Positions 1-64,000 of a stretch of 64,000 nucleotides of DNA are shown here, piece by piece (position 1 is the stretch's first letter; the number at the start of each line of letters is the position of its first letter). Source of the stretch: Longimicrobiales bacterium (lineage in GTDB: Bacteria; Gemmatimonadota; Gemmatimonadetes; Longimicrobiales; Gaopeijiaceae); assembly GCA_965211795.1 (NCBI GenBank), contig OZ242973.1, forward strand, positions 2,234,088-2,298,087, given 5' to 3'. The notes beneath the pieces were generated by a model. That model saw only the letters and a list, made by a program, of their open reading frames with translations, was not told where the DNA came from and ran no database searches. The position numbers were made by a program, and so were the translations under genes.

Positions 1-2406
1 CACGTCGTAGTTGGCCGTGGCTTCGCGGTCGACCGAGACCTGGAACTGCGGCTGCCCCCGCTCGGTCCCGACGCGCACGTTGCGAACCTCCGAGAGTGTC
101 GAAAGACGGTCCCGGACGGCGTCGGCGAAGGGGAAGGTCCGGTCCATGTCCTCGCCGCGAATCCGCACGGCGATGTCCGCGTCGACGCCACCCAGAATCT
201 GCCCCAGCGCAGTAGCCTGGCCGGTCTCGAAGGAGAGGGCGCCCGCCGGGAACGCGTTCTCGATGCTCCGCACCCGCCTCACCACATTCTCGGTCAGCGC
301 ACCGTCCGCCAGCCGAACCTGCACCGATGCGGTGTTCAGCCCGCGCGTCTGGCCCTGCTCCCCCTTGGCCTGCACGTCGCGGCCGACGTGGCTGAAGATG
401 GCGGCGACATCCGGGTCGTCCAGAAGGCCCTCCTCGAGGACGGCCACCTCTTCCGCGGTGATATCCAGCTGCGTGCCTTCGGCCAGTTCCACGTGGACAT
501 CGAAGGCGCCCTGGTCCACATCCGGCAGCAGATCCCTGTCCAGGGACATGGCCAGTAACACGCAGCCCCCCAGCGCTCCGCCCGCGGCGACCAGCACGGT
601 TCCGCGCCGGTCGAGAGAACGGGCCAGAACCCGGTGGTACCAGGCGGCGAAGACGTTGAAGACCCGGTCGAAGACGTTGAAGAAGGGCCTGAAGACCGTC
701 GACAGGATCTTGCCGCATACCTCCAGCCAGAGGCGGACTCCCTCCTTGGTCAGGGACCAGATGAGACCGAGCAGCCGGAACGGAAGGAGCACGACCCACC
801 GGATGCCGCGCCCCACCCGAAACAGGATGTTCCTGGGGGGGGGCGGCGGGAGCCTGGGAGCGGCAGTCTCCGCAACCTCTTCACGTCCCCCTCCGAAGTG
901 CGCGGCCATGGTGGGCAGGAGCGTGACCGCGACCAGCAGGCTGCAAAGGAGCGAGAACGCCACCGCCAGGGAGAGCGCCCCGAAGAGTTCACCCGCCACA
1001 CCCTCCACGTAAATGATCGGGCCGAAGACGGAAATCGTCGTCAGCGTCGCGGCGGTGATGGCCCCCTGCACCTCTTCCGCCCCCTTGGCCGCGGCCTGGA
1101 GCATTCCCATGCCGGCCTGCCGGTGCCGGAAGATGTTCTCGAGCACGATGATCGAGTTGTCGACCAGCATCCCGACGCCGAGCGCCAGTCCCCCTAGACT
1201 CATGATGTTGAGGGAGACCCCGAACGCCTCCATGAGGGCGAAGGTGCCGATCACCGAGATGGGGATTGCCAGCGCGATCGCGACCGGGTAGCGCGGGTCG
1301 CGCAGGAACAGGAACAGGACGAAGAACGCGAGGATGCCACCCACAACAAGAGCCTGGGCCACGTTGTCGATGGACTCGTCGATGAAGGTGGCCTGGTTGT
1401 AGGCGATCTCCGCCGTGAACCTGGGCCACTGCTCCTTGAGGAGGTCCAGCGTTTCCTGCACCTCCTCCGAGACCGCCACGGTGTTGGCCCCGGACTCCTT
1501 GTAGACGAGGAGTCCCACCGACTCGGAACCGTTGTAGCGGGCGATCTCCTCCCTCTCCTTGAACCCGTCCTCGACCGTCGCCACATCCGAGACGCTGACC
1601 TGCCGGAACGGCCTCTCGTCGTCGCCCCCCTGTCGATCCTGACCGCCACCGCCGCCACCCATCTGGTCGCGGGCGACGACGACATCGCGAATCTCGTGGA
1701 CGGCCTGGAATTCGCCGAGGGTACGCAGGGGATACCGGTACCGCCCCCGCAGAATCGTGCCTCCGGTGGCCGAGTAGTTCGCCTGGGCGATCGCGCCGGA
1801 CACCTGGGACGGCGCGATTCCGTTCGCCTGGAGCAGGTCCCAGTCCACGTTGACGTGAATCTCGCGGTCGAGTCCGCCGGTCACGGCCGCCTGGGCCACC
1901 CCGTCCAGCTGCTCGAGGCGGCGGCGGAAGACGCGCTCGGCGATCTCCTTGTTCTGGGCCAGGGTGCCGCCGCCCGAGATCGACACCGTCATGATCGGAT
2001 CGGACTGGGGGTCGACGCGCAGGATGGCGGGCCGTTCGGCGGTCTCGGGGAGCCCTTCGCGGATTTCGTCCAGCTTCTCCCTGACGTTGAGCGCCGCGAA
2101 GTCCATGTCCGTGCCCCACGCGAATCGCAGGGTCACCAGGCTCACACCGTCCTGGGACACCGAGGTCACCTTCTCGACCCCCGGCACCGAGGCTCCCTGC
2201 TGCTCGATGCGTTCGGTGATCAGCCGCTCGATTTCGGCGGGCGCCACATTCGAATAGGTGGTATAGATGACCAGCCGCGGAAAGCTCACGTCCGGAAGGA
2301 GGTCGATGGGCAGGCGGGTCCAGGAGATGATGCCCAGAAGCACCACCGCCAGGATCATCATGGCGACGGCGACCGGGCGCCGCGTCGCGGTTCCGGGAAT
2401 GGACAT
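1..2406 (-). CDS. RND (AcrB/HAE1-type) efflux permease, N-terminal ~800 aa; the C-terminus lies beyond the window start
   Basis: Not in the ORF track because there is no stop inside the window. Hand translation of the minus strand from the ATG at 2406 gives MSIPGTATRRPVAVAMMILAVVLLGIISWTRLPIDLLPDVSFPRLVIYTTYSNVAPAEIERLITERIEQ... and stays open to position 1. This is a classic AcrB N-terminus. The gene starts 3 nt after the TolC-like stop. Confidence 0.85.
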   Translation of the reverse strand, partial: MSIPGTATRRPVAVAMMILAVVLLGIISWTRLPIDLLPDVSFPRLVIYTTYSNVAPAEIERLITERIEQQGASVPGVEKVTSVSQDGVSLVTLRFAWGTDMDFAALNVREKLDEIREGLPETAERPAILRVDPQSDPIMTVSISGGGTLAQNKEIAERVFRRRLEQLDGVAQAAVTGGLDREIHVNVDWDLLQANGIAPSQVSGAIAQANYSATGGTILRGRYRYPLRTLGEFQAVHEIRDVVVARDQMGGGGGGQDRQGGDDERPFRQVSVSDVATVEDGFKEREEIARYNGSESVGLLVYKESGANTVAVSEEVQETLDLLKEQWPRFTAEIAYNQATFIDESIDNVAQALVVGGILAFFVLFLFLRDPRYPVAIALAIPISVIGTFALMEAFGVSLNIMSLGGLALGVGMLVDNSIIVLENIFRHRQAGMGMLQAAAKGAEEVQGAITAATLTTISVFGPIIYVEGVAGELFGALSLAVAFSLLCSLLVAVTLLPTMAAHFGGGREEVAETAAPRLPPPPPRNILFRVGRGIRWVVLLPFRLLGLIWSLTKEGVRLWLEVCGKILSTVFRPFFNVFDRVFNVFAAWYHRVLARSLDRRGTVLVAAGGALGGCVLLAMSLDRDLLPDVDQGAFDVHVELAEGTQLDITAEEVAVLEEGLLDDPDVAAIFSHVGRDVQAKGEQGQTRGLNTASVQVRLADGALTENVVRRVRSIENAFPAGALSFETGQATALGQILGGVDADIAVRIRGEDMDRTFPFADAVRDRLSTLSEVRNVRVGTERGQPQFQVSVDREATANYDV

Positions 2407-2409
2407 GGG

Positions 2410-3849
2410 TCAGTTCCCTTCGGTCGGGAGGTCGATGCCGGCTTCCTGCGCGACGATGCCGAGTTCCTCGTAGAGTGCGAGCAGGGCCGTGGCGAAGGTG
2501 AAGCGCTGGTCAACCTCCTGCCTTCGCGCATCCGCCTCTTCGCGAATCGCCGTTCTCAGGGCCTCGATGCCCTTGTTCGCGAGCAGGTACTCCTCGCGGA
2601 CGATACCCAGACGCTCGGTAGCCACCTCCCGCGCCCTCTCCCGTTGGAGGACGTTCTCCCAAGCAGTCTCGAGGTCCAGATACTTCGACCTGACGGACTC
2701 CTCGATTCGGAGCACGGTCTGCCGAAGAGACATCTCGGCGTTGTTGAGCGACATGGTCGCCGAGGCAACATCGTAGGACCGCTGGAAGCCGTCGAAAATT
2801 GGCAGGACGTCGGATATGGGTATCGTGAAGTTGAGGTCAGCAGAGGAACTGAACCCGGAATCGTTGAAGTCCAGACCGAACAGTTCAGTGTAGTCAGTGC
2901 CGTTGCCGCTGCCGCCGAAGCTCGTACTGAGACTTATCGTAGGCCAGCGCACGGCCTTGCGAGCGTTCAAAGTTGCCCGTTGAACCGCCAGATCCGCCTC
3001 GGCCGAAGCAACCGCAGGACTCCCCCGACCAGCGCGGGCGAGGAGTTCCGTCAAGTCCAGCGTGGAGGGGTCGAAGGTTGCGGGTGGCTGCTGGTCGATT
3101 TCCACCGCCCGCAAATCCGGGTCACCGATTGACGTCCGCAAGGCGAGCAATGCCTTGTCCAGCTCGCCCTGAGCGGTCCTTACGTTGATACGCTGATTCT
3201 CCAGGTCGAGCTCGGCACTCAGAAGGTCCGAGCGCGCGATGGCCAGAAGCTCGAAACGCCTTTGCTTGTCTTCAAGCTCCAGTTGGCGATCAGTGAGAAG
3301 GGTAACTTCGACCGCCAACTTCGCATGCTGTTGCTGGGCGGCAAGGTATCGACGCTGAACCTCCGCCAAGGTTGTATTCAATCGTTGTTGGGCAGTGATC
3401 CGGCTTCGACGGACCTCAGCCCGAGTCTGTCCGAGCTGGTGAAAGCGCTGCCCTCCCTCAAGCAAGGTGAGACTCAGCCTCGCGTTGTGATTGGCTTGCG
3501 AGCGCGTGATCGTCGTCGGTTGATCCCTCTGCTGTGGACTCCCGTCGGGATTGAACCAGCCGGTGCTCAGGTAACGGTCCAATCCGGTATAGTAGGTCAG
3601 ATTCACTGTGGGCAGAAAACCGGCCCACCATTGCCGCCGCGGGTGCGAGTCAAGTTCCAGTTGGCGAAGGGATTGTTGGTACTCCGAATTGAACCGAGTC
3701 GCAAGTTCCAGCGCATGCTGCAGGGTCAGCACAGTGACTTCCGGCTCACCGCCAGTCTCCTGAGCCGCCACTTCCAGCCCACCACCCAACCCCACCAGCA
3801 CCGCCACTCCCACCATCCCCCGCCTCAACCACCTCTCTCCGCTCCTCAT
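2410..3849 (-). CDS. TolC/OprM-family outer-membrane efflux protein
   Basis: ORF 2410..4032 trimmed to M62 (MRSGERWLRRGMVGVAVLVGLGG..., signal-like). ATGA start/stop overlap with the MFP gene at 3846-3849. Long two-fold coiled-coil repeat pattern typical of TolC-like proteins. Confidence 0.8.
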   Translation of the reverse strand: MRSGERWLRRGMVGVAVLVGLGGGLEVAAQETGGEPEVTVLTLQHALELATRFNSEYQQSLRQLELDSHPRRQWWAGFLPTVNLTYYTGLDRYLSTGWFNPDGSPQQRDQPTTITRSQANHNARLSLTLLEGGQRFHQLGQTRAEVRRSRITAQQRLNTTLAEVQRRYLAAQQQHAKLAVEVTLLTDRQLELEDKQRRFELLAIARSDLLSAELDLENQRINVRTAQGELDKALLALRTSIGDPDLRAVEIDQQPPATFDPSTLDLTELLARAGRGSPAVASAEADLAVQRATLNARKAVRWPTISLSTSFGGSGNGTDYTELFGLDFNDSGFSSSADLNFTIPISDVLPIFDGFQRSYDVASATMSLNNAEMSLRQTVLRIEESVRSKYLDLETAWENVLQRERAREVATERLGIVREEYLLANKGIEALRTAIREEADARRQEVDQRFTFATALLALYEELGIVAQEAGIDLPTEGN

Positions 3850-5033
3850 CGTGTCGGCCTCCCTCCCGCGACCGCCAGGTCTTCGACAACATTCACCGCG
3901 GCGTCGTGGGTCAGGAACTGGTGTCCGTCCGTCAGGACGATCTCGCCCGCCTGGGGCCTGTCCGGGTATTCCTGGCTCGGCAGAAGTTCCACCAGCAGGT
4001 CGTTGTTCATTCCGGGAATCACGTAGTGCCACTTGGCCCGGCCGTCCTCGACCACGAAGCAGTAGGGACGACCGTCGGTGGCTTCCAGGATCGCGGTGCG
4101 CGGCACCATGATCCGGTCCGGGAACTTCTGGGCCTCCAGGTCGGCCTCGGCGTACATGCCCGGGAAGATCCGGCCTTCGGGGTTGTCGATGTGAACCGTC
4201 ACCCGGGCCGTGTTGGTGGTCGCGTCCACGATCGGGTTGATCGTCTCGATCACGCCCGCGAAGGGCTGGCCGGGGAAGGGCGTGAACTCGACCGATGCCG
4301 CGTGCCCTTCGGCGAGGTAGACGACCTCCGTCCCCAGCACCGCCACGGTCACCTTGACCGGGTCCAGGTCAACGATCGTGAGGACCTCCTCGCCCTCGCC
4401 GAGGTACTGCCCGCGGATCACCTTCAGGTCGGCGACGCGGCCCTCGAAGGGAGCGCGTACCGTGGTCTCCTCGAGGTCCCGGAGCGCACGCTGATGGGCA
4501 ACTTCCATCCCGTCCAGGTTGGCGCGCGCACGCGCCAGCCGGTCCCTCGCGTTCCTCAGAACCGTGTCCGTGAGCTGGTCGTCACCCAGGACGCTGACCT
4601 GATAGTCCGCCTGGGCCCTGCTCAGGTCCGCGGCCGCCGCCGCCAATGCGAGCGCGTACTCGGTCGTATCGATCTGCACCAGACGCTGGCCGGCCCGCAC
4701 GGTCTGGTTCTCCTGCACGTATACTCGCGCCACCTCCCCCGATGCCCGGGCCTTCAGCTGGGTCTCGCGGATCGGCTCCGCGCGCCCCTTGGCCGTCACC
4801 GAAATCCTGAGCGTGTCCTGCAGGGTCACCGCTCCCTCGACCGGGACCGGGACCTCGGTGTTGAACTGTTCCTGGACCGATTGTACGACCGAGTCCGCCG
4901 CTGCGGAACGCTCCGGCGCCTCTTCCTCCGTTTCTTCGTCGGCGGGGTTCAGCCTCCAGTAGATCCCGTACGCCGCCGCCCCGAGAAGGATCAGGACAGT
5001 CAGCATTCCGAGTATGGATCGCGATCGCGCCAT
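3846..5033 (-). CDS. RND-pump membrane fusion protein (HlyD/AcrA family periplasmic adaptor)
   Basis: 395 aa. N-terminal TM anchor MARSRSILGMLTVLILLGAAAYGIYW. Lipoyl/barrel motifs (ASGEVARVYVQENQTVRAGQRLVQID, TTVRAPFEGRVADLKV). First gene of the MFP-OMP-RND operon. Confidence 0.85.
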   Translation of the reverse strand: MARSRSILGMLTVLILLGAAAYGIYWRLNPADEETEEEAPERSAAADSVVQSVQEQFNTEVPVPVEGAVTLQDTLRISVTAKGRAEPIRETQLKARASGEVARVYVQENQTVRAGQRLVQIDTTEYALALAAAAADLSRAQADYQVSVLGDDQLTDTVLRNARDRLARARANLDGMEVAHQRALRDLEETTVRAPFEGRVADLKVIRGQYLGEGEEVLTIVDLDPVKVTVAVLGTEVVYLAEGHAASVEFTPFPGQPFAGVIETINPIVDATTNTARVTVHIDNPEGRIFPGMYAEADLEAQKFPDRIMVPRTAILEATDGRPYCFVVEDGRAKWHYVIPGMNNDLLVELLPSQEYPDRPQAGEIVLTDGHQFLTHDAAVNVVEDLAVAGGRPTR

Positions 5034-5162
5034 CTCAAGTCTCCTTGCTGTTCAAGTCGAATGGGTGAAGCTCGCCGGGCTCCCCCCAACACCCGGTTGG
5101 ACACGGCGGGCGGCGGGAAGGGTTGCCGCCTACGCGCTCCGCCCGATCGCCAAGAGCGTAGT

Positions 5163-6377
5163 CTACGCCACCCTTCCCCCGTACCTGCGCGCCACATAGT
5201 CCCCGAGAATCTCCTTGAATTCCTCCACGATCCCGTCGCCCTTGAGCGTTCGCAGGTGCTTTCCGTCCACGTACACCGGCGCCTTCGGCTCCTCGAAGTT
5301 GCCCGGCAGCGATATCCCCAGGTCCGCGTGCTTCGATTCCCCCGGCCCGTTCACCACGCACCCCATCACCGCCACTTTCAGGTCCTCTACCCCCGGGTAG
5401 ACCCTGCGCCACTCCGCCATCCGCTCCCGGATATGCCCCTGGATGTCCTCGGTCATCTCCTGGAAGAAGGTGCTCGTGGTGCGGCCGCATCCCGGGCACG
5501 CCGTCACCTGGGGCTCGAAGCTGCGGATCTCGAGCGACTGCAGGATCTGCTGCGCGACCCTCACCTCCTCGGTACGGTCGCCGCTCGGCCGCGGCGTCAA
5601 CGAAACCCGGATCGTGTCCCCGATCCCGTCGATCAGAAGCGGTGAGAGCGCGGCCGCCGTCGCCACGATCCCCTTAGACCCCATCCCAGCCTCCGTCAGC
5701 CCCAGATGCAGCGGGTACTCCGTCAGCGGCGCCAGCTGCCGGTACACCAGGATCAGTTCGCGCACCCCCGACACCTTCGCGCTCAGCACGATCCGGTCCG
5801 CCCCCAGCCCCGTCTCCTCCGCCAGCTCCGCCGACCGGGTGGCGCTCTCGACGATACAGTCGCGCAGCACCTGGCCCGCGTCCTTCGGGTTCGCGCGGCG
5901 CCCGTTCTCGTCCATCATCTGCGTGAGCAGGCGCTGGTCGAGCGACCCCCAGTTCACCCCGATGCGCACCGCCTTTCCGTTCTCGATCGCGATGCGGATG
6001 ATCGCCTGGAAGTTTTCGTCGCGGCGGCTGGTCCCCACGTTGCCCGGGTTGATCCGGTACTTGTCGAGGAGCGCGGCCGCGCGCGGGAAGTCGCGCAGCA
6101 GGATGTGGCCGTTGTAGTGGAAGTCGCCGACGATCGGGACCGTGCAGCCCAGGTCGGCGAGGCGCTCGAAGAGTTCGGGGACGGCGGCGGCCGCGTACTT
6201 GTTGTTGACCGTGACGCGCACGATCTCGCTGCCCGCGTCGGCCAGCGCCTTGACCTGCGCGGCGGTGGCGGCCGGGTCGGCGGTGTCGGTGTTGGTCATC
6301 GACTGCACCATGACCGGGTTGCCCCCGCCCACCTTCACGCCGCCGATATCGACCTCGACGGTCTTTCTCAAGAGCAA
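5163..6377 (-). CDS. ispG: 4-hydroxy-3-methylbut-2-en-1-yl diphosphate synthase (MEP pathway)
   Basis: 404 aa. [50 protein letters not shown] and the C-terminal CPGCGRT Fe-S motif are characteristic of IspG/GcpE. Confidence 0.93.
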
Positions 6378-6543
6378 TTCCTCGCTTACGTTGGGGTCCC
6401 GGCACTCCGTCGACGCGGCTCCAGGCTGCGGGAAAGCTACCCGAAATCCTGCAGGGCCAAAAGCCGCCGCCGACGATACCGAAATGATATCGGAGTGATA
6501 TCAGCGTACAGTTCCCCACGCTCCACGAACCAGAGGTCGAATC

Positions 6544-9450
6544 ATGAAGCCCCAACGGTCGCCCCTCCGCACCGCACTCACCACCCTTCCCCTTCTCGCG
6601 ATCGCACTGACCGCCACCCTCCTCCAGCCCCCCGCCCTGCAGGCCCAGGAGAAGCCCACCCTCACCGTCGACGACTACGGCCAGTTCGAGCGCCTCGGCC
6701 CCGCAGCCCTCTCGCCCGACGGCAACTGGATGGCCGTGTCGATCAGCCGGGTCAACGACGAGGGCGAGCTCCGCATCCACGCCACCGACTCCGACTCGGT
6801 GGTGGTGGTCGCCTACGCCACGCGTCCCGTCTTCAGCTCGGACAACCGCTGGCTGGCCTACTCGATCGGGGTGTCGCCGGACGAGCGCGAGCGCATGCAG
6901 GAGTCCAGGCAGCCCGTCAAGAACAAGCTCGGCCTGCTGAACCTCCAAACCGGCGAGCAGGAGACGATCGACGATGTCCAGTCGTTCTCGTTCTCCGACA
7001 ACGGGCTCTTCCTGGCGCTCCGGCTCTACAAGCCCGAGGGGAAGGAGAGCGACGGCGTGGACGTGCTGGTGCGGGACATGGCGACGGGTTCCTCGATCAG
7101 CCACGGCAACGTCAATCAGATGTCGTGGCAGGACGAGGGACACCTGCTGGCCATGACGATCGACGCGGACAACAAGATCAACAACGGCGTGAAGCTCTAC
7201 GATCCCGTCACGGGCCGCGTGCGCCAGCTGGACTCCGACGAAACGACCTACCGGCACATGCGCTGGCGGGAGGAGTCGGCCGACCTGGTCGTCCTCAAGA
7301 CCTACAGCGACGAGGAACACGAGGACACCGCGCACGTCGTTCTGGCCTGGCGCGACCTGGACGACGAGGACTCCGAGGCCTTCGTTCTGGACCCGCGCGA
7401 AGGCGCCGAAGTGCCGAACGGTTCCCGGGTCACCGAGTACCGTCCGCCGAGCTGGTCGGAGGATGGGCGGACGATCTTCCTGGGCTTGCAGGAGCGCAGG
7501 CCGGTCGAGAATGCGGAGGATGAGGAGGAGGAAGGCGAGGGTGAAGAGGGTGAAGCCGAGGGCGACGAGGAAGGCGAGGGTGACGAGGAAGGCGAAGAGG
7601 AAGGCGAGGGTGACGGCGAGGAAGGGGACGGACCTCCCGCCAGGCGCGGCGCCGAAGAGGAAGAGGATCCACCGGGCGTCGAGATCTGGCATTCGAAGGA
7701 CGTGGACCCCGTGCCCGCGCAGCGGGTGCGCGACCGGTTCCTGCGGCAGGCCAACCACATCGCCCGCTGGACGCTGGACGACGGGAGCTTCCTGCAGCTG
7801 GGCGGAGACCACGCGGACGCGGCGTCCATCGTGGCGGACGGCCGCTACATGGTCGCCCGGGACGAGACCCCCTACGACGTGGAGGCCATGTTCCGCCAGC
7901 AGTTCAACGACGTCTACCTCGTCGACGCCGCCACCGGACAGCGCGAACTGGTCAGGTCCAGGATCTTCGGAGGCGCGTCGGGGAGTCCGGGCGGACGCTA
8001 CCTCTTGTGGTTCGAGGGCGAGGACTACTGGACCTACGACCTCGAGAGCGGTGAGACCCACAACATCACCGGCGGCGTGGACGGCGTCTTCGTCAACCTC
8101 GACCAGACCCCGACCAACGAGCAGATGCGGTCCTTCGGCACGGCGGGCTGGCTCGAGGACGACGAGGCGGTCCTGATCAACGACAAGTGGGACGTGTGGG
8201 AGGTTCAGCCCGACGGCTCCGGCGGGCGGCGCCTTACCCAGGGCGCCGAGACGGAAGTCGTGTACCGCGCCATGCAGCTCGACCGCGAGGCCGACGCCCA
8301 CGACCCGGACGAGCCGATCTACTACTCGACCTACGGCGAGTGGACCAAGAAGGCGGGATTCTCTCGCGCGCGCCCCGGTCGCGACCTTGAGCAGCTGATC
8401 TGGGAAGACGCCAGCATCGGCGGTTTCGGCGGCGGGTTGCAGAAGGCCGAGGACGCCGACCTGTACGTCATCCGCAAGGAGCGCTTCGACGACTCGCCGG
8501 ACTATTTCGTCACCCGCAACGACGATCTGAGCGACCTGACACAGATCACGAATACCAACCCGTTCCAGGACGACTATGCCTGGGGCCGCACCGAACTGAT
8601 CGACTACGAGAACGAGTGGGGTCGGCGGCTCCAGGGCGTGCTCATGTATCCCGCCAACTACGAGCCGGGCAGGAAGTACCCCATGATCGTGTATCACTAC
8701 GAACTGCTGTCGCGGGGTATGCACCGCTACCACATACCGGACGAGACCAGCTACTACAACCTTCAGGCCTGGAGCCAGGACGGCTACTTCGTGCTGCAGC
8801 CGGACATCGTCTTCCGGAACCGGGATCCCGGGCGGTCCAGCGTCCAGACGCTGCGTCCGGCGGTGGCCGCCGCCGTGGAGACCGGGATGATCGATCCTGA
8901 CAAGGTCGGGCTGATCGGACACTCGTGGGGGGGCTACCAGACGACCTTCTACGTGACGCAGGACCACACCTTCGCGAGCGCGGTCGCCGGCGCGCCGCTC
9001 ACGAATCTCATGAGCATGTACCTGTCGTTCTACTGGAACAGCGGCGGCACCGACGCGCGCATCTTCGAGATCAGCCAGGGACGCATGATGGGGCCGTGGT
9101 GGGAGGACTACGAGTCGTACGAGGCCAACTCCCCGGTCCACAACATCCAGAACATGGACACCCCGCTGCTCATGATGTTCGGGAGCAACGACGGGGCCGT
9201 CGAGTTCAACCAGGGGGTCGAGTTCTACAACGCGGCCCGGCGTTTGGCCAAGGACATGGTGCTGCTGGTCTACGACGGAGAGAATCACGGTCTGGCCCGC
9301 GAGCCCAACCAGAAGGACTACCGCAACCGCATCATGGAGTGGTTCGCCCACTACCTGAAGGGCGAGCCGGCGCCGGAGTGGATTACGGAGGGGCTGTCCT
9401 ATATCGAGCAGCAGGACGGGCTGAAGAGGAAGAAGCGGCCGATCAGTTGA
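6544..9450 (+). CDS. Secreted S9-family (prolyl oligopeptidase/DPP-like) serine peptidase with N-terminal beta-propeller region
   Basis: 968 aa. Signal peptide MKPQRSPLRTALTTLPLLAIALTATLLQPPALQA. Nucleophile elbow GHSWGGY, later GSNDGAV and GENHGL consistent with a Ser-Asp-His triad. Carries an unusual E/G-rich insert. Confidence 0.85.
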   Translation: MKPQRSPLRTALTTLPLLAIALTATLLQPPALQAQEKPTLTVDDYGQFERLGPAALSPDGNWMAVSISRVNDEGELRIHATDSDSVVVVAYATRPVFSSDNRWLAYSIGVSPDERERMQESRQPVKNKLGLLNLQTGEQETIDDVQSFSFSDNGLFLALRLYKPEGKESDGVDVLVRDMATGSSISHGNVNQMSWQDEGHLLAMTIDADNKINNGVKLYDPVTGRVRQLDSDETTYRHMRWREESADLVVLKTYSDEEHEDTAHVVLAWRDLDDEDSEAFVLDPREGAEVPNGSRVTEYRPPSWSEDGRTIFLGLQERRPVENAEDEEEEGEGEEGEAEGDEEGEGDEEGEEEGEGDGEEGDGPPARRGAEEEEDPPGVEIWHSKDVDPVPAQRVRDRFLRQANHIARWTLDDGSFLQLGGDHADAASIVADGRYMVARDETPYDVEAMFRQQFNDVYLVDAATGQRELVRSRIFGGASGSPGGRYLLWFEGEDYWTYDLESGETHNITGGVDGVFVNLDQTPTNEQMRSFGTAGWLEDDEAVLINDKWDVWEVQPDGSGGRRLTQGAETEVVYRAMQLDREADAHDPDEPIYYSTYGEWTKKAGFSRARPGRDLEQLIWEDASIGGFGGGLQKAEDADLYVIRKERFDDSPDYFVTRNDDLSDLTQITNTNPFQDDYAWGRTELIDYENEWGRRLQGVLMYPANYEPGRKYPMIVYHYELLSRGMHRYHIPDETSYYNLQAWSQDGYFVLQPDIVFRNRDPGRSSVQTLRPAVAAAVETGMIDPDKVGLIGHSWGGYQTTFYVTQDHTFASAVAGAPLTNLMSMYLSFYWNSGGTDARIFEISQGRMMGPWWEDYESYEANSPVHNIQNMDTPLLMMFGSNDGAVEFNQGVEFYNAARRLAKDMVLLVYDGENHGLAREPNQKDYRNRIMEWFAHYLKGEPAPEWITEGLSYIEQQDGLKRKKRPIS

Positions 9451-9528
9451 GGGGGGTGGGGCCGGGCGGCAGGGGTTGGCCCGTCCGGTCCCTTCCGCCG
9501 GTGTGCGGCCCAGTTCCCCGCGCTCGTT

Positions 9529-9680
9529 TCACGTCCGCACCAGCTGCCACCGGGCCTCGAGAACCGCGGGGTTGCGGTTGCCGGATGCAGCCTCGAGGAA
9601 CGGGGTGGATCCGGTACCGGTACGCGCCCGCGGATCCGCGCCCGCCTCCAGGAGGGCGAAGCGAGGACGATCGTTACGTC
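9529..9680 (-). pseudogene. Ankyrin-repeat gene remnant (~1.5 repeats, no start or signal peptide)
   Basis: Hand translation of the minus strand: ...NDRPRFALLEAGADPRARTGTGSTPFLEAASGNRNPAVLEARWQLVRT*, with the stop at 9529-9531. Lies directly downstream of 41-bp element copy 1. Confidence 0.45.
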
Positions 9681-9699
9681 GGGGATACGAAGGTTCATG

Positions 9700-9740
9700 A
9701 TGTCAAGTGCGGTTTCCATTTTGACAACTGCGGTTTACAC
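9700..9740. promoter_or_regulatory. 41-bp quasi-palindromic AT-rich element, copy 1
   Basis: ATGTCAAGTGCGGTTTCCATTTTGACAACTGCGGTTTACAC. Sits 5 nt past the ANK-A stop and upstream of the ANK remnant. Confidence 0.55.
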
Positions 9741-9744
9741 ACGA

Positions 9745-12700
9745 CTACTCATTCCCGCCCTCCGACCCCCTGTACCGCCTCACGATCTCGAGTCCCTGCA
9801 GCGCATCCTTGTTCCTGGCCAGGTCCAGAGGGTTGCGGCCCTCTTTGTCAGGCAGGCCGGGATCCGCCCCGAGTTCCAGCAACCGCGGGAAGACGACGGG
9901 ATTCCCTATGGCCGAGGCGTGCAACGGGGTCCAGCCACGGGAATCCCTGGCGTTGACGTCCGCTCCGGCCCTGACGAGAGCCTCCACGACATCCGGCGTT
10001 CCGTAGTGGGCAGCCGCGACGTGCAGGGGCGTGGTCCCGGCGTCGGCAGTCGCATTCACATCGGCTCCCGCCTCGATCAGCGCATCCACGATGGCAGGAT
10101 TGCGGTTCTGAGCGGCCGCCTCGTGCAACGGCGTCCAGCTGTCCGGTGTGTTGCCGGTGCCACCCCAGCGAATCCCGTGCGCCTCCGCGCCCCAGGCGTG
10201 CAGGTCCGCCCCAGCGGCGACCAGCGCGGCGATGACCTCGGGATTCCCGGTGCGCGCCGCGGCCTCGTGCAAGGGCGTCCGGCCCCCCGACGCTCGCGCA
10301 TTCACATCGGCACCGGCCTCCACAAGGAGGGCAATGACGGCCGCATTCCCGTTTCCCGCCGCCGCACGGTGCAGCGGCGTCCTGGCGGAGGTGCCGCGGG
10401 CGTGAAGATCGGCCCCGGCCTCCAGCAACGCGGCAGCTACCGCCGGATCCGGGTTGCCTCCCGCCGCCTCGTGCAGTGGCGTGTAGTCCCACCCGTAGTC
10501 GACGTCGAAATGGTGTAGCCACGCGTTTACGTCCGCTCCCGCTTCCAGGAGGGCGGTGACCACACTCGCGGAACCCGTTCGCGCGGCCACGTGGAGGGGT
10601 GCCCGGTCCCGTTGGTCGCGCGCCTCGACATCGGCTCCGGCGTTCACCAGTACCGAAATCACCTCGGGGTCCCGGGCCCACCCGGCCGCGATGTGCAGCG
10701 GCGACGAGCCACCCTCCTCGGATCGGGCGTTCGCGTCCGCCCCGCTCCGGATGCAACCGGTCACGATTGCGACATCCGCGCGGCTGAAGAACATCGCCCT
10801 GTTCCATTGCGCGCAGTCCAAAGGGTCGACCAGCGTGCCGATGCCCGGATCGGCGCCCAGTTCGAGGAGTCTCTCATAGATGGCGGGCCGATCCCTGTCC
10901 AGAGCCGACTGGAGCGGCGTGCGCCCACGGTCGTCGAGTGCGTTCACGTCGGCTCCGGCGTCGACCAGCAGCGAGATGATGGAAGGATTCCTGGCGCTGT
11001 GCAGCGGCGTCCCGCCCGCCCTGTCTTGCGCGCCGACATCCGCGCCGGCCTCGAGCAGGGCGGTCACGATGGAGGCCCTGTCGCCCCAGCCCCCCGCCGC
11101 CACCGCACTGTGCAGGGGGGTGCTACCCCACTCGTTCCAGCCGTTCACATCCGCACCCGCCTCCACGAGCGCCGCGATGACCGCGGGTGCCGATTCTCTG
11201 GTCCGCACCAGTCCCGCCACCTGAAACAGAGGCGGCCCCGTGTATTTGCCAGGCGCGTTCGGGTCAGCCCCCGTCTCCAGGCAGCCGACCACGCTCTGGA
11301 GCGGAGCGTCACGAAAGTAGAACGAATTGCTCCAGTCGCAGACTGTGGGCCCCGCGACTCTGCCAAGATTGTCGAGTATCTCCGGGTCCGCCCCCAGTTC
11401 GAGAAGTTCCCGGACGATCGTTTTGTTGTCGTTCTTCCAGGCCATGTGAAGGGCCGTCTCGCCCTTGTGGTTGCGTGCATTCAGGTCCGCTCCGGCATCC
11501 ACCAGCATGGTGACCATGGACGAGTCGGGGCGGCCGGACAGCGACGCCGCCCGGTGCAGCGGACTGTCGCCGGATGCGTCCGTGGCGCCGACATCCGCGC
11601 CGGCCTCCAGGAGAGCTGTCACGTTGGCCGGCTTGTTGCGCGCGACCGCCTGGTACAGCGGCGTCTCGCCGTCCTCGTTGCGCGGGTCGACATCGCTCCC
11701 GCCGTCCAGCAGAACCGCGACGACCGCCGGGATGCCGTGTGCGGCCGCCGGATGCAACGGGGTCTCGTCATCGATGGTCCGCGCGTTCGCGTCCGCGCCG
11801 GCGCCGAGCAGGGTGGCGACTATCTCCGCGTTCTCTTCGAAGGCCGCCAGATAGAGTGGGGTCCAGCCCAGCTCGGAATGCGCATTTGGATCCGCACCCA
11901 GCCCGAGCAGCCTCGCAACCCAGGCCTCGAGAACGGGGTCGGAACCCCGGGCGCGGTTCAGCGACCACATCGCCAGATACAGCGGGGTCCGGTTGCGATT
12001 GTCACGGGTATTGACATCCGCCCCTGCGTCGAGCAGCGCGGCGGCGATCACAGGGTTCCCAGCCGCCAGGTGCAGAGGCTCCTGGCCACCAGCGTCACGC
12101 ACCCATGCCTCCGCTCCAGCCTCCAGCAGCAACGTCACGATCTCGAGGTCGTTCGACCGGACCGCGCGGTGAAGGGGTGTCGTAACCCGGTTGTTGCGTG
12201 CGTTCACATCGGCTCCGGCCTCCAGCAAGAGGGCAGTGAAGTCGGCGTTTGCGTTCGAAGCCGCATGGTGGAGAGGAGTCGTGCCGTCGTTGTTGCGCGC
12301 CCCGCTATCCGCGCCCGCTGCCAGGAGGAGCGTGAGGTTGGCGAGATTCCCATGCCCCACCGTGTAATGGAGCATCGTATTCCCGTCATCGTCCCCGGCG
12401 TCGATGTCCGCGCCCGCTTCCAGACACGCGGAGACGCCTTCCGGACCGGCCGTCCTGGCGAATGCGGCAGTGGCCCAGTGCTCGCAATTCGTCGGATCGG
12501 CCACGCGGCCCTCGTTGTCACGGGCCAGGGGGTCGGCGCCCAGGTCCAGGAGGGCGTGGACAATCTCCGGGTTGTCGTTGCGCCAGGACATGTGGAGGGG
12601 CGTGACGCCGTCCGCGCTGGGAAGGCTCACATCGGCACCGCCCTCCACCAGGGCGATGACAACCGCTGGATTCGGATTGTTCCTCGCGGCTGTGTGAAGG

Positions 12701-13005
12701 GCCGTCACCCCATCCCAGTTGCGGGCATTCGCGTCGGCGCCCCCGGCCAGCAGCGCGGCGATGACGGCGGGATCCGGGTTGAAGTGGGACGCCTTGTGCA
12801 GGGGCGTCGCGTTGTTGTTGTCACGGACATTCGGGTCCTGACCGGAACGGATGCATGCGGTGACGATCTCGGCCGTCAGCGACTCGAAGAGGGACGGGTT
12901 CCAGACCGAGTCCCAACCTTCGCAGCCCTCCTCCTGCGCGGAGGCGGGAGGGGCAAGGAGGGACAGGAGGACGGCGATTCCGCACAGCAATGGGGACGCC
13001 TTCAT
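9745..13005 (-). CDS. Giant exported ankyrin-repeat protein, paralog A (1086 aa)
   Basis: Signal peptide MKASPLLCGIAVLLSLLAPPASA|QEEGCEGW. The rest is back-to-back 33-aa ANK repeats (G-x-TPLH-x-AA...LL-x-AGAD-x-NA). GGAG lies 8 nt upstream of the ATG. Confidence 0.9.
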   Translation of the reverse strand: MKASPLLCGIAVLLSLLAPPASAQEEGCEGWDSVWNPSLFESLTAEIVTACIRSGQDPNVRDNNNATPLHKASHFNPDPAVIAALLAGGADANARNWDGVTALHTAARNNPNPAVVIALVEGGADVSLPSADGVTPLHMSWRNDNPEIVHALLDLGADPLARDNEGRVADPTNCEHWATAAFARTAGPEGVSACLEAGADIDAGDDDGNTMLHYTVGHGNLANLTLLLAAGADSGARNNDGTTPLHHAASNANADFTALLLEAGADVNARNNRVTTPLHRAVRSNDLEIVTLLLEAGAEAWVRDAGGQEPLHLAAGNPVIAAALLDAGADVNTRDNRNRTPLYLAMWSLNRARGSDPVLEAWVARLLGLGADPNAHSELGWTPLYLAAFEENAEIVATLLGAGADANARTIDDETPLHPAAAHGIPAVVAVLLDGGSDVDPRNEDGETPLYQAVARNKPANVTALLEAGADVGATDASGDSPLHRAASLSGRPDSSMVTMLVDAGADLNARNHKGETALHMAWKNDNKTIVRELLELGADPEILDNLGRVAGPTVCDWSNSFYFRDAPLQSVVGCLETGADPNAPGKYTGPPLFQVAGLVRTRESAPAVIAALVEAGADVNGWNEWGSTPLHSAVAAGGWGDRASIVTALLEAGADVGAQDRAGGTPLHSARNPSIISLLVDAGADVNALDDRGRTPLQSALDRDRPAIYERLLELGADPGIGTLVDPLDCAQWNRAMFFSRADVAIVTGCIRSGADANARSEEGGSSPLHIAAGWARDPEVISVLVNAGADVEARDQRDRAPLHVAARTGSASVVTALLEAGADVNAWLHHFDVDYGWDYTPLHEAAGGNPDPAVAAALLEAGADLHARGTSARTPLHRAAAGNGNAAVIALLVEAGADVNARASGGRTPLHEAAARTGNPEVIAALVAAGADLHAWGAEAHGIRWGGTGNTPDSWTPLHEAAAQNRNPAIVDALIEAGADVNATADAGTTPLHVAAAHYGTPDVVEALVRAGADVNARDSRGWTPLHASAIGNPVVFPRLLELGADPGLPDKEGRNPLDLARNKDALQGLEIVRRYRGSEGGNE

Positions 13006-13101
13006 CAGCGGCTCCGGGAGGGGTGGTTTCCTCTCTCTACCATGGCCCGTTGGGCAAGGTTCCCGCCGTGCAGGGGGATTCGGTGTGGTGTACCCGGACG
13101 A

Positions 13102-16100
13102 TCAACGTTTCACCACTTCCAGCTCCTGCAGCGCCTTCTGTTCCCTGGCGTAGTCCATGGGGGTCTTGCCGTTCCCGTCGAGGGCCTCCGGATCGGCTCC
13201 CGCTTCCAGCAGGGCCAGGAACACGGCCGGATCCGCCCGAATGGCCGCTGCGTGGAGGGGCGTCATGTCGAGGCCGCCCGGGCGGGGCCAGCGATAGTAA
13301 ACCGCACGCGCGTCGATGGCCGCCCCTGCCTCCAGCAGCAGAGCGACGACTTCAGGTGTCGCAGCGTCATGCAGGGGAGTCGGGCCATCTTCCCTGTCTC
13401 GTGCGTGGACATTCGCACCCGCTGCCAGCAGCGCCGCTACCACGGCCGGGCGCCCGCCCATTACGGCCTCGTGCAAGGGCGTCAGACCGTCGTCGCCGTG
13501 GTAGCCCCTGCTGGTCCACGCGTTGAGTTCGGCGCCGGCTTCGACCAGCGCCACGATCATGGCCGGATCTTCGCTGCGCCACGCGGCCGAGTGCAACGGC
13601 GATCCGCCGGAGCCATCCCGGGCATTCACGTCCGCACCGGCCTGCACCAGGAGAGGGACGATCGCGGGATCCCGGGCCCAGGCGGACGCGAAGTGGAGGG
13701 GAGTCGAGCTACCGGGCTGACTCACGCCCCCTAACCGGTAGTCAAAGCTGGCGTTCACGTCGGCGCCACGCTCGATGCACCCGACAACCGTCTCGGTCGG
13801 GGCGAGGTGGAAGAAGGTGGCGGTGTTGAACCTGGCGCAGTTCACGGGGTTCGCCACATGCCCCGAATCATCCAGCGCGCTGGTGTCGGACCCGAGCTCG
13901 ATCAGCCTGGCCGCGACGCGCGGGTTGTCGGTCCGCAGTGCGTGGTGCAGCGCGGTTCGGCCCACGTCGTCCGTAGCGTGCAGGTCGGCCCCGGCCTCGA
14001 CAAGCAGAGAGACCAGGGAGTCGTTGTCGGGCCATGCCCGACCCGCAGCGACGTGTAGGGGGGTTGCGCCAAGGCTGTCGCGGGAGTTCACCTCGGCGCC
14101 CACGTTCAGAAGCGCCCGCGCGCCGCGAGGGCCACCCGATCGCCCCCCTCTTTCCGCCACATCGTGCAGGGGAGTCCTGCCCCTGCGATCCGGCGCGTTC
14201 ACGTCCGCACCGGCCTCGACAAAGCCGGCAACGACACGGTCGAAGGGGTAGTCGTCCCGTCCGGCGAGGGACACGAATCGGTACAGCGGTGTTTCGCCGT
14301 ACTGGTTGCGCGCATGCACGTCGGCACCGGCGCGCAGACACCCGATGACGCTCTCCCACGGGACGAGCGAGAAAAACAGCGTGTTCGTCCAGTCGCAGAC
14401 CATGGGCCGCGGGGTCCTGCCCAGATCGTCCACCGCAAGCGGGTCGGCCCCCAGCGCCAGGAGCTTGTCGACGACCGGCCGGTGACGGTTCCTGGTGGCC
14501 ACGTGCAGCGGTGTCTCGCCACGGTGGTTGCGGGCGTTGACATCCGCGCCGGCGGCGGCCAGAGCGGCGACCAGGAGCGTGTCGGCGGGGTCGGGTGGAT
14601 CGTCTCTTCGGCTGTACGACCCCGGCCACACCGCCGCGAGGTGCAGAGGTGTGTCACCGCCCTGCGTCTGGAGATGCACGTCCGCGCCCGCCTCCAGCAG
14701 GGCGGTCACGTTTGCGGGCTTCTTCGCCCCGACCGCCCGGTGGAGTGGTGTCGTGCCGCGGCTGTCCTGATCGTCCACCTCGGCCCCGGCCGCGACGAGA
14801 GCAGCGATCGCTCCGGGCCCACCGCCGCGGGCCGCCGCGTGAAGAGACGACCGGCCGGGAGCGGGGTTCGCATCCGCACCCGCCTCCAGCAGAACCGCGA
14901 CGATTTCGGGGTTGTCGCCCTGACGCGTGGCTGCGTCCAGAACGGGGAACAGTAGGTCCGGCGCATTGACGTCGGCACCGAGATCCAGGAGCCTTCGGAC
15001 CACATCGACGACCTTGTCGGTGCCATATCTGAGAACACTCAGCAGGACGTTTATCCCGTGCTCGTTCTGGTCGTTGACATCCGCGCCGGCCGCAACCAGA
15101 ATCTCGAGAATCTCCGGGGTTCCGAAACCGATGTCGGCCGCCCGGAGCAACGGTGAATTGCCGCTGCTGGTACGGGCGTGGATGTCCGCCCCTGCCTCGA
15201 GCAGCATGGCCACGGTCTCGAGGCCTTCCACCGCGGCCGCATGGTGCAGAGGGATGCTTCCCCCGTTATCGCGAGCGTTTGCATCCGCCCCCGCGGCCAG
15301 CAGTGCCGCCACGATGGGGGGATTCTCGACGAGGTCAGCCCTATTGGTCGCCACTTCCACGCGCTTGCCCCAGGCGGCGTTGTGCAGGGGAGTGCTTCGC
15401 ACGTCATTGCGGGCGTTCACCTCCGCGCCGGCTTCCAGCAACAGGGTCACGACTGCGGGGTCCTTGCTCGCAGGGGACTCATCGGCGCCACCCCCCAACA
15501 TTTCGGTAGCCCACAGCAGCGGTGTGTTCCCGTGCCTGTCGCGCGCGTTCACGTCCGCACCGGACGCCAGACAGGCAGCGGTGGCCTGGGCGGTTGCGAC
15601 GCGAGCGAACCACTGCGTGTTCCAATACCCACAGTCCAGCGGATCGGCGACCTCGCCCCGGTCGTTGACCAGGGTGGGGTCCGCCCCGAGTTCAAGCAGC
15701 AGGTAGACCACCTCGGCGTGTTCGTTGTGCCGGGAGGCATGCAAAGGGGTGTTGCCCGCGCTGTCCCGTGCGTTCAGATCCGCTCCGGCCCTTGCCAGTT
15801 CGGCAACGACCTGGCTCCGCTTTGATGCGGCGGCCCCATGCAGGGGCGTCCGGCCCCACCGGTTCCGCGCTTCGACATCCGCGCCGGCTTCGAGCAGCAC
15901 AACGAAGACCGCGGGCTCCCAGGCGTAGCGGGAAGCGAAGTGGAGTGGAGTGTTCCCGGCATCCGGGGAGTTGCGGTCGCGGTCGTTTCTCGCGTCGAGA
16001 TCCGCCCCGGCTTCCAGGCACGCCGCGACGGCCTCGGCAGTGGCTCGATAGAAGAAGTCGTGCGTGTTCCAGTCGTCGCAGTCCTCCTGGGCGGAGGCGG

Positions 16101-16155
16101 GCACGGCGACGAGGGCGAGTGCCACCGCTCCCGCCAACCGGGGGATTGTCTTCAT
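13102..16155 (-). CDS. Giant exported ankyrin-repeat protein, paralog B (1017 aa from M18)
   Basis: ORF 13102..16206 trimmed to MKTIPRLAGAVALALVAVPASA|QEDCDDW. The leader AATCGGTTGGAnnGAATG is shared with paralogs C and D. ANK repeats throughout. Confidence 0.88.
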   Translation of the reverse strand: MKTIPRLAGAVALALVAVPASAQEDCDDWNTHDFFYRATAEAVAACLEAGADLDARNDRDRNSPDAGNTPLHFASRYAWEPAVFVVLLEAGADVEARNRWGRTPLHGAAASKRSQVVAELARAGADLNARDSAGNTPLHASRHNEHAEVVYLLLELGADPTLVNDRGEVADPLDCGYWNTQWFARVATAQATAACLASGADVNARDRHGNTPLLWATEMLGGGADESPASKDPAVVTLLLEAGAEVNARNDVRSTPLHNAAWGKRVEVATNRADLVENPPIVAALLAAGADANARDNGGSIPLHHAAAVEGLETVAMLLEAGADIHARTSSGNSPLLRAADIGFGTPEILEILVAAGADVNDQNEHGINVLLSVLRYGTDKVVDVVRRLLDLGADVNAPDLLFPVLDAATRQGDNPEIVAVLLEAGADANPAPGRSSLHAAARGGGPGAIAALVAAGAEVDDQDSRGTTPLHRAVGAKKPANVTALLEAGADVHLQTQGGDTPLHLAAVWPGSYSRRDDPPDPADTLLVAALAAAGADVNARNHRGETPLHVATRNRHRPVVDKLLALGADPLAVDDLGRTPRPMVCDWTNTLFFSLVPWESVIGCLRAGADVHARNQYGETPLYRFVSLAGRDDYPFDRVVAGFVEAGADVNAPDRRGRTPLHDVAERGGRSGGPRGARALLNVGAEVNSRDSLGATPLHVAAGRAWPDNDSLVSLLVEAGADLHATDDVGRTALHHALRTDNPRVAARLIELGSDTSALDDSGHVANPVNCARFNTATFFHLAPTETVVGCIERGADVNASFDYRLGGVSQPGSSTPLHFASAWARDPAIVPLLVQAGADVNARDGSGGSPLHSAAWRSEDPAMIVALVEAGAELNAWTSRGYHGDDGLTPLHEAVMGGRPAVVAALLAAGANVHARDREDGPTPLHDAATPEVVALLLEAGAAIDARAVYYRWPRPGGLDMTPLHAAAIRADPAVFLALLEAGADPEALDGNGKTPMDYAREQKALQELEVVKR

Positions 16156-16214
16156 TCTGTCCAACCGATTCCTGGGTGCTCGTCCATGCTCACCGTCTTC
16201 CCGCACTCGTCGAT

Positions 16215-16255
16215 ATGTAAACCATAATTGTCAAAATGACAACTGTGATTGACAT
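16215..16255. promoter_or_regulatory. 41-bp quasi-palindromic AT-rich element, copy 2
   Basis: ATGTAAACCATAATTGTCAAAATGACAACTGTGATTGACAT. Lies 60 nt upstream of the ANK-B start. On the minus strand it reads TTGTCA-N17-TACATA. Confidence 0.6.
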
Positions 16256-16306
16256 TCTGCGACTCCGCGCGCCTTACGGGCGTTGTCGGCGTTATCCACC
16301 GTCCCA

Positions 16307-19300
16307 TCAGTGCCCCGACCGCTTCACCACCTCAAGCTCCTGCAACGCCTCGTCCTCCCTGGCGTAGTCCATGGGAGTCTTGTCGGCCTGGTCGGCCGCG
16401 GTTGGATCGGCCCCCGCGTCCAGCAGCAGCAGGAACACCGCCGGATTCGCCCGCGCGGCCAGGTGCAGAGGTGTCTGCCTGTAGCGCAACCAACAGCAAC
16501 TGACGTAGGTCATCCCCCATGCATTGACGTCCGCGCCGGCCTCGACCAGCAGCCGGGCGACCGCCGGATTCCGGTTCCAACGTGCGGCCTTGTGCAACGG
16601 GGTCCCGACGACATCCTCGCTCTGCGCGTGGACGTTCGCTCCGGCTTCGAGCAGCGCGGCCGTCACGGCCGGGTTCTCATTGCTGCTCGCCGCGGCGTGC
16701 AGCGGGGTTCCGTGCCAGCTGTAATGGTAGGTGATGAAGTCGTCGGTCCACGCCTCGACATCGGCGCCGGCCTCGATGAGCGCCGTGGCCACCGCGGCGT
16801 TGCCGTTCGTCTCCGCGGCCCGGTGCAGTGGCGTGTACTGATCCTCGTCGCGCGCGTTCACATCGGCCCCGGCCCGCACCAGGAGCCCGACGACCTCGTG
16901 GTCGGGCGCCCAAGCGGCCGCGAAGTGCAGGGGTGTGGAGCCCGCCGCCAGACTCCCGTCCTCTTCGGAGCGGGCATTGACGTTCGCGCCTTCCTCGATG
17001 CAGGCGGCCACGACCTCGGTTGAAGCGACGCGGAAGAAGGAACCGGTGTTCCATCGCGCGCAAGCGGCGGGATCGGCCACGTGCCCGGAATCGTCCCGCG
17101 CGCCGGTGTCGGCCCCGAGTTCGAGCAGAGCGGCCACGCCGGCGGGTTTGTCGTGCTGTAGCGCCACATGCAGGGGAGTTCGGCCCTCGGAGTCGGTCGC
17201 GTGTACGTCCGCTCCGGCCCCAACCAGCAGGGCGATTGAGGCGAGTTTCTCCACGGCCCCGTGCAGAGGCGTGCGACCCCTGGCGTCCTGTGCGTTCACA
17301 TCCGCGCCGGCCTCGAGTAGTGCGGCCGCGACGACTGTCCTGTCGCGCGAGATGCCCATCGCCGCGTGCAGCGGGGCTCTCCCCCAATAGTCCCGCGCGT
17401 CCAGATCGGCGCCGGCTTCAACAAGTGCGGCGACGACCTTGGCGGCGGGGTAGTCATCCGGCAGGACCTCCGCGCCCGCCAGTCGGTGGAGAGGCGTCTC
17501 AAGGTCCTCGTCCCGGGCGTGCACGTCCGCTCCGGCCTCCAGACAGCCGAGCACGCCTTCCCAGGGGACCTGACGGAAGAAATAGGTGCGCATCCAGTCG
17601 CAGACCATGGGACGGGGCACCCGGCCCAGGTGATCCTCGGCGAGCGGGTCGGCCCCCAGCGCCAGCAGCTTGTCGGCGACCGGCGCGTGACGGTTTCGGG
17701 TGGCGGCGTGCAGCGGCGTCTCGCCGTACCGGTTGCGAGCGTTCACATCCGCACCCGAGGCGACCAGCGCGATGACCATGAGCGTGTCGGGCTCGGGTGG
17801 ATTGTCTCTTCGGCGAAACCGTTTCGGCGGCCACGCCGCCGCCATGTGCAGGGGCGTCTCGCCTTGCCGTACCCGTAGTCGCGCGTCCGCCCCCGCTTCC
17901 AGTAGCGCGGTGACGTTGGCGGGCTGTTTCGCCTCGATCGCCAGGTGTAGCGGCGTTCGACCGCTGCCGTCCTGCCCATCCACCTCCGCACCTCCCGCCA
18001 CCAGAGCGGCGATCGTCGAGGGGCTTCCGTCGTCGGCTGCCGCGTGCAGCGGTGATCTGCCGGACGGGGTCCGGTAGTTCGCGTCCGCGCCCGCCGCGAG
18101 GAGAACCGCAATGAGCCCGGGGACCTCCGGGAGACGCGCGGCTTCGTACAATGGAGGACCGAACACGGAGCTCTCCTCGCCGACATCCGCACCGAGTGCC
18201 AGGAGCCTGCGGACGATGTCGGTCACCTGTTGGCCCGGCAGCTCTTCGCTGATGATGGCATTCAGCACGACCCCCTCCCCACGCTTGTTGCGGTCGCGCA
18301 CGTCCGCTCCCGCCTCCAGCAGCGCCTCGAAAACCGCGGGGTTCCGGAAGCCCGCACGGAGCAATGGTGTGTTGCCCGCCCGGTCACGGGCGTGGACGTC
18401 CGCGCCAGCCTCCAGCAGCAGGGCCACGGTCTCGGGCGCGTCCAGCGCGGCAGCGCGGTGAAGCGGGGTCGTCTCCGGCCAGTAGCGCAGGATCAATTCG
18501 CTGTCCTCGCCGTCATCAAGTCGCGCATTCACATCCGCCCCGGCTTCGAGCAGCAGGGAGACGATGGGGGGAACTTCAGTTCGTAGGGGCCCGGCGGGCA
18601 TTACAACCTGCCTCCCTCCCACGGCATTGAAGAGCGGCGTGGCTCCGAGCGTGTTTCGGGCGTTCACCTCCGCTCCGGCCCCCAGCAGCAGGGCCACGAC
18701 CTCCGGCCCCTCACTGACGGGCGTGCCGACCGTCCCGCCAGCCTCGAACAGGGTGGCAAACAGGAGCGGCGTGTTGCCGTCGCCGTCGCGCGCGTTCACA
18801 TCCGCGCCCTCGCCGATGCAGGCGGTCCAATCCTCAAGAGTGGCGGTGCGCGCGAACACCTCCGTGTTCCAGCGGTCGCAACTCACCGGATCGGCAGCCT
18901 GGCCCAGCAGGTTGCGCACCGTGCGGTCGGCTCCCAGCTCCAGCAGCCGATAGGCGACCAGGGGATTCCGGTTGGACCAGGAGGAGTGCAGCGGTGTGTC
19001 GCCTGAATCGGCCTGTGCGTTGACTTCCGCCCCGGCTTCCACCAATTCCGTGACGACGCTCGGGTCCTGGCACCGTTCGGCAGCCACGTGAAGGGGGGTC
19101 AGGCCCTGCCAGTTACGGGCGTGGACATCCGCTCCGGCAGCCAGAAGCAGGCTGACCGTCCCGGGGTCGTCCCGGCAATACCGGGCCGCGAAGTGAAGGG
19201 GAGTTGTCCCGCCGCCGCGACCCAATACGGTTGATACGTATTCGGTGCGGGCATGCACGTCGGCCCCGGCCTCCAGGCACGCTGCCACGTCCTCCGAGGT

Positions 19301-19414
19301 CGCGTTGACGAAGAAGGTGGCCGTGTTCCAGTCGTCGCAGGATTGCTGCGCGGCAGAGGGGTGGGCGAAGAGCACGAGCGCGAGCGCTCCCGTGAACCGT
19401 GGGATCATCTGCAT
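16307..19414 (-). CDS. Giant exported ankyrin-repeat protein, paralog C (1035 aa from M44)
   Basis: ORF 16307..19543 (GTG start) runs through the 41-bp element. Trimmed to MQMIPRFTGALALVLFAHPSAA|QQSCDDW. ANK repeats throughout. Confidence 0.88.
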   Translation of the reverse strand: MQMIPRFTGALALVLFAHPSAAQQSCDDWNTATFFVNATSEDVAACLEAGADVHARTEYVSTVLGRGGGTTPLHFAARYCRDDPGTVSLLLAAGADVHARNWQGLTPLHVAAERCQDPSVVTELVEAGAEVNAQADSGDTPLHSSWSNRNPLVAYRLLELGADRTVRNLLGQAADPVSCDRWNTEVFARTATLEDWTACIGEGADVNARDGDGNTPLLFATLFEAGGTVGTPVSEGPEVVALLLGAGAEVNARNTLGATPLFNAVGGRQVVMPAGPLRTEVPPIVSLLLEAGADVNARLDDGEDSELILRYWPETTPLHRAAALDAPETVALLLEAGADVHARDRAGNTPLLRAGFRNPAVFEALLEAGADVRDRNKRGEGVVLNAIISEELPGQQVTDIVRRLLALGADVGEESSVFGPPLYEAARLPEVPGLIAVLLAAGADANYRTPSGRSPLHAAADDGSPSTIAALVAGGAEVDGQDGSGRTPLHLAIEAKQPANVTALLEAGADARLRVRQGETPLHMAAAWPPKRFRRRDNPPEPDTLMVIALVASGADVNARNRYGETPLHAATRNRHAPVADKLLALGADPLAEDHLGRVPRPMVCDWMRTYFFRQVPWEGVLGCLEAGADVHARDEDLETPLHRLAGAEVLPDDYPAAKVVAALVEAGADLDARDYWGRAPLHAAMGISRDRTVVAAALLEAGADVNAQDARGRTPLHGAVEKLASIALLVGAGADVHATDSEGRTPLHVALQHDKPAGVAALLELGADTGARDDSGHVADPAACARWNTGSFFRVASTEVVAACIEEGANVNARSEEDGSLAAGSTPLHFAAAWAPDHEVVGLLVRAGADVNARDEDQYTPLHRAAETNGNAAVATALIEAGADVEAWTDDFITYHYSWHGTPLHAAASSNENPAVTAALLEAGANVHAQSEDVVGTPLHKAARWNRNPAVARLLVEAGADVNAWGMTYVSCCWLRYRQTPLHLAARANPAVFLLLLDAGADPTAADQADKTPMDYAREDEALQELEVVKRSGH

Positions 19415-19475
19415 TCCATCCAACCGATTCCTGATTGACCTGACCGTGCCGGCGGCCGGGCTGTTACCTGCCAAT

Positions 19476-19516
19476 ATGTAAACCGGCGTTGACCATTTGA
19501 CAACTGGAATTGACAT
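19476..19516. promoter_or_regulatory. 41-bp quasi-palindromic AT-rich element, copy 3
   Basis: ATGTAAACCGGCGTTGACCATTTGACAACTGGAATTGACAT. About 62 nt upstream of the ANK-C start. Coordinates are +/-1 nt. Confidence 0.6.
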
Positions 19517-19546
19517 CTGCGACACCTCGCGCGTGAAGCCCACCCA

Positions 19547-22500
19547 TCAATGCCCCGACCGCTTCACCACCTCCAGCCCCTGCAGCGCCTTCTCCTCCCT
19601 GGCGTAGTCCATGGGGGTATTGCCGAACTCGTCGACCGCAGCCGGATCGGCGCCCGCGTCGAGCAGGAGCAGGAACACCGCCGGATTCGCCTGCGCGGCC
19701 AGGTGCAGAGGTGTCTGCCTGTAGCGCGACCAGCAGCAACTGACGTAGGTCATCCCCCAGGCATTGACGTCCGCCCCGGCCTCGACCAGCAACCGGACAA
19801 CCTCCGGATTCCGGTTCCGAAGCGCGGCCTTGTGCAACGGGGTCCCGACGACATCCTCGCTGTGCGCGTGGACGTTCGCTCCGGCTTCGAGCAGCGCGGC
19901 CGTCACGGCCGGGTTTTGATTGCTGCCCGCCGCGGCGTGCAGGGGCGTTCCGTGCCAGCTGTAGTGGTAGCTGATGAAGTCGTCGGTCCACGCCTCGACA
20001 TCGGCGCCCGCGTCGACGAGCGCCGTGGTCACCGCGGCGTTCTCGTTCATCCTCGTGGCCCGGTGCAGCGGCGTGTAGTGATCCTCGTCGCGGGCGTTCA
20101 CGCCGGCCCCGGCCCGCACCAGGAGTCCGACGACCTCGTGGCCGGGCGCCCAGGCGGCCGCGAAGTGCAGGGGTGTGGAACCCGCCGCCAGGCTCCCGTC
20201 CTCTTCGGAGCGGGCATTGACGTTCGCGCCTTCCCCGATGCAGGCGGCCACGACCTCGGTTGAAGCGACGCGGAAGAAGGAAGCGGTGTTCCATCGCGCG
20301 CAGGCTGCGGGATCGGCCACGTTCCCGGAATCGTCCTGCGCGCCGGTGTCGGCCCCGAGTTCGATCAGCCTGGCCGCAACGCGCGGGTTGTCGGTCCGCA
20401 AGGCAATGTGCAACGCGGTGCGGCCCCCGTCATCGGTGGCGTCAGGGTCGGCCCCGGCTGCGGCCAACAGGGAGACGATGGCGGCCTTGTTGCGCCGTCC
20501 CAATCCCGCTGCAATGTGGAGGGGGGTTGAGCCCCGGTTGTCACGGGCGTTCGCGGCGGCGCCCGAGGCAAGGAGTGACGCAACCTCTTCGGTGGCGACA
20601 TCGGCAGAACGTTCCGCTGCGTAGTACAGCGGAGTCCTGCCCCTGCGATCTCGTGCGTTCAAATCCGCACCGGCCTCGACAAAGGCAGCGATGACCCGGG
20701 CGACGGGGTAGTCGTCCGGCTTGCCACGGGTGGCCCACCGGTGCAGCGGCGACTCGCCGTCCCGATTGCGGACGTGCACATCCGCCCCGGCGCGCAGACA
20801 ACCGATGATGCTCTCCCACGGGGCCGTCACGAAATCGAATCTCATCCAGTCGCAAATCATGGGGCGCGGGGCTCTGCCCAGGTCGTCGACCGCCAGGGGG
20901 TCGGCCCCCAGTGCCACAAGTCTGTCGACAACCGGCTCGTGACGGTTTCTCTTGGCTACGTGCAGCGGTGTCTCGCCGCGGTCGTTGCGGGCATCGATGT
21001 CAGCGCCGGCGGCGGCCAGGGCGATGACGATGAGAGTGTCGGGTTCGCGCGGATGGTCTCTTCGGCCAACCGACCTGGGCGGCCAGACCGCCGCCAGGTG
21101 CAGGGGCGTGTGCCCGTCCCATGTGCGGGCGTGTACGTCCGCGCCCGCCGCGATCAGCGCGGTGACGTTGGCGGGCATCTTCGCCTCGACCGCCCGGAGG
21201 AGCGGTGTCATGCCGCGGTTGTCGTGTGCGTCCACCACGGCCCCGCCCGCCACCAGAGTGGCTATCACTTCGGGTCCACCGCCGTAAGCCGCCGCGTGAA
21301 GAGGCGATTGGAGCAAGTAGCCGGAGGGGGCGTTCGCGTCGGCACCCGCAGCCAGCAGGACCGCGATGAGTTCGGCGTTGTCGCCCTGTCGAGCAGCCAC
21401 CTCCAGAATGTCAGGCGCATTGGCATCCGCACCGAGATCCAGGAGTCTTCGTACGACATCGCTGACCCTGTCGGCGGGGGACCTTACGGCGTACTCCAGG
21501 ACGGTTCCCCCCCTATCGTTACGATCGTTGACATTCGCGCCGGCCTCGACCAGGGCCTCGAGGACTTGCGGGTTTCGGAAGCCTCCGTATTCGGCCGCCA
21601 CCAGTAGCGGAGTTCTGTCTTCCCTGTCGCGGGCGTGGATGTCCGCCCCTGCCTCGAGCAGCAACCTCACCGACTCGAGGTCCTCCGCAGCGGCCACCTG
21701 GTGCAGGGCCGTCGTGTGGGAGCGCGCGTTCACGTCCGCCCCCGCGGCCAGCAGCGCAGCCACGATGCCAGGGTCCTCGGCGAGATCGAACATCCCGCCT
21801 CGCGTTATTTCCACGAGCGCCCCGGCCGCATTGATCAGGGCGGTGTTCCCCGGGTTGTCGCGAGCGTTCACATCCGCGCCGGCTTCCAGCAGGACATTCA
21901 CGACCGCGGGATCCTCGCTGGCCGGGGCTCCCGGGGTGCTCCCCCCCGGGGCCGAGGTGGCAAACAGGAGTGGAGTCACTCCGTTGTCGTCCCGCGCGTT
22001 GACGTCCGCCCCGGCTTCCAGGCAGGCGGTGGTGGCCCGGGCGGTTGCGACGCGGGCGAACGTCTCGGTGTTCCAGTAGCCGCAGTCCATGGGATCGGCG
22101 ACCTGGCCCTCGTCGTTGACCAGGGTGGGGTCGGCGCCCAGTTCCAGCAGCAGATGCGTCACGCGCGGATTCCCGAAAGGCCGGACAGCATGGAGGGGGG
22201 TGTTCCCTTCACCATCTTGCGCGTTCAGGTCCGCCCCCGCTCTTGCCAGCTCCGCAACAACGGCCGGGCTGGAGTTGATTCGCGCCGCCCTGTGCAGGGG
22301 CGTCGCGTTGCGCTGGTTCCGCGCGCCAACATCCGCTCCGGCCGCGAGAAGCACCGTGATCACCGCGAGGTCCCGCGAGGAGCCGGATGCGAAATGCAGG
22401 GGAGTGTTTCCGTCCTCGGCTCTCGCGTCGATATCCGCCCCGGCCTCGAGGCAGGCCGTCACGGTCTCGGCGGTGGCATCGACGAAGAACCTGCTGGTGT

Positions 22501-22588
22501 TCCAGTCGTCGCAGCCTTCCTGCGCGGACGCGGGGAGGGCGGAGAGGGCAAGTGTCAAGGTTGCTGCCAACCGGGCCATCATCTTCAT
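19547..22588 (-). CDS. Giant exported ankyrin-repeat protein, paralog D (1013 aa from M4)
   Basis: The track ORF starts at a TTG (22597). The conserved leader GGTTGGAGCGA-ATG points to MKMMARLAATLTLALSALPASA|QEGCDDW. ANK repeats throughout. Confidence 0.88.
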   Translation of the reverse strand: MKMMARLAATLTLALSALPASAQEGCDDWNTSRFFVDATAETVTACLEAGADIDARAEDGNTPLHFASGSSRDLAVITVLLAAGADVGARNQRNATPLHRAARINSSPAVVAELARAGADLNAQDGEGNTPLHAVRPFGNPRVTHLLLELGADPTLVNDEGQVADPMDCGYWNTETFARVATARATTACLEAGADVNARDDNGVTPLLFATSAPGGSTPGAPASEDPAVVNVLLEAGADVNARDNPGNTALINAAGALVEITRGGMFDLAEDPGIVAALLAAGADVNARSHTTALHQVAAAEDLESVRLLLEAGADIHARDREDRTPLLVAAEYGGFRNPQVLEALVEAGANVNDRNDRGGTVLEYAVRSPADRVSDVVRRLLDLGADANAPDILEVAARQGDNAELIAVLLAAGADANAPSGYLLQSPLHAAAYGGGPEVIATLVAGGAVVDAHDNRGMTPLLRAVEAKMPANVTALIAAGADVHARTWDGHTPLHLAAVWPPRSVGRRDHPREPDTLIVIALAAAGADIDARNDRGETPLHVAKRNRHEPVVDRLVALGADPLAVDDLGRAPRPMICDWMRFDFVTAPWESIIGCLRAGADVHVRNRDGESPLHRWATRGKPDDYPVARVIAAFVEAGADLNARDRRGRTPLYYAAERSADVATEEVASLLASGAAANARDNRGSTPLHIAAGLGRRNKAAIVSLLAAAGADPDATDDGGRTALHIALRTDNPRVAARLIELGADTGAQDDSGNVADPAACARWNTASFFRVASTEVVAACIGEGANVNARSEEDGSLAAGSTPLHFAAAWAPGHEVVGLLVRAGAGVNARDEDHYTPLHRATRMNENAAVTTALVDAGADVEAWTDDFISYHYSWHGTPLHAAAGSNQNPAVTAALLEAGANVHAHSEDVVGTPLHKAALRNRNPEVVRLLVEAGADVNAWGMTYVSCCWSRYRQTPLHLAAQANPAVFLLLLDAGADPAAVDEFGNTPMDYAREEKALQGLEVVKRSGH

Positions 22589-22650
22589 TCGCTCCAACCG
22601 ATTACCGAGGGACCTGACCGTGCCGTGTCCCGTCCGGCTTCAAACCAAAA

Positions 22651-23937
22651 CTACCCACCCCCCCGCCGCAACGGCCACACCGCCACCTGCACCTCCCCCA
22701 GCTCCCCCAACCTCCTCCCCAGCACGTAGTCGGCGCCGATCTCGTCGATAACCATTCCCTGGGGCATCTCCACGTAGCCCAGCACACGGCCCTCGGGATC
22801 GAACACCGTCCACAGACGGCGCGTGATCTCGTCCCCCGGCACGTCGTATTCCCTCACCCAGAGATGATCCAGCGCGTCCGACATGATCGTCGTGAAGGCG
22901 GGAAGGGTCTCGGGGTGCGGCATCTCGTCGAACTGGACGCCGCCTCCCAGCTCCTCGCGCCTGAGCTCGATGAGCGACTCGGTCACCGGAATCGGCGTGT
23001 GGTCGACCCGGACGATCTGGCGCAGTGTTCCATCGGCCGCGTATGCGCGGAGTTCGTACCTGTCGTTGCGGCTGACCACGGCCAGGTCGCGCCAGGCGGC
23101 CGCGTGGACCCTCCGCGAGAAGGCGATGTCCATCCACACCGGCATCCCCCGGTTCTGGAACTCGAAGAACTCGCGGCCGACAAGCGGGGCCAGCGACGCG
23201 ATCCTCACGCCATCGGCGTCCCGGATCTCGAAGACCTGCTCCTGTACGAGCAGACCGCTTCCATGCTCCTGGCGAAGCCAATGGTCGGCCATGAGCGAAC
23301 CGCCGCGAAGGACTGTGATGCTGCGCTCCGGCTGCCCCATCCCAAGCGCGACCACGCGGCCCAGGTTCCCCTCCGAGTCGAAGATCGACACGCCGCGGTG
23401 AGGATAGTGATCCCACGCCGCGATCGAATCGCCCCGCCAGCGCGCGACCGCGTGCAGCTCGTCGAACTCGCCCGGGGCCTCGCCGTAACCGCCCCAGCTT
23501 CGCAGATGCACGCCTTCCGCGTCGAAGACCCGCACCTGGCTGGAGATGCCCTCGGGGACGACAATGCTGCCGTCGGCGAGGGTGGCGGGCTTGCCGACGC
23601 GGTAGAGGAGGTAGGGGGCCTCGCCGTCGGCAGAGCCGATCGTGACGGTGGGGTCGGGGCCGATCTGCCAGCCGAGACGCGAGCCTTCGGGGGGACGGGG
23701 GTTTTCGGCGATGCGGATGTCGGCGCTGTCGCGCAGCAGGAGGGTGGAGAGGAGGGGGGATGTGTCTGGAGTGCAGGCCAGGCTCAGGAGGAGGAGAAGT
23801 CCGACGGTGGGAACGAAGATGGACTCGCGGGTCGCGGCGACGCCGGTCGGGACCGGGTCCGCCGCCTTGGGACGCTCGCGACCGCCGCTCCGAACGGGTT
23901 CCAAGGGCACCGATGGCGTGACCGAACTCGAACACAT
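22651..23937 (-). CDS. NHL/6-bladed beta-propeller-like lipoprotein, paralog 1 (start uncertain)
   Basis: ORF 22651..24036. Hydrophobic lipobox-like segment VGLLLLLSLAC|TPD. GxxPGEF-type blade motif (GYGEAPGEFDELHAV). C-terminus is homologous to gene 30611..32065 and to the remnant at 24009..24245. The upstream part of the track ORF overlaps element copy 4. Confidence 0.6.
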   Translation of the reverse strand: MCSSSVTPSVPLEPVRSGGRERPKAADPVPTGVAATRESIFVPTVGLLLLLSLACTPDTSPLLSTLLLRDSADIRIAENPRPPEGSRLGWQIGPDPTVTIGSADGEAPYLLYRVGKPATLADGSIVVPEGISSQVRVFDAEGVHLRSWGGYGEAPGEFDELHAVARWRGDSIAAWDHYPHRGVSIFDSEGNLGRVVALGMGQPERSITVLRGGSLMADHWLRQEHGSGLLVQEQVFEIRDADGVRIASLAPLVGREFFEFQNRGMPVWMDIAFSRRVHAAAWRDLAVVSRNDRYELRAYAADGTLRQIVRVDHTPIPVTESLIELRREELGGGVQFDEMPHPETLPAFTTIMSDALDHLWVREYDVPGDEITRRLWTVFDPEGRVLGYVEMPQGMVIDEIGADYVLGRRLGELGEVQVAVWPLRRGGG

Positions 23938-23976
23938 GTCAATCATGGTTTCCATTGTGACAACTGCCGTTGACAT
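23936..23976. promoter_or_regulatory. 41-bp quasi-palindromic AT-rich element, copy 4
   Basis: ATGTCAATCATGGTTTCCATTGTGACAACTGCCGTTGACAT, at the 5' end of propeller paralog 1. Confidence 0.55.
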
Positions 23977-24008
23977 TTCATCTCCGTTGCGCCTAACGGA
24001 CGAGAGAA

Positions 24009-24245
24009 TCAGCCTTGTCCCCGTCGAAGCGGCCACACCTGCACCTGTTGCACCCCCAGGTCCCGGATCGCCAGCCCAAGGACGTATTCCTCCCCTATCT
24101 CGAAGATACGCAGTCCCTGCGGCGTTTCAACGTGGCCCAATACACGCCCTTCGGGGTCGAACACCGTCCACAGGGGATGCGGCGTGTCCCGGCCCGGGAC
24201 CCGACCGCGCCATCGCGGTTCGGGGTTGCCGGACCCGCGTCCAAC
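24009..24245 (-). pseudogene. 3' remnant of a third beta-propeller lipoprotein paralog
   Basis: Hand translation: ...VPGRDTPHPLWTVFDPEGRVLGHVETPQGLRIFEIGEEYVLGLAIRDLGVQQVQVWPLRRGQG*. Compare the paralog 1 C-terminus DVPGDEITRRLWTVFDPEGRVLGYVEMPQGMVIDEIGADYVLGRRLGELGEVQVAVWPLRRGGG*. Begins 2 nt after the vapC stop and has no N-terminal part. Confidence 0.7.
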
Positions 24246-24247
24246 CG

Positions 24248-24637
24248 TCAGGGCAGATCCCGCAGCGGGATTCCGAGCGCGCGGGCGGCCCTCACCATTC
24301 GACGATCGTAGCTGGCGATTTCAAGGCGCTGGCCCCGGTCCCGGAGAAACTGGCATGACGCGAGGTGCAGCGCGTCGAGCGTGCGCACGGATACCGGAAA
24401 CGGATCGAGGGCGCGGGCCAATACGACGGGTGCCAGCTCGAGCAAAGAGATGCGGGCGATCACTGCCTGCGCGGCCTCCGCGCGCGACGCCGTCGCCTCT
24501 CGCGCGTGCATGCGCGTCCAGATCTCGTACTCCAGCAGACGGCTCGAAACGAGGGTTTCGGTCCACAACGAAGCCGGGGGTCGCCGGTCTTCCGCGAACA
24601 AGTGGGCCAGGGCGACCGAGGTGTCGACGTAGATCAC
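24248..24637 (-). CDS. vapC: PIN-domain toxin (VapC-type)
   Basis: 129 aa. MIYVDTSV (Asp5), EYEIW, TLDALHLAS acidic residues in the PIN pattern. ATGA overlap with the upstream antitoxin. Confidence 0.8.
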   Translation of the reverse strand: MIYVDTSVALAHLFAEDRRPPASLWTETLVSSRLLEYEIWTRMHAREATASRAEAAQAVIARISLLELAPVVLARALDPFPVSVRTLDALHLASCQFLRDRGQRLEIASYDRRMVRAARALGIPLRDLP

Positions 24638-24927
24638 CGGTCGCGTCGGTCGCCCTCCAGTTCACTGAGCAACACGGACAGCGCGGCCTCCGGAGGCCCG
24701 CCACGGGGGGGCTCGGATCCCGGAGAGAGCGCGGGCGTCAACCAACCCTTCCGCACCGCATCGGCAAGCATGGCGTCCGCCAGGATGGGACTCCTTGTCT
24801 CTCGCGGAGGGCCGATTTCGGCTACGACGCGGCCCCGGTCCGTGACGAGAACGGTCTCGCCACCGGCCGCCAGCCGCACGTATTCGCTGAGCCTGCTGTT
24901 CAATGCCTTGATTCCGACGGATCGCAT
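24634..24927 (-). CDS. vapB: Phd/YefM-type antitoxin partner of VapC
   Basis: ORF 24634..24963 trimmed to M13. MRSVGIKALNSRLSEYVRLAAGGETVLVTDRGRVVAEIGPP is a typical prevent-host-death N-terminus. Confidence 0.7.
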   Translation of the reverse strand: MRSVGIKALNSRLSEYVRLAAGGETVLVTDRGRVVAEIGPPRETRSPILADAMLADAVRKGWLTPALSPGSEPPRGGPPEAALSVLLSELEGDRRDR

Positions 24928-25110
24928 GGAGGTAACGTAGCTACTTGTAGCTCCCTCGGTCAATCCTTGGGACGCGCGACCCGTGCTTGGCTTCCTCTGC
25001 CCTGGCTCTTTCCGCCGTTCAGTAGCGCCATGAGTCGCACGAGGTTGCCGTCCCGCACGGGATCGCCTCCCACCCTTCCCCGGCTGACAACCGGCTCCAA
25101 GTGCGAGGAA

Positions 25111-25151
25111 ATGTCAACTTCTGTTTACATAATGACAACTCTGATTTACAA
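25111..25151. promoter_or_regulatory. 41-bp quasi-palindromic AT-rich element, copy 5
   Basis: ATGTCAACTTCTGTTTACATAATGACAACTCTGATTTACAA. Lies between the ANK-E stop (25184) and vapB (184 nt upstream of its start). Confidence 0.5.
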
Positions 25152-25183
25152 AGAGTGAACCGCTGCCGACCCATTTGCGCCTC

Positions 25184-28100
25184 CTACCCTGGCTCGTTCC
25201 CCATCTCCCGGACCAACTGCTTCACCACCTCCAGTCCCTGCAACCACGGATTCCGGACTGCGTAATCCATCGGTGTCCTACCCTCCCGGTCGAGTGCCGC
25301 CGGATCGGCACCCAACACCAGCAGCTTCGGGAACGCAACCGGATTGCGAAGGGCGGCGATATGAAGCGGCGTCCGTTCGTAACCGCCGCGCGCATTCACA
25401 TCCGCCCCGGCCCGGACGAGCAGTTCCAGCACGGCCGGGTCGGGGTTGGTGGATGCGGCCCAATACAGAGGGGCCGCATCGGGCTCGTACTCGTAATCCA
25501 GGTCGGCGCGGGCATGTACGTCGGCCCCGGCCGCCAAAAGCACCGCGACGGCCGCGGGGCCGTTCCAGACCACGGCCTCGTGCAGGGGACTCCGGTTGCC
25601 CGCGTACTCGGACACACCATCGTTCCCGCCCCAGGGATTCAGGGAGATCCGCCTGTGTATGAACAATCCCGGATCTTCGGCGTCGTTGCCCCCTCTGGCA
25701 TCCACATCCGCACCGTGCTCCAGCAAGGTGGTCAGCACTGCGGGATTCCGGTTGCCACTCGCGGCTTCATGCACTGCGGTCCGGCCGCCCGCGAGCCTGG
25801 AAGTCACGTCGGCCCCCCGTCCGAGCAGCTCGGCCACGATTGCCGGGTTCGGGTTGGTGGCGGCCTGGTGAAGGGGGGTTCGTCCCAGGGCCGCGACCGC
25901 GTTCACATCCGCGCCTGCATCGGCAAGGGCGGCGATGACGGCGGGATTCTCGTTGTCGGCGGCGGCGTAGTGCAACGGGGTGTGGTTGTTCCGGTCCCGC
26001 GCGGCGACATCCGCTCCGGCACCAATGAGTAGCGTGATCACGGCCGGGTCCGCGGTCCACGAGGATGCCAGGTGAAGAGGTGTGTGGCCACCTGCATACT
26101 CCCGGTGCCGTCTGGCGTCGGGGTCCCACAGGAAAAACCTCCGTTCGATTTCGGTAGCCACTTCGGCCCCGGCCTCGATACAGTCGGCCACGATGTCGGC
26201 GGTTGCGCGACGGAAGAACTCCCGCGTCGGCCACTCCTCACACCCCGGCGGATCGGCAACCGAGACCGAATCATCCGACGGAGCCGGATCGGCCCCGAGT
26301 TCCAGCAAGCGGGCGATGACCGCGGAATTCCCCCCACGGGCGGCCCTCTGGAGTGCGGTACCGCCCTCCCCGTCGCGCGCGTTCACGTCCGCGCCGGCAT
26401 CTACCAGCAACTCGACAAGGTCGGGGCTGCCCCACTGGTAGTAGCCCGGTGGAAAGGCACGTGCCTGTGCGGGTCCGGCAGCCAAATGCAACGGCGTCGC
26501 ACCGTGATCGTTCCTCGCGTTCGGGTCGGCCGCGGCCGCGATGAGCGTGCGGATCGCATCGGATGCGAAGGAATGGTTCCACTTGAGGAGCTTGATCACC
26601 GCATGGAGCGGCGTGTCGCCGTGCGGATCACGCGCGGTTACGTCCGCGGCCGCCCTCAGGCAGCTCTCGAGAGTGGCGACCGGGGCGACCGCGAACAGAT
26701 TGGACTCTGCCCAGTCACACACCAGGGGGACGACGGAGCCCTCTTCGAGAGCTGCCGGATCGGCCCCGAGTTCGAGCAGCTTAACGGCAAGCCGCCAGCG
26801 TGCCTGCCTTGTGGCCAGCTCCAGCGGGCTCGGGCCCGATTCACTGCGTGCGTCGACGTCCGCACCGGCACGAACCAGAGCGCCGAGCATGGCCGTGTCG
26901 CGGCGGACTGATTCTTCGCGCGGGACATGAATGTTCTTTCGCCTCGTCCGTTCACTCACGTACGGACGTATCCCCCAGTTGTCCACAGCGGGCAGTTCTT
27001 CCCGTAACGGCTCCTCCCATGAGATCACCAGGTGCAGGGGCGTCGCGCCGTCGGCGGTACGCGCGCCCGAATCCGCGCCACCTCGCAGGAGCGCGTCCAC
27101 CTGGTGGCGGTGGCGTCTCGCAATGGCCCTGTGCAGGGGTGTCTCTCCCGCTCCATTGCGCGCGTCGACTTCGGCCCCGGCCTCCAGCAATGCGGTTGTT
27201 CCGATGTTGTCGTCTCTCCCCCACCACACTGCGTGATGAAGGGGAGTGTCACCGCTCTCGTCCCGGGCGTTCACTTCCGCACCGGCAGCGATGAGCGCCA
27301 GGATCCGATCTGGAGTGCTCCCGGGGCGAAACGCAGCGGCGTGAAGCGGGCGCTCTCCGTGCCGACCCTCCGCATTCGGGTCCGCGCCCATTCCCAGCAG
27401 CCTGCGGACAAGTGCCTCGTCCCCCCGTCCGGCCGCCTCGTGAATCGGGGCTTCGCGGTCGTCGTCCGTCCCATTGACGTCCGCCCCGGCGTCGAGCAGC
27501 GCGGCGATGGTGAGGTCGTTCCCGGCAGTTCTGTCGAGCGCCCGAAGCAATGGGGTGTTGCCCCCGGAGTCACGTGCGTTCAGGTCCGCGCCTGCACCGA
27601 CAAGCAACGTGATGATATCGGGATACCTGTTCTCGGCGGCTCGATGCAGCGGGGTCACGCCCCAGTCGTTCCGTGCCCGTGGGTCCGCTCCCGCCTCCAG
27701 CAAGAGGGCCACCACGGACGGATCGCCGACCCATGCCGCGAAGTGCAGGGGCGTGTCACCACCGGTGCCAGGTGAATTGATCTCCACCCCGGCTACCAGG
27801 CATTCGGCAACGGCATCCGGAGTGGCCGCCCGCATGAAGACACGGGTGTTCCACTGCGCGCACTCGTCGGCCGGATCGGCGGGATAAGCGATCTCGCCGC
27901 GGTGGTTTCGTGCCGTGGGGTCGGCACCCAACTCCAACAGCTTCTGGACGATGGCCTCCCCTGCCGGTGACAACCGCCGTCTTGAGGACCATGCCGCGTG
28001 CAACGGCGTGTTGCCGATCGCATCGGGCGAGTCGACATCCGCCCCAGCCACCACCAGCGCGGCGACGGTCTCGGCGCGGCCACGCTCGGCAGCCTCGTGC

Positions 28101-33550: not shown

Positions 33551-36500
33551 ATGACGAAGCGTGACAGGGTGAACGCACCAGGAGCCATGCCACGGGTCCC
33601 AGCAGCCTCCCAGCGAGTGCCCCGGCCGCGCATCCCCCTCGCCATGGCGTTTGCAATGTGGCTCGCCAGCTGCGGCGGTGACCCGACGCCTCCCGTCCCA
33701 GCGAACCGGGCACCCTTGGCGCTTGGCACGATGCCCGCCCAGCAAATCAGCGTCGGCGACACCGCGACGGTGGATGCGTCGGAGTACTTCACCGACCCTG
33801 ACGGCGACGCGCTGCAATACACCGCAGCGAGTTCCGACGATGAGGTGGCCACCTCCTCCGTGTCGGGAAGCATGATCGCAATCGCGGCCTTGGCCAAGGG
33901 CACCGCCGCCCTCACCGTAACGGCCACCGACCCGGAAGGCCTTTCGGCCCAGCAGAGCTTCGAGGCCACGGTGCCCAATCGGGTACCCTTGGCGGTTGGC
34001 ACGATGCCCGCCCAGCAAATCAGCGTCGGCGACACCGCGACGGTGGATGCGTCGGAGTACTTCACCGACCCTGACGGCGACGCGCTGCAATACACCGCAG
34101 CGAGTTCCGACGATGAGGTGGCCACCTCCTCCGTGTCGGGAAGCATGATCGCAATCGCGGCCTTGGCCAAGGGCACCGCCGCTCTCACCGTAACGGCCAC
34201 CGACCCGGAAGGCCTTTCGGCCCAGCAGAGCTTCGAGGCCACGGTGCCCAATCGGGTACCCTTGGCGGTTGGCACGATGCCCGCCCAGGAAATCAGCGTC
34301 GGCGACACCGCGACAATGGATGCGTCGGAGTACTTCGCCGACCCTGACGGCGACGCGCTGCAATACACCGCAGCGAGTTCCGACGATGAGGTGGCCACCT
34401 CCTCCATGTCGGGAAGCATCATCGCAATCGCGGCCTTGGCCAAGGGCACCGCCGCCCTCACCGTAACGGCCACCGACCCGGAAGGCCTTTCGGCCCAGCA
34501 GAGCTTCGAGGCCACGGTGCCCAATCGGGCACCCTTGGCGGTTGGCACGATGCCCGCCCAGCAAATCAGCGTCGGCGACACCGCGACAATGGATGCGTCG
34601 GAGTACTTCACCGACCCTGACGGCGACACGCTGAGCTACCGAGCTTCAAGTTCCGACACTTCGATGGTTATTGTCTCCGCCTCGGGGAGTGCGATCGCAA
34701 TCACGACTGTGACCAAAGGCACCGCCGCAGTCACCGCAACGGCCACCGATCCGGAAGGCCTTTCGGTCCAGCAGAACTTCGAGGTCACCGTGCCCAACCA
34801 AGCCCCGGTCGCGGTAGGCAGCATTCCCGCGTTGGAACTCACGACCGGGCGCTCGGTTGAGTTGAATGTCGCATCGTACTTCAGTGATCCCGACGGTGAT
34901 GCGTTGACGTACTCGGCGTCGGTTTCCGACTCCGCCGTCGCGAGCGCCTCGATGGCTGGCTCGGTCGTCACGATCCGCGGCTTGCGGGAGGGAAGCGTCG
35001 CCGTCATCGTCACGGCCACCGACGGGGACAACATGAGCGCCATGCAGGAAGCTCCGCTCACCGTGTCCCTGGTCGACAGAATCGTCATCAATCCTGCCCG
35101 GCCGCGAGTTTTCAGCCCGGGCGAGGAGGTGCCGCTCGCGGCGGTTGTGTTCGACATAAACGGGGCGACCATTCAGGAGGCGACCGTTGAATGGTCGTCC
35201 AGCGTTCCGGCGGTGGCGACGGTGTCGCCGGAGGGAGTGGTCGCCACCGTGGCCCAGGGGACCGCGTCGGTAGCCGCTGTATCGGGGCCGGCGTCGGCAA
35301 CCGTGCGGATCGCAGTGGGTCCCGCATCGATCCGGCGGGAATTCGAAGCGCTTCGCACAATCTACGACCAGATGGGCGGACCGGCCTGGAGAGAATCGAC
35401 GAATTGGTTGACGAATCACGCGCTGGACACCTGGTCACGAGTCGAGATCAATCGCGCCGGGTTCGTGACCGGACTCCGTCTGGCGAAGAACGACCTATCC
35501 GGCACGCTTCCTTCCGAGATCGGGGCGTTCGCGAGGCTCAAGCACCTGGACATGGACCTCAACCGACAAGTCGCCGGCCCGATCCCTCCCGAGATCGGTG
35601 ACCTGGAATCCCTCGAGTTTCTGAAGCTCAGTTCCACCGGCCTCAGCGGTCCGATTCCCGGCGAGATCGGCAACTTGGCACGGCTTAGGGATCTGCTGCT
35701 CCATTGGACGAAGCTGACCCGCATTCCGCCCGAAATCGGCAATCTCACCAACCTGACGCACTTCCACGCCTTCCTGAGCGAGTTCGAGGGTCCGTTGCCC
35801 GCGACGATTGGCAATCTCGACAACCTCAAGGAACTCTGGCTCAACGGAAACAGGTTGTCCGGCGCCATTCCGCCGAAAATCGGCGAGATGACGGCGCTCG
35901 AGAAGCTGCATCTGCATGACAACTTGTTCAGTGGTTCGATCCCCCCCAGCCTCGGCACCGCTCCGAATCTTTCGGTCCTGCGGCTGTCCGGGAACCGGCT
36001 GGCAGGACAGGTGCCGCCCGAACTCGGCGGGGCCCGGAATCTGCAGTGGCTGGCGCTGGAAGGGAACGAGCTTTCAGGCCCGATCCCCCCCGAGATCGCT
36101 GATTTGACGAGACTCGAGACGCTCGAGCTGCAGGAAAACGGCTTCAGCGGTCCGATCCCGCCGGAGTTCGGTGGCGCCACTGCCCTCACCTCGCTAAACC
36201 TCTCCCAGAACCGGCTCAGCGGAACGATTCCGGCGGAGTTGGGGAAGCTGACCATGGTGGAGCGTGTCTTGCTCGCCGACAACCCGGACCTTACCGGCAC
36301 TCTGCCTGCCGAACTCACCGGGATGCAGAACCTCCAGGTGCTGTTTCTGGGCGGGACGGATGTGTGCGCACCGACCGACCGGGAGTTTCTGACGTGGCTT
36401 CACAGCCTCTTGCAGGTACACGTCCGGCGGTGTGTGGACACCGATGCCAGCGTCGCCTACCTGACCCAGGCCGTGCAGTCGCCGCACTACCCCGTCCCCC

Positions 36501-37948
36501 TGATCGCCGGCGATTCGGCGCTGCTGCGAGTGTTCGTGGTATCCGGGACCGGTGCGGAGGCGAACGTGAGCATTCCACCGGCGCGAGCGACCTTCTACCT
36601 GGGAGGCGCGGAGGTCGATGTGGTCGATCTCGACGGCGTGAGCACGCCGATTCCGGCCGTCCTCGATGAAGGCGGTCTGGAACTGTCGCTCAACGCGATG
36701 ATCCCCGGGTCGGTGATCCAACCCGGGCTGGAACTGGTCGTGGAGATCGATCCCGAGGGCACCCTCGATCCGTCGCTGGGGCTCGCCGAGCGCATTCCCG
36801 AGTCGGGCCGCGCACCGGTTAGCGTCGTGGCGGTCCCGACCTACGAACTCACCTTCATCACCTTCCTGTGGACCGAGGACCCGGATTCCGCGCTGCTCGC
36901 CAAGGTGAACGGCCTGACGCCGGATTCGCCGCTTCTCTGGGCAACGCGAGAGTTTCTCCCGGTCAACGAGATCAGCGTGGCCCATCACGACCCCATTTGG
37001 CTCGACGAAAACCCATCCGCGGGAATCATGGATCACATCATCGATGCGACGTACGCAGCCAAGCAAGCCGCCGGAGGCCGGGGCCACTGGGTGGGGGTGT
37101 GGAGCGGGTGCTGTGGCGGTGCGTCCTTCCAGATCCAGACGGCCGGGGTCGGCCTGGAGCCGACGGCGCCAGACCGTTTCTGGCAGAACAACAATGTGAT
37201 CGCTCATGAACTCGGGCACCTCATGACGCTGCCACATGCTCCTTGCAACGTCGGAGATCCCGATCCCAACTTCCCATTTCCGAACGGTTCGATCGGCTCG
37301 TGGGGCTATGACATGCGGTCCAACGAACTACGAGCTCCAACGAGCCCGGAGGTCATGAGCTATTGCGGCGAACGGGAAAAGTGGATCAGCGGGTTCTATC
37401 ACCAGCAAGCCCTCGGTTGGCGGCTAAGCAGCGGCACCTCCGAGTCGCAGCCGGGACGTCCGGTACGGTCGCTGATGTTGTGGGGCGGACTCCGTCCGGA
37501 CGGGGAGCTGGTGCTCGAGCCGGCGTTCGTATTGGACGCGCCCCCCACCATGGACATCCGGTCGGGGGCTTACCGCATTACCGGACTGGACCGACAGAGC
37601 CGCGAGGTATTCTCGTACTCGGTGTCAATGAGTCCCGTGGACGGCGGTGGCGCAGCGTTCGCGCTCATGGTGCCGGTGCGACCGGAATGGGACGCTACCC
37701 TGGACCGCATCGAGTTGGTGGGCCCCGCGGGAAGCGTCGAGATCCGGAGGGACGGGCCGATGGCCTCGGTCCTCCTGACGGACCCCCGGACCGGGCGGAT
37801 ACGAGGCTTCCTGCGCCACGGCCTCGATGTCGGAGTTCTCTCCGATAGCGCGCGAGCCAATCGCCTGCTCAGCGCGCTCGTGCCCGAACCCGGGTTGGCA
37901 GCGCAAGTCAGCAGGGGCATTCCCCCAGCGGAAGTCTGGAAGCGATAA
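33551..37948 (+). CDS. 1,465-aa lipoprotein: 5 cadherin-like/Ig-like repeats + Big_2 + ~13 plant-type LRRs + metzincin-like Zn-protease domain
   Basis: Lipobox WLAS|CGG. Five 91-aa repeats carry YFTDPDGDALQYTA. A Big_2-like segment spans about 35080-35320. 24-residue LRRs (LxxLxLxxNxLSGxIPPEIGNL) span about 35470-36370. HELGHLMTLPH (37204-37236) is followed by EVMSY. Confidence 0.85.
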   Translation: MTKRDRVNAPGAMPRVPAASQRVPRPRIPLAMAFAMWLASCGGDPTPPVPANRAPLALGTMPAQQISVGDTATVDASEYFTDPDGDALQYTAASSDDEVATSSVSGSMIAIAALAKGTAALTVTATDPEGLSAQQSFEATVPNRVPLAVGTMPAQQISVGDTATVDASEYFTDPDGDALQYTAASSDDEVATSSVSGSMIAIAALAKGTAALTVTATDPEGLSAQQSFEATVPNRVPLAVGTMPAQEISVGDTATMDASEYFADPDGDALQYTAASSDDEVATSSMSGSIIAIAALAKGTAALTVTATDPEGLSAQQSFEATVPNRAPLAVGTMPAQQISVGDTATMDASEYFTDPDGDTLSYRASSSDTSMVIVSASGSAIAITTVTKGTAAVTATATDPEGLSVQQNFEVTVPNQAPVAVGSIPALELTTGRSVELNVASYFSDPDGDALTYSASVSDSAVASASMAGSVVTIRGLREGSVAVIVTATDGDNMSAMQEAPLTVSLVDRIVINPARPRVFSPGEEVPLAAVVFDINGATIQEATVEWSSSVPAVATVSPEGVVATVAQGTASVAAVSGPASATVRIAVGPASIRREFEALRTIYDQMGGPAWRESTNWLTNHALDTWSRVEINRAGFVTGLRLAKNDLSGTLPSEIGAFARLKHLDMDLNRQVAGPIPPEIGDLESLEFLKLSSTGLSGPIPGEIGNLARLRDLLLHWTKLTRIPPEIGNLTNLTHFHAFLSEFEGPLPATIGNLDNLKELWLNGNRLSGAIPPKIGEMTALEKLHLHDNLFSGSIPPSLGTAPNLSVLRLSGNRLAGQVPPELGGARNLQWLALEGNELSGPIPPEIADLTRLETLELQENGFSGPIPPEFGGATALTSLNLSQNRLSGTIPAELGKLTMVERVLLADNPDLTGTLPAELTGMQNLQVLFLGGTDVCAPTDREFLTWLHSLLQVHVRRCVDTDASVAYLTQAVQSPHYPVPLIAGDSALLRVFVVSGTGAEANVSIPPARATFYLGGAEVDVVDLDGVSTPIPAVLDEGGLELSLNAMIPGSVIQPGLELVVEIDPEGTLDPSLGLAERIPESGRAPVSVVAVPTYELTFITFLWTEDPDSALLAKVNGLTPDSPLLWATREFLPVNEISVAHHDPIWLDENPSAGIMDHIIDATYAAKQAAGGRGHWVGVWSGCCGGASFQIQTAGVGLEPTAPDRFWQNNNVIAHELGHLMTLPHAPCNVGDPDPNFPFPNGSIGSWGYDMRSNELRAPTSPEVMSYCGEREKWISGFYHQQALGWRLSSGTSESQPGRPVRSLMLWGGLRPDGELVLEPAFVLDAPPTMDIRSGAYRITGLDRQSREVFSYSVSMSPVDGGGAAFALMVPVRPEWDATLDRIELVGPAGSVEIRRDGPMASVLLTDPRTGRIRGFLRHGLDVGVLSDSARANRLLSALVPEPGLAAQVSRGIPPAEVWKR
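33704..35068 (+). repeat. Coding tandem repeat, 5 x 273 bp (91 aa); copies 1-3 nearly identical
   Basis: Units at 33704, 33977, 34250, 34523 and 34796. Copies 1-3 differ by only a few nucleotides, and copies 4-5 diverge progressively. Confidence 0.9.
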
Positions 37949-38280
37949 CCGGCATGCCGGGGGTGGCCAGGCCCACCCAAGCCAGCAGATCCACGGAATA
38001 GTCCGCAGGTGATGACATGTCGAGACCGGAGACCGGGTGCTCGGTCGGCCGTCGCCGGTTGCGGGGGACAGCCTCGCCGCCCGGTGCCCAAGGTGCGGAG
38101 TGGCGACGAACCCCTGACTCACGAGGTCGCCTCCCGTGTCGCGCCGTGGGCACAAGAGTCGCTGACGGGAACGTCCTCCCGGCCCGCGGTGGCCTGTCAA
38201 TCGTTCGTCCAAGACGTCTGCCGCCCTGTGGAGTGTCAAACCCGAGCCAGGCGGAGACCATGGGTGTCGACCATGGAGCA

Positions 38281-40635
38281 CTACGCCTCGTCGGGGTTCG
38301 CGGTCCGGTAGCCGACGCCTCGCTCGGTGAAGATGTAGGTGGGTGCGGCCGCGTCGTCGCCAAGTTTAGCGCGGAGCTGCTTTACCGTGGTGCGGACGCG
38401 ACTGGTGTCGCGCACGTTGTGGCGTCCCCAGACCTGGCGCAGCAGGGCACCCGTGGTGACGACCCGTCCCCGGTTGATCGCGAGGATGTGCAGCAGGTCG
38501 AATTCCTTGGCCCTGAGCGTCACCGGGCGGCCGGAGACGGTCACCCGCCGTTGGCCGGGCTCGATGGCCAGGTCGCCGAGGACGAAGGGCGCGGCGCCGT
38601 CCCGGCCCCTGAGCGCGGCCCGGATGCGCGCGACGAGCTCGGTCGGCGAGAACGGCTTGACGATGTAATCGACCGCGCCGCTCTCGAGCGCCCTGGCGAT
38701 CGTCTCGTCCCGCCCGTAGGCGGAGATGAAGATGACCGGCAGTTCGGCGAGCTGGGGGAGCCGGTGCATCAGCTCGATGCCGTCCGCGCCGGCGAGCATC
38801 AGGTCCAGGAGGACGAGGTCGGGACGCTCGGCACGGATGATGCCGGGGAGTTCGTCCGGATCGCCGGCCAGGAGCGGGGCGTAGCCCGCCTCCGAGAGGG
38901 TGTCCCCCACGTAGCGTAACGTCTTCGGGTCGTCGTCCACCACCAGGATCCGCGGACTCTCACCTCTCTCGGCGGGCCGGCGCGGCCGGCCGGCCACCGG
39001 CGCCGCCGCCGCGACGGAGTCCCCGGCCGCCGGGATCGTGAAGGTGAAGCGGGCACCCAGGCCGGCCCCTTCGCTCTCGGCGCTGATGCGGCCGCCGTGC
39101 GCCTCGATCAGACCCTTGCAGATCGCGAGACCGAGTCCGGTGCCTCCCTCGTGTGTCCCGCCTTCGCCCGGCTTCAGTCCGGCACGCTTGCGGAAGAGGT
39201 GCGGCAGCAGGTCCGGCGGGATTCCGCGGCCTTCGTCGCAGACCGAGATCGCGACGCAGTCGCCCTCCCCGGCCGCTTCGACCCGGATGGGAGAGGATGG
39301 GGGAGCGTTCCGGGCCGCGTTCGCGAGCAGGTTGTTCAGCACCTGAACGATCCGTTCGCGGTCGGCCAGCACGGGCGGCAGGTCCGGCGGGATATCGATG
39401 AGAACCGCGTGCCGGCCGCCGCCGCTCAAGAAGTTGGACCGGGCCCGGTCGAGGAGCCGGGCCACGATCACGGGCCGGGGCGACACCGTGAGCGTGCCCG
39501 CCTCGATGCTGCCCGCGTCCAGGAGGTTCGCGATGAGCCCGCGCATGTGGTCGGCCTGTCCGTCGATGATGCGGAAGAACTGGAGCATCTCGGCCCGGGA
39601 CGGGACCGATGCCGAGGACAGCACGGTCGTCGTCGAGCCCTTGACCGAACTCAGCGGCGCGCGGAGCTCGTGGCTCACCAATTCCAGGAACTCGGCCCGC
39701 TGCCGCTCCAGCTCCTCCAGGGCCGCGAGGTCCTGCATCGTGACCACGACCGTGTCGACGTCCCCGTCCGGCAAGCGGATCGGCGTGACGTTGATCAGGG
39801 TCCGGACGCTCCGGCCGTCGGGCAGGGACAGCTCGATCTCCTCGGCCCGCAGCGCCTCCGCGTTCTCGAGCTGCGCGGCCAGCGGGAACTCCTGGAGCGA
39901 GATCTCCCTTCCGTCGGCGCGCCGCCACGCCACCAGTTCGAGCAGCTCCTCCGGCCGCTGGCCCGCGTTGCGCAGCACGTCGACGATGCGCCGCATCTCG
40001 CGGTTGAAGTAGACCGCGCGGCCGGTCGCGGCCTCGAGGACGACGACCCCGACCGGCGAGGTCTCGACCAGCGCCTCCAGATTGGCCCGGGCGCGCTCCA
40101 GCTTCCCGTGCGTGCGCGCGTTCGCGATCGCCGTGGCCGCCTGCGACGCGAAGAGGACCAGGATCTCCTCGTCCTCCGCCGTAAACGCCTTGCCGTCCTC
40201 CTTGTCGCTGAGGAAGAAGTTGCCGACGTGTTTGCCGAGGTGGTGCATCGGCGTCCCCTGCAGCGTCTGCGAGCCCCAGGGAGTCGGGGAAAGGGCGAGT
40301 GAGCCGAGGTAGCCGGGCAGGTCCGCCGCTCGCAGCGGTGCCGGGAGGTCGCGCAGGTGCTCGAAGAGGCGCATTGCGTCGGGCCATTCCATCATCCGCC
40401 GGCGCTCCCCGGCGGAGATGCCGCCGGTGACGAAGTCCTGGATCTCTCCCCGCTCGTCGATCGTCGTGATCACCCCCAACCGGGCGCCGGTGAGCTCGCG
40501 GGCGCTCTCCACGACCTCCTCCAACACCGTGGCAAGGTCCAGGCTCCGGCTGATGCGCAGGATCGCCGCGCTCAACCGCGAGGTGCTGTCGTCGGGGCCC
40601 CGCCTCTCCGGTCCGGCCGGGTTCTGATCGTTCAA
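38281..40635 (-). CDS. Fused sensor histidine kinase / OmpR-type response regulator (GAF-PAS-HisKA-HATPase-REC-winged helix), no TM segment seen
   Basis: 784 aa. H-box VSHELRAPLSSV. N/G boxes NLLANAARNAP, DEGRGIP, GTGLGLAICKGLIEAHGG. REC: RILVVDDDP...LVLLDLMLAG...DYIVKPF. wHTH: LRAKEFDLLHILAINRGRVVT...YIFTERGVGYR. Confidence 0.88.
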   Translation of the reverse strand: MNDQNPAGPERRGPDDSTSRLSAAILRISRSLDLATVLEEVVESARELTGARLGVITTIDERGEIQDFVTGGISAGERRRMMEWPDAMRLFEHLRDLPAPLRAADLPGYLGSLALSPTPWGSQTLQGTPMHHLGKHVGNFFLSDKEDGKAFTAEDEEILVLFASQAATAIANARTHGKLERARANLEALVETSPVGVVVLEAATGRAVYFNREMRRIVDVLRNAGQRPEELLELVAWRRADGREISLQEFPLAAQLENAEALRAEEIELSLPDGRSVRTLINVTPIRLPDGDVDTVVVTMQDLAALEELERQRAEFLELVSHELRAPLSSVKGSTTTVLSSASVPSRAEMLQFFRIIDGQADHMRGLIANLLDAGSIEAGTLTVSPRPVIVARLLDRARSNFLSGGGRHAVLIDIPPDLPPVLADRERIVQVLNNLLANAARNAPPSSPIRVEAAGEGDCVAISVCDEGRGIPPDLLPHLFRKRAGLKPGEGGTHEGGTGLGLAICKGLIEAHGGRISAESEGAGLGARFTFTIPAAGDSVAAAAPVAGRPRRPAERGESPRILVVDDDPKTLRYVGDTLSEAGYAPLLAGDPDELPGIIRAERPDLVLLDLMLAGADGIELMHRLPQLAELPVIFISAYGRDETIARALESGAVDYIVKPFSPTELVARIRAALRGRDGAAPFVLGDLAIEPGQRRVTVSGRPVTLRAKEFDLLHILAINRGRVVTTGALLRQVWGRHNVRDTSRVRTTVKQLRAKLGDDAAAPTYIFTERGVGYRTANPDEA

Positions 40636-40703
40636 GGCTCCACTCCCTGTCTGCCGGGTCGCGCCGCCCCCGCAGCGGCCGTCCGCAGGACCGTTACAAG
40701 GGT

Positions 40704-40771
40704 GAAATCGTCCCGTGGCAATAAATCACTACCGTCACACAGTAAGTTGAATTATTCTCACAGTCAACACA
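40704..40771 (-). promoter_or_regulatory. ~70-bp upstream element B (shared with 33401..33470)
   Basis: GAAATCGTCCCGTGGCAATAAATCACTACCGTCACACAGTAAGTTGAATTATTCTCACAGTCAACACA. Starts 69 nt upstream of the start codon at 40635. CACAGTA (40738) and CACAGTC (40759) are spaced 21 bp apart. Confidence 0.6.
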
Positions 40772-40837
40772 CGCAGGATTGCTTGTATTTAGTGAGCGCT
40801 TCGTCTTGGGTCGCGGGGCGGGCGGGTCCTGCACGAC

Positions 40838-41030
40838 CAACTACACGGCCGAGGTGGACAACGACGTGGGCCGGGTGACGGATCGAGGGGACGCCGAACG
40901 ACACGGAATCGACGGTCGAATACCAGGGTGCCGGCGGCACGGCGCTCACCGACGCGGACGACATGGAGGACGGCTTCCAGGTCGACCTTGGCTTGGGCAG
41001 GAACGTCATCAGGGCGAATAACACCGCAGC
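40838..41030 (+). pseudogene. Possible frameshifted fragment of a cadherin-like beta-sandwich domain gene
   Basis: Two plus-strand frames read NYTAEVDNDVGRVT and ESTVEYQGAGGTALTDADDMEDGFQVDLGLGRNVIRANNTAA. No start codon. Abuts the tRNA. The family guess comes from motif memory only. Confidence 0.25.
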
Positions 41031-41053
41031 AATAGCTTACATTTTTCCCACAA

Positions 41054-41137
<84 letters not shown>

Positions 41138-41239
41138 TATTCCCGGTAAGATCGCCCCACTGCCAATCCCCTTCAAGGCGACTTACGCACGACTTCACGC
41201 CCCTCGCTGACCCCAGCACGCTTATCTTGGACGAAAAAA

Positions 41240-41274
41240 AGTAAACTACAGATTCCATTTTATAATGTTTACAT
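41240..41274. promoter_or_regulatory. Degenerate, shortened relative of the 41-bp element
   Basis: AGTAAACTACAGATTCCATTTTATAATGTTTACAT shares the GTAAAC...TTCCATTTT...TTTACA(T/C) blocks with copy 1. About 100 nt upstream of tRNA-Ser. Confidence 0.3.
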
Positions 41275-41338
41275 TACATTCTGGTCTGCTGATCGTCCCG
41301 ATTCATTGCTACCCGAATCCAGCCACCCCCCACCCCCC

Positions 41339-43060
41339 TCAGTGCCGGAACAGCCTCCGCCCCGTAAACACCATCGCGATCCCATGCTCATCCGCCGCCC
41401 CGATCACCTCTTCATCACGAATCGACCCCCCAGGCTGGATGATCGCGCGCGCACCCGCCTCCGCCGCCGCGTCCACCCCGTCCCGGAACGGGAAGAAGGC
41501 ATCCGAAGCCAGCACACACCCCTCCAGGTCAGCAGCCAACCCCGCCTCCCCCGCCTTCCGCACCGCCAGCTTCGACGAATCCACGCGGCTCATCTGCCCC
41601 GCGCCGATCCCCACCGTGGCGAGATCCTTCACCAGCAGAATTGCATTCGACTTGACCCCGGCCACGGCCGCCCACGCAAACGAAAGATCGGTCTGCTCCG
41701 CCTCAGTAGGCTGGCGCGCCGTCACCACCTTCCACCCCGTATCCTCCACCGCGTGGAAGGGCGGATCCGGCAACGACTGAAACAGCACGCCGCCATACAC
41801 CGACCGGAACGACCGGGCCGCGGCGTGTCCGCCCGCCCGCGCCAGGAACCTCGCTCCGCTCCGCAGCCCTTCGCCCGCCGACATCCACCACCCCGCACCC
41901 ACCGGTTCGGACGGATGCGCGTCCACCGCATCCCCCACCGTCCCCTCACCCGGCAGCGCAAGCAAGCGGATCCCCTTCTTCGCCGTCAGCACCTCCAGCG
42001 CGCCCGCCGTAAACCCCGGCGCCACAACACACTCGACGAACATCGACGCGATCCCCTTCGCCGTCTCCGCGTCCACCTCGCGATTCGCCGCGATCACGCC
42101 CCCGAACGCCGACACAGGATCCGTCAGCCGCGCACGCTCGAAGGCCGCCGCCAGCGAATCCCGCACCGCCACCCCGCACGGAGTCGTGTGCTTGACGATG
42201 CAGATCGCCGGATCGGGTGCGAACGCGAATGGCGCGAGGCTCGAAAGCGCTCCGTCCAAATCAAGAATGTTGTTGTATGACAGTGCTTTACCATGTATCT
42301 GATCAAGTATCGCTATACCATCGCCACCGCCGTCCTCGACGTAGAACGCTGCACTCTGCCCCGGATTCTCCCCGTACCGCAACCGCCGCCCACGCCTCCC
42401 GAGCCGCAGCGTGACGGCCTCGCCCAACAGATCCCCTTCCCCCTCCCCCTCCAGGTAACCCGCCACGGCCGTGTCGTACGACGAAATCTCCCGAAAGACT
42501 TTCGCTGCCAACTTTTTTCGCAGGGCGATGGAGCCCTCCTTCTGCCCCTCCAGCCCCCCCTGCCCCTCCCCTGTCACGGCCTCCAGCACCGCGCCGTAGT
42601 CGCGGGGATCAACAACCACCCACACGTCCCGGTGGTTCTTCGCGGCGGCGCGGATCATGGTCGGGCCACCGATGTCGACGTTCTCCATGGCCACGCCGAG
42701 GGTCACGTCCGGCGAAGCGACCGTCTCCCGGAACGGGTACAGGTTGACCGCGACCAGATCGATCGGACCGTATCCCTGATCCGCCAGCGCCGACATGTCG
42801 CCGGGGCGGTCGCGGCGCGCCAGCAGCCCCGCGTGCACGGCGGGGTGCAGCGTCTTCACGCGGCCGTCCATCATCTCGGGATGACCGGTCACCACGGACA
42901 CATCCGTCACCGGGACGCCCGCCTCCCGGAGCGCCCGTGCCGTTCCCCCGGTCGAGAGCACCTCCCATCCCCCATCCACCAGGGCCCGCCCGAACTCCAC
43001 GATCCCCGTCTTGTCCCAAACGCTCAGAAGCGCTCTGCGGCTATTCAACGGCCCCTCCAA
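41339..43060 (-). CDS. purH: Bifunctional AICAR transformylase / IMP cyclohydrolase
   Basis: 573 aa. RALLSVWDKTGIVEFGRALVDGGWEVLSTGGTA, DGRVKTLHPAVHAGLL and the C-terminus IIQPGGSIRDEEVI...MVFTGRRLFRH are diagnostic. Confidence 0.93.
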   Translation of the reverse strand: MEGPLNSRRALLSVWDKTGIVEFGRALVDGGWEVLSTGGTARALREAGVPVTDVSVVTGHPEMMDGRVKTLHPAVHAGLLARRDRPGDMSALADQGYGPIDLVAVNLYPFRETVASPDVTLGVAMENVDIGGPTMIRAAAKNHRDVWVVVDPRDYGAVLEAVTGEGQGGLEGQKEGSIALRKKLAAKVFREISSYDTAVAGYLEGEGEGDLLGEAVTLRLGRRGRRLRYGENPGQSAAFYVEDGGGDGIAILDQIHGKALSYNNILDLDGALSSLAPFAFAPDPAICIVKHTTPCGVAVRDSLAAAFERARLTDPVSAFGGVIAANREVDAETAKGIASMFVECVVAPGFTAGALEVLTAKKGIRLLALPGEGTVGDAVDAHPSEPVGAGWWMSAGEGLRSGARFLARAGGHAAARSFRSVYGGVLFQSLPDPPFHAVEDTGWKVVTARQPTEAEQTDLSFAWAAVAGVKSNAILLVKDLATVGIGAGQMSRVDSSKLAVRKAGEAGLAADLEGCVLASDAFFPFRDGVDAAAEAGARAIIQPGGSIRDEEVIGAADEHGIAMVFTGRRLFRH

Positions 43061-43706
43061 AGGCTGACTCGATCGATTGCTTCAGGTCATGGCCCGCCTG
43101 GACACCCGTACCGGGCCAGCGGAAAATGGGGGTGACGAGGTCTCCCCGCGCGAGCGCGTCGGCCGCCGCTGGAAAGAGCACATGCTCCACCTCCAGCACC
43201 CGCTGGGCGAGGCTGTCCGCCGTGTCGCCGGGCTCCACCGGCACCGGCCACTGCGCCAGGATCCGCCCTTCGTCGTAGCGCTCGTTGACGAAGTGGATCG
43301 TGGGACCCGACACCGTCGCGCGGGAGCGCAGGACGGCCTCGTGCACGTGGTGGCCGTACATCCCCTTCCCTCCGAAGGCCGGCAGCAGCGCCGGGTGGAT
43401 ATTGAGGATGCGTCCCGCCCAGGCGCGGCAGACCTCGGGCGGCAGAAGCTTGAGGAAGCCGGCCAGCAGGACGCCCCGAACTTGGTGGCGCCGGAGCAGG
43501 CGGACGACCTCGTCCCCCACGGACTCGCCCCCGAAATCCACCCGGTACACCGCCCTCCCCTTCGCCCGCGCCCGCTCTTCGGCAACACAGGGCCGGTCCA
43601 CGATCAGCACCTCGATCCTGTAGGCGGCCCCATGCTCCTCGTGGTCGAGAAGCGCCTGCATGTTCGTCCCGGACCCCGAAGCGAGCACCGCGAACGGGAC
43701 CGTCAC
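43041..43706 (-). CDS. purN: Phosphoribosylglycinamide formyltransferase
   Basis: 221 aa. AVLASGSGTNMQALL, ILNIHPALLPAFGGKGMYGHHVHEAVL, GPTIHFVNERYDEG. Confidence 0.9.
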   Translation of the reverse strand: MTVPFAVLASGSGTNMQALLDHEEHGAAYRIEVLIVDRPCVAEERARAKGRAVYRVDFGGESVGDEVVRLLRRHQVRGVLLAGFLKLLPPEVCRAWAGRILNIHPALLPAFGGKGMYGHHVHEAVLRSRATVSGPTIHFVNERYDEGRILAQWPVPVEPGDTADSLAQRVLEVEHVLFPAAADALARGDLVTPIFRWPGTGVQAGHDLKQSIESAFGGAVE

Positions 43707-43713
43707 GTCCCCC

Positions 43714-44364
43714 TCACACCAACTCGCCGCCGTAGACGGGGATCAGGAAAGGGTTGGTGACGCGCTCGTGTCCGGCCGTGGTTTCGGGTCCGTGACCCGT
43801 GTAGAGCACCGTCTCGTCCGGCAGGGTGAGCACCTCGTTGCGGATCGACTCCATGAGGACGCGGTAGTCGCCGTAGGGAAGATCCGTCCTCCCGATCGAA
43901 CCGGCGAAGACCACGTCGCCCACGATCGCGACCGGCTCCGAAGTGGAGACGAACATGACGTGCCCGGGCGCGTGGCCCGGCGTGAAGACGACTTCGAACT
44001 CGGAGCCGCCGAAGGAGAGGTTCTCGCCGGGGACAAGGTCCACATCGGGGGGCGGCTGCGCTTCCCACGGGACTCCGAAGGCGACCGCCTGGGCGGCGAC
44101 GCTGTCGTAGAGGGGTTGGTCGAGCGGGTGGAGGTAAATCGGGGCACCGGTCTCGCGCTTGGCCTGCGCCACGCCCTCGATGTGGTCCAGGTGTGCATGC
44201 GTGAGGAGGATCGCCGCGACTTCGAGCCGGCGGTCGCGGACCGCGGCCAGCGCCTCGGGCGTGGCGGCGCCGGGGTCGATCAGGAGCGCGGTGCGTCCGT
44301 CGGTGCAGACGACGACGAGCGTGTTCTGGACGAACGGGCCGCCTGTGAAGGTCAGGATTTCCAG
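43714..44364 (-). CDS. MBL-fold metallo-hydrolase (glyoxalase II-like); start extended beyond the track ORF
   Basis: The track ORF (43714..44172) starts at MAQAKRE. The same frame stays open upstream and encodes LEILTFTGGPFVQNTLVVVCTDGRTALLIDPG...ILLTHAHLDHIEG (the HxHxDH metal motif). No ATG, GTG or TTG is available between there and the upstream stop at 44371, so the CTG at 44364 is the best candidate start. Confidence 0.75.
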   Translation of the reverse strand: MEILTFTGGPFVQNTLVVVCTDGRTALLIDPGAATPEALAAVRDRRLEVAAILLTHAHLDHIEGVAQAKRETGAPIYLHPLDQPLYDSVAAQAVAFGVPWEAQPPPDVDLVPGENLSFGGSEFEVVFTPGHAPGHVMFVSTSEPVAIVGDVVFAGSIGRTDLPYGDYRVLMESIRNEVLTLPDETVLYTGHGPETTAGHERVTNPFLIPVYGGELV

Positions 44365-44370
44365 GAGCCG

Positions 44371-44700
44371 CTACACCGTGAACGAACTGCCGCAGCCACA
44401 GCCGCCCGTGGCCTGCGGATTCCTGAAGGAGAAGCCGGAGCCCATCAGCGACGTCACGTAGTCGATCTCGATGCCTTCCAGGTACTGGGCGCTGAAGGGG
44501 TCCACGAAGATCCGGAATCCGTACTGCTCGAGGATCTCGTCGTCGCCCTCCGGGCCCTGGTCGATGTCCACCCCGTACTGGAAGCCGGAGCAGCCACCCG
44601 GCAGCACGGCCACCCTGAGTCCCGCGCCGGGCGTGTCCCCGTGCTCCTTCAGGAACCCGTGCACCATCTTCACCGCGTTGGGCGTAAGGGTCAGGTCCAT
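44371..44700 (-). CDS. IscA/HesB/ErpA-family iron-sulfur cluster insertion protein
   Basis: 109 aa. GLRVAVLPGGCSGFQY and C-terminal GGCGCGSSF. Confidence 0.88.
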   Translation of the reverse strand: MDLTLTPNAVKMVHGFLKEHGDTPGAGLRVAVLPGGCSGFQYGVDIDQGPEGDDEILEQYGFRIFVDPFSAQYLEGIEIDYVTSLMGSGFSFRNPQATGGCGCGSSFTV

Positions 44701-44806
44701 TTTCTTCTATCTCGCACTTCTTCGTCGATTGGGTCGGGGCGGTGCCGGGCGGCCGCGTGTGCCTTCCAACCCGCCTCCAGAAAGCTATCCATGGGCCGAA
44801 AGGGGG

Positions 44807-45385
44807 TCAACGAACGGGCGATTGCGCTCTCTCGAGCCGCTCGATGAGCGCCGCGGCGGCGGCCAGGCCGTCCACCACCCGCACGCCTTCCTCGACCCGG
44901 CCCTCCTCCCCGGCACCGTGACCCGTCCGCACCAGGATCCCGGTGCCGCCGAGGGTCTGCGCCGGCAGCACATCGCTCCGCTTGTCGCCGATGTAGTACG
45001 AACCGGCCGTTGCGAGCTCCAGGTCGGCTGCGGCCCGGCGGTACATGACCGGGCTCGGCTTGCGGCAGGTCGTGTCCGGGTCGCCGCCGGGGCCGTCGGG
45101 GCAGAAGTAGGTCCCGTCCACGACGACCCCGGCACCGGCGAGCTGCCGTTCCACCTCGGCCGCCACGCGATGGTAGTCGGCCAGGGTGTAGAGCCCCCGT
45201 CCGATCCCCGACTGGTTGGTGACGATGACGAGCGCGAACCCCATCTCGCGCAGCTGCAGGAGCGCGTCGGTTGCGCCGGGAATGAGGGTAACGCGGGCCG
45301 GATCGGCAATGTAGTGATGATCCTCGATGATCGTCCCGTCGCGGTCCGCGAAGACGGCACGGCGAGGAGACGACGGCGCCTTCAC
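44807..45385 (-). CDS. gmhB: HAD-IIIA phosphatase, GmhB-like (D,D-heptose 1,7-bisphosphate phosphatase family)
   Basis: 192 aa. FADRDGTI (DxDxT), VTNQSGIGRG, CRKPSP, GDKRSD. Confidence 0.7.
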   Translation of the reverse strand: MKAPSSPRRAVFADRDGTIIEDHHYIADPARVTLIPGATDALLQLREMGFALVIVTNQSGIGRGLYTLADYHRVAAEVERQLAGAGVVVDGTYFCPDGPGGDPDTTCRKPSPVMYRRAAADLELATAGSYYIGDKRSDVLPAQTLGGTGILVRTGHGAGEEGRVEEGVRVVDGLAAAAALIERLERAQSPVR

Positions 45386-46794
45386 TCCGCCTCCCCGCCG
45401 GCCTCCTCCAGCGAGCCGAGCGCCCCTACCACCGCCGCCTCCTCCCCCGGCGAGATCGTGCGCAGATCAAGCAGCATGCGCCCCTGCCGGCTGCGCGCAA
45501 TCACCGGCGGGTCATGGGCGCGCAGCGCGGCCATCCATCGCTCGGCGGCGTCCCCGGCGTCGATTTCGAGCACCGCCGTCTCCAGTCGCGCGTCGGGGAA
45601 GGTCCCCCCGCCCACCACCGACCGCCCCCGCGACACCTCGGCCGCCAGCGGTGGCGCTCCACGTTCCGCCCTCAGCGCGGCCACCCTCTCCAGCAGCGCC
45701 CTCGCCCGGCCCCCCACTTCCTCCACCGGCGCGGCGATCATGCGCAGCACCGGAATCCGCCTCATCGCCCGGCCGTGGTCCCGGTACAGCGCCAGCGTCG
45801 CCTCAAGTCCGGCCAGCGTGACCTTGTCGCAGCGAAGGGCCCGGCACAGCGGGTGCGCCTTCGCCCGGGCCACACCGGCGCTCGTCCCGGCCAGGATTCC
45901 CGCCTGCGGCCCGCCGAGCAGCTTGTCCCCCGAGAAGGCGACCAGATCGATCCCGGCGGCGACGCTCATGGCGGGCGTGGGCTCGTCGGGCAACCCCAGT
46001 TCGGCGCTGTCGACCAGCAGTCCCGATCCCAGGTCGTGGATGACGGGAACGCCGGTCTCGGCTCCGAGCGCGACCAGTTCGTCGAGCCCGGTCTCCTCGG
46101 TGAACCCGGTCATCGAGAAGTTCGAGCGGTGCACCTTGAGGATCGCGCCCACCCCCCCGCTCGTGATGGCGCGTGCATAGTCGGCGAGGCGCGTGCGGTT
46201 GGTCGTCCCGACGGTGACCAGACGCGCCCCCGCCGCCTCCACCACCTCCGGAATCCTGAAGCCGCCGCCGATCTCGACGAGCTCGCCGTGCGACACCGCG
46301 ACCCCCTTCCCCGAGGCGAACGCCGTCAGCGCCAGCGCCACCGCCCCCGCGCAGTTGTTGACCACCAGGGCGGCCTCGGCGACGGTCAGCTCCCGCACCA
46401 GGTCGGTACAGTGCACGTAGCGCGAACCGCGGTCGCCGGTGTCCAGGTCGAACTCGAGGTTGCCGTACCCGGCCGCGCGGGCCATCGCCTCGCGCGCTTC
46501 GGCGGCCAGGGGGGCGCGGCCCAGGTTGGTGTGCAGGATCACGCCGGTGGCGTTGACCGCGGGGAGGAGCGAGGGGGTTTCGGCGGCCGCGATCTCGCGT
46601 CTCAGAAGCTCCGCGTAACCGTCATCGGATGCAGGCAGCGGCAGGCGGCCCGCGCGGACCTCGTCCAGTAGGGTGCGAAGACGGGAGGTCACCCAGTCGC
46701 GGCCATGCGATTCGGCAAGCACGCGGCACCAGGGACGGGTCAGGAGGCGATCGACGCCCGGGATCGCGCGGCGGTGATCACGGTGGGCGGGCAT
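45382..46794 (-). CDS. selA: L-seryl-tRNA(Sec) selenium transferase
   Basis: 470 aa. NATGVILHTNLGRAPL, NNCAGAVALAL, ELVEIGGGFRIPEV, KVHRSNF, PLP-lysine motif FSGDKLLGGPQAG. Confidence 0.88.
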   Translation of the reverse strand: MPAHRDHRRAIPGVDRLLTRPWCRVLAESHGRDWVTSRLRTLLDEVRAGRLPLPASDDGYAELLRREIAAAETPSLLPAVNATGVILHTNLGRAPLAAEAREAMARAAGYGNLEFDLDTGDRGSRYVHCTDLVRELTVAEAALVVNNCAGAVALALTAFASGKGVAVSHGELVEIGGGFRIPEVVEAAGARLVTVGTTNRTRLADYARAITSGGVGAILKVHRSNFSMTGFTEETGLDELVALGAETGVPVIHDLGSGLLVDSAELGLPDEPTPAMSVAAGIDLVAFSGDKLLGGPQAGILAGTSAGVARAKAHPLCRALRCDKVTLAGLEATLALYRDHGRAMRRIPVLRMIAAPVEEVGGRARALLERVAALRAERGAPPLAAEVSRGRSVVGGGTFPDARLETAVLEIDAGDAAERWMAALRAHDPPVIARSRQGRMLLDLRTISPGEEAAVVGALGSLEEAGGEAE

Positions 46795-48712
46795 GGAAGG
46801 TCAGGGGGTGGGGGCTGGGGTGGGGGCGGGGCGAGTGGGCGGTGGGAGACCGGTGGGTCGGTGCGGGTTGGGGTGGGCCGGGTGAGGGTCGGCGTTGGGG
46901 GGGAGGAAGGAGGGGTCGGTGGGCGCGACGGTGGCGGATGGGGGCGGTGGGGCGGGGCGGGCCGGGGGTGCTCCGGCTTGGCGCGGGTGCCGTGGCCGTT
47001 GCGGGGCTGGGGTGCGCGGCGTGGTCGCCGGTGGCGCGGTGCGCGACCCGGTTGGTGTCCGGGGGTGTGGTGGTATCGGGCGGGGTGAGAGTATCGGGCG
47101 GCGTCAGGGTATCGGGCGGTGTGACAGTGTCGGGCTGCACCGCAGTCGTGTCATCCACCGCGACCGTGTCATCCACCGTCACCGTGTCGTCCACCGGTAC
47201 ACTGTCACCCACTTCCGTCTCCTCCTCTTCCTCCGGCGGCGGCTCCCAGGTCAGCGTGTCCACACCGCCCCCCCCATCAGCCCCTGCAATGTTCGCGACT
47301 CCCTCGACCACCAGTTCATACGGAATGTGGGGCACAAGTGCCTCATCCAGCACTCCCATGAGCGCGCGCGCCGGGAGCCTGAGCCCCGAGAGCGTCGTTA
47401 CAATCGTCGGCGCGTCGGCACTGTCCGGATCTTCCGCCGGAACGTCTCCGGTTTCGGACACCGGATCGCCCGGCGGCGCCTCCTGTTCGGCCGGCTGCTC
47501 CACTTCGGCGGCTGGCTCCCCGGGCGCGGCCGAGTCGCCCATCTCCGCGGCCTGCGCCTCCTCTTCCCGCGCGATCGAGTCCGCCCGCGCTATCGAGTCT
47601 TCACGAAGAGCAAGCCACACCCGGTACTCGTGCTGCTGGAAGATTCGAATGCGCACCGTCCGGCCCGGTTCGGGCAGCGGCACCGGCTCCTCCTCGGCAG
47701 TCCCGGCTTCCTGTCCGGCCGCCGAGTCAACCACTTGCACGACCTCACCCGGGTCCTCCACGACTTCCACAACCTCGCCTGCACCCACCGTGTCCCCAGT
47801 CACCTCGCCCTCCCCCTCCCCAGCCCCCGTACCCTGCGCCGCAGCCACCACCGAGTCGTCGTATTCGGCCACCGTGAGCGTCCCCCGGATCGTCGCCACG
47901 GGGATCGCCGGCTCGATGTAGTCGTCGAACTCGATCTCCAGCGTGACCGAGTCCTCGATGTTGATCCGGGTCAGCCGCGGCGCGGTCGTGTCGGGCTGGA
48001 TCAGGGTGAGTATCTCGAGGGTGGTGTCGGGCGGCTCGGGCAGGTCGCAGGGGATGAACGACGTCTGCGGTTCGCTCTCGTCCACCTCCCCGTTCCGGTT
48101 CTGGTCCTGCCAGGCACGCAGTTCACAGGGGCCCGCGGGCGTGTAGCGCAGCGAGAAGACACCGCCGGTGTCGGCGAAGTTCCAGTGCGTCAGGGTGTCT
48201 TCCGCGTATGGAAACCGCGCTTCAACGCGCGCCGAGGGTGTCGCATCGCCCGTCACCCGGTCCTCCACCATCCCCGCCACGACGTTCGGAACGATCTCCG
48301 CCCCGGTGGACACGACCAGGTCGAAGGGGTCCCGCAGGCTGTTGCTGAACATGTCCCTGATGACCGGGAGCACCGTAATCCTGTAGACGAGGTCCGGCGC
48401 CAGCCCCTCCTCCATCTCGACGGTGATGCACTCCCGGCCGTGCTTCACCCGGATCTCCCCGGTGGCGGGAGACACCACGACGGCATCGTTCAGCCGTCCG
48501 TCCGCGGGCCGCTCGCTGATCCGTTCGCTGAAACAGAACCGCAGCTCCCGGAGTCCTGGCTCGACGATTGCGAAGGTATCGGGCACCGTCTCGATCACGT
48601 ACGGCGGGAAGCGGTCCTCCGGCCCGCCGCTCGGGGCGTCGGCCCGCGCGCAGGCCTCTGCCGCGACGAGCAGGGCTAATCCCGCGAATGTCGCTCCCGC
48701 CAAGCGTCTCAC
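46778..48712 (-). CDS. Ig-like (SbsA/Big_5-type) domain lipoprotein with acidic and D/T/P-repeat, Pro-rich C-terminal tail
   Basis: 644 aa. GTG start overlaps the valS stop by 1 nt. MRRLAGATFAGLALLVAAEAC lipobox-like. DRFPPYVIETVPD...RFCFSERI. Tail repeats VDDTVTVDDTVAVDDT and PPDTLTPPDTLTPPDT. Confidence 0.55.
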   Translation of the reverse strand: MRRLAGATFAGLALLVAAEACARADAPSGGPEDRFPPYVIETVPDTFAIVEPGLRELRFCFSERISERPADGRLNDAVVVSPATGEIRVKHGRECITVEMEEGLAPDLVYRITVLPVIRDMFSNSLRDPFDLVVSTGAEIVPNVVAGMVEDRVTGDATPSARVEARFPYAEDTLTHWNFADTGGVFSLRYTPAGPCELRAWQDQNRNGEVDESEPQTSFIPCDLPEPPDTTLEILTLIQPDTTAPRLTRINIEDSVTLEIEFDDYIEPAIPVATIRGTLTVAEYDDSVVAAAQGTGAGEGEGEVTGDTVGAGEVVEVVEDPGEVVQVVDSAAGQEAGTAEEEPVPLPEPGRTVRIRIFQQHEYRVWLALREDSIARADSIAREEEAQAAEMGDSAAPGEPAAEVEQPAEQEAPPGDPVSETGDVPAEDPDSADAPTIVTTLSGLRLPARALMGVLDEALVPHIPYELVVEGVANIAGADGGGGVDTLTWEPPPEEEEETEVGDSVPVDDTVTVDDTVAVDDTTAVQPDTVTPPDTLTPPDTLTPPDTTTPPDTNRVAHRATGDHAAHPSPATATAPAPSRSTPGPPRPTAPIRHRRAHRPLLPPPQRRPSPGPPQPAPTHRSPTAHSPRPHPSPHPLTFHARPP

Positions 48713-51444
48713 TACCCGTCTCCCCCCAACGATGTCAACTTCTCATTCCATTTAGTCAACTGTAGTTGACATGATGCCAGCTTTTCGCGCTCTCGGTCCA
48801 CGACGGCCGCAGGTGCCCGGGTCACGAAGTTGTGGTTGGCCAGCTTGGCTTCCATCCCCTTGAGCAGACCTTCGAGACGACCGATTTCACGCGCCGCCCG
48901 CGCCCGTTCGCGGCCCAGGTCGATGACGCCCTCCAGGGGCAGAAACAGCTCGGTTCCGTCGCGCAGGACGCCGCTGGCACCGGCGGTCCCGGAGGGCGGC
49001 GGCGCGGTCTCCACGGACCCGATGCGCGCGAGGCGCCGGAGCATTTCGCCGCGGCCTTCGAGCCGGCCATCGTGGTCGCTTCCGGCCAGGTGCAGCGAGA
49101 TCTCACGTCCCTCGCCCACGCCATACTCCTTGCGCATGCCGCGCACCCGCACGACCAGCTCGCGCAGCCACTCGAAGGCTTCCTCGCTCCCGGGATCGAT
49201 CAGCTCGGCGTCGGCAGCGGGCCAGCGCGCGACGATCAGCGGACCGCTGCGTTCTCCGGTCGCGGGCAGCAGACCCCACAGCTCCTCGGTGACGAAGGGG
49301 ACCATGGGGTGGAGGAGACGGCAGGCCCGGTCCAGCACATGGGCCAGAACCGAGCGCGCGGCCTCGCGTCCGGGGCCGCCGGGACGCAGCCGGTGCTTGA
49401 CCGACTCGAGGTACCAGTCGGTGAACTCGCCGCGGAAGAAGTCGCGCAGCACCTCGGCGACGCCCTGCATGCGGAAGGCCTCCAACTCCTCGTCGACGCG
49501 CCGTATGGCGTACTGCTGGCGGGACAGGATCCACCTGTCTTCCAGCCTCAGGTCGCCCTTCACCTCGGAGAGCGGCCGAATCGGGTCGTCTCCCAGGCTC
49601 ATGAGCGCGAAGCGGCCCGCGTTCCACAGCTTGTTGACGAAGTTGCGGCCGGGCGCGAAGGCCGATTCCAGATCTTCGTGGTCGAGCCGGATATCGGCGC
49701 CCACGCCCGCGCTCGCCAGCACGGTGAAGCGGAGCGCGTCGGCCCCGTAGAGCTCGACCACCTCGAGCGGGTCGACCCCGTTGCCGAGCGACTTGGACAT
49801 CTTGCGGCCCTGGATGTCGCGCACGGTGCCGTGCAGGTAGACGCGCGTGAAGGGCGTGTCGCCCATGGCCTGGTAGCCGGCCATGATCATGCGCGCCACC
49901 CAGAAGAAGAGGATCTCGGGCGCGGTCGAGAGGGTGTGTCCCGGGTAGAAGGCCCTGAGATCGTCGGTCTCTTCCGGCCAGCCGAAGACCGAGAACGGCC
50001 ACAGCCACGACGAGAACCAGGTGTCGAGCACGTCGGGGTCCTGCTCCAGCGCCGATCCACCGCATTCGGCGCACGCCGACGGATCCTCGCGCGCACAGAT
50101 CTCCGCACCGCAGTCGCCGCAGTACCATACCGGTATGCGGTGGCCCCACCACAGCTGCCGCGAGATGCACCAGTCGCGGATGTTCTCCATCCACTGCTCG
50201 TAGACGCGCGTCCAGCGGCCCGGGGCGAAGGTGACGGTGCCGTCGCGCGAGGCCGCCAGCGCCGGTTCGGCCAGCGGCTTCATGCGCACGAACCACTGTT
50301 CGCTCAGCCTCGGCTCGACCACCGTGTCGCAGCGGTAGCAGCGGGGGATGGCGTGGAGGTGGGCGTCGCGGCCCGCGAGGAGTCCCTCCTCTTCGAGCGC
50401 GGCCACGACCGCGCGGCGCGCGTCGAAGCGGTCCAGGTCGCGGAAGGCCTCGGGCGCGTTCTCGTTCATCACCGCGCGCTCGGTCATGACGTTGAGGACT
50501 TCGAGGCCGGTGCGCGCCGCGATCTCGAAGTCGTTGGGGTCGTGGGCAGGCGTCACCTTGACCATCCCGGTCCCGAACTCGGCGCTCACATGCCGGTCGG
50601 CGACGATGGGGATGGTGCGTCCCGTCAGCGGCAGGTGGACGGTCGCGCCGACAAGGGAGCCGTAACGGGGGTCGCCCGGGTTCACGGCCACCCCGGTGTC
50701 GCCCAGCATGGTCTCGGGCCGGGTGGTGGACACGGTCAGGTGCCAGCGTCCATCGGGAAGACGATCCACCGCGGTGGCGCCCGCTTCCCGGGCCGCCGCG
50801 GCCGCCTCTTCATGCCCGGCCGCCAACGGATAGCGGATGTGCCAGAGCGACCCCTCGGCCTCGGAACCCTCGGCCTCCTCGTTCGAGAGCGCCGTCAGGC
50901 AGCGCGGACACCAGTTGATGATGTACTCGCCGCGATAGATCAGATCCCGTTCATGGAGCCTTACGAAGATCTCACGCACCGCCCGGGACAGGCCCTCGTC
51001 GAGGGTGAACCGGGTGCGCGTCCAGTCACAACTGCAACCGATCGCCTTCAGCTGGTCCAGGATCCGGTCCCCGGTCACCTCCACATGTTCCCACACGCGC
51101 TCCACGAACGCTTCGCGGCCCAGGTCGTGGCGCGTCTTCCCTTCAGCGGCCAGCCGCCGCTCGACGACGTTCTGGGTCGCGATCCCGGCGTGGTCGGTGC
51201 CGGGAACCCAGAGCGCGACGCGCCCCTGCATGCGGCGCCAGCGAATGAGCACGTCCTGAATGGTGTTGTTGAGACCGTGACCCATGTGCAGCACGGAAGT
51301 CACGTTGGGAGGCGGGATTACGATCACGTACGGATGGCCGCCCCCCGTGACGTCGCCCGCGGACGCGCCGAAATGGCCGCCCTCCTCCCACATGCGCAGG
51401 ATGCGCGCTTCGACCGCGGCCGGGTCGAAGGTCTTGGGTAACAC
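48712..51444 (-). CDS. valS: Valine--tRNA ligase
   Basis: ORF 48712..51765 trimmed to the GTG at 51444, giving (M)LPKTFDPAAVEARILRMWEE, the canonical ValRS N-terminus. That start lies 14 nt after the upstream gene stop. HMGH-type motif VLHMGHGLN and KMSKS motif GRKMSKSLGN are present. Confidence 0.92.
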   Translation of the reverse strand: MLPKTFDPAAVEARILRMWEEGGHFGASAGDVTGGGHPYVIVIPPPNVTSVLHMGHGLNNTIQDVLIRWRRMQGRVALWVPGTDHAGIATQNVVERRLAAEGKTRHDLGREAFVERVWEHVEVTGDRILDQLKAIGCSCDWTRTRFTLDEGLSRAVREIFVRLHERDLIYRGEYIINWCPRCLTALSNEEAEGSEAEGSLWHIRYPLAAGHEEAAAAAREAGATAVDRLPDGRWHLTVSTTRPETMLGDTGVAVNPGDPRYGSLVGATVHLPLTGRTIPIVADRHVSAEFGTGMVKVTPAHDPNDFEIAARTGLEVLNVMTERAVMNENAPEAFRDLDRFDARRAVVAALEEEGLLAGRDAHLHAIPRCYRCDTVVEPRLSEQWFVRMKPLAEPALAASRDGTVTFAPGRWTRVYEQWMENIRDWCISRQLWWGHRIPVWYCGDCGAEICAREDPSACAECGGSALEQDPDVLDTWFSSWLWPFSVFGWPEETDDLRAFYPGHTLSTAPEILFFWVARMIMAGYQAMGDTPFTRVYLHGTVRDIQGRKMSKSLGNGVDPLEVVELYGADALRFTVLASAGVGADIRLDHEDLESAFAPGRNFVNKLWNAGRFALMSLGDDPIRPLSEVKGDLRLEDRWILSRQQYAIRRVDEELEAFRMQGVAEVLRDFFRGEFTDWYLESVKHRLRPGGPGREAARSVLAHVLDRACRLLHPMVPFVTEELWGLLPATGERSGPLIVARWPAADAELIDPGSEEAFEWLRELVVRVRGMRKEYGVGEGREISLHLAGSDHDGRLEGRGEMLRRLARIGSVETAPPPSGTAGASGVLRDGTELFLPLEGVIDLGRERARAAREIGRLEGLLKGMEAKLANHNFVTRAPAAVVDREREKLASCQLQLTKWNEKLTSLGGDG
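48732..48772. promoter_or_regulatory. 41-bp quasi-palindromic AT-rich element, copy 6 (inside the valS 3' coding end)
   Basis: ATGTCAACTTCTCATTCCATTTAGTCAACTGTAGTTGACAT. Lies 20 nt upstream of the GTG start at 48712. In valS it encodes SCQLQLTKWNEKLTS. Confidence 0.55.
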
Positions 51445-51458
51445 GGCGGCTTGCAAGC

Positions 51459-52328
51459 CTATCGCCGTCCGGGCCGCCTGGAAGTGGTGTCCGGTTTGAT
51501 CACCGGCGGCTTTGCGGCCTTCTCCCCCGCCTTCTCCTCCCTCTGCTTTCGCAGGGCCCGAAGCTCCTCCCGCCGCTTCTTCATCGCCTCGCGGCGCTCC
51601 TTCCACGACTGGAGCACGGCGCCCCTGCTCGCCGCCCGGTTGATGTCCGCGATGCGGAAGGCCATCTCCGACCGGTCGCCGTTGTAGTCGGGGGGCGGGC
51701 CGAAGCCGAAGGGAAGCGGGAGGGTGAGGCCGCCAAGATGGATCTTGCCGGGAGACACGCCCCACCTCTTTCCCTCGTCATCGGTATAGGTCCAGTCGGT
51801 GGCGGCCATCGCTGCCTCGACCGCGGCGGCCATGGAGTCGTTGGCGGCCCTGATCGCGATCGCCAGCCGTGTTTCCAGAACGTGTTCCATGGTGGGCTCG
51901 GCGAGCGTGGGGTCGGGGGAAACCCACAGACGCGCATCCCCCGGGCCCAGCCGCAACCGCTCAGCCGCACTCATGTACGGCTCGAAACGCACAGGCTGCT
52001 CTTCGTCGAAGTCGGGAGTCTCCACAGCCTCACCGGGGTCGTCGGGGGATTCGATCTCGACCGGGTCGGCGGGGTTTTCCGTCTCCGGCGTGACGACTTC
52101 GACGATCTGGACGACCTGGATCCCGCCCGGCTCGGGGGCCGGCGGCGGCGGCGCACCGATGGGCGCTCCCCGCGGGAAGGGCACCGTGAAGAAGGGATAG
52201 AGAACGATCAGCAGGAGGTGGGCGACCCCGGAGACGACCAGACCCGTGACGACGCCGCGACGCTCCCCGCGGCGACGCGCACGTCCCCGGCGCGGTTCGC
52301 TCCGCCGGTCTTCGGCCCGGTTCGTCAT
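51459..52328 (-). CDS. Hypothetical membrane-anchored protein with Pro-rich linker and basic coiled C-terminus
   Basis: ORF 51459..52364, possibly starting at M13. TM segment VVTGLVVSGVAHLLLIVLYPFF, then PPPPAPEPGG. No family recognised. Confidence 0.45.
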   Translation of the reverse strand: MTNRAEDRRSEPRRGRARRRGERRGVVTGLVVSGVAHLLLIVLYPFFTVPFPRGAPIGAPPPPAPEPGGIQVVQIVEVVTPETENPADPVEIESPDDPGEAVETPDFDEEQPVRFEPYMSAAERLRLGPGDARLWVSPDPTLAEPTMEHVLETRLAIAIRAANDSMAAAVEAAMAATDWTYTDDEGKRWGVSPGKIHLGGLTLPLPFGFGPPPDYNGDRSEMAFRIADINRAASRGAVLQSWKERREAMKKRREELRALRKQREEKAGEKAAKPPVIKPDTTSRRPGRR

Positions 52329-52335
52329 TTGGCTC

Positions 52336-52989
52336 CTATCCCGTTCGTGTAGATGTGGATACACCGATCGCCCCGCCCCGTTCGACGGGACTCAGCACCG
52401 AAGAGCCACACGAGAGCGACACCTCGACCGTTTCACCCGGCGAAACGGGCCCGACACCGTCCGGCGTGCCGGTCGCGATCAGGTCCCCCTCCTCGAGGGT
52501 CATCACGTGCGAGATGAAGCTCACAAGCCTTGGGATCGAAAACACCATCTCCGCGGTTGTCCCGTGCTGGCGGACCTGGCCGTTCACGCGGGTGGTCACG
52601 GAGAGGTCGGACGGGTCGACCGACGCGGCCTCGACCACATTGCCCACGGGGCAGAATGTATCCAGCCCCTTGGCGCGCGTCCATTGGCTGTCGCGGCGCT
52701 GCAAGTCACGCGCGGTCACGTCGTTGACGGCCACGACCCCGCTCAGGTGGTCCCAGGCGTCTTCCTCGGAAACGCGGCGGCAGCGCCGCCCCACCACGAC
52801 GCCGATCTCGCCCTCGTAGTCGACCCGCCCCACGTCCGCGGGCATGCAAACGGACTGTCCGGCCGCGATGACCGCGGAGGGCGGTTTCAGGAATATCAGG
52901 GGTTCGTTGGGGACATCGTGTCCCAGCTCGGCCGCGTGGCGGGCGTAGTTGCGCCCCACGCACACGATCTTGCCGGGGCGGAGCGTCAT
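52336..52989 (-). CDS. Fumarylacetoacetate hydrolase (FAH) family protein
   Basis: ORF 52336..53292 trimmed to M102. MTLRPGKIVCVGRNYARHAAELG, DYEGEIGVVVG, GDLIATGTPDGVG. Confidence 0.82.
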   Translation of the reverse strand: MTLRPGKIVCVGRNYARHAAELGHDVPNEPLIFLKPPSAVIAAGQSVCMPADVGRVDYEGEIGVVVGRRCRRVSEEDAWDHLSGVVAVNDVTARDLQRRDSQWTRAKGLDTFCPVGNVVEAASVDPSDLSVTTRVNGQVRQHGTTAEMVFSIPRLVSFISHVMTLEEGDLIATGTPDGVGPVSPGETVEVSLSCGSSVLSPVERGGAIGVSTSTRTG

Positions 52990-52994
52990 AACGC

Positions 52995-53192
52995 CTACCC
53001 TGTCCTGCGGGTGTGGATGAATGTCCCGACAAGCGCGCCCATCCCCGCGATCGTGAGGAAGCCGGCGATGACCGTCCACCAGAAGCCGACATCGGTGTGG
53101 CCGCCTCCCCAGCCCAGCGAAGCGTTGCGGGCCGCTCCTGCGGCCAGTGACAGGAGGACGAGTCCGGCGAAGAAACCGAGGGCCTTTTTCAT
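52995..53192 (-). CDS. Small two-TM hypothetical membrane protein (65 aa)
   Basis: MKKALGFFAGLVLLSLAAGAA...FWWTVIAGFLTIAGMGALVGTFI. ORF-level support only. Confidence 0.4.
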   Translation of the reverse strand: MKKALGFFAGLVLLSLAAGAARNASLGWGGGHTDVGFWWTVIAGFLTIAGMGALVGTFIHTRRTG

Positions 53193-53292
53193 TGCGTGGA
53201 ATCGGCGTGGGGTGAGGGGTTGGGGTGACCCGTGCATTGCTGGCGACAGACGCGCCCGTTTTCAAGTTAGCGCGGATGCGGCGCGGGACCAA

Positions 53293-54291
53293 TCAGCGGA
53301 TGATCCGGATCACGCGGAAGCCGAGGCCGTTGTCGCGGTGGCCGAGTTCGAATTGGAAGCGGTGGGCCGAACGGAGGAACTCCGAAGGGTATCCCCACGT
53401 GCCTCCGCGCAGCATGCGCTGGGAGCAATCCCCGGAGAACCGGATACCGGCGTGCTCCGGCCTTCCCGAATGGTCCGGGTTCCAGCAATCGTCCGTCCAC
53501 TCCGTCAGGTTGCCGATCATGTCGTACAGCCCGAAGGCGTTCGGCTCGTACGATCCCACCGGCGCCGTTCCCTCCCCCTGGCCGTCGGAGCAGGACGGGA
53601 AAGTCAGGCCGTACTCTTCGAACCTCGCCACACCGCTGGCGTTCGTCTCGGCGAGGTCCTGGTCGGCCCCGTTTGCGTACCGGCACTGCTCCGTGGCGCT
53701 CTCTCCCCAGTAGCGGGCGGTCCGCGTTCCCGCCCTGGCCGCGTACTCCCAGCGGGCTTCGCTCGGCAGGCCGTAGGCGTGCCCGGTTTCTTCGATCAGC
53801 CACTCCACGTACGCCCGCGCGTTCTGCCAGCTCACATCCGTCACGGGACGACGCCCACGCCCCCACCCGTGGTCCTCGGGACGGTAGCCGTCGCAGCCCC
53901 CGTCGTCCACGCATGCATCCCATTCCTCGAAGGTGACCTCGTAGACGCCCATGGCGAAGGAATCCGCGACGGTGACTTCGTGCTGCCCCTCATCCGCGCC
54001 CCGTCCCTCTTCGGAGTCCGGCGATCCAATCAGGAAGCTCCCGGCGGGGATCATCACCATCTCGGGACAGTGGGGGCAGTCGCGGAAGGTGGATCCGGAG
54101 GGTTCGGGGTCGCCGACGAGTGGAGCGGGCGGATTCTGATCTGTGGGATCCCCAGGGAGGGGAGCAGCCCGACCCTGGCTTGCGGGGCCGCCGGCGCATC
54201 CGTAGACGGAGGAGACCGCGACCAGGGCGAGCAAGAGGCGTCCCCACCCGCGGCCAACAGTGGACGAAACGCCCGCGACGATGACCTTCAT
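53293..54291 (-). CDS. Formylglycine-generating-enzyme (FGE/SUMF1) domain lipoprotein
   Basis: Only the last 332 aa of track ORF 53293..56193 are real. MKVIVAGV...SSVYGC lipobox. MVMIPAGSFLIGS, YEVTFEEW, VSWQNARAYVEWL, YGLPSEARWEYAARAG, GLYDMIGNLTEWT, RGGTWG. Confidence 0.85.
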   Translation of the reverse strand: MKVIVAGVSSTVGRGWGRLLLALVAVSSVYGCAGGPASQGRAAPLPGDPTDQNPPAPLVGDPEPSGSTFRDCPHCPEMVMIPAGSFLIGSPDSEEGRGADEGQHEVTVADSFAMGVYEVTFEEWDACVDDGGCDGYRPEDHGWGRGRRPVTDVSWQNARAYVEWLIEETGHAYGLPSEARWEYAARAGTRTARYWGESATEQCRYANGADQDLAETNASGVARFEEYGLTFPSCSDGQGEGTAPVGSYEPNAFGLYDMIGNLTEWTDDCWNPDHSGRPEHAGIRFSGDCSQRMLRGGTWGYPSEFLRSAHRFQFELGHRDNGLGFRVIRIIR

Positions 54292-54296
54292 CGGTT

Positions 54297-56897
54297 CTAC
54301 TCCTGCCTGTAGAAGTCCTCCACCCGACCCTTCAGCTCCCCCCAGCGCCCCTTCACCAGCGGCATCGGCGGCAGCGCATCGAGAAGGTCGCGCCCGTACC
54401 GCTTCCTGAGCAAGCGGTCGTCGAGGATCAGGACGGCGCCGCGGTCGGTGCGGGTACGGATCAGCCGCCCGACCCCCTGCTTGAGGCGCATCGCCGCATC
54501 CGGGACCATGTAGCCCCAGAAGGAGTTCTCGCCGCGTTCCTCCATGGCCTCGATGCGGGCCTCGGTCATCGGTTCGTTGGGGACCCGGAAGGGCAGCTTC
54601 TGGATGACGAGGGCGCGCAGTGGGCGGCCGGGCACGTCGACGCCCTCCCAGAACGAGGCGGTTCCGAGCAGGACGGCTTCGCCCGAGCGGGTGAAGTCGC
54701 GCAGCAGCGAGGAGCGGTCCCCCTCGCCCTGGACGAAGAGGGGCCAACGACCTTCGGCGCCGCGATCGCGCAGCCCGGCGGCCACGGCACGGAGCGCGGC
54801 GTGGGAGGTGAACAGCGCGAACACGCCTCCACCGGTGATTTCCGCGACGTCGTGAATGATCTGCGCGGTGGCCTGGTGGTGGGCGTCGGCGGTGTCGCGG
54901 GCGCGGGCGCTCGGGAGGTCGGTGGGGATCGCCAAAAGGCTCTGGGTAGCGTGGTCGAAGGGGGAATCGACGACGGCTTCGGCGACGCGGAGGTCGGTGG
55001 GGTGGTGATCGGCGAGGGATTCGGCGGACGTCCCGCCGCCGTCCAGGCCCAATCGCCCCCGCAGGTATGCGAAGTCGTTGTTGGCGGCGAGGGTGGCCGA
55101 GGTGAGGACGGCGGTACCGGTGTTTCCGAAGAGGTAGGTGGCGAGAGTCGGGCCGAGTTCGACGGGGGCGGCCGCGAAGACCAGGTTGGTGAAGCGCCGG
55201 ACCCCGGAGCGGCGCACCTCGAGCCAGCGCACCAGCGGGGGGCCGTCGGGGGCACCGGGGAGGAGGCAGAACCGGAGCGCGCGATCGATGTTCTCCAGCC
55301 GGTTCCGGGATCCGCGCAGGTCGAGAAGACGGCCTTCGACGGCATCCAGTACGTCTTCCTGTTCCTCCAGCTGCCCGGCGAGGGCGTCCAGTTCGCGCGC
55401 CAGGTCGCCCAGGGTGATGAGGACCCGCTCCAGCGACTCGGCGATGGCGGGATCTTCGGTGGGTTCGGGTCCCCCGGGGTCTCCGGACCGGGCCGGTCGT
55501 CCCAGCCGCAGGGCACCCCTCCCCGCCCTCCCCTCCACCCACGGCTCGATCACGTCGAAGAACGCGGTGAGCGCGTCCCTCGCCTCGCCCACCAGTTGGC
55601 GTGCCCGGCTGCCGACCCGTTTCCGCAGCTGCCGGGCCGTGATCGACGCCGGCATCCCCGCCAACTGCGCGTCGATCGACGCCAGGATCCCCTTCCCTCC
55701 CCGGTCGATGCGGCTGAGCGTGCGGAAAATCCCCGCCCTGGTGGTCTCGGCGCCCAGGCGCGCGGTCGCCGCGTCCTCGACGTGATGGGCCTCGTCGAAA
55801 ATCACCCGTTTGTAGGACGGCAGCACCGCCGAGTCGCTGAAGTTCCCGGTGGCGATCCGAACGGCCAGGTCCGAGAAGAAGAGCGCGTGGTTGACGATGA
55901 TCAGGTCGGCGGCGGCGGTGGCCCGGCGCGCACGCTGGTAGTGGCACTGCTGGAAGTGCGGGCACTTGGCGCGCAGGCACGCGTCCGTATCGCTCCTGAC
56001 CTCCTCCCACACTTCGTGGCCGGGGACGAAGGGCAGGTCGCTGCGCGAACCGTCCTCGGTCCGATCGATCCAGTCGAGGAGCGCCTTGATCTCCGAGGAG
56101 CGGTCGTCGGGGAAGAGGTTCGGCGCCGAATCGGCCGCCAGGTGCGCGCGGCGGATCGAAATGTAGTTCGCCCGGCCCTTCATGAGCGCCCACTTGAAGT
56201 CCTCGCCGATCACCTCGCGCACGATGTCGAGATCCTTCCCCACCAGCTGCTCCTGCAGGTTGATGGTGTTGGTGGACACCACCGCGCGCTCACCGTTGCG
56301 GACCGCCCAGCGAGCCGCCGGCACGAGGTACGCGAGCGACTTGCCCGTCCCCGTGCCCGCCTCCACCAGCCCCACCCCGCCCTCGTTGAAGCGCGACGCC
56401 ACGAAGCGCAGCATGTCCCGCTGTCCCGCGCGGTCCTCGTAGCCGGGCAGCGAAGCCAGCGGCCCCGCCGGCGCCAGCAGCCCGGACAGCTCGCCGACCG
56501 GCAGCGGATCGACCCTGCGCGGCGCGGGCGGCTCGACGACCACGTAAATCCGGGTCGCGTCGTTGTTGACGATCGCCGTCCCCAGTCCCCGTTCATGGAT
56601 GCGGGCGGCCACGGACAGGTCGGCGTCCGAGGGGTCCAGTTCTCCGCTCGGGTGGTTGTGGATCATGACCCCGCCGTCGGGGGCGTCGCGGGCCACCGCC
56701 AGGACGGCGGAACGGTTGCCGCGGGCGACGGCGCGCGGGTTCGCGATCACCCGTTCACGCGTCACCTCCGCGAGGAAGGAGACCTCGCGGCCCCCGGCGC
56801 GGGCCACCTCGTCGCGGATGGCCCGGGCGGCCTCCGGAGCGAGCCGGAGGGGGAGGTCCATCAGGTCCGCGTCAGCGGACGACACAGCCGGCACCAA
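54297..56897 (-). CDS. JAB/MPN (JAMM) domain fused to a DinG/Rad3-family ATP-dependent DNA helicase
   Basis: 866 aa. N-terminal ~125 aa carry HNHPSGELDPSDAD (HxH-x7-S-xx-D). Then Walker A GTGTGKSLAYLVPA, a Cys cluster CLRAKCPHFQQC, DEAHH, and C-terminal helicase motifs. Confidence 0.8.
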   Translation of the reverse strand: MVPAVSSADADLMDLPLRLAPEAARAIRDEVARAGGREVSFLAEVTRERVIANPRAVARGNRSAVLAVARDAPDGGVMIHNHPSGELDPSDADLSVAARIHERGLGTAIVNNDATRIYVVVEPPAPRRVDPLPVGELSGLLAPAGPLASLPGYEDRAGQRDMLRFVASRFNEGGVGLVEAGTGTGKSLAYLVPAARWAVRNGERAVVSTNTINLQEQLVGKDLDIVREVIGEDFKWALMKGRANYISIRRAHLAADSAPNLFPDDRSSEIKALLDWIDRTEDGSRSDLPFVPGHEVWEEVRSDTDACLRAKCPHFQQCHYQRARRATAAADLIIVNHALFFSDLAVRIATGNFSDSAVLPSYKRVIFDEAHHVEDAATARLGAETTRAGIFRTLSRIDRGGKGILASIDAQLAGMPASITARQLRKRVGSRARQLVGEARDALTAFFDVIEPWVEGRAGRGALRLGRPARSGDPGGPEPTEDPAIAESLERVLITLGDLARELDALAGQLEEQEDVLDAVEGRLLDLRGSRNRLENIDRALRFCLLPGAPDGPPLVRWLEVRRSGVRRFTNLVFAAAPVELGPTLATYLFGNTGTAVLTSATLAANNDFAYLRGRLGLDGGGTSAESLADHHPTDLRVAEAVVDSPFDHATQSLLAIPTDLPSARARDTADAHHQATAQIIHDVAEITGGGVFALFTSHAALRAVAAGLRDRGAEGRWPLFVQGEGDRSSLLRDFTRSGEAVLLGTASFWEGVDVPGRPLRALVIQKLPFRVPNEPMTEARIEAMEERGENSFWGYMVPDAAMRLKQGVGRLIRTRTDRGAVLILDDRLLRKRYGRDLLDALPPMPLVKGRWGELKGRVEDFYRQE

Positions 56898-56900
56898 CCA

Positions 56901-58169
56901 TCACGTCTTCAGCTTCTTCTTCTTCGCGGCCGGGAAGAGCACATTGTTGAGGATGAGGCGGTAGCCGGGCGAGTTGGGGTGAAGCGCCAGGTCCGTGGGC
57001 GGGTCGCCGATCTGGTGCTCGGGGTCCTCCGGGTCGTGGCCTCCGTAGTAGGTCCACGTGCCCTCGCCCAGGCTGCCGTGGATGTACTTGGCCCACGCCC
57101 CCTCGACGCCGAGCTTCACCACCCCGGGCTTGAGGCGGTCGACGGCGAACGAGGTGGTCAGTCCGTAGAAGTCCGGCAGCACCGACTCGTGGCTCTGCGT
57201 GAGCATGGCGGGGACGGGGTCGAACTTGGCCGAGAAGTCGAAGAGGGTGAAGGCGCCCAGCTGCTTCTTCCACGGCGTGTTGACCTGGTGGCCGTCGATG
57301 TCCGAGAAGGAGTTGACGGAGGGCGCGAGCTGGATCTCGGCGTCGTGGAAGGCCATCGCCAGCTCCCAGTCGACCTTGGCCGCCGCGTCGGCGTCGGGTG
57401 GCGTGCCGTCCGAGTAGGCTGCCGCGATGTCGACGGTGGCGGCCGCGAGCGCCAGCTCGAGGGTCTCGGGCGCGGAGCACATGGCGAAGAGGAAGCCCCC
57501 CTGCTCCACGTATTCCCGGATCGCGCGGCTGACCGCCTTCTTGAGCGCGGGCACGTCGGAGTAGCCCAGTTCGCGCGCGGCCTCCTCGTTGCGCGCCACC
57601 TCCTCCTCCAGCCACGGGGCGCCGGCGTATGTGATGTAGAACTTGGAGTACTGTCCCGTGAAGTCCTCGTGGTGCAGGTGCAGCCACTCGAAGTCCTCGA
57701 GGCCGTCGCGCAGGACGTCGATGTCCCAGATCTTCTCGTAGGGGATCTCGGCGTAGTCGAGCGCCATGGTGACGGCGTCGTCCCAGGGGGCGCTGTTTGG
57801 CGGGGTGTAGATCGCGATCCGGGTGGCCTTCTCGAGCACCACCGACTCCATGTTCGACTGGGCGATGATCCCCCGGATGCGCGCCTCGTCGGCCACCCCG
57901 ACAGGCTGGATGGTGACGCCCATGAGCGCCGCCCGCCGCCGCGCCCCCTCCGTGTCGGGGAGGAAGAACGCGCCGCCCTGGAAGTTGAGCAGCCACTCGG
58001 CGCGACCGTCCTGCTCCAGTACCCAATAGGCGAGCCCGTAGGCCTTGAGATGGTCGGCCTGGCCGCGGTCCATGGGGACGAGAAGGAGTTGCGCGGCGGC
58101 GCTGTCCGCGCTTGCGGCCGCCGCGATCAGCACCATGAGGGCCGCTGCCGCCCTCGTGCGGATCGTCAC
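56901..58169 (-). CDS. Secreted hypothetical protein (function not recognised)
   Basis: 422 aa. Signal peptide MTIRTRAAAALMVLIAAAASADSAAA. Well-behaved composition. 4-nt overlap with the upstream TPR gene. Confidence 0.55.
   Translation of the reverse strand: MTIRTRAAAALMVLIAAAASADSAAAQLLLVPMDRGQADHLKAYGLAYWVLEQDGRAEWLLNFQGGAFFLPDTEGARRRAALMGVTIQPVGVADEARIRGIIAQSNMESVVLEKATRIAIYTPPNSAPWDDAVTMALDYAEIPYEKIWDIDVLRDGLEDFEWLHLHHEDFTGQYSKFYITYAGAPWLEEEVARNEEAARELGYSDVPALKKAVSRAIREYVEQGGFLFAMCSAPETLELALAAATVDIAAAYSDGTPPDADAAAKVDWELAMAFHDAEIQLAPSVNSFSDIDGHQVNTPWKKQLGAFTLFDFSAKFDPVPAMLTQSHESVLPDFYGLTTSFAVDRLKPGVVKLGVEGAWAKYIHGSLGEGTWTYYGGHDPEDPEHQIGDPPTDLALHPNSPGYRLILNNVLFPAAKKKKLKT

Positions 58170-64000: not shown

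Follow-up and report, generated by a model that had tools for sequence, protein, structure and literature searches.

Cro and CI proteins of the lambda/434 type bind as HTH_3-fold dimers to adjacent palindromic operators that lie over promoter hexamers, an arrangement that allows cooperative repression. In the ArgR system, tandem ARG boxes (consensus TNTGAATWWWWATTCANW) consist of two 18-bp palindromes with 2-3 bp between them and overlap the promoters of a dispersed regulon. Regulators of the CylR2 family normally adjoin their own operator. In Enterococcus faecalis, CylR2 binds and represses the cyl promoter, and the membrane protein CylR1 is needed for induction (review PMC3709268). In that promoter, the Shine-Dalgarno sequence of cylR1 is closely preceded by TTGTCAAGTGTCACTTGACAA. 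Finally, two 20-bp inverted repeats precede gakABC in the garvicin KS system, whose XRE regulator is GakR (bioRxiv 10.64898/2026.09.04.749385).

We analyzed a window of 64,000 nucleotides from a Longimicrobiales bacterium in which a 41-bp element recurs near the 5' ends of genes. Although the original prediction did not recognize this element as a known regulator site, its half-sites and architecture match the operators of CylR2-family XRE regulators. Specifically, the half-sites TGTCAA and TTGACA are identical in the E. faecalis cyl operator (IR1) and in the 41-bp element. The gene order of cylR1-cylR2, a small membrane protein followed by an HTH protein of about 66 aa, is common to modules that we found in other phyla, and both the cyl site and the module sites lie just upstream of the operon start codon, where one half-site can also serve as a promoter hexamer, TTGACA. 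The systems are not identical. The hexamers are 7 bp apart in E. faecalis, whereas they are 6 bp apart here and in all regulator-linked 41-mers, and the cyl site is a single 21-bp palindrome rather than two palindromes set 21 bp apart. Furthermore, the cyl system controls one divergent toxin operon, in contrast to the many unrelated genes, with no adjacent regulator gene, that carry the element here. The likeness to GakR is one of layout: adjacent inverted repeats have centers about two helical turns (22 bp) apart and overlap predicted promoter elements (bioRxiv 10.64898/2026.09.04.749385). GakR, however, is reported to be an activator of a single bacteriocin operon.

Other described sites fit less well. 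Compared with lambda/434 operators, the sites in the window are chromosomal and not prophage-linked, have another sequence and a fixed 21-bp spacing, and point to a regulator family that is paired with a membrane protein. The 18 + 3 + 18 geometry does fit a pair of ARG boxes, but the ArgR consensus does not fit TGTMAA-N6-TTKACA, there are no arginine-gene targets, and the linked regulators are of the XRE/HTH_3 type. TnrA/GlnR boxes (TGTNA-N7-TNACA) are one base shorter, while either sequence or spacing is wrong for BirA bioO, CRP/FNR-type, Rex, LexA, NrdR, and parS sites, as well as for integron attC and Xer/dif-like core sites. The "AAC" -35 motifs of ECF sigma factors were also rejected, since no conserved -10 follows downstream. 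A literature search returned nothing on Gemmatimonadota promoters or on the 41-bp motif.

The 41-bp element and its genes

All six exact 41-bp copies of the original prediction are present, and each is made up of two 18-bp palindromes, TGTMAA-N6-TTKACA, that are exactly 21 bp apart (Table 1). A degenerate pattern derived from the six 41-mers, TGTMAAN4AGTTGWCN16TTKACAT, has six matches in the window, which are the six copies, all on the minus strand; the expectation from shuffled sequence is 0.00. When the half-unit TGTMAAN6TTKWCA was searched for with at most one mismatch, there were 22 matches in the window versus 0.07 expected, all of them inside elements. Scored with a matrix of the 20-mer unit, sites in the window reach at least 16.7 bits and the background at most 3.7 bits. 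This matrix finds seven pairs, all at exactly 21-bp spacing, and no unpaired single units in the window. The additional copy, which had been described as a shortened relative at 41240-41274, is a degenerate seventh copy of the full 41 bp, with units of 23.7 and 16.7 bits.

Even where the search pattern imposed no constraint, positions are conserved across 95 loci, and base counts outside the element reveal no conservation beyond the 41 bp. The conserved part of the copies is the half-sites, with spacer bases varying freely from copy to copy. The elements had also been called the most AT-rich spots of the window. They account for seven of the 11 most AT-rich 41-bp stretches, but there are other AT-rich spots at 30559, 33414, 40720, and 42258.

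Table 1. Copies of the 41-bp element in the window and the genes that they precede or overlap
Feature	Coordinates	Strand	Description
Copy 1	9700..9740	-	two 18-bp units; 4 nt past ANK-A stop; upstream of decayed ANK remnant
Copy 2	16215..16255	-	59 nt upstream of ANK-B ATG
Copy 3	19476..19516	-	61 nt upstream of ANK-C ATG
Copy 4	23936..23976	-	upstream of propeller-family lipoprotein gene, then ANK-D
Copy 5	25111..25151	-	147 nt upstream of Phd/YefM-type antitoxin + PIN toxin; 32 nt past ANK-E stop
Copy 6	48732..48772	-	in frame in valS 3' end (peptide CQLQLTKWNEKLT); 19 nt upstream of Ig-like lipoprotein GTG
Copy 7	41239..41279	-	degenerate, full length; about 101 nt upstream of tRNA-Ser(tga)
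ANK-B	13102..16155	-	signal-peptide ankyrin-repeat protein, downstream of copy 2
ANK-C	16307..19414	-	signal-peptide ankyrin-repeat protein, downstream of copy 3
ANK-D	19547..22597	-	without an element of its own
Propeller-family lipoprotein	22651..23910	-	first gene downstream of copy 4; putative start codon
Phd/YefM-type antitoxin + PIN toxin	24248..24963	-	antitoxin 24634-24963, toxin 24248-24637; downstream of copy 5
tRNA-Ser(tga)	41054..41137	-	downstream of copy 7
Ig-like (Big_5) lipoprotein	46778..48712	-	downstream of copy 6
valS	48712..51765	-	C-terminal coiled-coil codons contain copy 6

The ANK remnant downstream of copy 1 was confirmed, and the distances from element to ATG for ANK-B and ANK-C were borne out at 59-62 nt. 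The inner half-sites of copy 2 form a perfect palindrome, TTGTCA-N4-TGACAA. We count copy 1 among the copies that lie between convergent genes. Downstream of copy 4, the propeller reading frame at 22640-23935 turned out to be the wrong one; the true propeller-family gene reads in the same frame as 22651-24036, and its lipoprotein product is distantly related to the NHL/6-bladed propeller protein encoded at 30611-32065. ANK-D is probably cotranscribed with this gene. Copy 6 does stand just before the start of the Ig-like lipoprotein gene, but it is not intergenic, since it falls within the last valS codons; the lipoprotein GTG and the valS stop codon share one base. The same copy is kept at this place in 18 related loci and in a further relative (L097), and copy 7 is kept upstream of tRNA-Ser in L013, L041, and L097. 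Most genes in the window have no element.

Regulator-linked cassettes in other phyla

Two-gene modules preceded by the same architecture occur in at least nine phyla. These modules encode a small membrane protein and an XRE regulator of 65-76 aa that is homologous to Enterococcus CylR2. Outside the Gemmatimonadota, a 65-76 aa XRE gene lies within about 0.7 kb of 35 of the 44 pattern matches, and it usually comes after a gene for a membrane protein of 145-160 aa. The sources of these matches are Chloroflexia, Bacillus/Neobacillus, Flavobacteriia, Pirellulales, Thermoanaerobaculia, Bacteriovoracales, Cloacimonadota, Actinomycetes, and Proteobacteria. With an independent and less biased pattern we obtained at least 120 metagenome loci, and such an XRE gene is on the same short contig in 68 of the 120 matches listed. 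Compared with the CylR2 structure in the PDB (1UTX), the linked regulators have E values of 2e-10 to 2e-8.

The family also occurs with an adjacent 41-mer in Gemmatimonadota, on one Gemmatimonadaceae contig (protein P0227, context L218). In another context (P0299, on a 2.57-Mb contig with 70% GC), the module has a different, degenerate operator. The bases beside the hexamers are AAC/GTT in dispersed copies and AAG/CTT in most regulator-linked copies. We built an HMM from 34 XRE proteins and ran it on six-frame translations of the window, of L097, and of the Gemmatimonadota loci, which comprise roughly 400 kb surrounding 64 dispersed sites; at E values up to 1-10, it detected no CylR2-family gene in any of the three. 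Likewise, tblastn searches with six XRE proteins against the window and against all loci yielded no regulator for the Longimicrobiales lineage. Among the database matches listed, family members carry the names Gemmatimonadaceae or Gemmatimonadales, and none is attributable to Longimicrobiales.

Dispersed sites in related Gemmatimonadota

In 397 kb of related Gemmatimonadota DNA, the unit matrix finds 64 pairs and only about three singles. The dispersed element is present in about 27 Gemmatimonadota/Longimicrobiales assemblies, many of them from sponges, and sites are kept at orthologous loci across these assemblies. Most dispersed sites are between codirectional genes and are oriented with the downstream gene. 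Specifically, the flanking genes are codirectional at 36 sites, convergent at seven, and divergent at one, and the orientation of the element is with the gene it faces in 28 cases and against it in five. For most targets, the start codon is 1-74 nt downstream of the element, while the stop codon of the upstream gene ends 4-80 nt before it. The sites between convergent genes include L027, L037, L047, L071, and L077; we looked for hidden tRNA-gene targets at "convergent" sites and found none. The proposal of a shared cis-regulatory cassette is upheld by these data, in that the element is not due to chance and is directional with the downstream gene.

Within valS and smc, some copies form an in-frame part of the sequence that encodes coiled coils. 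Three sites are deep inside smc, where the start of a downstream gene is not evident. The coding-embedded copies retain the DNA motif despite the opposing codon bias of their surroundings, with a GC3 of 6/13 inside the motif versus 0.845 for the whole of valS.

Sites are few per genome and are tied to particular gene families rather than spread along the chromosome. The idea of a regulon of exported proteins holds for most of the identifiable targets, which are exported proteins or lipoproteins, but the set is not purely of this kind. In the window, exported targets are the signal-peptide ANK proteins, the NHL/propeller-family lipoprotein, and the Ig-like lipoprotein, and targets of this type in relatives include a substrate-binding protein and proteases. 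Nonexported targets are tRNA-Ser and the Phd/PIN toxin-antitoxin pair in the window; in relatives they are a class IV aminotransferase, fhs, an HD-domain protein, and a site inside smc.

Proposed operator function and alternative readings

Our preferred reading, to which we assign a probability of about 0.6, is that the element combines a bipartite repressor operator with a promoter of its own, and that it defines a regulon rich in exported eukaryote-like proteins. A small CylR2-family XRE/HTH_3 repressor would occupy each 18-bp palindrome as a dimer, and the palindrome centers are 21 bp, or about two helical turns, apart. In many phyla, as in Enterococcus cylR1-cylR2, the cassette lies immediately before the regulator's own operon, in which a small multipass membrane protein is encoded along with the regulator of 65-76 aa; in sponge-associated, Longimicrobiales-like Gemmatimonadota it precedes many transcription units. 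The element most likely has its own promoter. It is oriented with the downstream gene and often provides the sole AT-rich stretch in the narrow gaps between GC-rich genes. Two bound dimers may occlude RNA polymerase, and the membrane partner may relay a signal by which repression is relieved. Both the binding of a CylR2-family protein to the dispersed Gemmatimonadota copies and its repressive effect are inferred, as is the position of the transcription start. Several findings speak against this reading. The searches described above turned up no CylR2-family gene near the dispersed sites, although such regulators normally adjoin their operator; the E. faecalis operator has another hexamer spacing and a single palindrome; dispersed and most regulator-linked copies differ beside the hexamers; the seven sites between convergent genes and the three in smc face no evident gene start; and the consensus scan calls no canonical sigma-70 promoter in the elements.

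The sigma-70 geometry that had been read in the element, TTGWCA-N17-KACATN, was not sustained. The last position of its second hexamer lacks a conserved T, a consensus scan calls none of the elements, and the reading would place the transcription start downstream of the lipoprotein gene's Shine-Dalgarno sequence. Every copy in the window apart from copy 7 does have a -35-like TTGWCA, which occupies positions 14-19 of the element. The best promoter candidate is an extended -10-like sequence, TGnCAWWAT, at positions 15-23, from which a start near position 30 is predicted. Among 62 sites, A19 is present in 48, A22 in 40, and T23 in 52. These positions overlap or adjoin the half-sites; the extended -10 reading thus overlaps positions that are constrained by the half-sites and is therefore not independent evidence.

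A wider scenario can be offered only tentatively, and we consider it possible rather than probable. In sponge-associated Longimicrobiales, a CylR1/CylR2-type pair may have started out as a local module under its own control and become a global switch, with operators before each unit, even in the coiled-coil codons of valS and smc, such that the exported eukaryote-like repertoire (ankyrin, NHL-propeller, Ig-like) would be under common control and deployed on an external, possibly host-derived signal. If so, the exported repertoire thought to mediate life inside a host would be under one switch. Sponge symbionts, which are uncultured, have large sets of ankyrin and other eukaryote-like proteins, and to our knowledge it is not known how the genes for these proteins are controlled. 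The 41-bp cassette predicts a regulon that is readable from the genome alone, a regulator family to seek, and transcription starts for which the sponge metatranscriptomes already available offer a check. Beyond this lineage, it suggests that the little-studied CylR1/CylR2-type module has a recognizable two-site operator in at least nine phyla, that this operator can be recruited to many genes, and that a 21-bp-periodic DNA site can hide in heptad-repeat (coiled-coil) coding sequence.

Alternatively, another DNA-binding protein could use the element structurally, as a roadblock or insulator between packed genes or as the site of a nucleoid- or chromosome-organizing factor, with no classical promoter operator involved. 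Such a role would suit copies that closely follow an upstream stop codon (4-80 nt), that lie between convergent genes (the five loci named above and copy 1 of the window), or that are deep in smc (three) and in valS (one), and it would fit our not finding a cognate XRE gene near any dispersed site. Nevertheless, we regard it as unlikely given the orientation bias with the downstream gene (28 versus 5), the short and consistent distances to start codons, an architecture identical to that before CylR2-family operons in many phyla, and the small number of sites per genome with their ties to certain gene families. Directionality would also be expected of a self-sufficient promoter for a housekeeping or lineage-specific sigma factor, in which the palindromes are incidental and there is no repressor. 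The element is often the sole AT-rich sequence between tightly packed GC-rich genes, it includes TTGWCA and a TGnCAWWAT-like stretch, and it precedes housekeeping genes as well as a tRNA gene. Yet fourfold half-site symmetry and strict 21-bp pairing are not promoter features, the consensus scan is negative at every element, most window genes do without one, and the cassette is kept beside XRE genes in groups with differing promoter consensuses (Flavobacteriia, Bacillus, Chloroflexia). A promoter without a repressor is, in our judgment, quite improbable.

There is very little chance that the element acts as RNA or as a single strand, that is, as a hairpin serving as a terminator, processing site, or translational element. 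Each unit could fold as a short hairpin, and copies are at gene ends and near start codons, but complementarity of the arms is no more common than base frequencies predict, M5/K37 and 26/37 show no covariation, and the arms mismatch in several window copies (e.g., TGTAAA versus TTGTCA). Rfam matches are to tRNA only. A terminator scan calls none at the elements, its one weak, chance-level match being upstream of copy 5 with a T-tail that reaches the first bases of the element. With neither excess arm complementarity nor covariation, the element is a DNA site and not an RNA. We give similarly slight weight to a small mobile or passively duplicated repeat (MITE- or REP-like) that was carried along with genes or moved into them and plays no part in regulation. 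The terminal inverted repeats ATGTCAA...TTGACAT recall such a repeat, as do copies 2 and 3 in a duplicated ANK unit and the copies within coding sequence. However, only the half-sites are common to the copies, and freely varying spacers are the opposite of what young mobile copies would show; orthologous positions are kept in about 27 assemblies; coding copies are in frame, with AT-rich codons held against codon bias; and base counts outside the 41 bp give no sign of flanking conservation or target-site duplication. As a general explanation, the small mobile module suggested originally fails on the spacer differences and the orthologous conservation. The related idea of duplication has local merit, since the ANK-B and ANK-C elements lie in a duplicated unit whose flanks align on both sides, but there the half-sites alone are invariant. 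When paralogous and orthologous ANK intergenic regions were aligned, the invariant columns in or next to the element were all within it, and nearly all were in half-sites.

Architecture of the 41-bp element

The original prediction described one long quasi-palindrome. Our analysis instead resolves the element into two 18-bp palindromes (TGTMAA-N6-TTKWCA) whose starts lie exactly 21 bp apart. All six predicted sequences were present at their exact coordinates, and in the direction of the genes (minus strand) they share the consensus ATGTMAAnnnCAGTTGWCAnnATGGAAAnnnnnGTTKACAT. Within the window, a pattern derived from these copies matched these six sites alone (expected, 0.00), while the single unit, with one mismatch tolerated, matched 22 times against 0.07 expected, always within elements. 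With a 20-mer unit matrix, sites scored at least 16.7 bits and the remainder of the window at most 3.7 bits. The same matrix showed that a supposed shortened relative is a seventh full-length copy, and it found no single units in the whole window. In this stretch of 68% G+C, the elements were said to be the most AT-rich spots; they account for seven of the top 11 AT-rich 41-bp windows, the other four being non-element spots. Another of the most AT-rich spots, 30559-30600 (AATTGAATTCAGAGATATCTAAAATATATCTTTCC), immediately precedes a MazE/AbrB-type antitoxin gene (30301-30552); it bears an inverted repeat of its own (GATATCT..ATATATC) and has no relation to the 41-mer.

The pairing extends beyond the window. 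Across 397 kb of Gemmatimonadota loci, we counted 64 pairs at exactly 21 bp versus about three singles. Dispersed copies, that is, those before unrelated genes, showed no conservation outside the 41 bp. In aligned intergenic regions of the ankyrin-repeat (ANK) genes, invariant columns in or beside the element were confined to it, almost all in the half-sites (TGTMAA or TTKACA). There was neither arm complementarity above the base-frequency prediction nor arm covariation, which makes it unlikely that the element works as RNA or as a cruciform.

Genes and codons around the copies

The minus strand of the window carries five ANK genes (1000-1136 aa, three with clear signal peptides), a Phd/PIN toxin-antitoxin pair, and two members of an NHL/propeller lipoprotein family. 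The rest of the region holds an LRR/Ig giant protein (plus strand), tRNA-Ser, pur genes, selA, an Ig-like lipoprotein, and valS. Upstream placement held for ANK-B, ANK-C, and the lipoprotein, at 59, 61, and 19 nt (60, 62, and 20 nt in the original prediction), and the lipoprotein copy proved to sit inside valS codons.

Location, setting, and reading of individual copies of the element
Copy	Position (strand)	Setting	Reading in coding frame
1	window 9700 (-)	decayed ANK fragment downstream	
2	window 16215 (-)	59 nt upstream of ANK-B ATG	
3	window 19476 (-)	61 nt upstream of ANK-C ATG	
4	window 23936 (-)	before propeller gene, then ANK-D	
5	window 25111 (-)	147 nt upstream of antitoxin gene	
6	window 48732-48772 (-)	within final valS codons (…EKLAS CQLQLTKWNEKLT SLGGDG*), 19 nt ahead of lipoprotein GTG	CQLQLTK-WNEKLT
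7	window 41239-41279 (-)	about 101 nt upstream of tRNA-Ser	
smc	scan locus L091 5014-5054	in smc	CKAELTS-CKAELTS
smc	scan locus L043 1795-1835	in smc	CKAELTS-CKAELTS
smc	scan locus L073 593-633	in smc	CKAELTL-CNSDLTS

The ANK remnant predicted beside copy 1 was confirmed. The decayed gene 3' of this copy (9399-9698) begins with codons resembling the propeller-lipoprotein signal peptide (MNLRIPDVTIVLAS), followed in another frame by a stop-containing ANK repeat fragment; either the site has outlived its gene or it marks a recent rearrangement. At 22640-24036, two long minus-strand open reading frames overlap. We rejected 22640-23935, which is Arg-rich, in the wrong frame, and without homologues, in favour of the frame of 22651-24036, which holds the real gene. 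Its product carries a lipobox (LLLLLSLAC) and has a distant relative in the NHL/propeller protein at 30611-32065 (E = 4e-10).

The reading frame through the element is the same in valS and in three smc genes, with Cys encoded by TGT. In both valS and smc the element falls in a coiled-coil segment, and 21 bp correspond to one heptad. Third-position G+C in valS is 6/13 within the motif versus 0.845 for the whole gene, and this retention of AT-rich codons indicates that the DNA sequence, not the peptide, is being kept.

A probable CylR2-type site in two genomic settings

The original prediction did not recognize the site, but it is already known in kind, as the operator of an XRE/CylR2-family regulator. 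A strict-pattern scan of 185,579 species genomes returned 95 loci. Positions left free in the pattern were still conserved, notably the third half-site (positions 23-28), which shows that all 95 have a genuine two-unit architecture. These loci fall into two classes. In the first, all 35 41-mers (Chloroflexia, Bacillus/Neobacillus, Flavobacteriia, Pirellulales, Thermoanaerobaculia, Bacteriovoracales, Cloacimonadota, Actinomycetes, and Proteobacteria) adjoin a two-gene module, mostly 7-56 nt upstream of its first start codon. The module encodes a multi-pass membrane protein (110-180 aa, without Pfam family) and an HTH_3 (XRE) protein of 65-76 aa. The second, dispersed class comprises about 51 loci from about 27 Gemmatimonadota/Longimicrobiales assemblies, many of them sponge MAGs (SB06xx, RHO1/RHO3, COS4, bin94). 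At 18 dispersed loci the element precedes the valS-following Ig-like lipoprotein gene, as in the window; elsewhere its targets include fhs and genes for ANK proteins, the propeller lipoprotein, a class IV aminotransferase, an HD-domain protein, and single substrate-binding and protease-like proteins. In complete genomes, as in the window, the sites at valS, the propeller gene, and the ANK genes cluster within about 30 kb. A contig of another sample with 93.6% identity (L097) has both the tRNA-Ser and the valS copy.

A second, less biased pattern gave at least 120 metagenome loci; 68 of the 120 listed, on mostly short contigs, carry an XRE gene. Regulator-linked 41-mers in this set mostly have G/C beside the hexamers (TGTAAAG...CTTGACA), and in the dispersed copies of Gemmatimonadota these bases are C/G (TGTMAAC...GTTKACA); subfamilies of the regulator may differ in specificity here.

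The module XRE proteins show homology to Enterococcus faecalis CylR2 (PDB 1UTX, E = 2e-10 to 2e-8) and to 9k3w, an unnamed "PbsX family" structure of 65 aa. In the cyl promoter of an E. faecalis plasmid, TTGTCAAGTGTCACTTGACAA lies directly upstream of the cylR1 Shine-Dalgarno sequence. Like the 41-mer, this site has half-sites TGTCAA/TTGACA, but it is a single palindrome with a spacer one base longer. On its opposite strand, 17 nt separate TTGACA from a TAATAT hexamer located upstream of cylL-L. As a review describes (PMC3709268), CylR2 binds and represses the cyl promoter, and induction needs the membrane protein CylR1. For another XRE regulator, two inverted repeats with centres 22 bp apart have been reported (preprint, bioRxiv 10.64898/2026.09.04.749385). 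The family is present in Gemmatimonadota with an adjacent 41-mer: on a Gemmatimonadaceae contig (L218, GCA_039927215.1), a cylR1/cylR2-like module with its 41-mer (3030-3709) is inserted in the suf iron-sulfur cluster assembly genes, between sufS and nifU, and ATGTAAAGGACTCTTGACATAGAGACAAGTATCCTTTACAC precedes the membrane-protein and XRE pair.

Four aspects are new: the two-site form is conserved across phyla; in sponge-associated Gemmatimonadota it has been dispersed into a putative regulon; it is linked to ankyrin and other eukaryote-like genes; and some copies lie in frame within coding sequence. Our literature search found no description of any of these.

Promoter, operator, or roadblock

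The proposed sigma-70-like geometry was not supported. A consensus scan calls no element as a sigma-70 promoter, the final T of the claimed -10 (KACATN) is not conserved, and the claimed -35/-10 would place the transcription start past the lipoprotein Shine-Dalgarno sequence. Positions 15-23 (TGnCAWWAT) could instead serve as an extended -10, with transcription starting near position 30; this would fit start codons 1-74 nt downstream, although the same bases overlap half-sites. From sequence, the element is best read as a compact promoter on which two dimer sites of a CylR2-family repressor are superimposed, which would define a regulon dominated by exported proteins, as originally proposed, with some other targets (e.g., tRNA-Ser, fhs). 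Its main weakness is that no CylR2-type regulator gene was found in the loci around any dispersed Gemmatimonadota site. The genes on either side of dispersed copies run in the same direction at 36 sites, converge at seven, and diverge at one. Among sites with a callable facing gene, the element, in its asymmetric form, is oriented with that gene in 28 cases and against it in five. A few sites have no obvious downstream gene, lying inside smc or between convergent genes, which admits, as a less likely alternative, a role as roadblock or insulator.

Other features of the region and its relatives were also seen. A shared element of about 70 bp (ACTGTGTG..GRTAGTGATTTAT..ACGNGATTTCRCCC) occurs at 33400-33470 (+) and 40690-40770 (-), upstream of the LRR/Ig giant gene (33551, +) and a hybrid histidine kinase/response regulator gene (40635, -). 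An exact 11-mer within it, TAGTGATTTAT, is unique to these two places, and the element is possibly another shared regulatory site. In two Longimicrobiales genomes (loci L064 and L065), the interval separating the 41-mer from a divergent ATPase-like gene holds a second, conserved AT-rich block, about 60-130 nt upstream of the element, in which palindromes are repeated (CACCTAAATTTAGGT, TAATTTTAGGTCAACACCTAA). Finally, past tRNA-Ser in L097 (10264-16657, compared with window positions ~38281-41050), a prophage-like block (portal, TerL nuclease) replaces the hybrid kinase gene, which suggests that tRNA-Ser is an integration site.

Follow-up and report, generated by a model that had tools for sequence, protein, structure and literature searches.

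The 64,000-nucleotide window, by which we mean the whole stretch of DNA analyzed here, encodes a 1465-aa protein in which a lipobox, five Ig-like repeats, a Big_2 domain, 12 leucine-rich repeats (LRRs) with caps, a beta-sandwich, a metzincin and further beta domains follow one another from the N- to the C-terminus. Sequence comparison places it as one member of a very large, uncharacterized, domain-shuffled family, and modeling predicts its C-terminal region to be an intact metzincin. The protein is probably a lipid-anchored zinc endopeptidase that would be targeted by its LRR and Ig modules to cleave host or matrix (glyco)proteins, and, as part of the same overall reading, the closest described family of its protease would be MEROPS M66 (StcE/TagA-like), a distant relation.

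Modules of the predicted lipoprotein and its family

The gene starts with ATG, 5′ of which stands GGAGCC, and its limits, strand and length agree exactly with the original prediction (33551–37948, + strand, 1465 aa), all of whose domain calls hold by Pfam, PDB sequence matches and repeat register. Its features are:

33551..37948, + strand: lipoprotein metalloprotease CDS (1465 aa, modular, stop codon within the range)
33551..33673, + strand: signal peptide with lipobox L-A-S-C (Cys41), from sequence
33704..35080, + strand: five 91-aa Ig-like repeats (Big_9/He_PIG type), DPDGD in each (Pfam, TRF, sequence)
35081..35335, + strand: Big_2 bacterial Ig-like domain (Pfam PF02368, 63.6 bits)
35336..36436, + strand: LRR domain with N-terminal W-rich cap, 12 plant-specific-type LRRs and C-terminal cap (Pfam LRR_1, LRR_14, LRR_8; PDB matches)
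36443..36835, + strand: beta-sandwich (Ig/CARDB-like) before the catalytic domain (AlphaFold2 model)
36836..37450, + strand: metzincin catalytic domain, about 205 aa (Pfam Peptidase_M66 at aa 1214–1274; domain model; Foldseek)
37205..37237, + strand: zinc-binding motif HELGHLMTLPH (H1219, E1220, H1223, H1229), from residue conservation
37355..37366, + strand: Met-turn M1269-S-Y-C1272 (Met in 266 of 267 modules)
37451..37945, + strand: C-terminal beta-sandwich region with conserved tail S-R-G-I-P-x4-W-K/R-R (AlphaFold2, alignment A1)

The lipobox, W-L-A-S followed by C41, lies where it had been read, behind an n-region made basic by R22, R25 and R27 and a hydrophobic stretch of 13 residues, and lipoboxes of similar kind (…ACGD, …SCGE) are present in 37 of 261 family members. 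From this motif, a type II signal peptide would direct export and N-terminal acylation and so provide a membrane tether. Each of the five 91-aa repeats (starts at aa 52, 143, 234, 325 and 416) carries YF-x-DPDGD-x-L-x-Y, as described at the outset, and the DPDGD motifs are likely Ca2+-binding. TRF returns 4.0 copies of a 273-bp unit at 93% match. At the DNA level repeats 1–3, evidently recent tandem duplicates, share 97–98.5% identity, with repeat 4 at 83% and repeat 5 at 55–59%. Big_9 (77.5 bits), He_PIG (37.1) and PKD (37.4) all score above their Pfam cut-offs on these repeats; Cadherin_4, at 21.3, falls under its cut-off of 25.1. The Big_2 domain that had been called by eye spans about aa 511–595. 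Together, the Ig-like repeats and Big_2 would form a stalk that spaces the remaining domains from the membrane, with a possible contribution to adhesion.

The roughly 13 plant-type LRRs originally counted resolve into 12 repeats of 23–25 residues (starts at aa 639, 663, 688, 712, 735, 759, 783, 807, 831, 855, 879 and 903) and a terminal cap (aa 928–961) that contains Cys939 and Cys961, the latter being shared by 257 of 267 related modules. A W-x(n)-W segment, proposed to precede them, does occur at aa 613–629; Pfam LRRNT_2 matches nowhere in the protein, this segment included. In a sequence comparison with the PDB, the LRR region best matches the ectodomains of plant LRR receptor kinases, with FLS2 first (1.6e-144) and GSO1, MIK2 and PEPR1 after it. 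Joined through its conserved two-Cys cap to the protease module, the 12-repeat solenoid would recognize ligand or substrate, a role suggested by that of LRRs in LRR-enzyme fusions.

A database look-up returned the exact sequence nowhere else. Homologs number in the thousands, with E values down to 1e-231, so that the observation is far beyond chance. The family profile retrieved 10,323 cluster representatives at E ≤ 1e-3, 5,923 at 1e-10 and 2,025 at 1e-30. The architecture is thus not the rarity it had been taken for: the same combination turns up repeatedly in a huge modular family labeled M66 in databases, some members being named “M66 family metalloprotease” by NCBI, and our literature search found no paper on this family. 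Most members carry LRRs, with LRR-like matches in 79 of 79 genomic loci; among 265 retrieved members, 52 carry 1–8 Big_9-type Ig repeats and two have double protease modules. Several copies per genome occur. The hosts are MAGs of Gemmatimonadota, Latescibacterota, Acidobacteriota, Chloroflexota and Gammaproteobacteria, many of them from sponges and some belonging to the named sponge species Palauibacter ramosifaciens, irciniicola and rhopaloidicola. By analogy with these MAGs of relatives, the source genome may itself be linked to a sponge.

The metzincin and its described relatives

For the C-terminal 515 aa, the AlphaFold2 model (mce2e7f482af8) has a pLDDT of 82.3 and a pTM of 0.82, and the catalytic domain modeled alone (pLDDT 83.4) has metzincin topology. 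The beta-rich region pointed out ahead of the protease, about aa 965–1095, appears as a confident beta-sandwich (strands at residues 18–157 of the 515-aa query, pLDDT mostly 83–97), for which Foldseek returns CARDB and MG-domain matches. The C-terminal beta-sandwiches have strands at residues 355–504, and in the tail S504, G506 and P508 are invariant in alignment A1 and W513 is nearly so (at least 90%).

The motif HELGHLMTLPH and the Met-turn-like EVMSY, both recognized originally, map to aa 1219–1229 and 1267–1271. Among 267 related modules, H1219 is kept in 263, E1220 in 258, H1223 in 264, H1229 in 262 and Met1269 in 266, and Cys1232 (246) and Cys1272 (264) are a conserved pair flanking the active-site region. 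H1219, H1223 and H1229 would coordinate the Zn2+ ion, E1220 would act as general base and Met1269 would lie under the metal. A Thr at the position of the usual Gly had been singled out as a peculiarity; since 244 of the 267 modules have Ser, Asn or Gly there, a non-Gly residue is the family rule. From its residues and fold, the module of beta-sandwich, compact metzincin core and beta-sandwiches would hydrolyze the bound protein.

The original prediction did not place the protease in a MEROPS family. Pfam Peptidase_M66 matches above its cut-off (26.7 bits versus 20.6), a partial match covering 63 of 306 profile positions (193–255), and does so also in many relatives. With the 515-aa model, the first PDB match in Foldseek is StcE (3UJZ; E 3.7e-12, probability 1.0), with the Amuc_1438 glycopeptidase and adamalysins ranked after it; the next match stands at 2.4e-5, seven orders of magnitude behind, and the best adamalysin at 3.3e-4. 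A family HMM and a structural match therefore both exist for the protease, and the two HExxH histidines are retained in 263 and 264 of the 267 modules.

It is quite possible, however, that the protease module is no true M66 member and instead founds a metzincin family of its own, marked by a compact, adamalysin-like core, that the M66 label reflects only similarity at the motif level around the zinc site and that the substrates are ordinary proteins, not mucin-type O-glycoproteins. When the catalytic core alone was used as the query, Foldseek returned adamalysins/ADAMs, fragilysin, CpaA and ulilysin (TM 0.44–0.57), with the M12B adamalysins/ADAMs at 0.50–0.57, and StcE was not among the top 50 matches. 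No solved structure matching the protease by sequence was found, and a profile search against PDB sequences found snake-venom metalloproteinases, with StcE outside the best 60. The AlphaFold2 models lack a StcE-like insertion (INS) domain, the core being only about 205 aa, and the confinement of the Pfam match to profile positions 193–255 points the same way. An hhalign comparison with StcE aligned HExGHNxxLxH…WG[YW]D (E 3.7e-4) at a probability of only 36% over 51 columns. Against a separate family stand the lead of StcE over all other matches of the whole module, the M66 scores above the curated cut-off in this protein and many relatives, and the extended motif common to StcE and the family. 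The reprolysin Pfam profile gave no significant match in the 1465-aa protein. As the catalytic core is closer to M12B, with StcE outside the top 50, mucinase-type specificity should not be assumed even on the M66 reading.

With the M66 mucinases StcE (E. coli O157:H7) and TagA (Vibrio cholerae) the protein has in common the Met-turn, the three-His zinc motif HExGH…LxH and, after that motif, WG[YW]D. It also resembles StcE in flanking the catalytic domain with an Ig-like beta domain on the N-terminal side and a beta domain on the C-terminal side, and in joining catalysis to a separate targeting module, which in StcE is the accessory binding module X409 that steers the enzyme to its substrates (PMC8249670). 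The stcE product on pO157 is annotated as a lipoprotein. The differences are that identity is only about 12%; that only StcE has the INS domain, the core of the 1465-aa protein being compact and adamalysin-like; that the usual Gly of the motif is replaced by Thr here and by Ser or Asn in most relatives; that StcE has no plant-type LRRs or Big_9 repeats; and that StcE is released via the type II secretion system (PMC7542363), whereas the 1465-aa protein appears to be lipid-anchored.

Genomic setting and a possible neighboring regulator

The gene lies in a variable segment, with these features:

32535..41050, no strand: variable (accessory) segment with the protease gene and a hybrid HK-RR gene (blastn/tblastn against L083 and L085)
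41054..41137, − strand: tRNA-Ser (TGA) (ARAGORN)
38281..40635, − strand: hybrid sensor kinase/OmpR-type response regulator (HK-RR; GAF-PAS-HisKA-HATPase-REC-Trans_reg_C) (Pfam)
33361..33478, + strand: AT-rich upstream element copy 1 (inverted-repeat pair I1), about 73 nt before the protease start codon
40690..40808, − strand: second copy of the AT-rich upstream element; the TTG start codon of the HK-RR gene follows after about 55 nt

In blastn and tblastn comparisons of the window with two close relatives, L083 (purH 93% identical) and L085 (purH 88%), the flanks of this 8.5-kb segment align on the left as far as 32,534 and on the right from 41,051 onward (84–90% DNA identity), and neither the protease gene nor the HK-RR gene has a match. 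The protease gene is an accessory gene. The 3′ end of the tRNA-Ser marks the right-hand edge of the segment, and the same tRNA is at the same breakpoint in both relatives. Giant ankyrin-repeat (ANK) genes are dense in the window, and the protease gene had been assigned to the same island as the ANK array; it instead occupies its own segment beside the tRNA-Ser, with conserved syntenic genes (AAA_21, NHL propeller) standing between. The window also holds a prolyl-oligopeptidase-family gene (6544–9447). Window annotation and Pfam show no transporter or peptidase-uptake genes adjacent to the protease gene.

The two copies of the roughly 115-nt upstream element are about 72–82% identical in alignment, and their core, TACTGTGTGnnGnTAGTGATTTAT, has just these two occurrences in the window against an expectation of 0. 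The element is a candidate shared promoter or operator. Its presence upstream of both genes suggests joint regulation, and the HK-RR is a possible regulator of the protease gene. HK-RR homologs of 54–58% identity adjoin family members in L011 and L014, two further adjacencies among 79 loci.

Proposed function and alternatives

The combination of a recognition module with an enzyme has several parallels. The best NCBIfam matches of the LRR region are the Xanthomonas effectors XopAE, XopAC (AvrAC) and XopL, all below family cut-offs. In these, a plant-type or similar LRR picks the target for the fused catalytic domain; the IpaH/SspH E3 ligases are LRR-enzyme fusions that are comparable by analogy. 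Xop-type effectors differ: type III secretion injects them, and they carry ligase or Fic domains where the 1465-aa protein has a protease and a lipoprotein signal. Leptospira LRR lipoproteins (the LIC10831, LIC11098, LIC_11051 family), which are host-adhesion proteins, also match the LRR region (PDB 4U06 and 4U08; NCBIfam NF047464); they belong to another LRR subclass and have no protease domain. Membrane-tethered ADAM sheddases follow the same logic of adhesion modules plus metzincin. Relative to M12B enzymes, the 1465-aa protein lacks a cysteine-switch pro-domain and a disintegrin domain, and its accessory domains are N-terminal to the protease. CpaA of Acinetobacter, an M72 metzincin glycoprotease whose structure (6O38) is among the matches of the catalytic core, likewise places tandem Ig-like repeats, four in its case, before a C-terminal metzincin, and these help form its substrate cleft (PMC7542363); it differs in MEROPS family, in Ig-repeat type, in having no LRRs and in being secreted rather than lipid-anchored.

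A more doubtful alternative to such targeted cleavage is a cell-bound scavenging protease, in which the Ig and LRR modules would capture protein particles or dissolved glycoproteins for digestion and uptake, with no specific host role. The Palauibacterales, inferred chemoorganotrophs, inhabit saline soils and sediments as well (PMC10469786), some MAGs that carry the family show no obvious sponge origin, and the prolyl-oligopeptidase-family gene in the same window would fit a nutritional role. LRR solenoids, however, usually bind specific protein ligands, and the dense giant ankyrin-repeat genes are a hallmark of host-associated genomes. An accessory hot-spot gene with freshly duplicated repeats fits fast-evolving interaction genes better than housekeeping nutrition, and the lack of adjacent transporter or peptidase-uptake genes also argues against scavenging.

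We regard as improbable a periplasm-facing lipoprotein, in the inner or outer membrane, that acts on the envelope proteins of the bacterium itself. This is the default lipoprotein topology in diderm bacteria, and acidic residues after the lipidated Cys are common in the family (53% at each of +2 and +3 versus a 12% background). Such residues could mean retention or export: in Enterobacteria they signal inner-membrane retention, but in the Bacteroidota, fellow members of the FCB group, they signal surface export. The protein itself has Gly-Gly at +2/+3, and a 1400-residue Ig/Big_2/LRR chain is typical of surface adhesins. It is very improbable that the ORF arose by chimeric assembly or encodes a non-catalytic adhesin with a decayed protease remnant: three near-identical 273-bp repeats and many paralogous modules could mislead assemblers and the exact protein is on record nowhere else, but the Ig–Big_2, Big_2–LRR and LRR–protease junctions all recur in independent genomes and long-read chromosomes and the catalytic residues are all intact, leaving the copy number of repeats 1–3 as the sole possible uncertainty.

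The reading of a lipid-anchored, LRR/Ig-targeted metzincin accords with the genomes in which the family is found. LRR, ANK and cadherin genes are overrepresented in sponge MAGs and have been transferred laterally from taxon to taxon (PMC8163846). As the family is common to phyla with mainly marine-sponge MAGs, extracellular host or matrix proteins or glycoproteins would be its most likely substrates.

Domain organization of the predicted lipoprotein

The ORF listing of the window gives one 1465-aa ORF at 33551..37948 (+), and the ORFs that overlap it are antisense or out-of-frame artefacts of the kind usual in ~65% G + C DNA. An exact-sequence search returned no identical 1465-aa sequence on record, and no second copy of the gene or of its modules is present elsewhere in the 64-kb window. 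The lipobox of the original prediction is borne out by the translation: a basic n-region (R22, R25 and R27) leads into a hydrophobic core, IPLAMAFAMWLAS, that ends in L-A-S-C41 and matches the pattern [LVI][ASTVI][GAS]C, and lipoboxes of related type recur among protease-family members. In 53 members with a lipobox, taken from the protease family and the Ig-repeat family, acidic residues (Asp or Glu) reach 53% at +2 and +3 after the lipidated Cys, against a 12% background, and often run into Pro-rich sequence. Acidic residues after the lipidated Cys serve as an export signal in Bacteroidota and as a retention signal in Enterobacteria; by analogy, the enrichment could mean either export or retention of the family lipoproteins, and in Gemmatimonadota the pattern may serve to sort lipoproteins.

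At the other end of the protein, NCBIfam gave no match to a T9SS or other C-terminal sorting domain. The extreme C-terminus (aa 1452-1465, up to window positions 37946-37948) reads S-R-G-I-P-x4-W-K/R-R and is invariant or nearly so family-wide, the constant positions being S504, G506, P508 and W513 in the numbering of the family alignment; the C-terminal 515 aa (aa 951-1465) are called the module hereafter. Known sorting-domain profiles do not match this tail.

Five 91-aa repeats begin at aa 52, 143, 234, 325 and 416, each carrying YF-x-DPDGD-x-L-x-Y in the translation. At the DNA level, Tandem Repeats Finder describes the array as 273 bp x 4.0 copies with a 93% match. In pairwise comparisons repeats 1-3 are 97-98.5% identical, while repeat 4 shows 83% and repeat 5 55-59% identity, indicating that the array grew by recent tandem duplication. 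In Pfam, the repeats match Big_9 (77.5 bits, cut-off 23.6), He_PIG (37.1 bits, cut-off 24) and PKD (37.4 bits), and Cadherin_4, at 21.3 bits, stays just short of its 25.1 cut-off. The "cadherin-like/dystroglycan-type" repeats first proposed are thus five Ig-like repeats of Big_9/He_PIG type, for which the word cadherin is loose. The Big_2 domain was called correctly (63.6 bits in Pfam).

The leucine-rich repeat (LRR) region follows a W-rich segment and comprises 12 repeats in register, each of 23-25 residues with the consensus LxxLxLxxNxLSGxIPxEIGxL (variant xxLGxL), and ends in a Cys-containing cap, C939...C961, after which the translation turns beta-rich. Pfam profiles LRR_1, LRR_14, LRR_4 and LRR_8 match it at 55-92 bits. 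Its best matches among PDB sequences are plant receptor-kinase ectodomains, led by FLS2 (1.6e-144) and followed by GSO1, MIK2, PEPR1 and BRI1, with Leptospira LRR proteins and SHOC-2 ranking far lower; the label "plant-type LRR" is therefore correct. The W-x(n)-W cap-like segment proposed to precede the repeats is present as a W-rich stretch (aa 613-629), but it lacks a Cys pair, and the plant N-terminal cap LRRNT_2 (PF08263) finds no match in the protein at E ≤ 1.

The C-terminal protease and its relation to M66

The protease had been recognized from two motifs, and both are in the translation: HELGHLMTLPH at aa 1219-1229 and EVMSY, extended here to EVMSYC, at aa 1267-1272. The first contains the extended metzincin zinc motif HExxHxxGxxH/D with its third metal ligand. 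The zinc-site His, Glu, His and His are retained in 263, 258, 264 and 262 of 267 modules, respectively, and Met1269 in 266. The "Gly" position of the motif is variable (Ser in 152, Asn in 53 and Gly in 39 of the 267), and the Thr found in the target is a rare variant. Cys1232 (246/267) and Cys1272 (264/267) form a conserved pair. In a 36-member alignment the invariant or near-invariant residues are H1219, E1220, G1222, H1223, L1227, H1229, M1269, Y1271 and C1272.

Two structure models were built: a confident AlphaFold2 model of aa 951-1465 (pLDDT 82.3, pTM 0.82) and, to examine membership at domain level, a model of the catalytic core alone (aa 1090-1300, pLDDT 83.4). The longer model runs from a beta-sandwich through an alpha/beta catalytic domain and a C-terminal helix to more beta-sandwich, with HELGH on the active-site helix. 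The catalytic domain displays the metzincin fold, a five-stranded sheet with helices, including the active-site and C-terminal helices, and Met1269 of the conserved Met-turn falls after the last strands and before the C-terminal helix. We regard membership in the metzincin clan as secure. The assignment could have fallen on the absence of a family HMM match, the absence of a structural match and the loss of the HExxH histidines; HMM and structure both match and the histidines are kept. A reading of the protein as a non-catalytic adhesin is out, as all catalytic residues are present and conserved.

Placement within the clan draws on profile and structure searches. Peptidase_M66 (PF10462) matches aa 1214-1274 with 26.7 bits (cut-off 20.6, E 3.4e-6), providing the family placement that the original prediction had left to profile searches, although the match is partial and spans just profile positions 193-255 (63 of 306); the same profile is found in many family relatives. 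Compared with PDB sequences by phmmer, the C-terminal 515 aa gave nothing relevant. A profile search of those PDB sequences matched snake-venom and serralysin proteases weakly at the zinc site, and LRR proteins through the last repeat, with StcE missing from the best 60. NCBIfam contains no protease family that matches the protein, an M6 domain at E 0.065 being noise.

Structural comparison of the whole module with the PDB by Foldseek placed StcE (3UJZ) first, with E 3.7e-12, probability 1.0 and TM 0.42/0.36; the runners-up were a sialic acid esterase (8F9R; E 2.4e-5, with a low TM of 0.16), Amuc_1438, which is a glycopeptidase of Akkermansia, and adamalysin II. When the core alone was searched, adamalysins, ADAMs and SVMPs scored TM 0.50-0.57, and fragilysin, CpaA, TACE and ulilysin were also found; probability was 1.0 for adamalysin II, ADAM8, ADAM33, fragilysin, ulilysin and CpaA (TM 0.44-0.57), and StcE lay outside the top 50. 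With StcE residues 66-898 (stcE from pO157) as reference, hhalign aligned the family profile over 51 columns round the zinc site (E 3.7e-4, probability just 36%), pairing AHELGHNMxLxH...WGYD of the family with SHEVGHNYGLGH...WGWD of StcE. Both proteins carry an HExGH zinc motif and WG[YW]D. The ~205-aa catalytic core is compact in the models, with no StcE-type insertion (INS) domain, and departs from regularity only in a loop of 25 residues modelled with low confidence (238-262 of the 515-aa query).

From motif, Pfam match and overall module layout, the nearest described family is M66, of which the protease is a distant, compact-core branch without the StcE insertion domain. StcE and TagA restrict cleavage to densely O-glycosylated mucin-type substrates (PMC7542363), and such mucin specificity must not be assumed for the target. 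The protein as a whole is a StcE-like/adamalysin-like metzincin hard-wired to plant-type LRRs.

Genomic setting and the neighbouring hybrid kinase gene

The features of the window that bear on the setting of the gene are as follows.

Features around the lipoprotein gene
6544-9447 (+): Peptidase_S9-family protein, 968 aa
9748-13005, 13105-16206, 16310-19543, 19550-22597 and 25187-28594 (all −): five giant ankyrin-repeat (ANK) proteins, 1016-1136 aa, nearly back to back
28608-29882 (−): AAA_21/AbiEii-type ATPase
30614-32065 (−): NHL/DUF5128 beta-propeller
33361-33478 (+) and 40690-40808 (−): two copies of an AT-rich upstream element, ~115 nt, ~72-82% identical, both oriented alike with respect to the gene that follows
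41054-41137 (−): tRNA-Ser (TGA), at the right-hand edge of the variable segment
45385-46794 (−): selA (selenocysteine synthase)
53296-56193 (−): 966-aa protein with a C-terminal FGE-sulfatase domain

Comparison with two related metagenomic contigs, L083 and L085, whose purH genes are ~93% and ~87% identical to that of the window, respectively, shows a common flanking gene order: valS...selA...purN-purH-tRNA-Ser at one end and NHL propeller-AAA_21 at the other. Homology to these relatives at the DNA level (84-90%) ends at 32,534 and restarts at 41,051. The intervening 8.5-kb segment holds the lipoprotein gene and a convergent gene for a hybrid sensor kinase/response regulator (HK-RR; 38281..40635, −), neither of which has a match in L083 or L085; the gap is filled there by ~6 kb of other genes and by ~1 kb, respectively. 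In all three sequences the right breakpoint is the exact 3' end of tRNA-Ser(TGA). No integrase was found, and the opposite edge of the segment shows no att-like direct repeat of the tRNA 3' end. Because the segment 32,535-41,050 is replaced in both relatives, with a breakpoint at tRNA-Ser, the gene is accessory and occupies its own tRNA-linked hot-spot. The G + C content of the target-gene region (0.64-0.66) is slightly below that of its flanks (0.68-0.71).

The gene had been assigned to the same island as the ANK array. This does not hold: conserved genes stand between it and the ANK genes (9,748-28,594), and L085 has no ANK gene after AAA_21, which makes the ANK array look like a variable feature in its own right. 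ORFs between the ANK genes (~22.6-24.0 kb) and the large ORFs at 54801-58925 (+) and 59719-63075 (−) gave no Pfam match.

The HK-RR has the Pfam domain order GAF-PAS-HisKA-HATPase-REC-Trans_reg_C and is predicted to combine sensing with an OmpR-type DNA-binding output in one protein. The upstream elements preceding it and the lipoprotein gene share a perfectly conserved 24-nt core, TACTGTGTGnnGnTAGTGATTTAT, that occurs at just these two sites in the window (0 expected). The similarity runs on through the ribosome-binding site to the start codon (GGAGTTGGAGCCATG versus GGGAGTGGAGCCTTG), which also supports 33551 as the true start. In two other genomes, at L011 (8188-9435) and L014 (1-693), homologs of the HK-RR with 54-58% identity are found less than 4 kb from members of the LRR-protease family. 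At L014 the HK-RR homolog and the family member diverge from one shared intergenic region.

It is plausible from these arrangements that the lipoprotein and HK-RR genes are co-regulated through a candidate shared operator/promoter. Alternatively, the elements, one at each end of the convergent pair, may be the imperfect terminal inverted repeats that bound a cassette of two genes. As to the candidate operator/promoter, the upstream element is absent from the 85 fetched loci, and a scan of JGI metagenomes for the 24-nt core found two near-identical contigs that share the core only, at about chance level for the collection size. These contigs are poor in long ORFs, the one checked (L086) having three of ≥80 aa. 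Between 33,200 and 41,200, no sigma-70-type promoter was found and terminator-like sites were fewer than expected.

Family distribution and proposed function

At least 424 homologs of the C-terminal 515 aa occur in a 5.8-billion-protein collection, scored among 8,000 word-sharing candidates only, with E down to 1e-231; those named by a source are entered as "M66 family metalloprotease" or "hypothetical protein" and come from Gemmatimonadota, in many cases from Candidatus Palauibacter. Searching 1.84 billion cluster representatives with the module profile gave 10,323, 5,923 and 2,025 matches at E ≤ 1e-3, 1e-10 and 1e-30, respectively, the first tier taking in matches to the terminal LRR alone. 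The best 150 are mostly proteins of 800-2750 aa with the module at the C-terminus. Six long members combine, in Pfam, Big_2, long LRR arrays and M66, one of the six with two protease modules. LRR-like sequence stands beside the module in all 79 genomic loci, and local HMMs detect one to eight Big_9-type N-terminal repeats in 52 of 265 module-bearing proteins (eight in P0265, seven in P0293, six in P0271 and four in P0298). Two of the retrieved family members, P0241 with 2036 aa and P0242 with 1882 aa, have the complete protease module twice in a single polypeptide; in P0241 the order is LRR-protease-LRR-protease, with an LRR array before each module.

For the N-terminal 620 aa there are over 2,500 homologs, the majority being Palauibacter "Ig-like domain-containing proteins". 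Many Palauibacter Ig-repeat homologs of window 33551-35410 carry precomputed matches to PF01457 (Peptidase_M8, leishmanolysin), and by these annotations the same repeats may also be joined to another type of metzincin (M8).

In GTDB, sampled at one genome per species, at least 184 stretches encode a relative. The best 80 of these belong to Gemmatimonadota (Longimicrobiales; Palauibacter ramosifaciens, irciniicola and rhopaloidicola), Latescibacterota, Acidobacteriota, Chloroflexota and Gammaproteobacteria, with two to four loci from each of several genomes and a top identity of just 48%. The closest protease module, 69% identical, is that of a 588-aa protein (P0001) in an unrelated gene context, from bin RHO1_bin_56, whose prefix presumably refers to the sponge Rhopaloeides odorabile. 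An origin in sponge metagenomes is indicated by bin names (SB06xx, RHO, COS) and by the species epithets within Palauibacter. Robbins et al. (PMC8163846), who do not mention proteases, report an enrichment of sponge MAGs in genes for ANK, LRR and cadherin proteins and lateral movement of such genes between taxa. Literature on M66 with sponge, LRR or symbiont yielded no paper on LRR-M66 fusions, and the Palauibacterales paper does not mention the family genes.

A unique domain combination is out, Big_9-type repeats being present in those 52 of 265 retrieved members. In the first reading the observations were right and the interpretation mostly so, but rarity was overrated, given the cluster representatives at E ≤ 1e-30 and the label "M66 family metalloprotease" already in databases. 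The target adds a new and somewhat elaborated protein to a very large family that carries a database label but has gone unstudied.

The best explanation overall, and one we consider rather probable, is a lipid-anchored, LRR/Ig-targeted metzincin that cleaves host or matrix (glyco)proteins. The protein would be tethered to the membrane and exposed outward, with the Ig/Big_2 stalk serving as spacer or adhesin. The LRR array would select substrates, by analogy with StcE, which has its own targeting module, X409 (PMC8249670), and with the LRR-enzyme fusions XopL and XopAC, which are among the best NCBIfam matches of the LRR region and offer a model for an LRR as target selector. Host or matrix (glyco)proteins would be the substrates, given a gene content of host-associated type and the places where relatives occur; that the protein acts on them at the cell surface we put at slightly below an even chance.

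A broader and rather unlikely extension is that LRR-metzincins are laterally exchanged, fast-diversifying targeted "sheddases" of sponge symbionts that clip specific host surface or matrix glycoproteins, some or all of their copies switched on by a dedicated hybrid two-component sensor via the shared upstream element. It draws on the variable LRR/Ig modules, the several copies per genome, the tRNA-linked hot-spots and the presence in at least five phyla. If true, such shedding might serve, for example, phagocytosis avoidance or mesohyl remodelling.

In the genomes of sponge symbionts the best-known signature is that of eukaryote-like repeat proteins (ANK, LRR, cadherin-like), which are usually taken to do no more than bind passively. 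The present protein has its LRR array fused directly to an intact metzincin, and with ~2,000 cluster representatives at E ≤ 1e-30 in several symbiont phyla this is no curiosity. The interest, which is moderate, lies at the level of the family, the single-gene result being more modest. If host or matrix proteins are cut, the family would be a new source of LRR-targeted (glyco)proteases and would also constitute a concrete, testable effector class for the persistence of symbionts in a bacteria-eating animal.
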